From contig OZ024754.1 of the NCBI GenBank assembly GCA_964016885.1, forward strand, positions 23,808,001 to 23,872,000: a stretch of 64,000 nt of DNA, written 5' to 3'. The number at the start of each line of letters is the position of its first letter. Position 1 is the first letter of the stretch. Under the pieces are notes generated by a model that had not been told where the DNA came from, made no database searches, and saw only the letters and a program-made list of their open reading frames with translations. Shown here piece after piece: positions 1 to 64,000 of the stretch. Origin of the DNA: Eledone cirrhosa (taxonomy: Eukaryota). Made by a program: the position numbers and the translations under genes.

Positions 1-1950
1 TACGTGAGAAGAATTGTGTTGGTAGATAGATGTCTGCCCTTGATGGTTGTTTCAAAAATTTGTGGTCTAGCACCATGACGTACAACTGGAAGAATTTGGT
101 TTTAGTCACCAGATACCACTAAATGGTTCGAACATCTTTGAAGCTCCGGTAATCCATTAGGATGTTTATGACCTGTACCTGCACTTGCATTCAAGCAGAA
201 AATTCTGCCTTCATTTTCATTTACAGAGGTAATTACTTTGTGAAAAATAACCAGTTGCTGAGGATTCAATGTTGGCAGAAGTTCATTTATTTGTTTGCTT
301 GCAGTTGATGTTGGATCTTCTGTAGGACAATCTGCACGGTTTGCATGGACATGAATTGCTCATGACGTTCATGCATGATATCCTCTGCAAGACAATTCTT
401 CCATTTCTCCCAGAACTGCAGAGGGTCATTTGGCATGCAGTACAATAAAATGGTGCAGAAGATCTGTGGCAGCTGAGGACCAAGAGTAATAGATGAGGCG
501 TCTTCCACAGCTTTATCTTTTTCTCCATCTTCATCCAACAGACTAAGTTAATCTTTATATGAAGTTTACCCAGCCTTGTGATGTAGGATCATTCTGAGGT
601 AATATAATTCAGATTGATGTCTACTGAGAATGCGTCCAAGAGATTCACTCATAAATTGTTGATCACCATCCAGATGTCCCTCATTTTACTTTGCCACTTT
701 TTGTTTGTCCAAGTGAAATATTTAGGAATATCAATATACAATGTCTTGTTCCAACGGCTCTCTAATATTCAGTTGAAAATATTCCGTGAACTTAGTCATT
801 TGCTGTCCCCTAGAAACAACTCTTTCTTCCTGCCCTCGCTCAAACACGACCATTTCTTCCCCAGGTAAATGGCAAGGCAACTTTCCAGAATGCTTCACTT
901 GCTGAGATGTACCGTGCATTGATATAGGTCTCAATTTCATTTTGAGATTGGACACAATTTACTCGATCATCCTTAATAGTGAAAGTGATTTTGTCTGATC
1001 CTTTTGTGATGTACTTTAAGTACTTAACAGCCTTGACACTGTAGACAACCTCACAATTGACCATGCTGTCTACCCCTTCTTCTATACTTTGAAAAGGAAC
1101 TTTCGGCAACAAATGCGATTTGTGTGAATGCCTTGGGATAACTTTTCGAGCATTGGCATTGTTGTCTTAGCCCTTCCATACATGAGCACATCATATTAGC
1201 TTGTCCACATGGGCCATGAATGTTGCAAGATGGGGATGATCTTCTGTAGAATTGGAATCTCACAGTACACTACCTGATCAATGGCATCAGCAGTTTTATG
1301 CTTACTATCTTCAGCCATTATCAGCAGAATATGAGCATGAGTGGGGCCTCGTTTCTGCCACTCTATTGTAGCAGAACGAGCAACAACTTTTCCTAGGACA
1401 TTTTCTTTTTAGTATGTCACCCATGAGGCTGTCATACTTGATCTGGAAGACTCTTGCACAAATATCAGGACGGTCTCTAGGTTCTTGACCAGGGTGCAAA
1501 CTATTTTTTATTTCATCCCAGTTAGAGTTAGTTGTTACCGTGATGAAATAAGACGGCTTTCCCATGTGTCGAACCACGTCATCGAATTCTGAAAGCACTC
1601 ACTGTAGAAGCGAGGGGAACCATAGATTGAAGGCGGAAGAACAATTCTCCGGCCTTCATTTACTGAATCTCCTTTAGCCACAGCATCATAGAAACCCTCA
1701 TACTTTTCAGCTCACATCACGGTTCGATTGTTGCAGGCCCATTTGAGGCGACAACGTTGTATTTTTCCATGGGCATCTACAGCATATTGCTGCATCAGCC
1801 AGCTGCTCTTCACGACAACGTTACAGTCACCTTGCCTAACCTGAAACCGATAACCAGTGGGTGTGAGGGTGTGGTTGTTGTAAATATTTTTCAAACCAAC
1901 CCGAAACCCATCATTCCCACAAGGAAACAGTAGCACAGGACAATATTCAC
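1..1950 (-). pseudogene. Helitron RepHel pseudogene: Rep (HUH endonuclease) domain running into the start of the PIF1 helicase; frameshifted, continues beyond window start
   Basis: Minus-strand fragments in the expected order: LLFPCGNDGF; Rep motif 1 GKPSYFITVTTNSNWDEI..DRPDICARVF; motif 2 IEWQKRGPTHAHILL (~1320-1370); HGPCG; motif 3 VKYLKYITKG; NEIETYINARYISASEAFW; degenerate Walker A IFCLNASAGTG near 170-203. Many stops and frameshifts. Confidence 0.92.
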
Positions 1951-2218
1951 ATTTTCAGAGACTGGCATTCCAATGACTGCCTTGAAGCTTCTTATATGAT
2001 AAATGTTACCTATGATCTTAAATGTGTGACTAAATCCTGGCTTTCTCTCACCCCTCTCTCTATCTCTCTCCCATACACTGACATAGGATCATATAATTCA
2101 GCATTGTGGCTCTCTGTAAAATGTGAAAAGAAACGCAAGGTTTTAATTGACATATAATTAGATGTATGTATTTATGCCATGTGCGTTAATTTATATACGC
2201 ACAATAGTCAGTCTTCTG

Positions 2219-2548
2219 ATCTGTTACAAACACAATTCTCAGGGCGAAACAGATTAAATTTCTAATCTGTCCGGGAGATGAAATAATTATTGAAACGGTG
2301 TGTACATTTTACTCTTTATCCTGTATTTTCCGTTTGCTCGCACGAGGTGAAATATTCATTCGTGTAGCTTTTAGTTTTAGGTGTTTGTCACATTTGATCT
2401 TATCTCTCGCTGATGATGCCTTCGGATTATCTGTTACAAACACAATTCTCAGGGCGAAACAGATTAAATCTCTAATCTGTCTGGGAGATGAAATTGTTAT
2501 TGAAACGATCTGTACATTTTACTCTTTATCCTGTATTTTCCGTTTGCT
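2219..2548 (+). repeat. 1.6-copy tandem repeat of a 210-bp unit containing a hammerhead ribozyme (retrozyme or Penelope pLTR-like)
   Basis: ctgttacaaacacaattctcagggcgaaacagatta...cgtttgct occurs at 2221 and 2431 (period 210); followed by a (TA)n tract. Confidence 0.85.
2402..2489 (+). ncRNA. Type I hammerhead ribozyme (HHR-1)
   Basis: Stem I atctctcg/tgggagat; core CTGATGA 2410-2416 plus an extra U; stem II gcctt/agggc; GAAA 2456-2459; stem III cagatta/taatctg; GTC cleavage triplet 2479-2481. Confidence 0.88.
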
Positions 2549-2572
2549 TCAGGTTAAATCTGTCAAACCAAC

Positions 2573-2845
<273 letters not shown>

Positions 2846-2928
2846 AATAAAAGAACCATGTAGTCGATTTAACAGCACTAAGGTTGTCAAGGCTTATGGG
2901 CACTCTGAATGTGAGGACAATTCTGACA

Positions 2929-3245
2929 CTGAGAAATACTTCCCTGGAGCTAAGAAGACCCCGCCCCGAAAAGAGGCCCGACTCAATGGTGCCAAACCAA
3001 AAGGTATGCTTTCTCTCTCTCTCTCTCTCTCTCTCACATACACTTAATGTTAAAAGAAAGGCAAGCTTAGAAGTGACAAATAATTATGGCTGTCTGTCTG
3101 AACTTTCTAAATAAAACACACGCACACCCAACAAGGGAGAGAACCAAATAGTTAAATTATAGAGTAGCCTAACTTGAAATTTTAATTTTTTCCATTTTTT
3201 TTCATACATAAATGTTTATGGATCTGTGTTTTTGTGTGTGTGGAT
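2929..3245 (+). repeat. Diverged local duplication unit; paralogues at ~3755-4060 continuing at 6395-6545, and partly at ~2040-2170
   Basis: gagaaatacttccctggagctaag...ggtgccaaacc..aaggtatgct plus a CT tract at 2931-3035 and 3755-3933; aaaagaaaggcaa at 3052 and 3990; tatggctg..tgtctgaac...cacacccaacaagggaga at 3085 and 6403. Confidence 0.75.
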
Positions 3246-3250
3246 ATATG

Positions 3251-3283
<33 letters not shown>

Positions 3284-3307
3284 TGAGTGAGATAGATAAG
3301 TAGATGG

Positions 3308-3479
3308 ACAAGGCTGTCTTACATAGGTTTCCCGGTTGTTGTAATGATAGACCCCATTTCTATCACGAAAAACTTGAAATGAAGCAACTGGCTTATTAAT
3401 ATAATGTGCTGCCTGACCTAGGGTTTGAACTTATGACCTTATGTTTATGAGTTCAGCACACTAACCATTGAAGTACCAC
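3308..3479 (-). mobile_element. tRNA-derived SINE (degenerate)
   Basis: Minus strand head gtggtacttcaatggttagtgtgctgaactcataaacataaggtcataAGTTCAAACCCtagg: A-box-like and B-box motifs with tRNA spacing, followed by a non-tRNA body. The 3' limit is approximate. Confidence 0.65.
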
Positions 3480-3834
3480 CATCACATACTGAACCTACAT
3501 TAGAACACTACCACGCACTACAGCACTACCAGACACTACAACACCGCCATACCACACTACCACCATCACACTACATCACCACCAACACCACCATTCTATA
3601 TATTCAGATATATATCATATCTACCCCACCTTTAACCCTGGCCCTTTATAACCCCTAAAATCTCTATTTCAGATATATCGTCATTCCTACGTTTCCTCTA
3701 AATATGTAACTGCTTCACCACGGCCGTTGTTGTCCCTAATGAAGAGAGCGTTTTGAGAAATACTTCCCTGGAGCTAAGGAGACCCTGCCACGATAAGAGA
3801 CACGACCCAGTGGTGCCAAACCATAAGGTATGCT

Positions 3835-3934
<100 letters not shown>

Positions 3935-4317
3935 TCTATACACTTCTATAAGGTCATATAATTGAACATTGTGTTATTTCTAAAATGTGAAAAGAAAGGC
4001 AATGTTTTAACTAACATAATTAGATAGATATACATAGATACAACGCCGCGCACTCATATCATCTATATATATAAAACTGTGTGTGTGTGTGTGTGTCTCC
4101 TCATTTTTGCAAAGTCTATACAAATCCACATTTCTACTCTGATTGACTTCAAACGTGCATTTATATATTCCTTGCGGTCTAAAGATATTAACTGCAGCTT
4201 TTATTTTTCAATGTTCTGTTGTTAAAGAGGTTATCGATCTCCATCGTGCTCTTATAATATCTGTCTGCATAACGACATTATGACCAACACGTCATTGCTG
4301 ACGTATTATCTTCGCCA

Positions 4318-4321
<4 letters not shown>

Positions 4322-4367
<46 letters not shown>

Positions 4368-4388
4368 TATATATATATATATATATAT

Positions 4389-4473
<85 letters not shown>

Positions 4474-4475
4474 TG

Positions 4476-4515
<40 letters not shown>

Positions 4516-4522
4516 TGCACAT

Positions 4523-4564
<42 letters not shown>
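4322..4564. repeat. Compound (CA)n/(TA)n microsatellite
   Basis: Direct reading. Confidence 0.97.
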
Positions 4565-4567
<3 letters not shown>

Positions 4568-4617
4568 TTTCAGAAGATCCCGTTAAGGGTGAAAGCACCG
4601 ATTGTTTGCTTAAACTT
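4565..4617 (+). ncRNA. Degenerate hammerhead-like motif (core CAGAAGA instead of CTGAAGA)
   Basis: gagttt-CAGAAGA-t-ccc/ggg-t-GAAA-gca/tgc-TT-aaactt: three stems in type I topology but with core deviations; followed by AATAAA. Confidence 0.45.
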
Positions 4618-4659
4618 TAATCTGTTATTTTAATAAATATATATATATATATATATATA

Positions 4660-4700
4660 ATAATTGAATATAAAAGAAAAACGAACACAGATATATACAT
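4660..4700 (+). repeat. 41-bp perfect inverted repeat, partner at 5826-5866
   Basis: ATAATTGAATATAAAAGAAAAACGAACACAGATATATACAT is the exact reverse complement of 5826-5866. Confidence 0.9.
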
Positions 4701-4916
4701 ATGTGTTCAAATAGTAAGGCATCAGATTCGGTAAGGTGAAAAGAATACTAACTATAGACAATTTAAGAATAAATCAATAAAATAAATACAAACTTGGCTG
4801 CTATCTTTAGTGGTGTGAGTTTGTGAGACACGCTAAGTTCAGATACCATGTGCGTTATATATACGCACACTATTCAGTTTTTTAATATACTTAGAAATGT
4901 CCATGATACTAATTCT

Positions 4917-4996
4917 TCATCCACTGATGAGCAAGAATTGGTATTCATCTTGACAATTAATTTTGCGAAACAACATTACCAAAGCTGTCTGGGTGA
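4917..4996 (+). ncRNA. Type I hammerhead ribozyme (HHR-2)
   Basis: Stem I tcatcca/tgggtga; CTGATGA 4924-4930; stem II gcaaga/ttttgc with a long loop; GAAA 4967-4970; stem III caac/gctg (one mismatch); GTC 4987-4989. Confidence 0.8.
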
Positions 4997-5129
4997 TTGG
5001 TACTTACCACAATTCCGGTTTGTATTTATTTTCTTGATTTATTCTTAAATTGAGTCAGGCAAACCCTATTGTCTATAGTTAGTATACTTTTCACCTTAGC
5101 GAATCTGAACCCTTACGATTTGAACACAT

Positions 5130-5740
5130 ATCGGCTTCCGGATCTGCCAGCCACACCAATGTCGTTGCGGTTCCACCGTGGACTCTTTCGGCCTCCACCC
5201 GCTTTCCTGTCGCCTCGGTGCCGGCCGCATTCCACGCCATACTGCCCTCAACGAGGTCATTAAGCATGGCTTGGACGCTGCAGGCTTCCCCTTCCCAGCT
5301 CGAGCCGGTGGGGCTGGATCGAGGGGACGGCAAAAGGCCAGATGGCATGACCATCTTCCCGTTCCGCGGTGGCAAACCCCTCGTCTGGGATGTCACTTGC
5401 ACCGACACTTTCTGCAGCCGCAACCTGGTGCAGTCTGCGACTGACCCAGGTTCTGCTGCACGTCGGGCTGAGGGGGCCAAACTCCTCAAATACCGGTCGC
5501 TCTCTGACAGGTTTGCGGTCGTTCCCCTGGCAGTGGAGACTTCTGGTGTCCTCGGCCCCAGGGCTACCGCCTTACTCACCACCATAGGCGCTGAGCTGGC
5601 CAGCCGCAGGTGTGAGCCCGCGAGTTGGAGTGGCTTTTCCAGCGCGTCTCCCTTACCGTCCTCCGGGGAAACGCCTTCTCCATTCTGTCCGCCGGGGCTG
5701 TCGGTAGGCCCCATCGCGTACCAATACATTAGTTAAATAA
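5130..5740 (+). mobile_element. 5'-truncated CRE-like non-LTR retrotransposon: zinc knuckle plus restriction-like endonuclease (RLE), frameshifted
   Basis: ICQPHQCRCGSTVDSFGLHPLSC..GRIPRHTALN, then in another frame LEPVGLDRGDGKRPDGMTIFPFRGGKPLVWDVT...K..KY...VPLAVETSG (PD..D RLE signature). Confidence 0.85.
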
Positions 5741-5951
5741 CATTCTTTCATCTGATAAAGACTAAAATTCACAATAAAGACTAAAGTGTTTTTAAAAATT
5801 TTTTTTTTTAAATACTACATCAAACATGTATATATCTGTGTTCGTTTTTCTTTTATATTCAATTATAATATCCGACTCGGAAAAATCTCTTTAATAGAGC
5901 TATTTTATTGTAAGAGACTATTTTGAGTTTCTAACTCAATATATACCTTTG

Positions 5952-6015
<64 letters not shown>

Positions 6016-6106
6016 CACATACTCAAACACATATACACAAACACATATACACACATATATATATATATACACATATACTTATATATAAATATACACATAA
6101 AAATCT

Positions 6107-6345
6107 ATCTAGGGCGGGTAAATTTCCCGAGATCCATGGACGAGTTCTCTCCAGCGTCTCCAACAGACCAGTCAGTGTCTGTCCTTAGGGCATCAACATA
6201 TGTTAATTTTGGTCTTCCCCTTCCAGTGTGTCTATGCAGGGGCTCCCACAGGAGCACTGAGTACAGTGTCAACTCTGGATGTCGGTGAGCATATCCAGTT
6301 CGTGAGTTTTCACAGGCACTCACAAATGAACGTTTCTCATTGGAG
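6107..6345 (-). mobile_element. RTE-clade LINE 3' fragment
   Basis: GYAHRHPE...[28 protein letters not shown] matches the RTE ORF C-terminal motif (W.P...R.RGRP..T..D); abuts a TA-rich tract. Confidence 0.75.
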
Positions 6346-7245
6346 GTGCTATTACCAATATTCTTATCCGTGCAACGCCGGGATACACTGCTAGTGTGTC
6401 TGTATGGCTGAATGTCTGAACTTAATAGCTAAATAAGACACCCACACCCAACAAGGGAGATACCCAAATGGTAAAATATAGAGTTACTTCCCTTGAAATT
6501 ATATTTTTCTGTCTTTTTCATACATATATCGTTATGGATATGTTTGTCTATCTATTTACCTGAGCGAAAGAGAGGTACAGATAAATATATATTTATTTAT
6601 ATATATATAAACGGAAAAAAATGAAACGAAATTTCATTTCCCACTCTTAGTACGGCTGTTACTTAAATATAAGTATGTACACGTACATACATATATGTAT
6701 ACAGACGTACAGACGTACAGTAGTATGTATATATATATACATACATGCACACATATATATATGTACGTATGGATTCACCGAACATTTATTATAATGCTCG
6801 GTGTGTTTGTAAACAAACATCCCGTATTAAGCCGTAGTGTCTAGCAACCATCGTTGCTCGTTTGTTCAACACTGACAAAGGAACGCTGTACTAGTTTCAA
6901 GCTGTATACATATATGTATGTACGTGTACATATATATATATATATTTCAACCAGGTTTGATGGTCTTTATTCTCTCGTTCACGATTTCACCGAATTTAAA
7001 TTCATAGAAATCTGGGACTTGTCTCTTTCTTCCTCACTTACTGTTGCTTCACCATTTTGTTTGTTTACCCTCGCGTCCCCTTTATTTACGTGTCCCAACG
7101 ACTTTTTTTAGCCGTTGCTCGCACCAACCGGAGGTATATGGTCTTTAAAGCGATGAAATGCCTATGATGGTTGGAAGATCACTGATGAAAGACAAACTTT
7201 TTTCATATGTAACCCATTCGCAACTCCGCAGCGCCCTTATTATCA

Positions 7246-7302
<57 letters not shown>

Positions 7303-7380
7303 TATCCGGGAGCTTCCAACAGTAATGGTTGCATTTTTTAAGGGTATGTCAATATTTATTTATAAAACTGATCTATATTG

Positions 7381-7445
7381 TATTTTATCTGATGAAAGCA
7401 CACCATAATTTAACGTGGTGTCCTTGAAATATGTATAATAAAATA
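7381..7445 (+). ncRNA. Minimal type I hammerhead ribozyme with a near-palindromic short helix III (HHR-3)
   Basis: Stem I TATTTTAT/ATAAAATA (8 bp, perfect); CTGATGA 7389-7395; stem II aagcacaccat/gtggtgtcctt (10 of 11 pairs); GAAA 7426-7429; helix III ATATGTAT; AUA triplet 7435-7437. Confidence 0.75.
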
Positions 7446-7513
7446 AATATGGTTTTATAAATAGTTTCCATTTGTAAATATCGTATATATATATATATAT
7501 ATGTATAGATAAC

Positions 7514-9094
7514 TTTCTTTTTATTTAAAATCCAGGGCGTCAAAGAGTGGGACAAGTACAATGGGGGGAGTTTACATAAAAAGGCATCCTCAATAAGGAG
7601 GAGGCAATAACAAAATATAAAAATATAAAATATAACAAAAATAAATTGAATAACAAAATCCTCAATAGGGAGGAAGCGCCTTGGGGGGTCGCACACACAC
7701 CCGAAACAGTGTGCAACCCGTCTCCTCAGGAGCACAGAGAGAGGGTGCTCCCTTGATCTTTCATCTTTCTCACCTACAGTCTGTTGTAGAGTGAAGGCCC
7801 ATTCACACGGGCCATTCTTGCCACTTTCACCCATCTTTCATAAAAACGGCTGGGGTGCAGCACCTCTCTCTCTATCCTGATCCTTCTTCCGAAATGATAT
7901 CGGAAGAAACGGACCAGTTGTTGGCCAGAGAGAAAGGTGTCTGACCTCAGTCCTTTCAGACGCGTCCATCATAAAATCTCTTTCTCCATGGCTATTACGC
8001 ACAGAAACACCGCCTCTCCTTCGTTTTTTTAAGAGGGGAGGCGCCTTGATCGTTACAATAGACTCGGTGGTCAACCGGATCGGTCCCACCCGTGACAGCA
8101 GTCGTTCGACATAGCCCCACAGATCGGCAATGCAGAGCAGTGTAGCAATGCGAGTGCAACGGTTTCCTCGTCGCACCCGCATCTGAGACAGATCTTTTTC
8201 GAGGGGTCCCTACCCAGCGCCCGTGTCTGTAGAGCCTTTCTCGAACGGGCAGAGCCCCTCGGTAGCACTGCCAGGCCAGGGACCTCTGGAAGTTATCCAT
8301 GGGTCCCGGGCTGAATATCCTACCGAACAGGTTGGCCAGTTCGTTTTCCTCCATGCCTAGGGCTTCTCCGAGGGCGTCGTCGCACCTGCTAACCACCAGC
8401 ACTCTATAGAATGACGAGGTGGATTCTCCACTGACAGCCGGGTCCGCCTGCCAGAGAGCCGTGAGCGCCTGGGCACACTCGGTGTGCCAGGCGCCCAATT
8501 TTCTTGGTCTTTGCTTGACCCAGGATTGCAGCTCGGTGAGCGAGACGAGTCTGGGAAAGGCTCGCCTCACAAACGGGGCCCACACCGGTTGACCGGTGAT
8601 GAATACCTGAAGGTGCCGTAGCCTTAATGCGTGTTTACGTATCATCAGACACGGAACCCCCAGCCCTCTTTTCGAAGGGTGTTGACAGCAGATGGATCTC
8701 CTCACCATAGGAACCCGCTTCTTCCAAAGGAATTGGAAGAGTGCGCGCTCCATTTTGGCGAGCGTTTCCCTTGGGCAAGACACGACGGTCAGGCGGTAGT
8801 AGATGACGGACGCTATATAAGTGTTCGCCACCTCCGCCCGACCTTTCAGGGACAGTTTGCACTCGGCACACTTCTGGGTCAGTGCAAACACCCTGTTCGT
8901 TACCTCACCCCAGTTCTTCTCCACCTGGAGGTCTGGTCCGAACCAGACCCCGAGCAACTTCACCGGGCCCGACGACGCCATCAACAACTCCAACTTCCGC
9001 AGCAGTGGCTCTAGAGTAGGGAGGAGAGAGGGCACTCTTGTCGGATGGACCGCGCGATTTCGAACGGCTCCAAGAGGTAGCCGTTCACCTTGAC
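7514..9094 (-). mobile_element. 5'-truncated L1/Tx1-clade LINE: partial RT, ORF2 C-terminus, 3' UTR and A-rich tail
   Basis: VKVNGYLLEPFEIARSIRQECPLSP (RT motif) followed by an internal deletion lacking YADD; KLLGVWFG...LSLKGRAEVAN...FLW...GLGVP; frameshifted zinc knuckle CLRCGCDEETVALALLHC; tail TAAATAAAAAAGAAAG next to a TA tract. Confidence 0.88.
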
Positions 9095-10273
9095 AAGAGC
9101 TGAGGTTCGTGCCTGCATGCCTTAAGTCGTCCATGCTGTGGCTCCAGGTGGAGAGTTTGTACCTGAGGACAAATATGCGTGCTCATTTGCATGGTGACAT
9201 GTCTGCAGCATTTGCTCAGAATATTTTAGCACTTGTTGAGGGCAATGTCCCTGCGGATGACAAGGGCGGCATAGCAATCGACTCACTGTGCAACATTGTG
9301 AGCAGCCCTTCTGACCTTTGGGAAGCAGTTTTTCCTAATGTCTCATCTAACTTTAAAAACCTCAATTAGCTCAGCGAAAGAGCCATCCTTGCTCGGAAAA
9401 ATACCATGGTTAATTTTATTAACGAGGAGCTGATTGAGAAGATTCCCGGTAAAGAACACATCTTCAAATCTATCGACCGGGCGTCAGACCCCGACGATAT
9501 CGTTAATTATCCGGTTGAGTTATTAAATTCCCTTGAGCCCGCAGGGCTCCCCTCACATTCTTAAGCTTAGGGTTGGCTGTCCCATTATGCTAATAAGGAA
9601 CTTGCGTCCACCAAAGCAGTGCAACGGCACTCGCATGGTCGTCAAGTCACTGACGCCCACTTGATTGAGGCCACCATTATAACGGAGTGCGGGAGAGGGG
9701 AGAATGTTTTCATTCCAAGGATGAACCTTTTCCCCTCGGCGTCAGATATCCCGTTCGATTTCCGGCGATCCCAATTCCCGGTGAGACCATTTTTTCCCAT
9801 GTCCATTAACAAGTCACAAGGGCAAACATTGTCGGTGGCGGTCATCCATTTGGGGGAGCCATGCTTCTCCCATGGCCAACTTTATGTTGCCTGTTCCCGC
9901 GTATGGAGCAGGACTGGACTTTTTGCTTACACTCCTCAAGGGATGACACGCAATATCGTCTACAATGAGGTGCTATAGATGTAGGAGCTATGCCGTCTGG
10001 AAAACTGGTAGGGTCACCCATGGCGGACAGATCTGACATGCAGCGGCATCAGGGCCACCATCTTGCAACTTTGTTCTACTAAATTTGCTATTGGAAGATT
10101 ATTAACCCATTATTGATTGTCCAAAACGCTAATTGGTTCGTAACTATTAATAACCGGTTCAACTGATTTATGCACTTAATTGATAAGCTTATGCGCTTTC
10201 AAGCTACGTTTACTTGTATGTAACTTTTCATAGCAAATGAACAAACCCGAGCAACGCCGGGCTAAACTGCTAG
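9093..10273 (+). mobile_element. Helitron 3' portion: PIF1 helicase C-terminal pseudogene (to 9978) and intact 3' terminus
   Basis: CLKSSMLW..LYLRTNMR, ERAILA, YPVELLNSL, CNGTR, FIPR, QFPVR..SINKSQGQTL, FSHGQLYVACSRV, TRNIVYNEVL*; hairpin CCCGagcaacgcCGGG 10246-10261 and CTAG|T 10270-10274. Confidence 0.93.
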
Positions 10274-10329
10274 TTATCAATAATGTTATATCTCGCAATG
10301 GCCATACTCGATAACGAGGGCGCAGCCAT

Positions 10330-12010
<1,681 letters not shown>

Positions 12011-12794
12011 GGGGTAGATAGAAAGACAGTTATACAGACAAGGACAGAGAGAGAGTGCTGTTTCTTAGGGTAATCCACCCACCCCATCATGTTTTCTATA
12101 AAACAATTACGCGTGTTGTTGTTTCTTTGATGCCGATAATACACATGTGTATCAAACAGTGATGATATGTCACTATAGAGAGGAAATGAATATTTACAAA
12201 GAAAAACTGAAATATAATTTTAAAAAATTTAACGAATATTTATTTTTTATCTTTTGGAGTCAGTCAACATTTACCGCCATGTTCTTTATTCTTTGTTAAC
12301 AATAAAAGAATCTAATTTATGACATACACCTCACTTCCGCGGGTAAACTTGATCGGACGAGCTCGAAGAAAACGGTTACGGGTGCTATCCGTTGCGGCTT
12401 GTGAATATTCCGTTTTCAAGACGGCTACGTACCGGCTTACCCTATGCGATGTCGGCTGTCTCCCTCTCGAACGATATGCCGACCTTTACTCGTCCGCCCC
12501 GCCTGCACGTTAACGCCCGTCTTCCGCCTCCGATGCGTGTTCCGCCGTTGATGCGTGCCGAGTCGGCCGCCACCGACCCGTGTGGCTGCTGGGGAATCCA
12601 GCCGACGACGACGCCCGAACGGCGAAGTGGTGTAGCTTCACCGACGACACGCCGCCTTCTATCTCTCTAGCCATTCAAGGCCCTGCATCGACAGCGGGAC
12701 TGAAGCCAACCCGCCGTCTAGGCGGTTCCGCAGCCGACCCGTGGCCGGCAGATCGCCCTCGGGGAATTAGCGACGATCGCGGAGGATGCAGCGC

Positions 12795-12845
12795 GGCCAG
12801 GGGGTCCTGTCTACTATATAGGGTAACCTCGGTCAGACGAGCTCA
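12795..12845 (+). promoter_or_regulatory. Putative RNA polymerase I gene promoter/initiation site (TATATAGGG at 12815-12823)
   Basis: ggccagggggtcctgtctacTATATAGGGtaa..ga..gagctc is a diverged paralogue of the spacer copies, but with its own upstream context and followed by a different ETS-like sequence; matches the TATATAGGG-type Pol I start motif of plants and arthropods. Confidence 0.6.
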
Positions 12846-13002
12846 GTGAACGGAAGGGTGCTAGCCGTTGCAGTTTTCGGTTTTCTGCGTAGGTTACGTG
12901 TTAGGCGTGCTCGGATACCCCATATGCGTCGTCGTCCTCGTCCGCGCCCCACCCGCACGTTACAGCCCGTACCCGCTGCCATCGACGAATTATTGCCTTT
13001 AA

Positions 13003-13515
13003 AGACCGCCGCCGCCGCCCGACTGGACCCACGAGAGAAGACGTTCGTTACCGCTGGAGCACCGCAAATTACTCCTCGGTTGACGCCAACAACGAACGCA
13101 TTCCCGCCCGGGCGACGTAAAATCTGTAGCCTTTTCGCCGAATGCCTCGCGCCGCCTTCTGCTCGGCTCTTTTTTTTTCCTTTGGTTTTCGTTCGCTCGA
13201 CGACTAGCCGCCTTTCGTGTTCCGCCTTTCGATTGCGCTTCCGTCGCGGCAAAAGAATTGCCTTTCCAGACCGCTGCCGACCCACCGGACCACGAGAGAA
13301 GACGTTCGTTACCGCTGAAGCACCGCAAATTACTCCTCGGTTGACGCCAAAAACAAGCGCCTTCCCACCCGGGCGGCGTAAAAGTCTGAAACCTTTTCGC
13401 CGAACGCCTCGCGCCGTCACCTCCTCCTCGCCTCTTTTTTTCTTTTCTTTAATTTTCGTTCGCTCGCCGACCCTCGGCCTCGACGACTAGCCGCCTTTCG
13501 TGTTCCGCCTTTCGA
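13003..13515 (+). repeat. Two-copy tandem repeat (~260-285 bp) inside the ETS-like segment
   Basis: cacgagagaagacgttcgttaccgctg..gcaccgcaaattactcctcggttgacgccaa at ~13030 and ~13291; cgacgactagccgcctttcgtgttccgcctttcga at 13198 and 13482. Confidence 0.9.
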
Positions 13516-13978
13516 ACGCCCTTCTGTCACAGCAGGAGATACGCGTCCGTCGTAATCGCCGTCGTTTTAACGCAGGAGCGCCGCCTAAATGCCCTGCTCC
13601 GCGCTTGACGACGATGTACGACGGCGACGACGTGCGCACTCTTCCTGCTGCGACGAAGGTTTCGGCTTTTCGTCGTGGACCCGGTCAGGCCATGCCGCTG
13701 ACCTCGCGTTGCGTCGCCACCGCCGCGGCGGGCTTGGGTTTAGCTGTAGCTACCCTCGTTTTGCCAACGGCGACGCGATATCGATGAAAGAGAGCGGCGT
13801 CGTCCCTCCCGAAGGGACACTGGCATCAAGTGTGCTTGCGCCGCCGTCGTCGTCGGTCGACGTCCAAGCTTTCCCCGGCATACCTACCCGTTAGGTTACG
13901 CGACGCCGCGCTTTTCGCTCTTGCGTTCGTCGTCGTCGTCGTCCGTTCGATTTGTCGAAAGAGATCGAGACGAAAAGG

Positions 13979-14082
13979 ATCGCTTGTATACGACTCGACT
14001 TGCCGCTCGGAGTGACGTGCTTAGTAGAGCAGCTACCACACTGCTATCTATTGAGTCTCTTCTCACGAACGATATGATCCGC
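13979..14082 (+). rRNA. 28S rRNA: 28S (LSU) rRNA 3'-terminal fragment (pseudogene)
   Basis: atcgcttgtatacgac...tcggagtgacgtgcttAGTAGAGCAGCTaccacaCTGCTATCTATTGAgtc aligns by eye with the conserved eukaryotic LSU 3' end (..gtagacgac..tcggggt..gtAGCAGAGCAGCT....CTGCGATCTATTGAaagtc). Boundaries are approximate. Confidence 0.8.
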
Positions 14083-14336
14083 CCCTCGAGGCGGCAGAAA
14101 AGGAAAAGAAAAGTCGAAAGATGGCGGCTGAAGTAATTGGAACGACCGAACGACCGACCGAACGAACGAACGAGAGATAGCAGCTACCGGGTTGGAACAC
14201 TGACACGGCTTTCTTTCGACGGGTTAGCGTAGCAACGACGACACACACGTACATACAACATACAACAAACAAGTCTGGTCCGTGCGGGCGTTAGACGCCG
14301 CCGCCGCCGATCGATCGGTTCGTTGTTTTACGAGTT

Positions 14337-14745
14337 CCGCCGCCGATCCGTTGTCCGTCTTCCATGTTAGTTTTACGTGCAGCTGTGCGTGTGACACTCT
14401 GTCGTCCGTCTTCCAAGTTAGTTTTACGTGTAGACGGCGTGTGTGTGTGTCTGTGTGTGTGTTACACGGCGCCGATCCGTCGTCCGTCTTCAAAGTTAGT
14501 TTTACCTGTAGACGGAGTGTGTGTGTGTCTGTGTGTGTTACACGCCGCCGATCCGTCGTCCGTCTTCCAAGTTAGTTATACGTGTAGACCGAGTGTGTGT
14601 GTGTCTGTGTGTGTTACACGCCGCCGATCCGTCGTCCGACTTCCTAGTTAGTTTTACGTGTAGACGGCGTGTGTGTGTGTCTGCGTGTGTTACACGCCGC
14701 CGATCCGTCGTCCGTCTTCCAAGTTAGCATTACGTGTAGACGGCG
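14337..14745 (+). repeat. IGS short subrepeats (76-bp period here, 66-bp period in the islands)
   Basis: acacgccgccgatccgtcgtccgtcttccaagttagttttacgtgtagacgg(tg)n at 14464, 14540, 14616 and 14692. Confidence 0.92.
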
Positions 14746-16321
14746 GGAAGGAATCCAACCCGCCGGCCAGGTGGTTCCGCCGCGGACCCGTACGTTTGCG
14801 AGTCGCTGCCGGGAAATGCAGACGGCATGGCGGCGTGTATACGCGAAACGACGCCTTCCGCCTTCCGCCTTCCACTCGGTAAATGTTCCTTTATTCGTTC
14901 ACGCCGCCCCGCTTCGAGCGCGAGAAAGAATACAATCCGCCGGCGAGGCGGTTCCGCCGCCGTCACGTAAGGTTGCGAGTAGGCGCCGGGGAAACCGACC
15001 GCTCACGGTTATATCTACTCGGACGGGGGATCCTGTCTATTATATAGGGTAAGCTTGATCGGACGAGCTCGAAGAAAACGGTTACGGGTACTATCCGTTG
15101 CGGCTTGTGAATATTCCGATTTTAAGACGGGTACGTGCCGGTTTACCCTATGCGATGTCGGCTGTCTCCGATATGGCGACCTGTACTCGTCCGCGCCGCC
15201 TGCACGTTAACGCCCGCCCTCCGCATCCCCCCCTTCTTACGCCTCTGATGCGTGTTCCGCCGTTGATGCGTGCCGAGTCGGCCGCCGCCGACCCATGTGG
15301 CTGCAGGGGAATCCAGCCGACGACGCCCTCCGAACGGCGGCGTGGTGTAGCTTCGTCGACGCGACGACAATACGCCGCCATCTAGCCTCCTTTGGGGAGG
15401 CCCCGTGTAGACGGTGGAAAGGAATCCAACCCGCCGCCTAGGCGGTTCTGCCGCCGACCCGTAAGATTGCGAGTCACTGCCAGGAAAGGCAGGCGGCAAG
15501 GCGGCGTGTATACGCGACAGGACGATTTCCGCCTTCCGCCTTCCGCCTTCCACCCGGTAAACATTCCTTTATTCGTCCACGCCTCCCCGCTTCGATCGCG
15601 AGAAAGAACGCAACCCGCCGGCGAGGCTGTTCCGCCGCCGACCCGTAAATTTCGAGTAGGCTCCGGGGAAACCGACCGCTCACGGTTGTATCTACTCGGC
15701 CAGGGGGTCTGTCTATTATATAGGGTCAGCTGGATCGGACGAGCTCGAAGAAAACGGTTACGGGTGCTATCCGTTGCGGCTTGTGAATATTCCGTTTTAA
15801 AGACGGGTACGTGCCGGCTTACCCTATGCGATGTCGGCTGTCTCCGTCTCGAACGATATGCCGACCTGTACTCGTCCGCGCCGCCTGCACGTTAATGCCC
15901 GTCCTCCGCCTTCGCCCCGTGTTCCGCCTCCGATGCGTGTTCCGCTGTTGATGCGTGCCGAGTCGGCCGCCGCCGACCCGTGTAACTGCAGGGAAATCCA
16001 GCCGCCGACGACGCCCGAACGGCGGCGTGGTGTAGCTTCGTCGACGCGACGACATCACACCGACATTTAGTCTCCTTCAGGGAGACCCCGTGTAGACGGC
16101 GGAAAGGAATCCAATCCGCCGCCTAGGCGGTTCCGCCGCAGGACCCGTACGTTTACGAGTCGCTGCCGGCAAAGGCAGACGGCAAGGCGGCGTGTATACG
16201 GGACACGACGCCTTCCGCCTTCCGCCTTCCACACGGTAAACGTTCCCTTATTCGACCACGCCTCCCCGCTTCGATCGCGAGAAAGAACGCAACCCACCGG
16301 CGAGGCGGTTCCGCCGCCGAC
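14740..16321 (+). repeat. IGS long subrepeats (~676 bp), each with a putative Pol I spacer promoter
   Basis: gtctatTATATAGGGt.agct.gatcggacgagctcgaagaaaacgg with TATATAGGG at 15041 and 15717; the downstream part also occurs at 12341. Confidence 0.85.
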
Positions 16322-19300
16322 CCTAACCCAAACCCTAACCCTGATCCTAACCATAACCCAAACCCTAACCCTAACTCTAAACCTAGCCCAAACCCAAACC
16401 CATGCCCTACCACTAACCCTAACCTTAACCCTAATGCTAACCCTTACACTAACCCTAAACCTAACCCTAACATTAACACTAACCCTAACCCAAACACAAA
16501 CCCAAAGCCTAACACTACCCAAAACCGAAACGCTAACCCTAACCCTAACCCTAATGCAAAAACTAACCCTAAGCCTAACTCAAATCTCAACACCAACCCT
16601 AACCCTACCCCTAACCCAACCCAAATCCTAACTCCAAACCTAACACTAACCGTAACCCTAAATTTAACCCCAACCCTAAACACTACGCTAACCCAAAACC
16701 CAACCCCAACCCCAACCCCAGACCTAATCCTAACCCTAAGCATAACACTAACACTAACACTAACCCTAACACTAACCGTAACCTTAACCCAAACCGTAAC
16801 CCTAACCCTAACTCTAACCCTAATCCAAACCCTAACCCTAACCCTAACCCTAACCCTAACCCTAACCCAAATCCAAACCCAAGCCCTAACACTAACCCTA
16901 ACCGAAACCCTAACACTAACCCTAACCCTAACCCTAACGCTAAGCCTAACCCTAATACTAACACAAACCTCAACTCCAACCCTAACCCTAACAATAACCC
17001 TAACCCAAACTCTAACCGAAACCCAAACCCTAACACTAACCCAAACCGAAATCCTAACCCTAACCGTAACGCAAACCCTAACCATAACCCTAACCTCAAC
17101 CTCACCACCAACCCTAACCCCAAATCTAACCACAACCCTAACCCAAACACTAACCCAAACCCTAACCCCAACCCTATCATTAACCCTAACCAAAACCCTA
17201 ACCTTAATCCTAATCTAACCCTAACACTAACCCTAATCCAAACCCTAACCCTAACACTAACCCTAACCCTAACCCTAACCCTAACCCAACACATAAGCCT
17301 AACCCTAACACAAACTCTAACCCTAACCCTAACCCCAAACCTAACCCCAAACCTAACACTAACCGTAACCCTAACCCTAACTCTAACCCCAACCCTAAAC
17401 CCTTCGCTAACCACAACCCCAACCCCAAACCGAAACCTAACCCTAAACGTAAGGCTAACCCTAACCATAACGCTAGCACTAACCTTAACTCTAACCCTAA
17501 CCCTAACCCAAACCATAACCCTAATCCTGACCTTAACCTTAACCCTAACCCAAACCCTAACCCTAACCCTAACTCTAACCCTAACCCTAATACTAAGGCT
17601 AACCCAAACCCAAACCCAAAACTTAACACTAACCCAAACCGAAACACTAATCCTAACCCTAACACTAACGCTAACCCTAACCATAACCCTAACCCAAACG
17701 TCAACACCAACCCTAACCCTAAGCCAAACCCTAACCCTAACACTAACCCTAACGCTAACCTAAATCATAACCCTAACACAAAACCTAAACCTAACCCTAA
17801 CACTAATCCTAATCCTAACCCTAACCCTAACATAAACACTAACCCTAAACATAACGCTAACCCTAACCCAAACACAAACCCAAAAATTAACACAAACCCT
17901 AATCCTAACCCTAACACTAACCCTATCCCTAACCCTAACCCCAAACCTAAACCTAAAACTAGCACTAACCCCAACACCAAACCCAACCCCACCTAACCCT
18001 AACCCTAACCCGAACCCTAACCCAAAACCTAACCCTAATCCTAACCCTAATCCTAACCCTAATCCTAACCCTAACCCTAACCGTAAACCTACCCTAACAC
18101 AAACACTGACACTAACCCTAACCCTAACCCTAACCCAAACCCAAAACCTAACCCTAACACTAACTCTAACCCTAACCCAAACTCTAACCCTATCCCTATG
18201 CCTAACCCCAACCCTAACTCCAAACCTAACACTAACCGTAACTCTAACCCTAACTCTAGCCCCAACCCTAAACCCTACGCTAACCCCAAACCCAACACCA
18301 ACCCCCATCCCAAACCTAATCCTAACCCTAAACCTAACACTAACCATAACACTAACACGAATCCTAACCCTAACCCTAACCCAACCCAAACCCTAACTTC
18401 AAACCTAACACTAACCATAACCCTAAACCTAACTCTAACACCAAAACTAAACCCTACGCTAACCCCAAACCCAACCCCAACCCCAACCCCAACCCAAAAC
18501 CTAACCCTAACCCTAACCCTAACACAAACACTAACCCTAACCCTAACTCTAACCCTAACCCAAAACCTAACCCTAAACTAACCCTAACCCTAACCCAAAC
18601 CCAAACCCAAACACTAACACTAACCCAAACCGAAACCCTAACTATAACCCTAACCCTAACCCTAACGCTAACCCTAACCCTAACACTAACATAAAACTCA
18701 ACATCAACCCTAACCCTAACACTAACCCTAACCCTAACCCAAACCTCAACACCAACCCTAACCCCAAAACTAACTCCAACCCTAACCCCAACACTAACCC
18801 TAACCCTAACCCCAACCCTAAGCCTAACCCTAACCAAAACCCTAACCATAACCCTGACCCTAATCCAAACCCTAACCTTAACACTAACCCTAACCCTAAC
18901 ACTAACCTGAACCCAACACATGAACCTAACCCTAACACTAACCCTAACGCAAATCCTAACCCTAACCCTAACCCTAACCCTACATCTAACCCCAACTCTA
19001 ACCCCAAACCTAACATTAACCGTAACCCTAACCCTAACTCTAACCCCAACCCTAAACTCTTCGTAACCACAACCCCAACCCCAACACGAAACCTAAACGT
19101 AAACGTAATCCTAATCCTAACCATAACACTAACAGTAACCTTAACTCTAACCCTAACCCTAACCCAAACCTTAACCCTAATTCTAACCCTAACCCTAAAG
19201 CTAACCCAAACCCAAACCAAATACCTAACACTAACCCAAACCGAAACAGTAACCCTAACACTAACGCTAACACTAACCAGAACCGTAACCCAAACCTCAA

Positions 19301-22300
19301 CCCTAACACTAACCCTAACCCTAACCCTAACCCTAACCCAAACTCTAACCCTAACACTAACCCTAACCCAAACCCTAACCCAAACCCTAAACCTAACCCT
19401 AACACTAACCCTAACCCTAACCCAAACCCTAACCCAAACCCTAAACCTAACCCTAACACTAAACATAATCCTAACCCTAACCCTAACATAAACACTAACC
19501 CTAAACATAACCCTAACCCTAACCCAAACACAAACCCAAACCCTTACACAAACCCTAACCCTAACCCTAACACTAACCCTATCCCTAACCCTAACCCTAT
19601 CCCTAACCCTGACCCAATACCTAACCCTAACCCTAACCCTAAACCCAAACCTCAACACCAACCCTAACCTTAACCCTAACCCAATCCAAACCCTAACCCT
19701 AACCTTAACGCTAACCCAAATTCTAACCAAATCTAACTCTAACCCTAACCCTAATCCTAAACCTAACCCCAAACCTAACCCCGACCCTAAACCCAAACCT
19801 AACCCTAACCCTAACACTAACCCCAGCACCAACCCAAACTCCACCTAACCCTAACCCTAACCCTAACGCGAACCCTAACCCAAACCCTAACCCTAACCCT
19901 AACCCTAACAATAGCCCAAACCCAAAACCTAACCCTAAGCCTAACTCTGACCATAAACCAAACTCTAACCCTATCCCTTAACATAACCCCAACACTAACT
20001 CCAAACCTAACACTAACCGCAACCCTAACCCTAACTCTAACCCCAACACTAAACCCTACGCTAACCCCAAACCCAACCCCAACCCCAAACCTAATCCTAA
20101 CCCTAAACCTAACACTATCCATAACACTAACACTAACACTAAACCTAACTCTAACCCTAACCCTAACCCTAACCCTAACACTACACCTAACCATTACCCT
20201 AACACAAACCCAAACCCAAACCCTAACTCTAGCCCAAACCGAAACCCTAACCCTAACCCTAACCCTGATGAAAAAATTAACCCTAACCCTAACCCAAACC
20301 TCAACACCAACCCTAACCCTAACCGTAACCCAATCCAAACCCTAACTCCAAACCTAACACTAACCATAACACTAACACTAAACCCTACGCTAACCCCATA
20401 CCCACGTCAACCCCACCCCCAAACCTAATGCTAACCCTAAACCTAACACTAACCATAAAACTAACACTAACACTAACCCAAACTCTAAACGTATCTCTAA
20501 CCCAAACCTTAACCCTAACTCTAACCCTAACCCAAACCCTAACCCTAACCCTAACCCTAATGCAAACACTAACCCTAACCCAGACCTCAACGCCAACCCT
20601 AACCCCAACCCTAACGCATATCCTAACCCTAACCCTAACCCAAACCTCAATACCAACCCTAACCCCAAACCGAATCCCAACCCTAACCCCAAAATCTAAC
20701 CCTAGCCCAAACCCTATCCCTAATCCTAGCCGTAAACCTAACCCTAACCTAATCTCTAACCCAAACACTAACCCAAACCCTAACCCTAACCCAAATCCTA
20801 ACCCTAACGCAAACACTAACCCAAACCCCGAACCTAACACTAACCGTAACCCGAACCCTAACTCCAGCCCCTACACTAACCCCTACGCTAAGCCCAAACC
20901 CAACCCCAACCCCAACCTCAAACCTAACCCTAACCCTAACCCTAACAGTAACACTCACCCTAACTCTCACCCTAACTCTAACCCTAACCCTAACCCAAAC
21001 TCTAACCATAACCATAACCCAAAACCTAACTTAACCCCAAACCTAACCCTAACCATAACCCTAACACCAAACCTAAACCTAACCCTAACCCCAACACTAA
21101 CCCCAACCCTAATCCCAACTTAACCACAAACCTAACGCCAACCCTAACACCAGCCCTTAGCCTAATCCTAACCAAAATCCTAACCCTAATCCTAACCCTA
21201 ACCCTAACCCTAACCCTAATCCAAACCCTAACCCTAACACTAACTCTAACACTAACCCTAACCCTAACCCTAACCCTAAACCTCACCCAAAACATAACCC
21301 TAACCCTAACACTAACTTTAACCCAAACCCTAACCCTAACACTAACACTAACCCTAACCCTAACCCCAACCCTAACCCCAAACCTAAAACTAACCGTAAC
21401 CCTAACACTAACACTAACCCCAACCCTAAACCCTTCGTTAACCACAACCCCAAACCCAACCCGAAACCTGACCCTAAACGTAATCCTAACCCTAACCATA
21501 ACACTAACACTAACCTTAACTCTAAACCTAACCCTAACCCAAAGCCTAACCCTTATCCTAACCCTAACCCTAACTCTAACCCAAACCCTAACCCTAACCC
21601 TAAAGCTAACCCAAACCGAAACCCAAAACCTAACACTAACCCAAACCGAAACACTAACCCTAACCCTAATACTAACGCTAACCCTAACCATAACCCTAAC
21701 CCAAACCTCAACACCAACCCTAACCCTAACCCTAACCCTAAACCCAAACTCTAACCCTAACCCTAACCCTAACCCAAACCCTAACCCTAACACTGACCCT
21801 AACGCTAACCCAAACCCTAACCCAAACCCTAATTTAACCCTAACACTAAACCTAATCCTAACCTTAACCCTAACATAAACACTAACCCTAAACATAACCA
21901 TAACCCTAACCCAAACACAAACTCAAACCTTAACACAAACCCTAACCTTAACCCTAACCCTAACGCAAACCCTAACCCTAACCCTAACCCAAACGTCAAC
22001 ACCAACCCTAACCCCAAACCTAACCCCAACCCTAAACCCAAAATCTAATCCTAACCCAAACCTAACCCTAACACAAACCCGAACTCTAACCCTAAACCTA
22101 ACCCTATCCATAATCCTAGCCGTAAACCTAACCCTAACCCAATCCCTAACCCAAACACTAACCTTAACCCTAACTCTAACCCTAACCCTAACCCTAACCC
22201 TAACCCTAACCCTAACCCCAACCCAAAACCTAACCCTAACACTAAAACTAACCCTAACCCTAACCCTAACACTAACACTCACCCTAACTCTAACCCTAAC

Positions 22301-24691
22301 CCTAACCCAAACTCTAACCCTAATCCTAACCCTAACCCTAACTCTAACCCAAACCCTAACCCTAACGCTAACCCTAACCCTAACCCTAAAGCTAACCCAA
22401 ACCGAAACCCAAAACCTAACACTAACCCAAACCGAAACACTAACCCTAACCCTAATACTAACGCTAACCCTAACCATAACCCTAACCCAAACCTCAACAC
22501 CAACCCTAACCCTAACCCTAACCCTAAACCCAAACTCTAACCCTAACCCTAACCCTAACCCAAACCCTAACCCTAACACTGACCCTAACGGTAACCCAAA
22601 CCGTAACCCAAACCCTAAATTTAACCCTAACACTAAACCTAATCCTAACCTTAACCCTAACATAAACACTAACCCTAAACATAACCATAACCCTAACCCA
22701 AACACAAACTCAAACCCTAACACAAACCCTAACCTTAACCCTAACCCTAACGCAAACCCTAACCCTAACCCTAACCCAAACGTCAACACCAACCCTAACC
22801 CCAAACCTAACCCCAACCCTAACCCCAAAATCTAATCCTAACCCAAACCTAACCCTAACACAAACCCGAACTCTAACCCTAACCCTAACCCTATCCATAA
22901 TCCTAGCCGTAAACCTAACCCTAACCCAATCCCTAACCCAAACACTAACCTTAACCCTAACCCTAACCCAAATCCTAACCCTAACGCAAATACTAACCCA
23001 AACCCCAAACCGAACCCTAACTCCAGCCCCTACTCTAACCTCTACGCTAACCCCAACCACAACCCCAACCCCAACCCCAACCCCAAACCTAACCCTAACA
23101 CTAAAACTGACCCTAACCCTAACCCTAACACTAACACTCACCCTAACTCTAACCCTAACACTAACCCAAACTCTAACCATAACCATAACCCAAACCCTAA
23201 CCTAACCCCAAACCTAACCCTAACCATAACCCTAACCACAACCCTAAACCTAACCCTAACCCCAACCTAACCCTAACCCTAATCCCAACTCTAATCCCAA
23301 CACTAACCCCAACCCTAACCCAAACTTAACCCCAACCCTAACCCCAACCCTAACCCCAACCCTTACCCTAACCCTAACCAAAACCCTAACCCTAATCCTA
23401 ACCCTAAGCCTAACCTTAACCCTAATCCAAACCCTAACCCTAACACTAACCCTAACCCTGACCCTAATCCTAACCCTAGCCCTAACCCTAACCCAAAACA
23501 TAACCCTAACCCTAACACTAACTCTAACCCAAAACCTAACCCTAACCCTAACCCTAAGCCTAACCCTAACCCCAACCCTAACCCAAAATCTAACACTAAC
23601 GTAACCCTAACACTAACACTAACCCCAACCCTAAACCCTTCGGTAAACACAACCCCAGCCCCAACCCGAAACCTAACCCTAAACGTAATCCTAACCCTAA
23701 CCATAACACTAACACTAACCTTAACTCTAACCCTAACCCTAACCCAAACCCTAACCCTAATCCTAGCCCTAACCTAACCCTAACCCAAACCCTAACCCTA
23801 ACCCTAACCCTAAAGTTAACCCAAACCCAAACCCAAAACCTAACACTAACCCAGGCTGAAACACTAACCCTAACCCTAATACTAACGCTAACCCTAAACA
23901 TAACCCTAACCCAAACTTCAACACCAACCCTAACCCTAAACCCAACCCTAACCCAAACTCTAACCCTAACCATAACCCAAACTCTAACCCTAACCCTAAC
24001 CCTAACCCTGACCCAAACCCTAACCCTAGCACTAACCCTAACGCTAACCCAAACCCTAACCCAAACCCTAAATCTAACCCTAACACTAAACCTAATCCTA
24101 ACCCTAACCCTAACATAAACACTAACCCTAAACATAACCCTGACCCTAACCCAAAATCAACCTCAAACCCTAACACAAACCATAACCCTAACCCTAACCC
24201 TAACCCTAACCCTAACCCAAATCCAAACCCAAACCCTAACACTAGCCCAAACCGAAACACTAACCCTAACCCTAACCCTAAGGCAAACAGTAACCCTAAC
24301 CCTAATCCTAACCCTAACCCTAACCGTAAACCTAACCCTAACCCAAATCCTAACCCTAACCCTAAGCCTAACGCAAACCCAAAACCTAACCCTAAACCTA
24401 ACTCTAACCCTACCCCATCTCTAAACCTATCCTTAACCCTAACCCCAACCCTAACTCCAAACCTAACACTAACCATAACTCTAACTCTAACCCTAACCGT
24501 AAACCTAACCCTAAACCAAACCCTAACCCTAACCCTAACCCTAACCCTAACCCAAATCCTCACCCTAACCCTAACCCTAATCCAAACCCCAAACCTAACA
24601 CTAACCGTAATCCTAACCCTAATTCTAACCCCAAACCTAACCCCCACGCTAACCCCAACCCCAACCCCAACCCCAAACTTAACTCTAACCC
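16322..24691 (-). repeat. Degenerate telomeric (TTAGGG)n array 1 (CCCTAA on +)
   Basis: CCCTAA with single-base variants (CACTAA, CCCAAA, ACCTAA, CTCTAA, CCGTAA, CCATAA); internal ~786-bp tandem duplication near 21.5-23 kb. Confidence 0.97.
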
Positions 24692-25536
24692 TTTTACGAA
24701 TTCCGACGCCACCGCTGCTACTGCAACCCACCAACCATTCCGCGCGCCAACTTTTACGACGAGTCCAGTCGCTCGATCGCTCGGCCAGTTTGCGAGGTTC
24801 CACCAACGACCCTCAAAGTCGCTTTCGATGAGCATCGAATGCGAGAGTTCGCGGTAAATGCAAAAGAGCCTTGGGATCCGTCTCCTTGTTCGAGAGGCGC
24901 GTGTGTCTTTCACGCCGCCGATCCATCGTCCGTCTTCTGAGTTAGTTTACGTGCGGCTGTGCGTGTGACACTCCGTCGTGTATCTTCCAAGTTAGTTTTG
25001 CGTGTCTCTATGTGTTGCACGCCGCCGCCGATCCGACGTCTGTCTTCCAAGTTAGTTTTACGTGCGGCTGTGCGTGTAACACTCTGTCATCCGTCTTCCT
25101 AGTTTTACGTGTAGACGACGTGTGTGTGTCTATGTGTGTTACACGCCGACAATCCGTCGTCCGTCTTCCAAGTTAGTTTTACATGTAGACGGCGTGTGTG
25201 TGTTACACGCCGCCGATCCGTCGTCCGTCTTCCAAGTTAGTTTTACGTGTAGACGGAGTCTGTGTGTGTTACACGCCGCCAATCCGTCGTCTGTCTTCCA
25301 AGTTAGTTTTACGTGTAGACGGCGGAAAAGAATCCAACCCGCCGCCTAAGCGGTTCCGCCGCAGACCCGTACGTTTACGAGTCGCTGCCGGGAAAGGCAG
25401 ACGGCAAGGCGGCGTGTATACGCGACAAGACGCCTTCCGCCTTCCATCCGGTAAACGTTCCCTTATTCGTCCACGCCTCCACGCATCGATCGCGAGAAAG
25501 AACGCAACCCGCCGGCGAGGTGATTCCGCCGCCGAC
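24692..25536 (+). repeat. IGS island 1: head, short subrepeats and partial long repeat; no promoter motif
   Basis: Starts ttttacgaattccg, ends ccgccgccgac; homologous to 14326-14960. Confidence 0.9.
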
Positions 25537-28500
25537 TCTAACCCAAACCCTAACCTATCCCTAACCCTAACCCAAACCGTAACCCTAACCCTAACACAAA
25601 TTTCAACACCAACCCTAGCCCTAACCCTAACCCAAACTCCAACCCTAAACCTAACCATAACCCGAACCCAACCGTAGCATTAACACTAAACCTAACCCTC
25701 AACACCAACTCTAAGACTAAACCTAACCCAAACCCCAAGCGTAACCCTAACCCTAACCCTGACCTTAACCCTAACCCTTACCCTAAACCAAACCCTAACC
25801 CAGACCCTAACACTAACGCTAACCATAACCTTAATCCTAACCCTATCCCTAACCCAAACCCAAACCCCAATCCTAACCCTAATCCTAACCCTAATTCTAA
25901 CCGTTAACCTAACCCTAACACAACCCCTAACCCTAACCCTAACCCTAACCCTAACCCAAATCCTAACCCTAACACTAACACTAATCCAAACCCCAAACCT
26001 AACACCAACCATAACCCTAACTCCCACCCCAACACCAACCCCAACCCCAACCCCAATCCAAACACTAACCCTAACCCTAACACTAACACTAACCCCAACC
26101 ACAACCCCAACCCCAACCCCAATCCTAACCCTAAACCTAACCCTAACCCTAACCCTAACACTAACACTAACCCTATCTCTAACCCTAAACCTAACCCAAA
26201 CACTAAACCTAACCCTAACCCTAACCTTAACCCTAACCCTAATCTTTATCCTAACCCTAAATCTAACCCTAACACTAACCCTAACCCTAACCCTAACCGT
26301 AAACCTAAACCTAACCCTAACCCTAACCCTAACCCTTGCCCTAACCCTAACCCTAACACTAACCCTAACACTAGACCAAAGCCAAACCCAGACCAAAACA
26401 CTAATCCTAAACCTAACCCAAAACCAAACCCTCAGCCTAACCTAACCCAGGGCTAACCCTAACAATAACTCTAACCATAACTCTAAGCCCAACATTAACC
26501 CCAACCCTAACCCAACCCTAACCCCAACCCTAACCCTAACCCTAACCAAAACCCTAACCCTAACACTAACCCTAGCACTAATCCTAACCCTAAACCTAAC
26601 CCTAACCCCAACCCTAATACTAACCCAAGCCCTGACCCCAACCCTAACCCTAACCCTAAATCTAACCCTAACCTTAAACATAACCCTAACCCTAACCCGA
26701 ACCTAACCCTAATACTAACCCTAACCCTAAACCTGACCCCAAAACTAACCCTAACCCTAACCCAAACCCTAACACTAACCATAACCCTAACTCTAACACT
26801 AACCCTAACACTAAACCAAACCCAAACCCAAACCCAAACACTAACCCTAATCCTAAACCTAACACAAAACCAAACCCTAACCCTAAACCTAACCCTAAAC
26901 CTAACCCAAACTCAAACCCTAACCCTAACCCTAACCCGAACCCTAACCATAACCCTAACCCAAACCCTAACCCTAACTTTAACCCTAACCCTTGCTTTAA
27001 ACCAAACCCTAACCCAAACCCTAACACTAACACTAACCCAAACACTAATCCTAACCCTAACCCTAACATAAACACTAACCCTAACCCTAGCCCTAACCCT
27101 AACCCTAACTCTAACACTAAACCTATCCCTAACCCTAACCCAAACCCTAACCCTAAACCTATCCCTAACACAAACCCAAACCCCATTACTAACCCTAAAC
27201 CTAACCCTAACCCTCACCCAAACCCTAACCCTAACACAAACCCAAACCCTAACCCTAAGCCTAAACCTAATCCTAACACTAATTCTAACCGTAAACCTAA
27301 ACCTAACACAAACCCTAACCCTAACCCTAACCCTAACCCTAATCCAAACCCCAAACCTAACACTGACCGTAATTCTAACTCCCGCCCCAAAACCAACCCG
27401 AACCCCAACACTAACCCTAACCCTAACACTAACACTAACCCCAACCACAAACCCAACCCCAACCCCAATCCTAACCCTAACCCTAACCCTAACCCTAACA
27501 CTAACACTAACCCTAATTCTAATCCTAAACCTAACCCAAACACTAACCCTAACCCTAACCTTAACCCTAATCCTAACACTAACCCTAACCCTAACCCTAA
27601 CCCTAACCCTAATCCTAACCGTAAACCTAAACCTAACCCTAACCCTAACCCTAGCCCTAAACCTAACCCTAACACTAATCCTAACACTAAACCAAAGCCA
27701 AACCCAAACCAAAACACTAATCCTAAACCTAACACAAAACCAAACCCTAACCCTAACCTAACCCCAAACCTAACCCTAACCATAACTCTAACCACAACAC
27801 TAACCCCAACACTAACCCCCACCCTAACCCCAAACCTAACCCCAACCCTAATCTAACCCTAACAAAAACACTAACCCTTACCCTAACACTAATCGTAACC
27901 CTAACCCTAACCCTAACCCTATCCCTAAATCTAACCCTAAATCTAACCCTAACCCTAAACCTAAACATAACACTAACCCTAACCCGAACCCTAACCCTAA
28001 ACCTAAGCCTAACCATATCCCAAACACAAACCCTAACCCTAAAAGTAACCCTAACACTAACCCAAGCCCTAACACAAACCATAACCCTAAACCTAACACT
28101 AGCCCTAACACTAAGCCAAACCCAAACCCAAACACTAATCCTAACCCTAAACCTAACCCAAAATCAAACCCTAACCCTAAATCTAACCCTAACCCTAACC
28201 CAAACCCAAACCATAACCCTAACACTAACCCTAATCTAACCCTAACCCTAATCCAAAACCTAACCCTAAACCTAACACTAGCCCTAACCCTAACCCTAAC
28301 CCAAAACATAACCCTAAACCTAACCTTAACTCTAACCCTAACCGAAACCCTAACCCAAACCCGAACCACAACCCAAACACTAACTCTAACGCTAACCCAA
28401 AACCTAACCCTAACCCTAACCCTAACCCAAAACCTATCCCTAAACCTAATCTCAACCCTAACACCAAACCTAACACTAACCGTAACCGTAACCCTAACTC

Positions 28501-28566
28501 TAACCTCAACCCTAACCCCCACGCTAACCCCTACCCCAACCCCAAACCCAAACCTAACTCTAACCC
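25537..28566 (-). repeat. Degenerate telomeric array 2
   Basis: As array 1; its variant pattern recurs at ~48530-51470. Confidence 0.97.
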
Positions 28567-30065
28567 TTTTACGAGTTCCGACGCCACCGCTGCTACTGCA
28601 ACCCACCAACCAGTGGGCGCGCCAACTTTTACGACGAGTCCAGTCGCTCGATCGCTCGGCCAGTTTGCGAGGTTCCACCAATGACCCTCAAAGTCGCTTT
28701 CGATGAGCATCGAAAGCGAGAGTTCGCGGTAAATGCAATAGAGCCTTGGGATCCGTCTCCTGGCTCGAGAGGCGCGTGTGTCTTTCACGCCGCCGATCTA
28801 TCGTCCGTCTTCCGAGTTAGTTTACGTGCGGCTGTGCGTGTGACACTCCGTCGTGTATCTTCCAAGTTAGTTTTGCGTGTCTCTATGTGTTGCACGCCGC
28901 CGCCGATCCGACGTCTGTCTTCCAAGTTAGTTTTACGTGCGGCTGTGCGTGTAACACTCTGTCGTCCGTCTTCCTAGTTTTACGTGTAGACGACGTGTGT
29001 GTGTCTATGTGTGTTACACGCCGACAATCCGTCGTCCGTCTTCCAAGTTAGTTTTACATGTAGACGGCGTGTGTGTGTTACACGCCGCCGATCCGTCGTC
29101 CGTCTTCCAAGTTAGTTTTACGTGTAGACGGATTCTGTGTGTGTTACACGCCGCCAATCGGTCGTCTGTCTTCCAAGTTAGTTTTACGTGTAGCCGGCGG
29201 GAAGGAATACAATCCGTCGGCTAGGCGGTTCCGCCGCCGACCCGTACGCTTGGGAGTAGGCGCCGGGAAAGGCAGGTGGCAAGGTGGCGTGTATGCGCGA
29301 CACGACGCACTCCGCCTTCCACCCACTAAACGTTCCCTTATTCGTCCACCCCTCTCGCTTCGGTAGCGAGAAGGAACGCAATCCGCCGGCGAGGGGGTTC
29401 CGCCGCCGACCCGTAAAGTTGCGTGTAGGCAACGAGGAAACCGACCGCTCACGGTTATATCTCCTCGGTCAGGGGATCCTGTCTATTATATAGGGTAAGC
29501 TTGATCGGACGAGCTCGAAGAAAACGGTTACGGGTGCTATCCGTTGCGGCTTATGAATATTCCGTTTTCAAGACGGGTACGTGCCGGCTTACACTATGCG
29601 ATGTCGGCTGTCTCCGCCTCGAATGATATGCCGACCTGTACTCGTCCGCGCCGCCTGCACGTTAACGCCCGTGTTCCGCCTCCGATGCGTGTTCCGCTGT
29701 TGATGCGTCCCGAGTCGGCCGCCGCCGATCCGTGTGGCTGCAAGGGAATCCAGCCGACGACGACCCCCGAACGGCGGCGTGGTGAAGCTTCTTAGACGCG
29801 ACGACAACACGCCGATATTTAGCCTCCTTCGGGGAGACCTCGTGTAGACGGCGGAAAAGAATCCAACCCGCCGCCTAAGCGGTTCCGCCGCAGACCCGTA
29901 CGTTTACGAGTCGCTGCAGGGAAAGGCAGACGGCAAGGCGGCGTGTATACGCGAAAAGACGCCTTCCGCCTTCCATCCGGTAAACGTTCCCTTATTCGTC
30001 TATGCCTCCACGCTTCGATCGCGAGAAAGAACGCAACCCGCCGGCCAGGCGATTCCGCCGCCGAC
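28567..30065 (+). repeat. IGS island 2 with putative Pol I spacer promoter (TATATAGGG 29487-29495)
   Basis: Same ends as island 1 plus one extra long subrepeat. Confidence 0.9.
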
Positions 30066-33000
30066 TCTAACCCTATCCCTAACCCTATCCCTAACCCTAA
30101 CACAAACCCTAACCCTAACCCTAACCCTGACCCAAACCCAAACCCATACCCTAACACTAACCCAAAAGGAAACCTTAACCGCAAGCCTAACGTTAAACCT
30201 AACACTAACCCTAACACAAATTTCAATACCAACCCTAGCCCTAACCCTAACCCTAACCCTAACCCTAACCCGAACCCTAACCCTAAACTCAACTCTCACA
30301 TAACACTAACCCCAACCCTAACCCTAACCCTAATCCTAACCCTAACACTAACCCTAGCCCTAACCCTAACCCAAAACATAACCCTAACCCTAAAACTAAC
30401 CCTAACCCAAAACCTAACCCTAACCCTAACCCTAACCCCAACCCTAACCGCAAACCTAACACTAACGTAACCCTAACCCTAACACTAACCCAACCCTAAA
30501 CCCTTCGCTAAACACAACCCCAACCCCAACCCGAAACTTAACCCTAAACGTAATCCTAACCCTAACCATAACATTAACACTAACCTTAACTCTAACCCTA
30601 ATCCTAACCCAAACCCTAACCCTAATCCTAACCCTAACCCTAACCCTAACCCAAACCCTAACCCTAACCCTAACACTAACGCTAACCCTAAAGTTAAAGC
30701 AAACCCAAACCCAAAACCTAGCACTAACCCAAGCTGAAACACTAACCCTAACCCTAAAACTAACGCTAACCCTAAACATAACCCTAACCCAAACCTCAAC
30801 ACCAACCCTAACCCTAAACCCAACCCTAACCCAAACTCTAACCCTAACCCTAACCCAAACTCTAACCCTAACCCTAACCCTAACCCAAATCCAAACCCTA
30901 ACCCAAACCCTAAAGCTAAACCAAACCCTAACCCAAACCCTAAATCTAACCCTAACACTAAACCTAATCCTAACCCTAACCCTAACATAAACACTAACCC
31001 TAAACATAACCCTAACCCTAACCCAAAATCAAACTCAAACCCTAACACAAACCATAACCATAACCCTAACCCTAACCCTAACCCTAACCCTAACCCAAAT
31101 CCAAACCCTAACACTAGCCCGAACCGAAACACTAACCCTAACCCTAACCCTAATGCAAACAGTAACCCTAACCCAAACATCAACACGAATCCTAACCCTA
31201 ACCCTAACCCTAACCCTAACCCAAACCCCAACCCCAACACCACCTAACCCTAACCCTAATCCGAACCCTAACCCAAAGCCTGACCCTAACACAAACCCAA
31301 ACCCTAACCCTAACCCTAATCCTAACCCTAACCCTAACCGTAAACCTAACCCTAACCCAAAATCAAACTCAAACCCTAACACAAACCATAACCCTAACCC
31401 TAACCCGAACCCTAACCCTAAACTCAACTCTCACACAACACTAACCCCAACCCTAACCCTAACCCTAATCCTAACCCTAACACTAACCCTAGCCCTAACC
31501 CTAACCCAAAACATAACCCTAACCCTAAAACTAACCCTAACCCAAAACCTAACCCTAACCCTAACCCTAACCCCAACCCTAACCGCAAACCTAACACTAA
31601 CGTAACCCTAACCCTAACACTAACCCAACCCTAAACCCTTCGCTAAACACAACCCCAACCCCAACCCGAAACCTAACCCTAAACGTAATCCTAACCCTAA
31701 CCATAACATTAACACTAACCTTAACTCTAACCCTAATCCTAACCCAAACCCTAACCCTAATCCTAACCCTAACCCTAACCCTAACCAAACCCTAACCCTA
31801 ACACTAACGCTAACCCTAAAGTTAAAGCAAACCCAAACCCAAAACCTAGCACTAACCCAAGCTGAAACACTAACCCTAACCCTAAAACTAACGCTAACCC
31901 TAAACATAACCCTAACCCAAACCTCAACACCAACCCTAACCCTAAACCCAACCCTAACCCAAACTCTAACCCTAACCCTAACCCAAACTCTAACCCTAAC
32001 CCTAACCCTAACCCAAATCCAAACCCTAACCCAAACCCTAAAGCTAAACCAAACCGTAACCCAAACCCTAAATCTAACCCTAACACTAAACCTAATCCTA
32101 ACACTAACCCTAACATAAACACTAACCCTAAACATAACCCTAACCCTAACCCAAAATCAAACTCAAACCCTAACACAAACCATAACCATAACCCTAACCC
32201 TAACCCTAACCCTAACCCTAACCCAAATCCAAATCCAAACCCTAACACTAGCCCGAACCGAAACACTAACCCTAACCCTAACCCTAATGCAAACAGTAAC
32301 CCTAACCCAAACATCAACACGAATCCTAACCCTAACCCTAACCCTAACCCTAACCCAAACCCCAACCCCAACACCACCTAACCCTAACCCTAATCCGAAC
32401 CCTAACCCAAAGCCTAACCCTAACACAAACCCAAACCCTAACCCTAACCCTAATCCTAACCCTAACCCTAACCGTAAACCTAACCCTAACCCAAAATCAA
32501 ACTCAAACCCTAACACAAACCATAACCCTAACCCTAACCCTAACCCTAACCCTAACCCTAACCCAAATCCAAACCCAAACCCTAACACTAGCCCGAACCG
32601 AAACACTAACCCTAAACCTAACCCTAATGCAAACAGTAACCCTAACCCAGACATCAACACGAACCCTAACCCTAACGCTAACCCCAACCCCAACCCCAAC
32701 ACCACCTAACCCTAACCCTAATCCGAACCCTAACCCTAACTCTAACCCAAACGCAAACCCAAAACCTAACCCTAAACCTAACTCTAACCCTACACCAAAC
32801 TCTAAACCTATCCCTAACCCTAACCCCAACCCTAACTCCAAACCTAACACTAACCGTAACCCTAACTTTAACTCTAACCCCAACCCTAAACACTACGCTA
32901 ACCTCAAACCCAACTCCAACCTCAACCCCAAATCTAATCCTAACCCTAAACGTAACATTAACCATAATACTAACACTAACACAAACCCTAACACTAACCG

Positions 33001-33737
33001 TAACCCTAACCCAAACCCTAACCCTAACCCTAACCCTAACCCTAACCCAAATCCAAACCCAAACACTAACACAAACCCAAACCGGAACCCTAACAATAAC
33101 CCTAACCCTAACCCTAACGCTAACCCTAATCCTAACCCTAACACAAACCACAACACCAACCCTAACCCTAACCGTAACCCTAACCCTAACACAAACCCTA
33201 AACCTAACCCTAACAATAACCCTATGCCTAACCCACACCCAAACCCAAACCCTATCCCTAACCGAAACCGAAACACTAAGCCTAACCCTAACCCTAACGC
33301 AAACCCTAACCCTAACCCTAACCCAAACCTCAACATCAACCCTAACCCTAACCCTAACCATAACCCTAACCCTAACCGAAACCCTAAACCTAACCCTGAC
33401 CCTAACCCAAACCCTAACCCAAATTTAACCCCAACCCTAACCCCAACGCTAAGCCTAACACTAACCCTAACCCTAACCCTAACCCAAACCCTAACCATAA
33501 CACAAACCCAAACACTAACCCTAACCCTAATCCTAACTCTAACCCTAACCGTAAACCTAACTCTAAACCAAACCCTAACCCTAACCCTAACCCTAACCCA
33601 AATCCTAACCCTAACCCTAACCCTAATCCAAACCCCAAACCTAACACTAACTGTAACCCTAACCCTAATTATAACCCCAACCCTAACCCCCACGCTAAAC
33701 CCAACCCCAACCCCAACCCCAAACCTAACTCTATCCC
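30066..33737 (-). repeat. Degenerate telomeric array 3
   Basis: Contains a ~1135-bp tandem duplication (~30380 vs ~31515). Confidence 0.97.
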
Positions 33738-35308
33738 TTTTACGAGTTCCGCCGCCACCGCTGCTACTGCTACCCACCAACCAGTCCGCGCGCCAACTTT
33801 TACGACGAGTTCAGTCGCTCGATCGCTCGGCCAGTTTGCGAGGTTCCACCAACGACCCGCAAAGTCGCTTTCGATGAACATCGAAAGCGAGAGTTCACGG
33901 TAAATGCAATAGAGCCTTGGGATCCGTCTCCTTGTTCGAGAGGCGAGGGTGTCTTTCACGCCGCCGATCCATCGTCCGTCTTCCGAGTTAGTTTACGTGC
34001 GGCTGTGCGTGTGACACTCCGTCGTTTATCTTCCAAGTTAGTTTTGCGTGTCTCTATGTGTTGCACGCCGCCGCCGATCCGTCGTCTGTCTTCCAAGTTA
34101 GTTTTACGTGCTGCTGTGCGTGTAACACTCTGTCGTCCGTCTTCCCAGTTTTACGTGTAGACGACGTGTGTGTGTCTATGTGTGTTAGACGCCGACAATC
34201 CGTCATCCGACTTCGAAGTTAGTTTTACATGTAGACGGTGTGTATGTGTTACACGCCGCCGATCCGTCGTCCGTCTTCCAAGTTAGTTTTACGTGTAGAC
34301 GGGGTCTGTGTGTGTTACACGCCGCCGATCCGTCGTCCGTCTTCCAAGTTAGTTTTACGTGTAGACGGGGTCTGTGTGTGTTACACGCCGCCGATCCGTC
34401 GTCCGTCTTCCAAGTTAGTTTTACGTGTAGCCGGCGGGAAGGAATACAATCCGCCGGATAGGCGGTTCCGCCTCCGACCCGTACGCTTGCGAGTAGGCGC
34501 CGGGAAAGGCAGGCGGCAAGGTGGCGAGTATGCGCGACACGACGCACTCCGCCTTCCGCCTTCCACCCAGTAAACGTTCCCTTATTCGTCCACGCCTCCC
34601 GCTTCGATAGCGAGAAAGAACGCAATCCGCCGGCGAGGGGGTTCCGCCGCCAACCCGTAAAGTTGCGTGTAGGCAACGAGGAAACCGACCGCTCACGGTT
34701 ATATCTCCTCGGTCAGGGGATCCTGTCTATTATATAGGGTAAGCTTGATCGGACGAGCTCGAAGAAAACGGTTACGGGTGCTATCCGTTGCGGCTCATGA
34801 ATATTCCGTTTACAAGACGGGTACGTGCCGGCTTACCCTATGCGATGTCGGCTGTCTCCGCCACGAATGATATGCCGAACTGTACTCGTCCGCGCCGCCT
34901 GCACGTTAACGCCGGTGTTCCGCCTCCGATGCGAGTTCCGCTGTTGATGCGTCCCGAGTCGGCCGCCGCCGACCCATGTGGCTGCAGGGGAATCCAGCCG
35001 ACGACGACCCCGAACGGCGGCGTGGTGAAGCTTCTTAGACGCGACGACAACACGCCGACATTTAGCCTCCTTCGGGGAGACCTCGTGTAGACGGCGGAAA
35101 GGAATCCAACCCGCCGCCTAGGTGGTTCCGCCGCAGACCCGTACGTTTGCGAGTCGCTGCCGGGAAAGGCAAACGGCAAGGCGGCGTGTATACGCGACAA
35201 GAGGCCTTCCGCCTTCCATCCGGTAAATGTTCCCTTATTCGTCCACGCCTCCACGCATCAATCGCGAGAAAGAACGCAACCCGCCGGCGAGGCGATTCCG
35301 CCGCCGAC
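33738..35308 (+). repeat. IGS island 3 with putative Pol I spacer promoter (TATATAGGG 34731-34739)
   Basis: Same ends; near-identical to island 4 at offset 8767. Confidence 0.9.
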
Positions 35309-38300
35309 TCTAAACCGAACCCTAACCCTAACCCTAACCCTAACCCTAACCCTAACCCTAACCCTAACCCTAACCCATACCCTAACACTAACCCAAACCG
35401 AAACCCTAACCGCAAGCCTAACGTTAAACCTAACCTTTACCCTAACTCGAATTTCAACACCAACCCTAGCCCTAACCCTAACCCAAACTCCAACCCTAAA
35501 CCTAACCATAACCCGAACCCAACCGTAACACTAACACTAACCATAACCCTAACCCAAACCCTAACCCAAACCCTGAACCTAACAATAACACTAAACCTAA
35601 TCCTATTCCTTACCCTAACATAAACACAAACCCTAAACATAAACCTAACCCAAACACAAACCCAAACCCTAACACAAACTCTAACCCTAACCCTAACACT
35701 AACCCTGTCCGTAACCATAATCCAAACCCTGACCCTCACCCTAACTCTGACCCAAACCCAAAATAATACCGTAACACTAACCCAAACCGAAACCCTAACC
35801 GTAAGCCTAACGTTAAACCTAACCCTAACCCTAACACAAATTTCAACACCAACCCTAACCCTAACCCAAACTCTAACCCTAAACCGAACCATAACCCAAA
35901 CCCAAACCGTAACACTAACACTAACCCTAACCCTAACCCAAACCCTAACCCAAACACAAAACCAAACCCTAACACAAACCCTAACCATAACACTAACCCA
36001 AACCCTAACACTAACCCAAACCGAAACCCTAACCCTAACACTACCGCGAACCCTAACCCTAACCCTAACCCAAACCTCAACACCAACCCTAACGCCAAAC
36101 CTAAACCCAAACCTAACCCCAACCCTAACCCTAACTCTAACCGTAAACCTAACCCTAACCCAAACCCTAACCCTAACCCTAACCCTAACCCTAACCCTAA
36201 CCCTAACCCTAACCCATACCCTAACACTAACCCAAACCGAAACCCTAACCGCAAGCCTAACGTTAAACCTAACCTTTACCCTAACACGAATTTCAACACC
36301 AACCCTAGTCCTAGCCCTAACCCTAACCCAAACTCCAACCCTAAACCTAACCATAACCCGAACCCAACCGTAACACTAACACTAACCATAACCCTAACCC
36401 AAACGCTAACCCAAACCCTGAACCTAACAATAACACTAAACCTAATCCTATCCCTTACCCTAACATAAACACAAACCCTAAACATAAACCTAACCCTAAC
36501 CCAAACACAAACCCAAACCCTAACACAAACTCTAACCTTAACCCTAACACTAACCCTATCCGTAACCATAATCCAAACCCTGACCCTCACCCTAACTCTG
36601 ACCCAAACCCAAAATAATACCCTAACACTAACCCAAACCGAAACCATAACCGTAAGCCTAACGTTAAACCTAACCCTAACCCTAACACAAATTTCAACAC
36701 CAACCCTAACCCTAACCCAAACTCTAACCCTAAACCGAACCATAACCCAAACCCAAACCGTAACAATAACACTAACCCTAACCCTAACCCAAACCCTAAC
36801 CCAAACACAAAACCAAACCCTAACACAAACCCTAACCATAACACTAACCCAAACCCTAACACTAACCCAAACCGAAACCCTAACCCTAACACTACCGCGA
36901 ACCCTAACCCTAACCCTAACCCAAACCTCAACACCAACCCTAACGCCAAACCTAAACCCAAACCTAACCCCAACCCTAACCCTAACTCTAACCGTAAACC
37001 TAACCCTAACCCAAACCCTAACCCTAACCCAAATCATAACCCTAACACTAACACTAATCCAAACCCCAAACCTAACACTAACCGTAACCCTAACCCTAAC
37101 TCCAACCCCAATTCTAACCCCTACGCTAACCCCAACCCCAACCCGAAACCTAACCCTAACACTAAACCTAACCCTAACCCTAACCCTAACATTAACACTC
37201 ACCCTAACTCTAACCCTAATCCTAACCCAAACCCTAACCCTAACCATAACCCTAACCCTAACCCAAACCCTAACCTAACCCCAAACCTAACCGTAACCAT
37301 AACCCTAACCACAACCCTAAACCTAACCATAACCTTAACCCTAACCCTAACACCTACGCTAACCCCACCCCAACCCCAACCCCAAACCTAACCCTAGCAC
37401 TAAACCTAACCCTAACCCTAACCCTAACATTAACACTCACCCTAACTCTAACCATAACCCTAACCACAACCCTAAACCTAACCCTAACACTAACTCTGAG
37501 CCTAAGCCTAATCCAAACCCTAACACTAACCCTAACCCTAAGCCTAACCCTAACCCAAAACATAACCCTAACCCTAACACTAAATCTAACACAAAGCCTA
37601 ACCCTAACCCTAACGCTAACACCAACCCTAACCCCAAAGCTAACACTAACCGTAACCCTAACCCTAAACTAACCCTAACCCTAACCCTAACATTAACACT
37701 CACCCTAACTCTAACCCTAATCCTAACCATAACCCTCACCCTAATCCAAACCCTAACCCAAACCTAACTGTAACCATAACCCTAACCACAACCCTAAACC
37801 TAACCCTAACCCCAACCCTAACCCTAACCCTAAACCCAAATCTCACCCCAAAACTAACGCCAACACTAGCCCCAACCCTAACCCCAACCCTAACCCCAAC
37901 CCTAGCCAACCCTAACCCTAACCCTAACCAAAACCCTAACCTTAACCCTAACCCTAACCCTAATCCAAACCCTAACCTTAACCCTAACCCTAACCCTAAC
38001 CCTAACCCAAAACATAACCCTAACCCTAACACTAACCCTAACCCAAAGCCTAACCCTAACCCTAACCCTAACACCAACCCTTACCCCAAACCTAACACTA
38101 ACAGTAACCCTAACTTTAGACCTAACCCAAACCCTAACCCTGATTCTAACCCTAACCCTATCCCAAACACAAACCCTAACCTTAACCCTAACACTAACCC
38201 TAATACTAACACAAACCCAAATCCAAACCCTAACACTAGCCCAAACCGAAAGCCTAACCCTAACCATAACACTAACGCAAACACTGACCGTAACCCTAAC

Positions 38301-41300
38301 CGAAACCTCAACACCAGCACTAACCCTAACCCTAACCCAACCCAAAACCTAACCCTAACACTGACCCTAACCCAAACCCTAACCAAAATCTAACCCTAAC
38401 CCTAATCCTAATCCTATCCCTAAATCCCAAAGCTCACCCCAACCCTAACCCCAAACATAACCCTAACCCTAACACTAACCCCAACCCCAACCCCGACCCT
38501 ACCTAACCCTAACGTAACACTAACCCAAACCCTAACCCTAACCCTAACCCTGACCCTAACACTAACCCTAACCCTAACCCTAATCCTAATCCTAACCCAA
38601 ACCCTAAGCCAAACGTTAAACCTATCCCTAACTCTAACCCCAAGCCTAACTCCAAACCTAACACTATCCGTAACACTAACACTAACTCTAACCCCAACCC
38701 TAACCCCTACGCTAACCCCAAACCCAACACCAACACCAACCCCAAACCTAACCGTAAACCTAACCCAAACCCAAACCCAAACCCTAACACTAATCCAAAC
38801 CGAAACCCTAAACCTAACCCTAACCCTAAACCTAACGCTAACCCTAAACCTAACCCAAACCCTAACCCTAACCCTGACCCTAACCCAAACCCTAACCCAA
38901 ATCTAACCCTAACACAAACCCTAGACTTAATCCTAAACCTAACCCCAAATCTAACCCCAACCCTAACCCTAACCCTAGCACTAACCCCAACCCCAACAAC
39001 GACCCCACCTAACCGTAACCCTAACCCTAACCCTAACCCTAATCCTAACCCTAACCCAAACCCTAAGCCAAACATTAAACCTAACTCTAACGCTAACCCA
39101 AAACCTAACCCTAACTCTAACCCTATCCCTAACCCTAAACCCAACCCTAACCCCAAACCTATCACTATCCGTAACACTAACCCTAACTCTAACACCAACC
39201 CTAATCCCTACGCTAACCCCAAACCCAACACCAACCATAACCCTAACCCTAACCCTAACCTTAACCCTAACCCGAACCCTAACACTTACGCTAACCATAA
39301 CCCTCACCCAAACCTCAACACTAAACCTAAGCCTAACCCTAACCCTAACCCAAACTCTAACCATAACTCTAACCCTAACCCAAACCCAAACCCTAACTCT
39401 AACACTAACCCTAACCCAAACCGTAACCCAAACACTAAACCTAACCCTAACACTAAACCTATCCTAACCCTAACCCTAACAAAAAAACACCTAAACATAA
39501 CCCTAACGCTAATCCAAACACAAACCCAAACCCTTACACAAAACCTAACCCTAACACTAACCCTATCCCTAAGCCAAAACCTAACCCAAACCTCAACACC
39601 GACATTAACCCTAACCCTAACCCTAACCCTAAATCCTAACCCTAACCCCAAACCTAACCCCAACCCTAACCCCAAGCTTAACCCTAGCCCTAACACTAAC
39701 CCCAACCCCAACCCTAACCCTAACCCAAAGCCTAACCATAAAACAAACCCAAACCCTAAACCTAACACCAACGCTAAACCTAACCCTAACCCTAACCGTA
39801 AACCTAAGCATAACCCAAACCCTAACACTTGCCCTAATCCTAAACCTAACCCAAATCCTAACACTAACCCTAACCCTAATCCAAATCCCAACCTAACACT
39901 AACCGTCACCCTAACCCTAATTCCAACCATAACCCCTACGTTAACGCCAACCCCAACACCAAACCCAACCACAAACCTAGCCTAAACCCTAAACCTAACC
40001 CTACCCGTAACCCTAACACTAACACTAACTCTAAAACTAACCCTAACCCAAACCCTAGCCCTAACCCTAACCGAAACTCTAACCTAAACCCAAACCTAAC
40101 CCTAACCCTAACCATAACCCTAACCACGATCCTAACCCTAACCTCAACCCTAACCCTAATCCTAAACCCAACTCTAACCCCAACCTAACACCAACCCTAA
40201 TACTAACCCTATCCCAAACCCTAACCCTAACACTAACCCTAACCCTAAATCTAACCCTAATCCAAACCCTAAACATAACCCTAACCCTAACCCTAACCCT
40301 AACCCTAACCCCAAAACTAACCCTAACCCAAAACCTAACCCTAACCCTAACCCTAACCCCAACCCTAACCGCAAACCTAACACTAACGTAACCCTAACCC
40401 TAACACTAACACAACCCTAAACCCTTCGCTAAACACAACCCCAACCCCAACCCGAAACCTAACCCTAAACGTAATCCTAACCCTAACCATAACATTAACA
40501 CTAACCTTAACTCTAACCCTAATCCTAACCCAAACCCTAACCCTAATCCTAACCCTAACCCTAACCCTAACCCAAACCCTAACCCTAACCCTAACACTAA
40601 CGCTAACCCTAAAGTTAAAGCAAACCCAAACCCAAAACCTAGCACTAACCCAAGCTGAAACACTAACCCTAACCCTAAAACTAACGCTAACCCTAAACAT
40701 AACCCTAACCCAAACCTGAACACCAACCCTAACCCTAAACCCAACCCTAACCCAAACTCTAACCCTAACCCTAACCCAAACTCTAACCCTAACCCTAACC
40801 CTAACCCAAATACAAACCCTAACCCAAATCCTAAAGCTAAACCAAACCCTAACCCAAACCCTAAATCTAACCCTAACACTAAACCTAATCCTAACCCTAA
40901 CCCTAACATAAACACTAACCCTAAACATAACCCTAACCCTAACCCAAAATCAAACTCAAACCCTAACACAAACCATAACCATAACCCTAACCCTAACCCT
41001 AACCCTAACCCTAACCCAAATCCAAATCCAAACCCTAACACTAGCCCGAACCGAAACACTAACCCTAACCCTAACCCTAATGCAAACAGTAACCCTAACC
41101 CAAACATCAACACGAATCCTAACCCTAACCCTAACCCTAACCCTAACCCAAACCCCAACCCCAACACCACCTAACCCTAACCCTAATCCTAACCCTAACC
41201 CAAAGCCTAACCCTAACACAAACCCAAACCCTAACCCTAACCCTAATCCTAACCCTAACCCTAACCGTAAACCTAACCCTAACCCAAAATCAAACTCAAA

Positions 41301-42504
41301 CCCTAACACAAACAATAACCCTAACCCTAACCCTAACCCTAACCCTAACCCTAACCCAAATCCAAACCCAAACCCTAACACTAGCCCGAACCGAAACACT
41401 AACCCTAACCCTAACCCTAATGCAAACAGTAACCCTAACCCAAACATCAACACGAACCCTAACCCTAACGCTAACCCCAACCCCAACCCCAACACCACCT
41501 AACCCTAACCCTAATCCGAACCCTAACCCTAACTCTAACCCAAACGCAAACCCAAAACCTAACCCTAAACCTAACTCTAACCCTACACCAAACTCTAAAC
41601 CTATCCCTAACCCTAACCCAACCCTAACTCCAAACCTAACACCAACCGTAACCCTAACTTTAACTCTAACCCCAACCCTAAACACTACGCTAACCTCAAA
41701 CCCAACCCCAACCTCAACCCCAAACCTAAACGTAACATTAACCATAATACTAACACTAACACAAACCCTAACACTAACCGTAACCCTAACCCAAACCCTA
41801 ACCCTAACCCTAACCCTAACCCTAACCCAAATCCAAACCCAAACACTAACACAAACCCAAACCGGAACCCTAACAATAACCCTAACCCTAACCCTAACGC
41901 TAACCCTAATCCTAACCCTAACACAAACCACAACACCAACCCTAACCCTAACCGTAACCCTAACCCTAACACAAACCCTAAACCTAACCCTAACAATAAC
42001 CCTATACCTAACCCACACCCAAACCCAAACCCTATCCCTAACCGAAACCGAAACACTAAGCCTAACCCTAACCCTAACGCAAACCCTAACCCTAACCCTA
42101 ACCCAAACCTCAACACCAACCCTAACCCTAACCCTAACCATAACCCTAACCCTAACCGAAACCCTAAACCTAACCCTGACCCTAACCCAACCCTAACCCA
42201 AATTTAACCCCAACCCTAACCCCAACGCTAAGCCTAACACTAACCCTAACCCTAACCCTAACCCAAACCCTAACCATAACACAAACCCAAACACTAACCC
42301 TAACCCTAATCCTAACTCTAAACCAAACTCTAAACCAAACCCTAACCCTAACCCTAACCCTAACCCAAATCCTAACCCTAACCCTAACCCTAATCCAAAC
42401 CCCAAACCTAACACTAACTGTAACCCTAACCCTAATTATAACCCCAACCCTAACCCCCACGCTAACCCCAACCCCAACCCCAACCCCAAACCTAACTCTA
42501 TCCC
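35309..42504 (-). repeat. Degenerate telomeric array 4
   Basis: Contains a ~839-bp tandem duplication (35412 vs 36251). Confidence 0.97.
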
Positions 42505-44075
42505 TTTTACGAGTTCCGCCGCCACCGCTGCTACTGCTACCCACCAACCAGTCCGCGCGCCAACTTTTACGACGAGTTCAGTCGCTCGATCGCTCGGCCA
42601 GTTTGCGAGGTTCCACCAACGACCCGCAAAGTCGCTTTCGATGAGCATCGAAAGCGAGAGTTCACGGTAAATGCAATAGAGCCTTGGGATCCGTCTCCTT
42701 GTTCGAGAGGTGCGGGTGTCTTTCACGCTGCCGATCCATCGTTCGTCTTCCGAGTTAGTTTACGTGCGGCTGTGCGTGTGACACTCCGTCGTTTATCTTC
42801 CAAGTTAGTTTTGCGTGTCTCTATGTGTTGCACGCCGCCGCCGATCCGTCGTCTGTCTTCCAAGTTAGTTTTACGTGCTGCTGTGCGTGTAACACTCTGT
42901 CGTCCGTCTTCCTAGTTTTACGTGTAGACGACGTGTGTGTGTCTATGTGTGTTAGACGCCGACAATCCGTCATCCGACTTCCAAGTTAGTTTTACATGTA
43001 GACGGCGTGTGTGTGTTACACGCCGCCGATCCGTCGTCCGTCTTCCAAGTTAGTTTTACGTGTAGACGGGGTCTGTGTGTGTTACACGCCGCCGATCCGT
43101 CGTCCGTCTTCCAAGTTAGTTTTACGTGTAGACGGGGTCTGTGTGTGTTACACGCCGCCGATCCGTCGTCCGTCTTCCAAGTTAGTTTTACGTGTAGCCG
43201 GCGGGAAGGAATACAATCCGCCGGATAGGCGGTTCCGCCTCCGACCCGTACGCTTGCGAGTAGGCGCCGGGAAAGGCAGGCGGCAAGGTGGCGAGTATGC
43301 GCGACACGACGCACTCCGCCTTCCGCCTTCCACCCAGTAAACGTTCCCTTATTCGTCCACGCCTCCCGCTTCGATAGCGAGAAAGAACGCAATCCGCCGG
43401 CGAGGGGGTTCCGCCGCCGACCCGTAAAGTTGCGTGTAGGCAACGAGGAAACCGACCGCTCACGGTTATATCTCCTCGGTCAGGGGATCCTGTCTATTAT
43501 ATAGGGTAAGCTTGATCGGACGAGCTCGAAGAAAACGGTTACGGGTGCTATCCGTTGCGGCTCATGAATATTCCGTTTACAAGACGGGTACGTGCCGGCT
43601 TACCCTATGCGATGTCGGCTGTCTCCGCCACGAATGATATGCCGAACTGTACTCGTCCGCGCCGCCTGCACGGTAACGCCCGTGTTCCGCCTCCGATGCG
43701 AGTTCCGCTGTTGATGCGTCCCGAGTCGGCCGCCGCCGACCCATGTGGTTGCAGGGGAATCCAGCCGACGACGACCCCGAACGGCGGCGTGGTGAAGCTT
43801 CTTAGACGCGACGACAACACGCCGACATTTAGCCTCCTTCGGGGAGACCTCGTGTAGACGGCGGAAAGGAATCCAACCCGCCGCCTAGGTGGTTCCGCCG
43901 CAGACCCGTATGTTTGCGAGTCGCTGCCGGGAAAGGCAAACGGCAAGGCGGCGTGTATACGCGACAAGACGCCTTCCGCCTTCCATCCGGTAAATGTTCC
44001 CTTATTCGTCCACGCCTCCACGCATCGATCGCGAGAAAGAACGCAACCCGCCGGCGAGGCGATTCCGCCGCCGAC
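42505..44075 (+). repeat. IGS island 4 with putative Pol I spacer promoter (TATATAGGG 43498-43506)
   Basis: Near-identical to island 3. Confidence 0.9.
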
Positions 44076-47000
44076 TCTAACCCTAACCCTAACCCTAACC
44101 CTAACCCTAACCCTAACCCTAACCCATACCCTAACACTAACCCAAACCGAAACCCTAACCGCAAGCCTAACGTTAAACCTAACCTTTACCCTAACACGAA
44201 TTTCAACACCAACCCTAGCCCTAACCCTAACCCAAACTCCAACCCTAAACCTAACCATAACCCGAACCCAACCGTAACACTAACACTAACCATAACCCTA
44301 ACCCAAACCCTAACCCAAACCCTGAACCTAACAATAACACTAAACCTAATCCTATCCCTTACCCTAACATAAACACAAACCCTAAACATAAACCTAACCC
44401 TAACCCAAACACAAACCCAAACCCTAACACAAACTCTAACCCTAACCCTAACACTAACCCTATCCGTAACCATAATCCAAACCCTGACCCTCACCCTAAC
44501 TCTGACCCAAACCCAAAATAATACCCTAACACTAACCCAAACCGAAACCCTAACCGTAAGCCTAACGTTAAACCTAACCCTAACCCTAACACAAATTTCA
44601 ACACCAACCCTAACCCTAACCCAAACTCTAACCCTAAACCGAACCATAACCCAAACCCAAACCGTAACACTAACACTAACCCTAACCCTAACCCAAACCC
44701 TAACCCAAACACAAAACCAAACCCTAACACAAACCCTAACCATAACACTAACCCAAACCCTAACACTAACCCAAACCGAAACCCTAACCCTAACACTACC
44801 GCGAACCCTAACCCTAACCCTAACCCAAACCTCAACACCAACCCTAACGCCAAACCTAAACCCAAACCTAACCCCAACCCTAAACCTAACCCTAACACTA
44901 ACACTAATCCAAACCCCAAACCTAACACTAACCGTAACCCTAACCCTAACTCCAACCCCAATTCTAACCCCTACGCTAACCCCAACCCCAACCCGAAACC
45001 TAACCCTAACACTAAACCTAACCCTAACCCTAACCCTAACATTAACACTCACCCTAACTCTAACCCTAATCCTAACCCAAACCCTAACCCTAACCATAAC
45101 CCTAACCCTAACCCAAACCCTAACCTAACCCCAAACCTAACCGTAACCATAACCCTAACCACAACCCTAAACCTAACCATAACCCTAACCCTAACCCTAA
45201 CCCTAACACCTACGCTAACCCCAACCCCAACCCCAACCCCAACCCCAAACCTAACCCTAGCACTAAACCTAATCCTAACCCTAACCCTAACATTAACACT
45301 CACCCTAACTCTAACCATAACCCTAACCACAACCCTAAACCTAACCCTAACACTAACCCTGAGCCTAAGCCTAATCCAAACCCTAACACTAACCCTAACC
45401 CTAAGCCTAAACATAACCCAAAACATAACCCTAACCCTAACACTAAATCTAACACAAAGCCTAACCCTAACCCTAACGCTAACACCAACCCTAACCCCAA
45501 AGCTAACACTAACCGTAACCCTAACCCTAAACTAACCCTAACCCTAACCCTAACATTAACACTCACCCTAACTCTAACCCTAATCCTAACCATAACCCTC
45601 ACCCTAATCCAAACACTAACCCAAACCTAACTGTAACCATAACCCTAACCACAACCCTAAACCTAACCCTAACCCCAACCCTAACCCTAACCCTAAACCC
45701 AAATCTCACCCGAAAACTAACCCCAACACAGGCCCCAACCCTAACCCCAACCCTAACCCCAACCCTAGACAACCCTAACCCTAACCCTAACCAAAACCCT
45801 AACCCTAACCCTAACCCTAACCCTAATCCAAACCCTAACCTTAACCCTAACCCTAACCCTAACCCTAACCCTAACCCAAAACATAACCCTAACCCTAACA
45901 CTAACCCTAACCCAAAGCCTAACCCTAACCCTAACCCTAACACCAACCCTTACCCCAAACCTAACACTAACAGTAACCCTAACTTTAAACCTAACCCAAA
46001 CCCTAACCCTGATTCTAACCCTAACCCTATCCCAAACACAAACCCTAACCTTAACCCTAACACTAACCCTATCCCTAACACAAACCCAAATCCAAACCCT
46101 AACACTAGCCCAAACCGAAAGCCTAACCCTAACCATAACACTAACGCAAACACTGACCGTAACCCTAACCGAAACCTCAACACCAGCACTAACCCTAACC
46201 CTAACCCAACCCAAAACCTAACCCTAACACTGACCCTAACCCAAACCCTAACCAAAATCTAACCCTAACCCTAATCCTAATCCTATCCCTAAATCCCAAA
46301 GCTCACCCCAACCCTAACCCCAAACATAACCCTAACCCTAACACTAACCCCAACCCCAACCCCGACCCTACCTAACCCTAACGTAACACTAACCCAAACC
46401 CAAACCCTAACCCTAACCCTAACCCTAACCCTGACCCTAACACTAACCCTAACCCTAACCCTAATCCTAATCCTAACCCAAACCCTAAGCCAAACGTTAA
46501 ACCTATCCCTAACTCTAACCCCAAGCCTAACTCCAAACCTAACACTATCCGTAACACTAACACTAACTCTAACCCCAACCCTAACCCCTACGCTAACCCC
46601 AAACCCAACACCAACCCCAACCCCAAACCTAACCGTAAACCTAACCCAAACCCAAACCCAAACCCTAACACTAATCCAAACCGAAACCCTAAACCTAACC
46701 CTAACCCTAAACCTAACGCTAACCCTAAACCTAACCCAAACCCTAACCCTAACCCTGACCCTAACCCAAACCCTAACCAAAATCTAACCCTAACACAAAC
46801 CCTAGACTTAATCCTAAACCTAACCCCAAATCTAACCCCAACCCTAACCCTAACCCTAGCACTAACCCCAACCCCAACAACGACCCCACCTAACCGTAAC
46901 CCTAACCCTAACCCTAACCCTAATCCTAACCCTAACCCAAACCCTAAGCCAAACATTAAACCTAACTCTAACGCTAACCCAAAACCTAACCCTAACTCTA

Positions 47001-50000
47001 ACCCTATCCCTAACCCTAAACCCAACCCTAACCCCAAACCTATCACTATCCGTAACACTAACCCTAACTCTAACACCAACCCTAATCCCTACGCTAACCC
47101 CAAACCCAACACCAACCATAACCCTAACCCTAACCCTAACCTTAACCCTAACCCGAACCCTAACACTTACGCTAACCATAACCCTCACCCAAACCTCAAC
47201 ACTAAACCTAAGCCTAACCCTAACCCTAACCCAAACTCTAACCATAACTCTAACCCTAACCCAAACCCAAACCCTAACTCTAACACTAACCCTAACCCAA
47301 ACCGTAACCCAAACACTAAACCTAACCCTAACACTAAACCTATCCTAACCCTAACCCTAACAAAAAAACACCTAAACATAACCCTAACGCTAATCCAAAC
47401 ACAAACCCAAACCCTTACACAAAACCTAACCCTAACACTAACCCTATCCCTAAGCCAAAACCTAACCCAAACCTCAACACCGACATTAACCCTAACCCTA
47501 ACCCTAACCCTAAATCCTAACCCTAACCCCAAACCTAACCCCAACCCTAACCCCAAGCTTAACCCTAGCCCTAACACTAACCCCAACCCCAACCCTAACC
47601 CTAACCCAAAGCCTAACCATAAAACAAACCCAAACCCTAAACCTAACATCAACACTAAACCTAACCCTAACCCTAACCGTAAACCTAAGCATAACCCAAA
47701 CCCTAACACTTGCCCTAATCCTAAACCTAACCCAAATCCTAACACTAACCCTAACCCTAATCCAAACCCCAACCTAACACTAACCGTCACCCTAACACTA
47801 ATTCCAACCATAACCCCTACGTTAACGCCAACCCCAACACCAAACCCAACCACAAACCTAGCCTAAACCCTAAACCTAACCCTACCCGTAACCCTAACAC
47901 TAACACTAACTCTAAAACTAACCCTAACCCAAACCCTAGCCCTAACCCTAACCGAAACTCTAACCTAAACCCAAACCTAACCCTAACCCTAACCATAACC
48001 CTAACGACGATCCTAACCCTAACCTCAACCCTAACCCTAATCCTAAACCCAACTCTAACCCCAACCTAACACCAACCCTAATACTAACCCTATCCCAAAC
48101 CCTAACCCTAACACTAACCCTAACCCTAAATCTAACCCTAATCCAAACCCTAAACATAACCCTAACACTAACCCTAACCCTAACCCTAAACCTAACCCTA
48201 ACCCAAAACCTAACCATAACCCTAACCCAAAACCTAACCCTAATCCTAACCCTAACCCTAACCCCAAACCTAACCATAACCTTAACTCTAACCCCAACCC
48301 TAAACCCTACGCTAACCGCAACCCCATCACCAACCCCAAACCTAACCCCAAACCTAACCCTAGCCCTAACCCTAACCCTAACCCTAACCCTAACACAAAC
48401 CCTAACCCTAACCCTAACACAAACCCTAAACCTAACCCTAACCAAAACTCAAACCCAAATCCTAACAATAACCCAAACCGAAAACCTAACCCTAAACGTA
48501 ACCCTAACCCTAACCCCAACCCAAACCTCAACACCAACTCTAAGACTAAACCTACCCCAAACCCTAACCGTAACCCTAACCCTAACCCTGACCTTAACCC
48601 TAACCCTTACCCTAAACCAAATCCTAACCCAAACCCTATCCCTAACACAAACCCAAACCCCAATCCTAACCCTAATCCTAACCCTAATTCTAACCGTAAA
48701 CCTAACCCTAACACAAACCCTAACCCTAACCCTAACCCTAACCCTAACCCAAATCCTAACCCTAACACTAACACTAATCCAAACCCCAAACCTAACACTA
48801 ACCGTAACCCTAACTCCCACCCCAACACTAACCCCAACCACAACCCCAACCCCAACCCCAATCCTAACCCTAACCCTAACCCTAACCCTAACGCTAACAC
48901 TAACACTAACCCTATCTCTAACCCTAAACCTAACCCAAACACTAAACCTAACCCTAACCCTAACCTTGACCCTAACCCTAATCTTTATCCTAACCCTAAA
49001 CCTAAACCTAACACTAACCCTAACACTAAACCAAAGCCAAACCCAGACCAAAACACTAATCCTAAACCTAACCCAAAACCAAACCCTCACCCTAACCTAA
49101 CCCCAAACCTAACCCTAACCATAACTCTAACCGTAACCCTAACCCCAACATTAACCCCAACCCTAACCCAACCCTAACCCCAACCCTAACCCTAACCCTA
49201 ACCAAAACCCTAACCCTAACACTAACCCTAACACTAATCCTAACCCTAAACCTAACCCTAACCCCAACCCTAATCCTAACCCCAGCCCTGACCCAAACCC
49301 TAACCCTAACCCTAAATCTAACCCTAACCCTAAACATAACCCTAAACATAACCCTAACCCTAACCCGAACCTAACCCTAATACTAACACTAACCATATGA
49401 CAAACCAAAACCCTAACCCTTACCCTAACCCTAACCCTGACCCCAAAACTAACCCTAACCTTAACCCAAACCCTAACACTAACCATAACCCTAACTCTAA
49501 CACTAACCCTAACACTAAACCAAACCCAAACCCAAACACTAACCCTAATCCTAAACCTAACACAAAACCAAACCCTAACCCTAAACCTGACCCTAAACCT
49601 AACCCAAACTCAAACCATAACCCTAACACTAACCCTAACCCTAACCCTAACCCTAATCCAAAAGCTAACCCTAAACCTAACACTAACCTTAACCCTAACC
49701 ATAACACAAAACCTAACCCTAAACCAAACCTTATCTCTAACCCTAACCGAAACACTAACCAAAACCCTAACCACAACCCAAACACTAACTCTAACGCCAA
49801 TCCAAAACCTAACCCTAACGCAAACCCTAACCCTAACCCCAACCCAAATCTCAACACCAACTCTAACACTAACCCTAACCCTGACCATAACACAAAACCT
49901 AACCCTAAACCTAACCTTATCTCTAACCCTAACCGAAACACTAACCAAAACCCTAACCACAACCCAAACACTAACTCTAACGCTAATCCAAAACCTAACC

Positions 50001-53000
50001 CTAACCCTAACCCAAACCCTAACCCTAACTTTAACCCTAACCCTTGCTTTAAACCAAACCCTAACCCAAAACCTAACACTAACACTAACCCAAACCCTAA
50101 TCCTAACCCTAACCCTAACATAAACACTAACCCTAACCCTAGCCCTAACCCTAACCCTAACCCTAACACTAAACCTATCCCTAACCCTAACCCAAACCCT
50201 AACCCTAAACCTATCCCTAACACAAACCCAAACCCCATTACTAACCCTAAACCTAACCCTAACCCTCACCCAAACCCTAACCCTAACACAAACCGAAACC
50301 CTAACCCTAAGCCTAAACCTAATCCTAACACTAATTCTAACCGTAAACCTAAACCTAACACAAACCCTAACCCTAACCCTAACCCTAACCCTAATCCAAA
50401 CCCCAAACCTAACACTGACCGTAATTCTACCCCAACCCCAACCCCAACACTAACTCTAACCTTAACACTAACAGTAACCCCAACCACAAACCCAACCCCA
50501 ACCCCAATCCTAACCCTAACCCTAACCCTAACCCTAACCCTAACACTAACACTAACCCTATCTCTAACCCTAAACCTAACCATAACACTAAACCTAACCC
50601 TAACCCTAATCCTAACACTAACCCTAACCCTAACCCTAACCCTAATCCTAACCGTAAACCTAAACCTAACCCTAACCCTAACCCTAGCCCTAAACCTAGC
50701 CCTAACACTAATCCTAACACTAAACCAAAGCCAAACCCAAACCAAAACACTAATCCTAAACCTAACCCGAAACCAAACCCTAACCCTAACCTAACCCCAA
50801 ACCTAACCTTAACCATAACTCTAACCACAACACTAACCCCAACACTAACCCCAACACTAACCCCAACCCTAACCCCACCCTAATCTAACACTAATCCTTA
50901 CCCTAACACTAATCCTAACCCTAACCCTAACCCTAACCCTAACCCTAACCCTATCCCTAAATCTAACCCTAACCCTAAACCTAAACATAACCCTAACCCT
51001 AACCCGAACCCTAACCCTAAACCTAAGCCTAACCATATCCCAAACACAAACCCTAACCGTAAACCGAACCCTAACCCTAAAAGTAACCCTAACACTAACC
51101 CAAGCCCTAACACAAACCATAACCCTAAACCTAACACTAGCCCTAACACTAAGCCAAACCCAAACCCAAACACTAATCCTAACCCTAAACCTAACCCAAA
51201 ATCAAACCCTAACCCTAAATCTAACCCTAACCCTAACCCAAACCCAAACCATAACCCTAACACTAACCCTAATCTAACCCTAACCCTAATCCAAAACCTA
51301 ACCCTAAACCTAACACTAGCCCTAACCCTAACCCTAACCCAAAACATAACCCTAAACCTAACCTTAACTCTAACCCTAACCGAAACCCTAACCCAAACCC
51401 GAACCACAACCCAAACACTAACTCTAACGCTAACCCAAAACCTAACCCTAACCCTAACCCTAACCCAAAACCTAACCCCAACCATAACCTTTACGCTAAC
51501 ACCAAACCCAACCCCAACCTCAAACCTAACCCTAACCCTAAACCTACCCCTAACCCTAACACTAACACTAAAACTAACCCTAACTCTAATCCTATCCCTA
51601 GCCCTAACCCTAAACCTAACCCTAACCCAAACACTAACCTAACCTAAAACCTAACAATAACAATAACCCGAACCACAAAACTAACCCTCAACCTAACCCC
51701 AACCCTAACCCTAACTCTAAACCCAACTCTAACCCCAACACTAACCCCAACCCTAACTCCAACCCTAACACCAACACTAACACTAACGCTAACCAAAACC
51801 CTAAGCCTAACCCTAACCCTAATCCTAACCCTAACCCTAACTCAAACCGAAACCCTAATCCTAACCCTAACCCGAACGCAAACCCTAGCACTAACCATAA
51901 CCCAAACCTCAACACCAACCCAAAACCTAACCCTAAACCTAACCCTAACTCTAACCCTAACCCAAACCCTAACCCAAACCCTAACACTAACACTAATCCT
52001 AACCCTAATCCTAACCCTAACCCTAACATAAACACTAACCCGAAACATAACCCTAACCCTAACCCAAACACAAACCCAAACCCTAACACAAACCCTAACC
52101 CTAACTCTAAACCTAACCCTAACACTAACACTAACCCTATCCCTAGCCCTAATCCAAACTATAACCCTAACTCTATCCCTAACACAAACCCAAACCCCAT
52201 TCCTAACCCTAAACCTAACCCTAACCCTCACCCAAACCCTAACCCTAACACAAACAAAAACCCTAACCATAAGCCTAACCCTAATCCTAACCCTAATTCT
52301 AACCGTAAACCTAACCCTAACACAAACCCTAACCCTAACCCTATCTCAAACCCTAACCCTAACACTAACCCTAACCCTAAACGTAACCCTAATCCAAACC
52401 CTAAACATAACCCTAACACTAACCCTAACCCTAACCCTAAACTTAACACTAACCCTAAACCAAAACCTAACCCGAACCCTTCCCCCAAAACCTAACCCTA
52501 ATCCTAACCTAAACCTAACCCCAAATCTAACCCCAAACCTATCCCTAACCCTAACTCTAACCCCAACCCTAAACCCTACGCTAACCGCAACACCCACACC
52601 AACCCCAAACCTAGCCCCAAACCTAACCCTAACACTAACCCTAACCCAAACCCTAACCCTAACCCTAACCCTAACTTTAACCCTAACCCTTGCCCTAAAC
52701 CAAACCCTAACCCAAACCCTAACACTAGCACTAACCCAAACCCTAATCCTAACCCTAACCCTAACATAAACACTAACGCTAACCCTAACGCTAAACCTAA
52801 CACTAACCCTAACACTAACCCTATTCCTAACCCTAACCCAAACCCTAACCCTAAACCTATCCCTAACACAAACCCAAACCCCATTCCTAACCCTAAACCT
52901 AACCCTATGCCTCACCCAAACCGTAACCCTAACACAAACCCAAACCCTAACCCTAAGCCTAACCCTAATCCTAACCCTAACCCTAAGCCTAACCTAATCC

Positions 53001-53566
53001 AAACCCCAAACCTAACGCTAAGCGTAACTCTAACTCCCACCCCAACACCAAACCCAACCCCAACCCCAAACCTAACCCTAACCCTAAACCTACCCCTAAC
53101 CCTAACACTAACACTAAAACTAACCCTAACTCTAATCCTATCCCTAAACCTAACCCTAACCCTAAACCTAACCCTAACCCAAACCCTAACCTAACCTAAA
53201 ACCTAACAATAACAATAACCCGAACCACAAAACTAACCCTCAACCTAACCCCAACCCTAACCCTAACTCTAAACCCAACTCTAACCCCAACACTAACCCC
53301 AACCCTAACCCCAACCCTAACCCCTACCCTAACACTAACGCTAACCCAAACCCTAAACCTAACCCTAACCCTAATCCTAACCCTAACCCTAACTCAAACC
53401 GAAACCCTAATCCTAACCCTAACCCGAACGCAAACCCTAACACTAACCATAACCCAAACCGCAACACCAACTCAAAACCTAACCCTAAACCTAACCCTAA
53501 CTCTAACCCTAACCCAAACCCTAACCCAAACCCTAACACTAACACTAACCCTAACCCTAATCCTAA
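44076..53566 (-). repeat. Degenerate telomeric array 5
   Basis: As above; ends abruptly at ...ccctaatcCTAA. Confidence 0.97.
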
Positions 53567-56500
53567 AGATTGGGGTTAGGGTCAGGCTTTAAGTCTAAGG
53601 CTTTGGGTTGGGTTTAAGTCTAAGTCTCAGGATTGGGATTGGGGTTTAAAATCTAAATCTAAGGCTTGTGGTTGGGGTTATAGTCTAATCTAAGGCTTGG
53701 GGTTGGGTTTAAGTCTAAGTCTAAGGGTTGGGGTTTATGTCTAAGTCGAAGGCTAGGTGATGGCGTTCAAATCTAAGTCAAACCTTTGGGGTTGGGTTTT
53801 AAGTCTAAGTCTAAGGTTAGAGTTTAAGTCAAAGGCTTCGGGTTAGGATTTAGGTGTAAGCTTTGTGTTGGGGTTTAACTCTACGCCTAAGGCTTGAGGT
53901 TGGAGTTTAAGTCTAAGTCTAAGTTTAAGTTTACGTCTAAGGCTAGGGTTTGGGGTTTAGTCTAAGTCTTAGGGTTGGGGTTTAAGTCTAAGTCTGAGGC
54001 TTGGGTTGAGGTTTAAGTCTAAGTCTAAGGCTTGTGGTTGGGATTTAAGTCTAAGGCTTGGGGTTCGGGTTTAAGTCTAAGTCTAAGTCTTGTGGTTGGG
54101 GTTTCTGTCTAAGTCTAAGGCAAGGCTGGGTTTGTGGTTTCAGTCTAAGACTAAGGGTTGGTGTTAGGATTTAAGTGTAAGACTTGGGGTTTGGGTTTAA
54201 TTCTAAGGCTTGGAGTTGGGGTTTAAGTCTAAGTCTAGGGCTTGTGGTTGGGGTTTAAGTCTAAGGTTATGGCTTTGTGTTGAGGTTTAAGTTTAAGTCT
54301 AAGGCTTGGGGTTGGGGTTTATGTCTAAGTCTAAGTTTTGGGGTTGGGGTTTAAGTCTATGGCTTATGCTTGTGGTTGGGGTTCATGTCTAAGTCTAACG
54401 CTTGCGCTTGGGCTTCAAGTCTAATTCTAATGCTTGGGCATGGGGTGTAATTCTAAGTCTAAGACTTGTTGTTGGGGTTTAAATCTACGTCTAAGGCTTG
54501 GGGTTTAAGTCTAAGTCTAAAGCTTAATGTTTGGGTATAAGTCTAAATCTAAGGCTTGGTGTTGGGATTTAGGTCTATGTCTAAGGCTATGGTTTGGGGT
54601 TTAAGTCTATGTCTAAGGCTTGGGATTTGGTTTTAAGTCTAAGACTTGGGGATTATGTTTATGTTTAAGGCTTTGGGTTGTGGTTTAAGTCTAAGTCTAA
54701 GGCTGGGGTTGGTATTTAAATCTAAGTCTAAGGCTTGGGGTCGAGGTTTAAGTCTAAGTCTAAGGTTTCGGGTTGGGGATTAAGTCTAAGTCTAAGACTT
54801 GGTGTTCGGGTTTAAGTCTAACTCTAAGGCTTGGTGTTGGGGATTATGTTTATGTTTAAGGCTTTGGGTTGTAGTTTAAGTCTAAGTCTAAGGCTGGGGT
54901 TGGTATTTAAATCTAAGTCTAAGGCTTGGGGTCGAGGTTTAAGTCTAAGTCTAAGGCTTGGGGTTGGGATTAAAGTCTAGGTCTAAGTCTTGTGGTTGGG
55001 GTTTAAATCTAAGGATGGGTGTTGGGGGTAAGGCTAAGTCTAATGATTGTGGTTGGGGTTTATGTCTAAGTCTAAGGTTTAGGTTTAAGTCTATGTCTAA
55101 TGCTTGGGGTTGTGGTTGGGGTCTAAGGCTTTGGGTTGGAGTTTAAATCTAACTCTAAAGATTGGGGTTGGGGTCAGGCTTTAAGTCTAAGGCTTGGGGT
55201 TGGGGTTTAAGTCTAAGTCTCAGGATTGGGATTAGGGTTTCAAATCTAAGTCTAAGGCTTGTGGTTGGGGTTATAGTCTAATCTAAGGCTTGGGGTTAGG
55301 GTCTAAGTCTAAGTCTAAAGTTTGGGGTTGGGGTTTAAGTCTAAGTCTAAGGGTTGGTGTTTATGTCTAAGTCTGAGGCTTGGAGTTGGGGTTTAAGTCT
55401 AAGTCTAAGGCTAGGAGTTGGCGTTCAAATCTAAGTCTAACCTTTGGGGTTGGGGTTTAAGTCTAAAATCTAAGTTTAGAGTTTAAGTCAAAGGCTTGGG
55501 GTTAGGATTTAGGTGTAAGCTTTGTGTTGGGGTTTAACGCTACGCCTAAGGCTTGAGGTTGGAGTTTAAGTCTAAGGCTAAGTTTAAGTTTACGTCTAAG
55601 GCTAGGGGTTGGGGTTTAGTGTAAGTCTTAGGGTTGGGGTTTAAGTCTAAGTCTAAGGATTGTGGTTGGGGTTTAAGTCTAAGGCTTGGGGTTCGGGTTT
55701 AAGTCTAAATCTAAGTCTTGTGGTTTGGGTTTCAGTCTAAGTCTAAGGCTTGGGTTTGTGGTTTAGGTCTAAGTCTAAGGGTTGGTGTTAGGATTTACGT
55801 CTAAGGCTTGGGGTTTGGGTTTAATTATAAGGCTTGGAGTTGGGGTTTAAGTCTAAGTCTAACGCTTGGGGTTGGGGTTCAAGTATATGTCTAAGGTTCA
55901 AGTTTAAGTCAAAGGCTTCGGCTTAGGATTTAGGTGTAAGCTTTGTGTTGGGGTTTAACTCTACGCCTAAGGCTTGAGGTTGGAGTTTAAGTCTAAGTCT
56001 AAGTTTAAGTTTACGTCTAAGGCTAGGGTTTGGGGTTTAGTCTAAGTCTTAGGGTTGGGGTTTAAGTCTAAGTCTGAGGCTTGGGGTTGGGGTTTAAGTC
56101 TAAGGCTAAGTTTAAGTTTACGTCTAAGGCTAGGGGTTGGGGTTTAGTGTAAGTCTTAGGGTTGGGGTTTAAGTCTAAGTCTAAGGATTGTGGTTGGGGT
56201 TTAAGTCTAAGGCTTGGGGTTCGGGTTTAAGTCTAAATCTAAGTCTTGTGGTTGGGGTTTCAGTCTAAGTCTAAGGCTTGGGTTTGTGGTTTAGGTCTAA
56301 GTCTAAGGGTTGGTGTTAGGATTTACGTCTAAGGCTTGGGGTTTGGGTTTAATTATAAGGCTTGGAGTTGGGGTTTAAGTCTAAGTCTAACGCTTGGGGT
56401 TGGGGTTCAAGTATATGTCTAAGGTTCAAGTTTAAGTCAAAGGCTTCGGCTTAGGATTTAGGTGTAAGCTTTGTGTTGGGGTTTAACTCTACGCCTAAGG

Positions 56501-59500
56501 CTTGAGGTTGGAGTTTAAGTCTAAGTCTAAGTTTAAGTTTACGTCTAAGGCTAGGGTTTGGGGTTTAGTCTAAGTCTTAGGGTTGGGGTTTAAGTCTAAG
56601 TCTGAGGCTTGGGGTTGGGGTTTAAGTCTAAGGCTAAGTTTAAGTTTACGTCTAAGGCTAGGGGTTGGGGTTTAGTGTAAGTCTTAGGGTTGGGGTTTAA
56701 GTCTAAGTCTAAGGCTTGTGGTTGGGGTTTAAGTCTAAGGCTTGGGGTTCGGGTTTAAGTCTAAGTCTAAGTCTTGTAGTTGTGGTTTCTGTCTCAGTCT
56801 AAGGCAAGGCTGGGTTTGTGGTTTCAGTCTAAGTCTAAGGGTTGGTGTTAGGATTTAAGTCTAAGACTTGGGGTTTGGGTTTAATTCTAAGGCTTGGAGT
56901 TGGGGTTTAAGTCTAAGTCTAACACTTGGGGTTGGGGTTCAAGTATATGTCTAAGTTTTGGGGTTGGGGTTTAAGTCTAAGTCTAAGGCTTTGGGTTGTG
57001 CTTTAAGTCTCAGTCTAAGGCTTGTGGTTGGGGTTTAAGTCTAAGGTTATGGCTTTGTGTTGAGGTTTAAGTTTAAGTCTAAGGCTTGGGGTTGGGGTTT
57101 ATGTCTAAGTCTAAGTTTTGGGGTTGGGGTTTAAGTCTAAGGCTTATGCTTGTGGTTGGGGTTCACGTCTAAGTCTAACGCTTGCGCTTGGGCTTCAAGT
57201 CTAATTCTAATGCTTGGGCTTGGGGTTCGGGTTTAAGTCTAAATCTAAGTCTTGTGGTTGGGGTTTCAGTCTAAGTCTAAGGCTTGGGTTTGTGGTTTAG
57301 GTCTAAGTCTAAGGGTTGGTGTTAGGATTTACGTCTAAGGCTTGGGGTTTGAGTTTAATTATAAGGCTTGGAGTTGGGGTTTAAGTCTAAGTCTAACGCT
57401 TGGGGTTGGGGTTCAAGTATATGTCTAAGGTTTGGGGTTGGGGTTTAAGTCTAAGTCTAAGGCTTTGGGTTGGGCTTTAAGTCTAAGTCTAAGTCTTGGG
57501 TTGGGGTTTAAGTCTAAGTCTAAGGCTTTGTGTTGAGGTTTATGTTTAAGTCTAAGGCTTGGGGTCGGAGTTTATGTCTAAGTCTAAGTTTTGGGGTTGG
57601 GGTTTAAGTCTAAGTCTTATGCTTGTGGTTGGGGTTCAAGTCTAAGTCTAACGCTTGCGCTTGGGCTTCAAGTCTAACTCTAAGTCTTGGGGTGTAATTC
57701 TAAGTCTAAAGCTTAATGTTTTGGTTTAAGTCTAAGTCTAAGGCTTCGGTTTGGGGATTAAGTCTAAATCTAAGACTTGGTGTTGGGGTTTAAGTCTAAC
57801 TCTAAGGCTTGGTGTTGGGGATTATGTCTATGTTTAAGGCTTTGGGTTGTGGTTTAAGTCTAAGTCTAAGGCTGGGGTTGGTATTTAAATCTAAGTCTAA
57901 GGCTTGGGGTCGAGGTTTAAGTCTAAGTCTAAGGCTAGGAGTTGGGTTTTAAGTCTAAATCTAAGGCTCGGGGTTGGGGTTTATGTCTAAGTCAAAGTCT
58001 TGTGGTTGGGGTTTAAATCTAAGGATTGGTGTTGGGGTTTAAGGCTAAGTCTAATGCTTGTGGTTGGGGTTTATGTCTAAGTCTAAGGCATGGGTTTGGG
58101 TTTAAGTCTATGTCTAATGCTTGGGGTTGGGGTTGGGGTCTAAGGCTTTAGGATGGAGTTTAATTCTAACTCTAAAGATTGGGGTTGTCGTCAGGCTTTA
58201 AGTCTAAGGCTTGTGGTTGGGGTTTAAGTCTAAGTCTCAGGATTGGGATTGGGGTTTCAAATCTAAGTCTAAGGCTTGTGGTTGGGGTTATTGTCTAATC
58301 TAAGGCTTGGGGTTAAGGTTTAAGTCTATGTCTAAAGTTTGGGGTTACGGTTTAATTCTAAGTCTAAGGGTTGGGGTTTATGTCTAAGTCTGAGGCTTGG
58401 GGTTGGGGTTTAAGTCTAAGTCTAAGGCTAGGAGTTGGCGTTCAAATCTAAGTCTAACCTTTGGGGTTGGGATTTAAATCTAAGTCTAAGTTTAGAGTTT
58501 AAGTCAAAGGCTTGGTGCTAGGATTTAGGTGTAAGCTTTGTCTTGGGGTTTAGCTTTACGCCTAAGGCTTGAGGTTGGAGTTTAAGTCTAAGTCTAAGTT
58601 TAAGTTTACGTCTAAGGCTAGGGGTTGGGCTTTAGTCTAAGTCTTAGGGTTGGGTTTTAAGTCTAAGTCTGAGGCTTGGTGTTGCGGTTTAAGTCTAAGT
58701 CTAAGGCTTGTGGTTGAGGTTTAAGTCTAAATCCTGGGGTTCGGGTTTAAGTCTAAGTCTAAGTCTTGTGGTTGAGGGTTTCAGTCTAAGTCTAAGGCTT
58801 GGGTTTGTGGTTTAAGTCTAAGTCTAAGGGTTGGTGTTAGGACTTAAATCTAACACTTGGGGTTTGGGTTTAATTCTAAGGCTTGGAGTTGGGGTTTAAG
58901 TCTAAGTCTAACGCTTGGGGTTGGGGTTCAAGTATATGTCTAAGTTTTGGGGTTGGGGTTTAAGTCTAAGTCTAAGGCTTTGGTTTGGGCCTTAAGTCTC
59001 AGTCTAAGGCTTGTGCTTGGGGTTTAAGTCTAAGTCTAAGTCTTGGGGTTGGGCTTTAAGTCTAAGTCTATGGCTTTGTGTTGAGGTTTAAGATTAAGTC
59101 TAAGGCTTGGTGTTGGGGGTTTATGTCTAAGTCTAAGTTTTGGGGTTGGGGTTAAAGTCTAAGACTTATGTTTGTGGTTGGGGTTCAAGTCTAAGTCTAA
59201 CGCTTGCGCTTGGGCTTCAAGTCTAATTCTAAAGCTTGGGCTTGGTGGTGTAATTCTAATTCTAAGATTTGTGGTTGGGGTTTAAATCTACGTCTAAGTC
59301 TAAAGCTTAATGTTTGGGTATAAGTCTAAATCTAATGTTTGGTGTTGGGATTTAGGTCTATGTATAAGGCTATGGTTTGGGGTTTAAGTCTATGTCTAAG
59401 GCTTGGGATTTGGTTTAAGTCTAAGACTTGGCTTACGGTTTAAGTCTAAGACTAAGAATTGGGGTTGGGGTTTAGGTCTAAGTGTCAGGATTGGGATTGG

Positions 59501-62500
59501 CATTTCAAATCTAAGTCTAAGGCTTGTGGTTGGGGTTATAGTCTAATCTAAGGCTTGGGGTTAGGGTTTAAGTCTAAGTCTAAAGTTTGGGGTTGGGGTT
59601 TAAGTCTAAGTCTAAGGGTTGGGGTTTATGTCTAAGTCTGAGGCTTGGAGTTGGGGTTTAAGTCTAAGTCTAAGGCTAGGAGTTGGCGTTCAAATCTACA
59701 TCTAACCTTTGGGGTTGGGGTTCAAGTCTAAAATCTAAGTTTAGAGTTTAAGTCAAAGGCTTGGGGTTAGGATTTAGGTGTAAGCTTTGTGTTGGGGTTT
59801 AACTCTACGCCTAAGGCTTGAGGTTGGAGTTTAAGTCTAAGTCTAAGTTTAAGTTTACGTCTAAGGCTAGGGGTTGGGGCTTAGTCTAAGTCTTGTGGTT
59901 GGGGTTTCAGTCTAAGTCTAAGGCTTGGGTTTGTGGTTTAGGTCTAAGTCTAAGGGTTGGTGTTAGGATTTACGTCTAAGGCTTGGGGTTTGGGTTTAAT
60001 TATAAGGCTTGGAGTTGGGGTTTAAGTCTAAGTCTAACGCTTGTGGTTGGGGTTCAAGTATAATTCTAAGGTTTGCGGTTGGGGTTTAAGTCTAAGTCTA
60101 AGGCTTTGGGTTGGGCTTTAAGTCTAAGTCTAAGGCTTGGGTTGGGGTTTAAGTCTAAGTCTAAGGCTTTGTGTCGAGGTTTAAGTCTAAGTCTGAGACT
60201 TGGGGTTGGGGTTTAAGTCTAAGTCTAAGGCTTCTGGTTGGGGTTTAAGTCTAAGGCTTCGGTTTCGGGTTTAAGTCTAAGGCTTAGTGTTGGTTTAGGA
60301 TTTAAGTCTAAGGCTTGGGGTTAGTGTTTAATTCTAAGGGTTGGTGTTGGGGTTTAAGTCTAAGTCTAATGCTAGTGGGTAGTTTTCAAGTCTAAGTCTA
60401 AAGTTTGGGGTTGGGGTTTAAGTATATGTCTACGGTTTGGGGTTGGGGTTTAAGTCTAAGTCTAAGGCTTTGGGTTGGGGTTTAAGTCTAAGTCTAAGGC
60501 TTGGGGCTGGGGTTTATGTTCTAAGTCTAAGTCTTGGGGTTGGTGTTTACGTCTAAGTCTAAGTCTTGGGGTTGGGGTTTAAGTCTAAGTTTAAGGCTTT
60601 GTGTTGAGGTTTAAGTTTAAGTCTAAGGCTTGGGGTTGGGGTTTATGTCTAAGTCTTATGCTTGTGGTTGGGGTTCAAGTCTAACTCTAACGGTTTCGCT
60701 TGGGCTTCAAGTCTAACTCTAACTCTTGGGCTTGGGTGTAATTCTAAGTCTAAGTCTTGTGGTTGGGGCTTAAATCTAGGTCTAAGGTCTGGGGTATAAG
60801 TCTAAGTCTAAAGCTTAATGTTTGGGTTTAAGTCAAAGTCTAAGACTTGGTGTTGGGGATTATGTCTATGTTTAAGGCTTTGGGTTGTGGTTTAAATCTA
60901 AGTCTAAGGCTGGGGTTGGTATTTAAATCTAAGTCTAAGGCTTGGGGTTGGGATTTAAGTTTAAGTCTAAGGCTAGGAGTTGGTTTTTAAGTCTAAATCT
61001 AAGGCTTGGGGTTGGGGTTTAAGTGAAGTATAAGTCTTGTCGTTGGGCTTTAAATCTAAGGATGGGTGTTGGGGGTTTAAGGCTAAGTCTAATGCTTGTG
61101 GTTGGGGTTTATGTCTAAGTCTAAGGCATGGGTATGTGTTTAAGTCTATGTCTAATGCTTGGGGTTGGGGTTGGGGTATAAGGCTTTGGATTGGAGTTTA
61201 ATTCTAACTCTAAAGATTGGGGTTGGGGTCAGGCTTTAAGTCTAAGGCTTGGGGTTTGTGTTTATGTCTAAGTCTCAGGATTGGGATTGGGGTTTCAAAT
61301 CTAAGTCTAAGGCTTGTGGTTGGGGTTATAGTCTAATCTAAGGCTTGGGGCTAGGGTTTAAGTCTAAGTCTAAAGTTTGGCGTTGGGGTTTAAGTCTAAG
61401 TCTAAGGGTTGGGGTTTATGTCTAAGTCTGAGGCTTGGGGTTGGGGTTTAAGTCCAAGTCTAAGGCTAGGAGTTGGCGTTCAAAACTAAGTCTAACCTTT
61501 GGGGTTGGGATTTAAGTCTAAGTTTAAGTTTAGAGTTTAAGTCAAAGGCTTGGGGTTAGGATTTAGGTGTAAGCTTTGTGTTGGGGTTTAACTCTACGCC
61601 TAAGGCTTGAGGTTGGAGTTTAAGTCTAAGTCTAAGTTTAAGTTTACGTCTAAGGCTAGGGGTTGGGGTTTAGTCTAAGTCTTAGGGTTGGGGTTTAAGT
61701 CTAAGTCTGAGGCTTGGGGTTGGGGTTTAAGTCTAAGTCTAAGGCTTGTGGTTGGGGTTTAAGTCTAAGGCTTGGGGTTCGGGTTTAAGTCTAAGGCTTG
61801 GGTTTGTGGTTGGCGTTTCAGTCTAAGTCTAAAGCTTGGTTTTGTGGTTTAAGTCTAAGTCTAAGGGTTGGTGTTCGTATTTAAGTCTAAGGTTTGGGGT
61901 TTGGGTTTAATTCTAAGCCTTGGAGTTGGGGTTTAAGTCTAAGTCTAACGCTTGGTGTTGGGGTTCAAGTATATAACTAAGGTTTGGGGTTGGGGTTCAA
62001 GTCTAAGTTTAAAACTTTGTGTTGGGCTTTAAGTCTAAGTCTAAGGCTTGGGGTTGGGGTTGTGTCTAAGTCTAAGTTTTGGTGTTGGGGTTTAAGTCTA
62101 AGTCTTATGCCTGTGGTTGGGGTTCAAGTCTAAGTCTAACTCTTGCGCTTGAGCTTCAAGTCTAATTCTAAAGCTTGGGCTTGGTGGTAATTCTAAGTCT
62201 AAGTCTTGTGGTTGGTGTTTAAATCTACGTCTAAGGCTTGGGGTATAAATCTAAGTCTAAAGCTTAATGTTTGGGTTTAAATATAAGTCTAAGGCTTCGG
62301 GTTGGGGATTAAGTCTAAGTCTAAGACTTTGTGTTGGGGTTTAAGACTTACTCTAAGTCTTGGTGTTGGGGATTATGTCTATGTTTAAGGCTTTGGGTTG
62401 TGGTTTAAGTCTAAGTCTAAGGCTTGTGGTTGGGATTTAAGTTTAAGTCTAAGGCTAAGAGATGGTTTTTAAGTCTAAATCTAAGGCTCGTGGTTGGGGT

Positions 62501-64000
62501 TTAAATCTAAGTCTAAGTCTTGTGGTTGTGGTTTAAATCTAAGGATGGGTGTTGTGGTTTAAGGCTAAGGCTATTGCTTGTGTTTGGGGTTTATGTCTAA
62601 GTCTAAGGCATGGGGTTTGGGTTTAAGTCTATGTCTAATGCTTGGGGTTGGGGTTGGGGTCTAAGGCTTTGGGTCGGAGTTTAATTCTAACTCTAAAGAT
62701 TGGGGTTGGGGTCAGGCTTTAAGTTTAAGGCTTGGGGTTGGGGTTTAAGTCTAAGTCTCAGGATTGGGATTGGGCTTTCAAATCTAAGTCTAAGGCTTGT
62801 GGTTGGGGTTATCGTCTAATCTAAGGCTTGGGGTTAGGGTTTAAGTGTGACGCTTGGGTTTGGGGTTTAAGTCTAAGTCTAAGGCTAGGAGTTGGCATCA
62901 AATCTAAGTCTAACCTTTGGGGTTGGTGTTTAAGTCTAAGTCTAAGTTTAGAGTTTAAGTAAAAGGCTTGGGGTTAGGATTTAGGTGTAAGCTTTGTGTT
63001 GGGGTTTAACTCTACGCCTAAGGCTTGAGGTTGGAATTTAAGTCTAAGTCTAAGTTTAAGTTTACGTCTAAGGCTAGGGGTTGGGGCTTAGTCTAAGTCT
63101 TAGGGTTGGGTTTAAGTCTAAGTCTGAGGCTTGTGGTTGGGGTTTCAGTCTAAGTCTAAGGCTTGGGTTTGTGGTTTAAGTCTAAGTCTAAGGGTTGGTG
63201 TTAGGATTTAAGTCTAAGGCTTGGGGTTTAGGTTTAATTCTAACGCTTGGGGTTGGGGATCAAGTATATGTCTAAGGTTTGGTGTTGGGGTTTAAGTCTA
63301 AGTCTAAGGCTTTGGGTTGGTCTTTAAGTCTACGTCTAAGGCTTGGGTTGGGCTTTAAGTCTAAGTCTAAGTCTTGGGGTTGGGGTTTAAGTCTAAGTCT
63401 AAGGATTTGGTTACAGGTTTCTTGGGGATGAGGTTTAAATCTATGTCTAAAGTTTGGCGTTGGGGTTTAAGTCCATGTCTAAGGCTTGGGGTTGGGGATT
63501 AAATCTATGTCTTAGTTTTTGTGTTGTGGTTTAAGTCTAAGTCTAAGTCCTGGGAGTGAGGTGTAAATCTAAGTCTAAGGCTTGGGGTTGGGGTTTAAGT
63601 CTAAATCTAAGGCTTGGGTTGCGGTTTAAGTCTAAGTCTAATGCTTTGGGTTGGGGTTTAAGTTTACGTGTTGGGCTAAAGCTTGGGGTTGGCGTTAGGT
63701 TTTAAATCTAAGTCTAATGCTAGTGGTTTAGGTTTAAGTCTACGTCTATGTTTTGGGGTTGGGGTTTAAGTCTAAGTCTAAGGCTTTGGGTTGTGCTTTA
63801 AGTCTCAGTCTAAGGCTTGTGGTTGGGGTTTAAGTCTAAGGTTATGGCTTTGTGTTGAGGTTTAAGTTTAAGTCTAAGGCTTGGGGTTGGGGTTTATGTC
63901 TAAGTCTAAGTTTTGGGGTTGGGGTTTAAGTCTAAGGCTTATGCTTGTGGTTGGGGTTCACGTCTAAGTCTAACGCTTGCGCTTGGGCTTCAAGTCTAAT
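53563..64000 (+). repeat. G-rich satellite, ~32-bp consensus TAAGGC TTGGGG TTGGGG TT TAAGTC TAAGTC, with ~1.5-kb higher-order structure; runs off the window end
   Basis: Unit read directly; marker aaagattggggtt..gtcaggcttt at 53565, 55157, 58174, 61212 and 62695; near-perfect 528-bp tandem at 55861/56389. Confidence 0.95.

Follow-up and report, generated by a model that had tools for sequence, protein, structure and literature searches.

Does a stretch of DNA in which rDNA-like islands alternate with telomeric repeats hold working Pol I units without rRNA genes, or is it what remains of a decayed rDNA unit? This question is raised by a window of 64,000 bp (the whole stretch analysed) on C14 of Eledone cirrhosa. 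The initial annotation took the islands for Pol I units whose payload is telomeric repeat, or for a pseudo-NOR, and had already allowed inertness as an alternative. From the comparisons below we consider it probable that the block consists of decayed, rRNA-deleted rDNA of an old type together with degenerate interstitial telomere repeats (ITSs), which was likely copied four times by tandem duplication and is likely inert.

Layout of the locus and assembly support

The block is located at 23.8 Mb of C14 (46.3 Mb), about 51% along the chromosome. The GC-rich module that had been counted five times between CCCTAA arrays was found again as five CpG-rich islands, interleaved with five degenerate CCCTAA-rich arrays (Table 1). 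The islands together contain about 9.5 kb of intergenic spacer (IGS) and the arrays about 32 kb of interstitial CCCTAA-array DNA. The left edge of island 1 (12341) abuts sequence from within a dispersed repeat of high copy number, and one of six flanking ORFs was given a Pfam name. Concerning the idea that the block was inserted as a unit, the continuation of this dispersed repeat was not found in 80 kb downstream.

Table 1. Features of the block, in window positions.
Feature	Position	Strand	Remarks
Truncated spacer repeat, then gene-promoter upstream region	12341..12814	+	begins at GGG of the promoter motif; left edge of relic
TATATAGGG of gene-promoter homolog	12815..12823	+	in intact units the last motif before the ETS
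5' ETS homolog	12824..13944	+	stops ~625 bp before 18S start; 11-15% substitutions vs C12
ETS/28S deletion junction	13926..13944	+	on (GTC)n microhomology
28S rRNA pseudogene fragment, final 157 nt	13926..14082	+	152/157 vs intact LSU ends on C4 and C12
3' ETS, then 76-bp subrepeats (4.5 copies)	14083..14745	+	~220-bp deletion near 14338
Old-type spacer-promoter repeat (~680 bp), 2.3 copies	14733..16321	+	TATATAGGG at 15041 and 15717; ends GCCGAC/CCTAACCC
Island 1, whole extent	12341-16321		
Array 1, degenerate CCCTAA	16322..24691	+	perfect hexamers 34%, per-base divergence 15%
Island 2: 3' ETS, 76-bp repeats, partial spacer repeat	24692..25536	+	promoter-bearing ~660 bp deleted
Array 2, degenerate CCCTAA	25537..28566	+	
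Island 3	28567..30065	+	TATATAGGG at 29487; left junction bridged by short-read contigs
Array 3, degenerate CCCTAA	30066..33737	+	
Island 4	33738..35308	+	TATATAGGG at 34731
Array 4, degenerate CCCTAA	35309..42504	+	shares long segments with arrays 3 and 5 at 99% identity
Island 5	42505..44075	+	TATATAGGG at 43498; 16/1573 differences vs island 4
Array 5, degenerate CCCTAA	44076..53566	+	
Telomere-like satellite, 26-32-bp units	53567..64000	+	G-rich on +; runs on to ~C14:23916350

That the alternation of islands and arrays is an assembly artefact is extremely improbable. Islands 4 and 5 do sit in an 8.8-kb duplication with 99% identity, and the read check covered three runs of one sample (possibly the assembled one) at the left junction only, the right junction (30055-30130) being passed over as repeat. 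But the islands are 1-12% apart, copy-specific variants recur in short-read contigs, and among the records shown the array-to-island junction at 28567 is bridged in two of the three runs (X2 record 9 with 0 differences, X3 record 17 with 7). The region 43190-44100 is present in all three runs, and no RNA data set was listed as containing it; the runs come from one sample and study with kind unrecorded, and this presence is uninformative on expression.

The islands as spacer of an old rDNA type

The first copy of the module had been placed directly downstream of a 28S rRNA 3' end, and alignment to an Rfam-called unit of the same genome confirmed it: the fragment matches the last 157 nt of the called LSU (Table 1). 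At the gathering score Rfam itself called no rRNA anywhere in the window, and at E<=1 it called none in 7500-16500. The module common to the islands begins at about 14326, which is 244 bp past the 28S end. Homology to intact units spans all of island 1, and the spacer repeats of the islands show about 75-80% BLAST identity with the spacers on C4, C12, C25 and C2. By this homology the five islands are rDNA intergenic spacer, as had been proposed. Island 1 keeps the order promoter, ETS, deletion, 28S end, 3' ETS and spacer promoters, and about 11 kb is missing; judged from this order it is a whole rDNA relic minus 18S, 5.8S and most of 28S.

The divergence is 3% for the 28S fragment (5/157, with a wide interval) and about 8% for the spacer. 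In a tree of 23 promoter repeats, 15 old-type relics were separated from 8 repeats of full-length units with support 100/100. On these comparisons the spacer in the window is an older type, and the alignments show that island 1 is an rRNA-deleted unit which is diverged from today's homogenised spacer. Two other ideas on its origin were considered. Telomeric repeats are not a normal part of the IGS in the C4, C12, C25 and C2 units examined, which contain no CCCTAA arrays. The start of the relic at the GGG of the motif might suggest an RNA-mediated origin; the dispersed units on C4, C25 and C2 start upstream of the first motif.

Arrays, junctions and the probable spread of the block

The arrays were 15% diverged from CCCTAA, compared with 0-0.3% at two true telomeres, and perfect hexamers made up 34-40% of them versus 99-100% at the true telomeres. 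Tracts of CCCTAA/TTAGGG were present at 10 of 40 sampled contig ends, and by sequence the arrays form a large block of the species' telomere repeat at an interstitial position. The adjoining satellite was considered as a normal subtelomere, and this was rejected for the three subtelomeres checked (C10, C19, right C14 end), which carry neither satellite nor IGS.

The right junction has the same breakpoint in all five islands, and the left junction has the same breakpoint and common array variants in the four internal islands (islands 2-5). Just past the right junction a variant motif is common to arrays 1, 3, 4 and 5, with an extra copy within array 4. The shared descent of the right junction is based on the identical breakpoint and this one variant motif; when the initial 200 bp of array 1 were locally aligned with 613 array windows, the flanks of the other junctions did not stand out. 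The 23-mer at the island-1 junction occurs once in the genome with 1 mismatch allowed. Because islands 1-5 share the right junction and islands 2-5 the left one, the spacing of 578-605 bp between motif and array was inherited and does not count as four independent cases. The reported positions and distances of the motif were correct (from TATATAGGG at 15717, 29487, 34731 and 43498 to the first base past the GCCGAC junction it is 605, 579, 578 and 578 bp), but their constancy has no meaning beyond descent from one copied junction. Two further copies at 12815 and 15041 were absent from the earlier list.

The island-plus-array duplicates have 95-100% identity. Island 1 differs from islands 3-5 by 11-12%, more than twice the 3% of the 28S fragment, so the first duplication must go back almost as far as the relic itself. 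Each internal island starts in the 3' ETS, and the resulting layout of promoter, array and 3' ETS mimics a bounded transcription unit. The pattern of the left junction would be explained by a tandem duplication that broke within the 3' ETS and within the array; unequal exchange could have produced the observed copies at about 4.4%, 2-3% and 1% distance, and exchange between subrepeats could have removed the promoter repeat which is lost from island 2. The right junction in the window probably came from deletion or recombination between the array and ACCCGTAA, a telomere-like word of the IGS. At this junction it is the G-rich strand that leads into the spacer, and this polarity argues that the repeats were not added by telomerase.

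Three further sites with such blocks were found, at C7:29.300, C14:23.176 and C13:26.72 Mb, and they have one common IGS/satellite/CCCTAA junction, where the paralogous blocks carry 1-3 satellite units on the C-rich strand. We infer that the four sites on three chromosomes are related by shared descent. Variant-order 24-mers common to the four rDNA-linked arrays amounted to roughly 2.5-6 times the number under a crude shuffle null, while the window arrays shared 24-mers with the C8 and C1 arrays at 0.7-1.4 times the null in that direction; in the reverse direction the C8 and C1 arrays exceeded their own null 1.5-7 times, which means that the shuffle null is crude. Among 10 other loci (9 old-type spacer matches and 1 satellite match), a downstream array was seen at C7:29.3 and C13:26.7 only. 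The ancestral block would have arisen a single time, with the 3' end of rDNA, IGS, a small number of satellite units and a CCCTAA array in which mutations had already accumulated; copies of it would then have reached four or more interstitial sites, distributed over three chromosomes. In all four rDNA-array borders examined the promoters point toward the C-rich strand, presumably because this polarity was inherited from the ancestral block.

The block might instead be the direct scar of a chromosome fusion at this place, between an rDNA-bearing end and a telomere. In agreement with this, it lies in the middle of C14, the linked satellite is found near mid-chromosome on C2, C8 and C13 as well, and the IGS-to-CCCTAA polarity is the one expected if a broken rDNA end had been joined to the tip of a telomere. 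But the arrays appear older than the relic (15% versus 3-8%), all five are C-rich on the + strand with no head-to-head TTAGGG/CCCTAA in the window, the identical junction occurs on three chromosomes, and the true subtelomeres mentioned above have no satellite and IGS. So we regard a scar of fusion here as rather improbable, though a fusion may have made the ancestral block at another place.

Promoter motifs and known systems

In intact units of the same genome, TATATAGGG occurs in each spacer repeat of about 710 bp and about 2 kb before the 18S, and a core of about -31..+11 is common to gene and spacer copies. The motif in the window was matched with the duplicated Pol I gene and spacer promoters expected from these units, and it faces the C-rich strand as had been described; by homology the window copies are putative Pol I promoters. 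An extended box around the motif is kept in 50/50 promoters of the C12 and 9/9 of the C25 tandem arrays (fetched stretches), in 16/19 C4 motifs and in 3/6 C2 motifs, compared with 0/5 array-facing motifs in the window, where 12815 is the only motif with the box. The array-facing motifs had 18/154 differences in -31..-1 and 92/1156 downstream, counts which are not independent because islands 3-5 share a stem. The motif with +1..+60 is near the old-type yardstick (8/255 differences). TATATAGGG is unchanged in all six window copies spanning it, and it is little altered in other relics too (5/180 sites); A/T sites are less variable (1.3% versus 7.3%). The motif is missing from island 2 and from all three internal islands of C13. 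Root-to-tip lengths of the window promoters (about 0.04-0.065) resemble those of two relics without downstream array (0.043 and 0.051), and so the branch lengths look neutral.

One point favours function. Between -79 and +65 relative to the motif, a span of 143 bp, islands 3, 4 and 5 are identical. Within 60 bp on both sides 0 differences were observed and 5.3 expected (P=0.005), and the probability of so long an invariant run anywhere is 0.04; for -31..+20 (P=0.14) and for -150..+50 (P=0.09) the deficit of differences did not reach significance.

With the same origin, the spacer promoters might still be leaky, which we consider unlikely. Pol I would then start at TATATAGGG and transcribe spacer for about 580 nt, followed by 3-9 kb of array, until it stops in the 3' ETS of the next island, and the product would be a C-rich, ARIA-like RNA as an unselected by-product. 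The near-intact motif region, the right polarity and the invariant run are consistent with this, and ITS-derived ARIA is known in CHO cells (PMC13403905). Against it, the extended box is absent from every array-facing promoter, the tandem arrays now carry another type of spacer, and about half or more of CHO ARIA is described as polyadenylated (PMC13403905), which would be unlike Pol I products. A step further is that fossil promoters fire Pol I into the arrays as natural rRNA-less Pol I units, each with promoter, CCCUAA repeat and the 3' ETS of the next island, and that their C-rich RNA influences how stable the ITSs are or how they are tethered to the nucleolus, the 143-bp run being a trace of selection; this seems quite doubtful to us.

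Very unlikely is a selected element, in which Pol I-made C-rich RNA, or occupancy by UBF and Pol I, would stabilise ITS heterochromatin or tether it to the nucleolus. The shared polarity and the invariant run could be read in this way, ARIA depletion bares ssDNA at ITSs in CHO cells (PMC13403905), and a nucleolar role of ITSs has been speculated (PMC6410037). However, the four borders are of common descent, promoters are lost from internal islands in the window and on C13, no internal islands were found in the C7 (at least 81 kb fetched, one border), C8 (40 kb) and C1 (20 kb) array samples, the branch lengths are neutral-looking, and 9.5 kb of IGS is well under the pseudo-NOR scale. The claim of maintained rRNA-less Pol I units is thus not upheld: the spacing comes from duplication, the box is lost, the motif is gone from several islands, and the decay is as in array-less relics. 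The pseudo-NOR proposal is not supported by size, against the megabase arrays described in PMC4973289. Because the promoter-like motifs are mutated, the block is likely an inert heterochromatic relic, whose promoters would be decaying with no selected role.

The locus can be compared with several known systems. Pseudo-NORs, described in PMC4973289 as megabase synthetic arrays of UBF sites without promoters, are also spacer-derived, rRNA-less DNA outside a NOR, but the window has about 9.5 kb of IGS. The C-rich ITS transcript called ARIA in CHO cells is what the window promoters would make, although the CHO transcript is a detected and largely polyadenylated one (PMC13403905). We found no case of such a Pol I-driven source of C-rich telomeric RNA in open-access literature text; if the promoters are active, the block would be a natural one, and its copy-specific variants allow direct testing. 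Duplicated gene and spacer promoters with TATATAGGG, called putative in the sources, are described in Cucurbita (PMC6589552) and Bacillus stick insects (PMC2590618). As there, intact units have one motif per spacer repeat and one before the ETS, with conserved flanks; unlike there, the window copies are of an older, mutated type, and in Eledone cirrhosa too the start site is putative. The block in this way preserves an extinct type of spacer and promoter.

Telomere-capped rDNA arrays are described in Chlamydomonas (PMC8287924, where Arabidopsis NOR2/NOR4 are cited). Spacer is joined to telomeric repeats there also, once via a telomere-like spacer word, but the window does not match a capped rDNA end, as it is interstitial, degenerate and repeated, with repeats far from perfect. 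Human dispersed rDNA near centromeres (PMC5381670) is likewise displaced with its IGS, out of concerted evolution and decaying, while the relic in the window is attached to degenerate telomeric arrays and was probably amplified along with them. There is also a resemblance to heterochromatic ITSs that are co-located or interspersed with rDNA/NORs in eels, salmonids and wood lemming (reviewed in PMC6410037): large telomere-like blocks lie by satellite, are mixed with rDNA and grow by unequal exchange. Different from the systems in that review, the rDNA here is a dead spacer fragment and not a working NOR, and the window is resolved at base level. It gives a base-level history of an interspersion that was mostly seen by FISH so far, in which one compound block would have reached three chromosomes and then expanded locally.

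Islands and their junctions

The window (C14:23808001-23872000) lies at about 51% of the length of a 46.3-Mb chromosome (C14) in a genome of 3.0 Gb. CCCTAA/TTAGGG tracts were found at 10 of 40 contig ends sampled, so the telomere repeat is TTAGGG. The alternation reported by the initial annotation is present, with five CpG-rich islands interleaved with five C-rich arrays. Its four positions of TATATAGGG, the putative Pol I start motif, and the motif-to-array distances of 578-605 bp are also correct, and the window has two further copies.

All five islands stop at one and the same point of the spacer, at its own array-like word GCCGACCCGTAA, and islands 2-5 have a common 3' ETS start preceded by the same array variants. 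Island-plus-array segments are duplicated at 95-100%. Because of these common breakpoints and duplications, the four near-equal distances from promoter to array count as a single event. Substitutions number 16/1573 between islands 4 and 5, 64-67/1499 between island 3 and these two, and 21/843 between islands 2 and 3, while island 1 differs from islands 3-5 by 11-12%; island 2 has lost the promoter-bearing repeat.

Rfam gave no rRNA match in the window. The proposed 28S 3' end in island 1 was confirmed, as the last 157 nt of 28S align at 13926-14082 (152/157). A query of 13560-14340 against the genome matched in two parts, separated at many loci by about 11 kb, and on C4 Rfam called 18S (gene length 2872 nt), 5.8S and 28S between them. 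An 18S gene of this length would point to a cephalopod. By the order of its parts, island 1 is a whole rDNA relic, with 220 bp of the 3' ETS missing between two CGCCGCC words.

The first bases of the relic are the GGG of the promoter motif (12340/12341). There it adjoins internal sequence of a high-copy repeat, further copies of which lie some 30-55 kb in from many chromosome ends. By eye this repeat is Helitron-like; Pfam gave no confirmation for 9571-9975.

Coordinates of features in the window and at related loci
Feature	Position	Remarks
Islands 1-5	12341-16321, 24692-25536, 28567-30065, 33738-35308, 42505-44075
TATATAGGG	12815, 15041, 15717, 29487, 34731, 43498
Truncated spacer repeat	from 12341	first part of island 1
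Gene-promoter homolog	12815	island 1, after truncated spacer repeat
5' ETS	to 13944	island 1
Deletion on (GTC)n microhomology		island 1, after 5' ETS; 18S, 5.8S and most of 28S gone
28S end, then 3' ETS, 76-bp subrepeats, 2.3 spacer-promoter repeats, array		island 1, in this order after the deletion
Helitron helicase-like fragment	1314-1598 (-)	PF14214, E=1.9e-17
26-32-bp telomere-like satellite	53567-64000	forms interstitial blocks
Blocks of this satellite	C2:209.88, C8:30.88-31.09, C13:26.36-26.45, C14:23.19-23.92, C18:13.07-13.25, C28:135.35 Mb
Degenerate telomeric array	C13:26646001-26726943	at least 78 kb after old-type spacer; three promoter-less islands inside
28S relic and old-type spacer	C7:29292140-29382000	followed by CCCTAA array of at least 81 kb; no internal islands in it
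Second rDNA relic	C14:23162776-23185200	650 kb upstream of window; CCCTAA flanks both sides; left 230-bp tract adjoins inverted spacer piece, polarity as in telomerase addition; TTAGGG tract abuts C-rich satellite
Large degenerate ITS blocks	C1:208.6-218.0, C8:23.66-23.73 Mb	perfect units 59-60%
Single full-length rDNA units	C4:352063558-352162000	inside ~40-kb segmental triplication; their 18S at 99.3-99.4% to that of the tandem units on C12 and C25

Putative promoters and their probable decay

In the intact tandem units of C12 and C25 the spacer contains 8-24 copies of a repeat of about 710 bp. Every copy carries TATATAGGG, and the final motif is about 2.15 kb upstream of 18S, a position which suggests that Pol I starts there. 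No telomeric arrays were found in these spacers. More dispersed rDNA units occur on C2 and others. Gene and spacer promoter copies have about -31..+11 in common and differ in the flanks; excerpts on the putative duplicated Pol I promoters of Cucurbita (PMC6589552) and stick insects (PMC2590618) describe the same pattern.

In a tree of 23 promoter repeats picked from a larger set, 15 old-type relic copies split from 8 full-length-unit copies at 100/100. An extended box accompanied the motif in 50/50 cases on C12, 9/9 on C25, 16/19 on C4 and 3/6 on C2, in 0/9 at C14:23.17 Mb and in 1/6 in the window (12815, facing the ETS). Root-to-tip lengths of the window copies (~0.04-0.065) are like those of relics having no downstream array (0.051 at C7:65.8 Mb, 0.043 at C1:229.7 Mb). 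By sequence, then, the window promoters are of an old, mutated type.

Related blocks and age of the arrays

At three further sites, C7:29.300, C14:23.176 and C13:26.72 Mb (the last on the minus strand), old-type spacer likewise leads into a C-rich array, with the polarity seen in the window. These three have one junction in common: spacer, a short satellite-derived stretch (up to about 3 units) and CCCTAA. Variant order in their arrays matched that of the window arrays about 3-6 times as often as in a crude shuffle null; when the window arrays were compared with those of C8 and C1, the match was close to this null in one direction, but 1.9-3.2 times as high in reverse. The block probably recurs by descent, and its common polarity is one inherited event. 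The window junction is either a deletion derivative of the common junction or a separate formation on a related array. On C13 the three internal spacer islands (324-379 bp) carry no motif (0/3); therefore the alternation arises without promoters. No rDNA was seen in the 20 kb of C1 and 40 kb of C8 ITS sampled.

The window arrays diverge by 15% from CCCTAA (perfect units 34-40%), and two true telomeres by 0-0.3%; the 28S fragment differs by 3% and the spacer by about 8% from their own yardstick sequences. The arrays appear older than the rDNA relic, but repeat arrays may mutate faster. Array variants in 16322-53566 are strongly biased on the C-rich strand (C>A, T>A, T>C), and the two A positions of the unit are almost unchanged. 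Several blocks of the 26-32-bp satellite are near 50-56% of chromosome length, and it is a candidate centromeric or pericentromeric satellite.

Origin of the block and known systems

We consider the block most likely inert, the relic of an old rDNA end that would have joined a degenerate telomeric satellite. The rDNA-telomeric block would have dispersed among interstitial blocks and then expanded through tandem duplication with unequal exchange. A fusion scar at exactly this site, compatible with inertness, is improbable. An assembly artefact is hardly credible: short-read contigs with copy-specific variants span the left junction of island 3 (one sample; right junction masked).

Leaky Pol I read-through from the putative spacer promoters is rather unlikely; five of the six motifs do face the arrays, and these five lack the extended box. 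Against the inert reading, islands 3-5 have zero differences over -79 to +65 around the motif (within +-60, 0 observed and 5.3 expected, P=0.005; longest invariant run anywhere, P=0.04); three other windows tried were non-significant (P=0.06-0.14). This is in effect one comparison, which chance, conversion or selection could explain, and we regard a selected role as very improbable.

No precedent for a tandem unit of spacer promoter plus ITS was found in the open-access literature searched. ITS blocks that share a site with rDNA or are interspersed with it have already been described, and a nucleolar role for them was speculated (PMC6410037), displaced, decaying rDNA units lie near human centromeres (PMC5381670), and in Chlamydomonas spacer-telomere junctions form via a telomere-like word (PMC8287924). 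Pseudo-NORs are synthetic megabase arrays (PMC4973289), and the ITS-derived ARIA, C-rich telomeric transcripts of CHO cells, are largely polyadenylated (PMC13403905).

Follow-up and report, generated by a model that had tools for sequence, protein, structure and literature searches.

A composite of rDNA spacer and degenerate telomere-type repeat in Eledone cirrhosa, probably formed by recombination into an older satellite

Some heterochromatic interstitial telomeric sequences (het-ITS) are reported to be interspersed with rDNA or NORs (PMC6410037), and telomere-capped NORs, which are terminal, are described as adjoining arrays of rRNA genes (PMC10619934, PMC8287924, PMC7367193). The Sultan/Suber arrays of Chlamydomonas and the Y' arrays of yeast are described as multiplying by unequal sister exchange or break-induced replication (PMC8287924), and the ITR domains of Arabidopsis as expanding in situ into mosaic higher-order satellites that are not necessarily fossils of telomeres (bioRxiv 10.64898/2026.05.10.723265). 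For cephalopods, TTAGGG is reported as the sole experimentally determined telomere motif, from one species (PMC13218726), and the titles and abstract openings that we searched, a set with few subscription papers and no supplements, held no cephalopod composite of telomere repeat and rDNA spacer.

The window considered here is the whole stretch of 64,000 nt analysed from Eledone cirrhosa (contig OZ024754.1, positions 23,808,001 to 23,872,000). Between 16321 and 53566 it carries five CCCTAA-type arrays split by four islands of rDNA spacer, about 37 kb in all, which lie internally within the window and contain 1814 perfect CCCTAA tokens. The DNA to the left (1-12340) is AT-rich and rich in microsatellites and transposons, with a CpG o/e of 0.75 against about 1.5 in the islands. 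One non-LTR retrotransposon frame (7995-9182, minus strand) has Argonauta hians proteins (63-64% identity) among the best of its 51 matches, the other named top match being labelled as bacterial metagenome and most of the 51 bearing no name. Pfam gave no family for any of three transposon-like frames of the window; the Helitron and CRE-like labels that we attach to such frames are our assumption. Rfam matches labelled as miRNA fell on microsatellites and were treated as chance. To the right, a different satellite with periods of 32, 6 and 26 nt (53567..64000, minus strand) runs out of the window; it is G-rich on the plus strand, and so inverted relative to the CCCTAA array.

The rDNA itself, all on the plus strand, begins with a truncated spacer subrepeat, U (12341..12820), identified from the boundary display and from blastn matches of 12341-12742 to the copies at 15047 and 15723 (81-83%). 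Its homology to the other subrepeats starts at the GGG located after TATATA in intact copies, so that the block opens at the base right after the TATATA of a start-like motif. The intact motif TATATAGGG, recognised at 12815..12823 by the similarity of spacer copies around it, is Pol I start-like and a putative gene promoter, a function suggested by analogy with the Pol I start motifs that it resembles in plants and arthropods (PMC6589552, PMC2590618). Next comes a GC-rich segment of 1156 nt with a direct repeat of about 265 nt (12821..13976), whose position suggests a 5'ETS-like identity, and then the last ~104 nt of 28S rRNA (13977..14080), which correspond to positions 3298-3399 of the 3401 in the Rfam model RF02543 (LSU_rRNA_eukarya) at 34.2 bits, which falls short of the gathering score of 50 (E 1.2e-6, from a search of 421 nt). 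A 3'ETS-like stretch of 245 nt (14081..14325), missing in all islands, leads to the spacer copy N (14326..16320), composed of a 19-nt motif, 76-nt subrepeats (14338-14745) and subrepeats of about 680 nt with start-like motifs at 15041 and 15717. The position after the 28S 3' end, the tandem subrepeats and the duplicated promoter motifs mark it as spacer. Over the whole 64 kb, Rfam gave no gathering-level match at all, and E-value scans of 7500-17000 and 12780-13990 gave no 18S, 5.8S or further 28S. The initial annotation had taken position 14326 as the native rDNA context of the island motif; 3'ETS-like sequence does stand ahead of the motif there, but this is no native unit: with 18S, 5.8S and nearly all of 28S missing it is itself internally deleted.

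From N the sequence passes at 16319..16323 (the right junction) into array A0 (16321..24691, 8.4 kb, 15.1% substituted), whose last 111 nt (24581..24691), the junction flank, hold one copy of a variant-hexamer landmark. The first island, I1 (24692..25536, with the left junction between 24691 and 24692), has neither a full 680-nt subrepeat nor a start-like motif. It is followed, again on the plus strand throughout, by array A1 (25537..28566, 3.0 kb), island I2 (28567..30065, start-like motif at 29487), array A2 (30066..33737, 3.7 kb), island I3 (33738..35308, motif at 34731), array A3 (35309..42504, 7.2 kb), island I4 (42505..44075, 99.0% identical to I3) and array A4 (44076..53566, 9.5 kb), which has no island at its end. 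The repeat had been described as telomere repeat, and it is indeed of the CCCTAA type; it is not, however, intact, since substitutions amount to 14.5-15.3% in each of the five arrays and 33-39% of the hexamers per array are perfect. The longest perfect runs per array are 5-9 hexamers, and those of A3 (9) and A4 (7) lie at the right junction rather than the left, ahead of which only 1-3 of the last 18 hexamers are perfect. Duplication diagonals appear at about 0.8, 1.1, 7.9, 8.8 and 23 kb. Identity is 99% between I3 and I4, flanks included, which reflects a recent block duplication of about 8.8 kb. A4 also contains an island-free stretch homologous to part of A1 (offset ~22.7-23.0 kb), and the two diverge just ahead of the landmark.

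All four islands open at CCC followed by TTTTACGA, as first reported: TTTTACGARTTCCG is found with no mismatch at 14326, 24692, 28567, 33738 and 42505, and allowing up to two mismatches adds no sites in the window, where shuffles averaged 1.02 at that setting. The preceding bases are AACCC in I1 and I2 and ATCCC in I3 and I4, so that CCC precedes 4/4 islands. The proposed distance of about 245 nt downstream of 28S also holds (28S ends at 14080), though only the last ~104 nt of the gene are there. Only 14326 and two of the four islands, I3 and I4, have the full 19-mer without mismatch, and beyond it N is without 209 nt that all four islands possess, bounded by CGCCGCC direct repeats; 202 nt absent from N match the four islands and nothing else in the window. 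TTTTACG occurs 30 times in this spacer and TTCCGCCGCC 14 times, so that neither half of the motif is rare there, and its homology in N and the islands, which depends on a small number of unique bases, is likely but not overwhelming.

A single junction, later amplified, was the initial annotation's reading of the repeated left boundary, and we agree with it: the 111-nt flanks of the four islands are homologous, with 1-12 differences per pair, and the sequences following the islands are likewise homologous to each other. On the minus strand all four junctions read as it had described, with the G-rich strand running 5' to 3' away from the spacer, which is the polarity that telomerase would create. 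We nonetheless think it probable that the left junction came from non-homologous recombination into an already old satellite and was then duplicated, rather than from telomerase.

The first line of evidence is the variant pattern beside the junction. With a profile of the flank, 25 sites beat the best of 50 token shuffles, namely the four flanks and 21 island-free sites, which reduce to 15 after near-duplicates are collapsed. In 14 of these 15 a CCCCAA run ends in the same A-starting hexamer (background 0.128), and that hexamer stands 15 nt from the junction in every one of the four flanks. Past the position of the junction, the island-free sites go on to share CCATAA (8/15), CTCTAA (9/15) and ACGTAA (6/15). 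Because the sites are kin by descent, such counts express homology and are not independent trials. Fifteen non-canonical bases are common to at least three flanks, and nine of them recur in 16-21 of the 21 island-free sites. Read in this way, the repeats at the junction appear to be a mid-monomer piece of a variant pattern that existed before it. In a landmark tree rooted on the perfect repeat, three flanks group with the island-free sites 20886, 37124 and 44974 (88/91, not starred), and a single clade of the island-free sites is not rejected by an AU test (p 0.139). The order of satellite before junction is favoured by these results, not proven.

A second line of evidence is divergence. Measured against perfect repeat, the flanks show 20-22 differences in 111 nt (18-20%). 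The island subrepeats, set against the majority of U, I2 and two copies from N (four spacer rows, one of which is I2's own), show 11-16 in about 299 nt (~4-5%). By this measure, the divergence of the junction repeats from perfect CCCTAA is 3-5 times that of the islands from other copies of the spacer. Compared pairwise, the island subrepeats are 7-9.6% from U and N, and N differs from the islands by 6.8-8.2%. The duplication of I3 and I4 gives 16/1569 differences in the island (1.0%) and 6/888, 9/1024 and 5/758 in the flanking arrays (0.7-0.9%), so that recent mutation has run at much the same pace in array and island. Between I1 and I3 or I4 the island differs at 23-26/600 and the flank at 6-7/111, a ratio of about 1.5 that rises to 2 with 250-nt flanks, which are 7-9% different. 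The flank of I2, a recombinant, is 10-11% from the other flanks, while the island itself is 2.3-4.7% away. As the distances of the I2 flank and of the 250-nt flanks exceed those of the islands, the array perhaps changes about twofold faster, or recombines. Were the array to change twofold faster, these distances would still favour the repeat as the older and the junction as the younger, unless the islands were kept young through gene conversion. U, N and the islands may have a common history, or active rDNA may have renewed them by such conversion, and this would flatten the clock. At the landmark, the closest island-free copy differs from three flanks by 8.8-9.6%, near the distance between N and the islands, and this fits a single duplication event.

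The third is the other end of the islands. The spacer base at which N stops is also the last one in each of the four islands; all five copies pass into the array over an ACCC overlap, and every island is thereby closed by a second junction of opposite polarity. Read on the minus strand, this right junction is telomere repeat and then spacer, the reverse of telomerase addition; telomerase cannot make telomere repeat followed by spacer on that strand. The array side of N's right junction resembles that of I2 weakly, with 11/5228 windows scoring equally and a negative log-odds. A join of this kind has two possible orientations to begin with, and since any tandem duplication of spacer plus array forces the telomerase polarity on the left junctions, that polarity carries little weight.

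The recombination that we prefer would have proceeded in four steps. A CCCTAA-type tract would first have become internal, decayed by about 15% and amplified in blocks. A broken rDNA unit would then have joined the array at the right junction, over the ACCC overlap, giving N followed by array. In a third step, a break or template switch in one array monomer would have rejoined it to the T-tract 245 nt behind 28S, duplicating spacer and array as a tandem unit; alternatively, a broken rDNA end may have captured an existing degenerate subtelomere, which would leave the same junction and the same reading. T-tract regions of this kind are break-prone terminator or fork-barrier zones in other eukaryotes, and this one may be similar. 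Unequal exchange in the hexamers and the spacer subrepeats would finally have multiplied the unit and altered the lengths of islands and arrays. The sequence itself shows how the locus is built, that the four left junctions go back to one, that island-free sites share the variant pattern, that a second junction exists and that blocks were duplicated; the order of the steps is what we infer. What results is likely to be a non-coding composite satellite, putatively heterochromatic, that does no capping at this site.

Telomerase, which the initial annotation had credited with the junction, would have healed an rDNA break at the T-tract, after which the proximal repeats decayed and were duplicated up to the junction, and the unit was amplified and internalised. 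The old pattern shared at the flank, its greater divergence and the second junction all speak against this, and we regard it as unlikely. In its favour are the polarity and a 1-nt overlap of break and repeat at the left junction, and rDNA ends capped within the spacer are described in Chlamydomonas (PMC8287924) and Magnaporthe (PMC7367193). The overlap, beyond which the repeat has no more bases in common with N, could be a matter of chance in as many as 25% of cases (PMC2246262). True healing is reported to show seeds of 1-4 bases commonly (PMC7367193, PMC2246262), as in 19/24 de novo telomeres of Magnaporthe (PMC7367193), and some suspected human cases are described as having no seed at all (bioRxiv 10.1101/2022.10.31.514589); with short seeds so common and some cases seedless, the single nucleotide decides nothing. 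Healing requires an early duplication that stopped within 15 nt of the junction, because the landmark matches that far at island-free sites. It also needs the flanks to have decayed by 18-20% while the islands changed by some 4-5%, together with a second junction of opposite polarity and one more recombination to yield N. The AU test leaves the flank possible as the source of the island-free copies, and it is because the landmark tree left the order of events undecided that we do not rate healing lower. What it predicts is near-perfect terminal (CCCTAA)n joined directly to TTTTACGAGTTCCG beside intact 18S-28S units.

It is distinctly unlikely, in our estimate, that target-primed reverse transcription copied spacer RNA into telomere-like repeats, leaving the islands as 5'-truncated copies and the block 12341-16320 as a full-length one, made from a Pol I transcript begun at the spacer promoter and with the G-strand as primer (islands and block being judged jointly). 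Such an origin would account for the opening of the rDNA block right after TATATA: given a subrepeat of about 680 nt, a breakpoint within 2 nt of the start motif has a prior of roughly 1%, by our own post hoc estimate, though the start site is itself deduced from the motif alone. The polarity of the right junction fits priming off a G-strand's 3' end over ACCC, and remnants of non-LTR retrotransposons lie nearby. The breakpoint at the start motif and the right-junction polarity are the reasons for keeping this origin in the account. Sequence like ACTCTAACCC is present on both sides of the islands, exactly so in I1 and I2, but this 10-mer occurs 83 times in the arrays, and N carries ACCCTAACCC, which matches the spacer itself. 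At island-free sites the left flanks continue into something other than the right flanks of the islands, so no clean target site is seen, and simple insertion with target duplication was rejected on this ground. Poly(A) is lacking as well, and no target duplication is seen for the bases to the left of 12341 (the 10- and 12-mers there are single on the plus strand, the 8-mer found again at 8993), while the loss of 18S-28S would demand an extra template jump.

A quite improbable reading, though one compatible with a recombination origin of the junction, is that functional rDNA in this species regularly carries island plus array in its intergenic spacer, the window showing a decayed unit at the edge of an NOR. 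N does run from 28S end through spacer to array in a single orientation, start-like motifs and CpG content are preserved, and telomere-like sequence inside a spacer (PMC8287924) and ITSs interspersed with rDNA (PMC6410037) have been reported. No 18S is found, however, within the 37 kb of array, the arrays range from 3.0 to 9.5 kb with copies up to 9% different, and the last array terminates in an unrelated inverted satellite. An assembly artefact, chimera or false expansion is a very remote prospect even in so repetitive a region, as the five spacer copies and all arrays are 1-9% apart with consistent nested variants and so are not the product of mis-assembling one copy.

For the interpretation of such loci, it follows that junction polarity alone is a poor ground for telomerase healing, and that the pattern of repeat variants can date an array against its junction. 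If the recombination account is right, the window offers a base-level example of a mix of telomere-type repeat and rDNA known mostly from chromosome staining. Were healing or reverse transcription true, it would be a sequence-level fossil of an interaction between rDNA and chromosome ends in cephalopods, and in the latter case a spacer RNA would have been written into telomeric DNA and then amplified as a composite satellite.

Telomere-type repeat is also joined to rDNA spacer in the capped NORs described for Arabidopsis NOR2 and NOR4 (PMC10619934) and in the class D subtelomeres of Chlamydomonas (PMC8287924), and in Magnaporthe TEL1 the join is likewise reported in the spacer behind the large-subunit gene (PMC7367193). 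The initial annotation had likened the locus to such NORs in Arabidopsis, a likeness that does not extend to its content: with 104 nt of 28S in 64 kb and no intact 18S-5.8S-28S, it is internal, 15% degenerate and present in four copies, each with a second junction of opposite polarity. The MoTeR arrays described in PMC7367193 are similar in that their elements are split by interstitial telomere tracts; the islands here are spacer DNA, with no evident retrotransposon features and with flanks that do not rejoin as a clean target site. A similar picture emerges for Sultan/Suber and Y' arrays, reported as tandem non-telomeric units between telomere-type tracts (PMC8287924), where the unit in the window is instead rDNA spacer, with kilobases of degenerate higher-order repeat between one unit and the next. 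Like the ITRs of Arabidopsis as described (bioRxiv 10.64898/2026.05.10.723265), the window has a domain of degenerate telomere motifs in which higher-order structure and duplicated blocks are seen, but its array is purely hexameric and theirs are mosaics. With the het-ITS as reported (PMC6410037) it shares a large internal block of telomere-type repeat that is associated with rDNA, amplified in blocks through duplication or unequal exchange, and flanked by transposons and another satellite; it differs from them in being described at base level and in having only fragments of the spacer, not whole rDNA units, interspersed with the repeat.

The rDNA-derived block begins (window 12340|12341) with exactly the GGG that follows TATATA in the start-like motif, a putative Pol I start motif repeated in the spacer subrepeats, and this placement of the boundary is a possible signature of an RNA-templated origin. 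Directly to its left, on the minus strand at 12270–12340, lie motifs that we take to be ETS-like and YY1-like, accompanied by an ATG; this segment beside the boundary might be the remnant of a Pol II promoter. Within the block, an internally deleted rDNA unit (12821–14080) runs from a promoter-like motif through 1156 nt of ETS-like sequence into what is left of 28S, no more than its 3'-terminal 104 nt, in which the pairing of the terminal helix is still kept in the Rfam alignment.

The four spacer fragments, or islands, within the telomere-like array are flanked on both sides by ACTCTAACCC-like 10-mers (24682–24691 and 25535–25544 at the first island, with equivalents at the other three). These look like a target duplication, a reading we rejected because the island flanks are non-contiguous at the island-free sites, where the array has the same variant pattern. 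Each island also holds a second TTTTACG-type tract 60 nt inside (24692–24770 in the first), and the two tracts are possibly paired terminator-like elements.

Throughout the array (16321–53566) most variants affect positions 1–4 of the hexamer, where C>A, T>A and T>C dominate, changes being rare at both A positions, and the spectrum is inflated through amplification. At 53566|53567 the C-rich array meets a G-rich 26/32-nt satellite in an inverted junction, the orientation of which does not match an end-to-end fusion. The satellite is itself made of hexamer-like units, and is perhaps an older telomere-derived satellite.

Left of the rDNA block, fragments at 9170–9978 (plus strand), 1–1900 (minus) and 5083–5736 (plus) presumably resemble a Helitron PIF1 helicase/Rep and a CRE-like restriction-type endonuclease end, with zero Pfam matches in the two frames tested from them. 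A non-LTR retrotransposon frame at 7995–9182 (minus), whose database matches bear PF00078 and PF13966, is matched at 63–64% by proteins of Argonauta hians.
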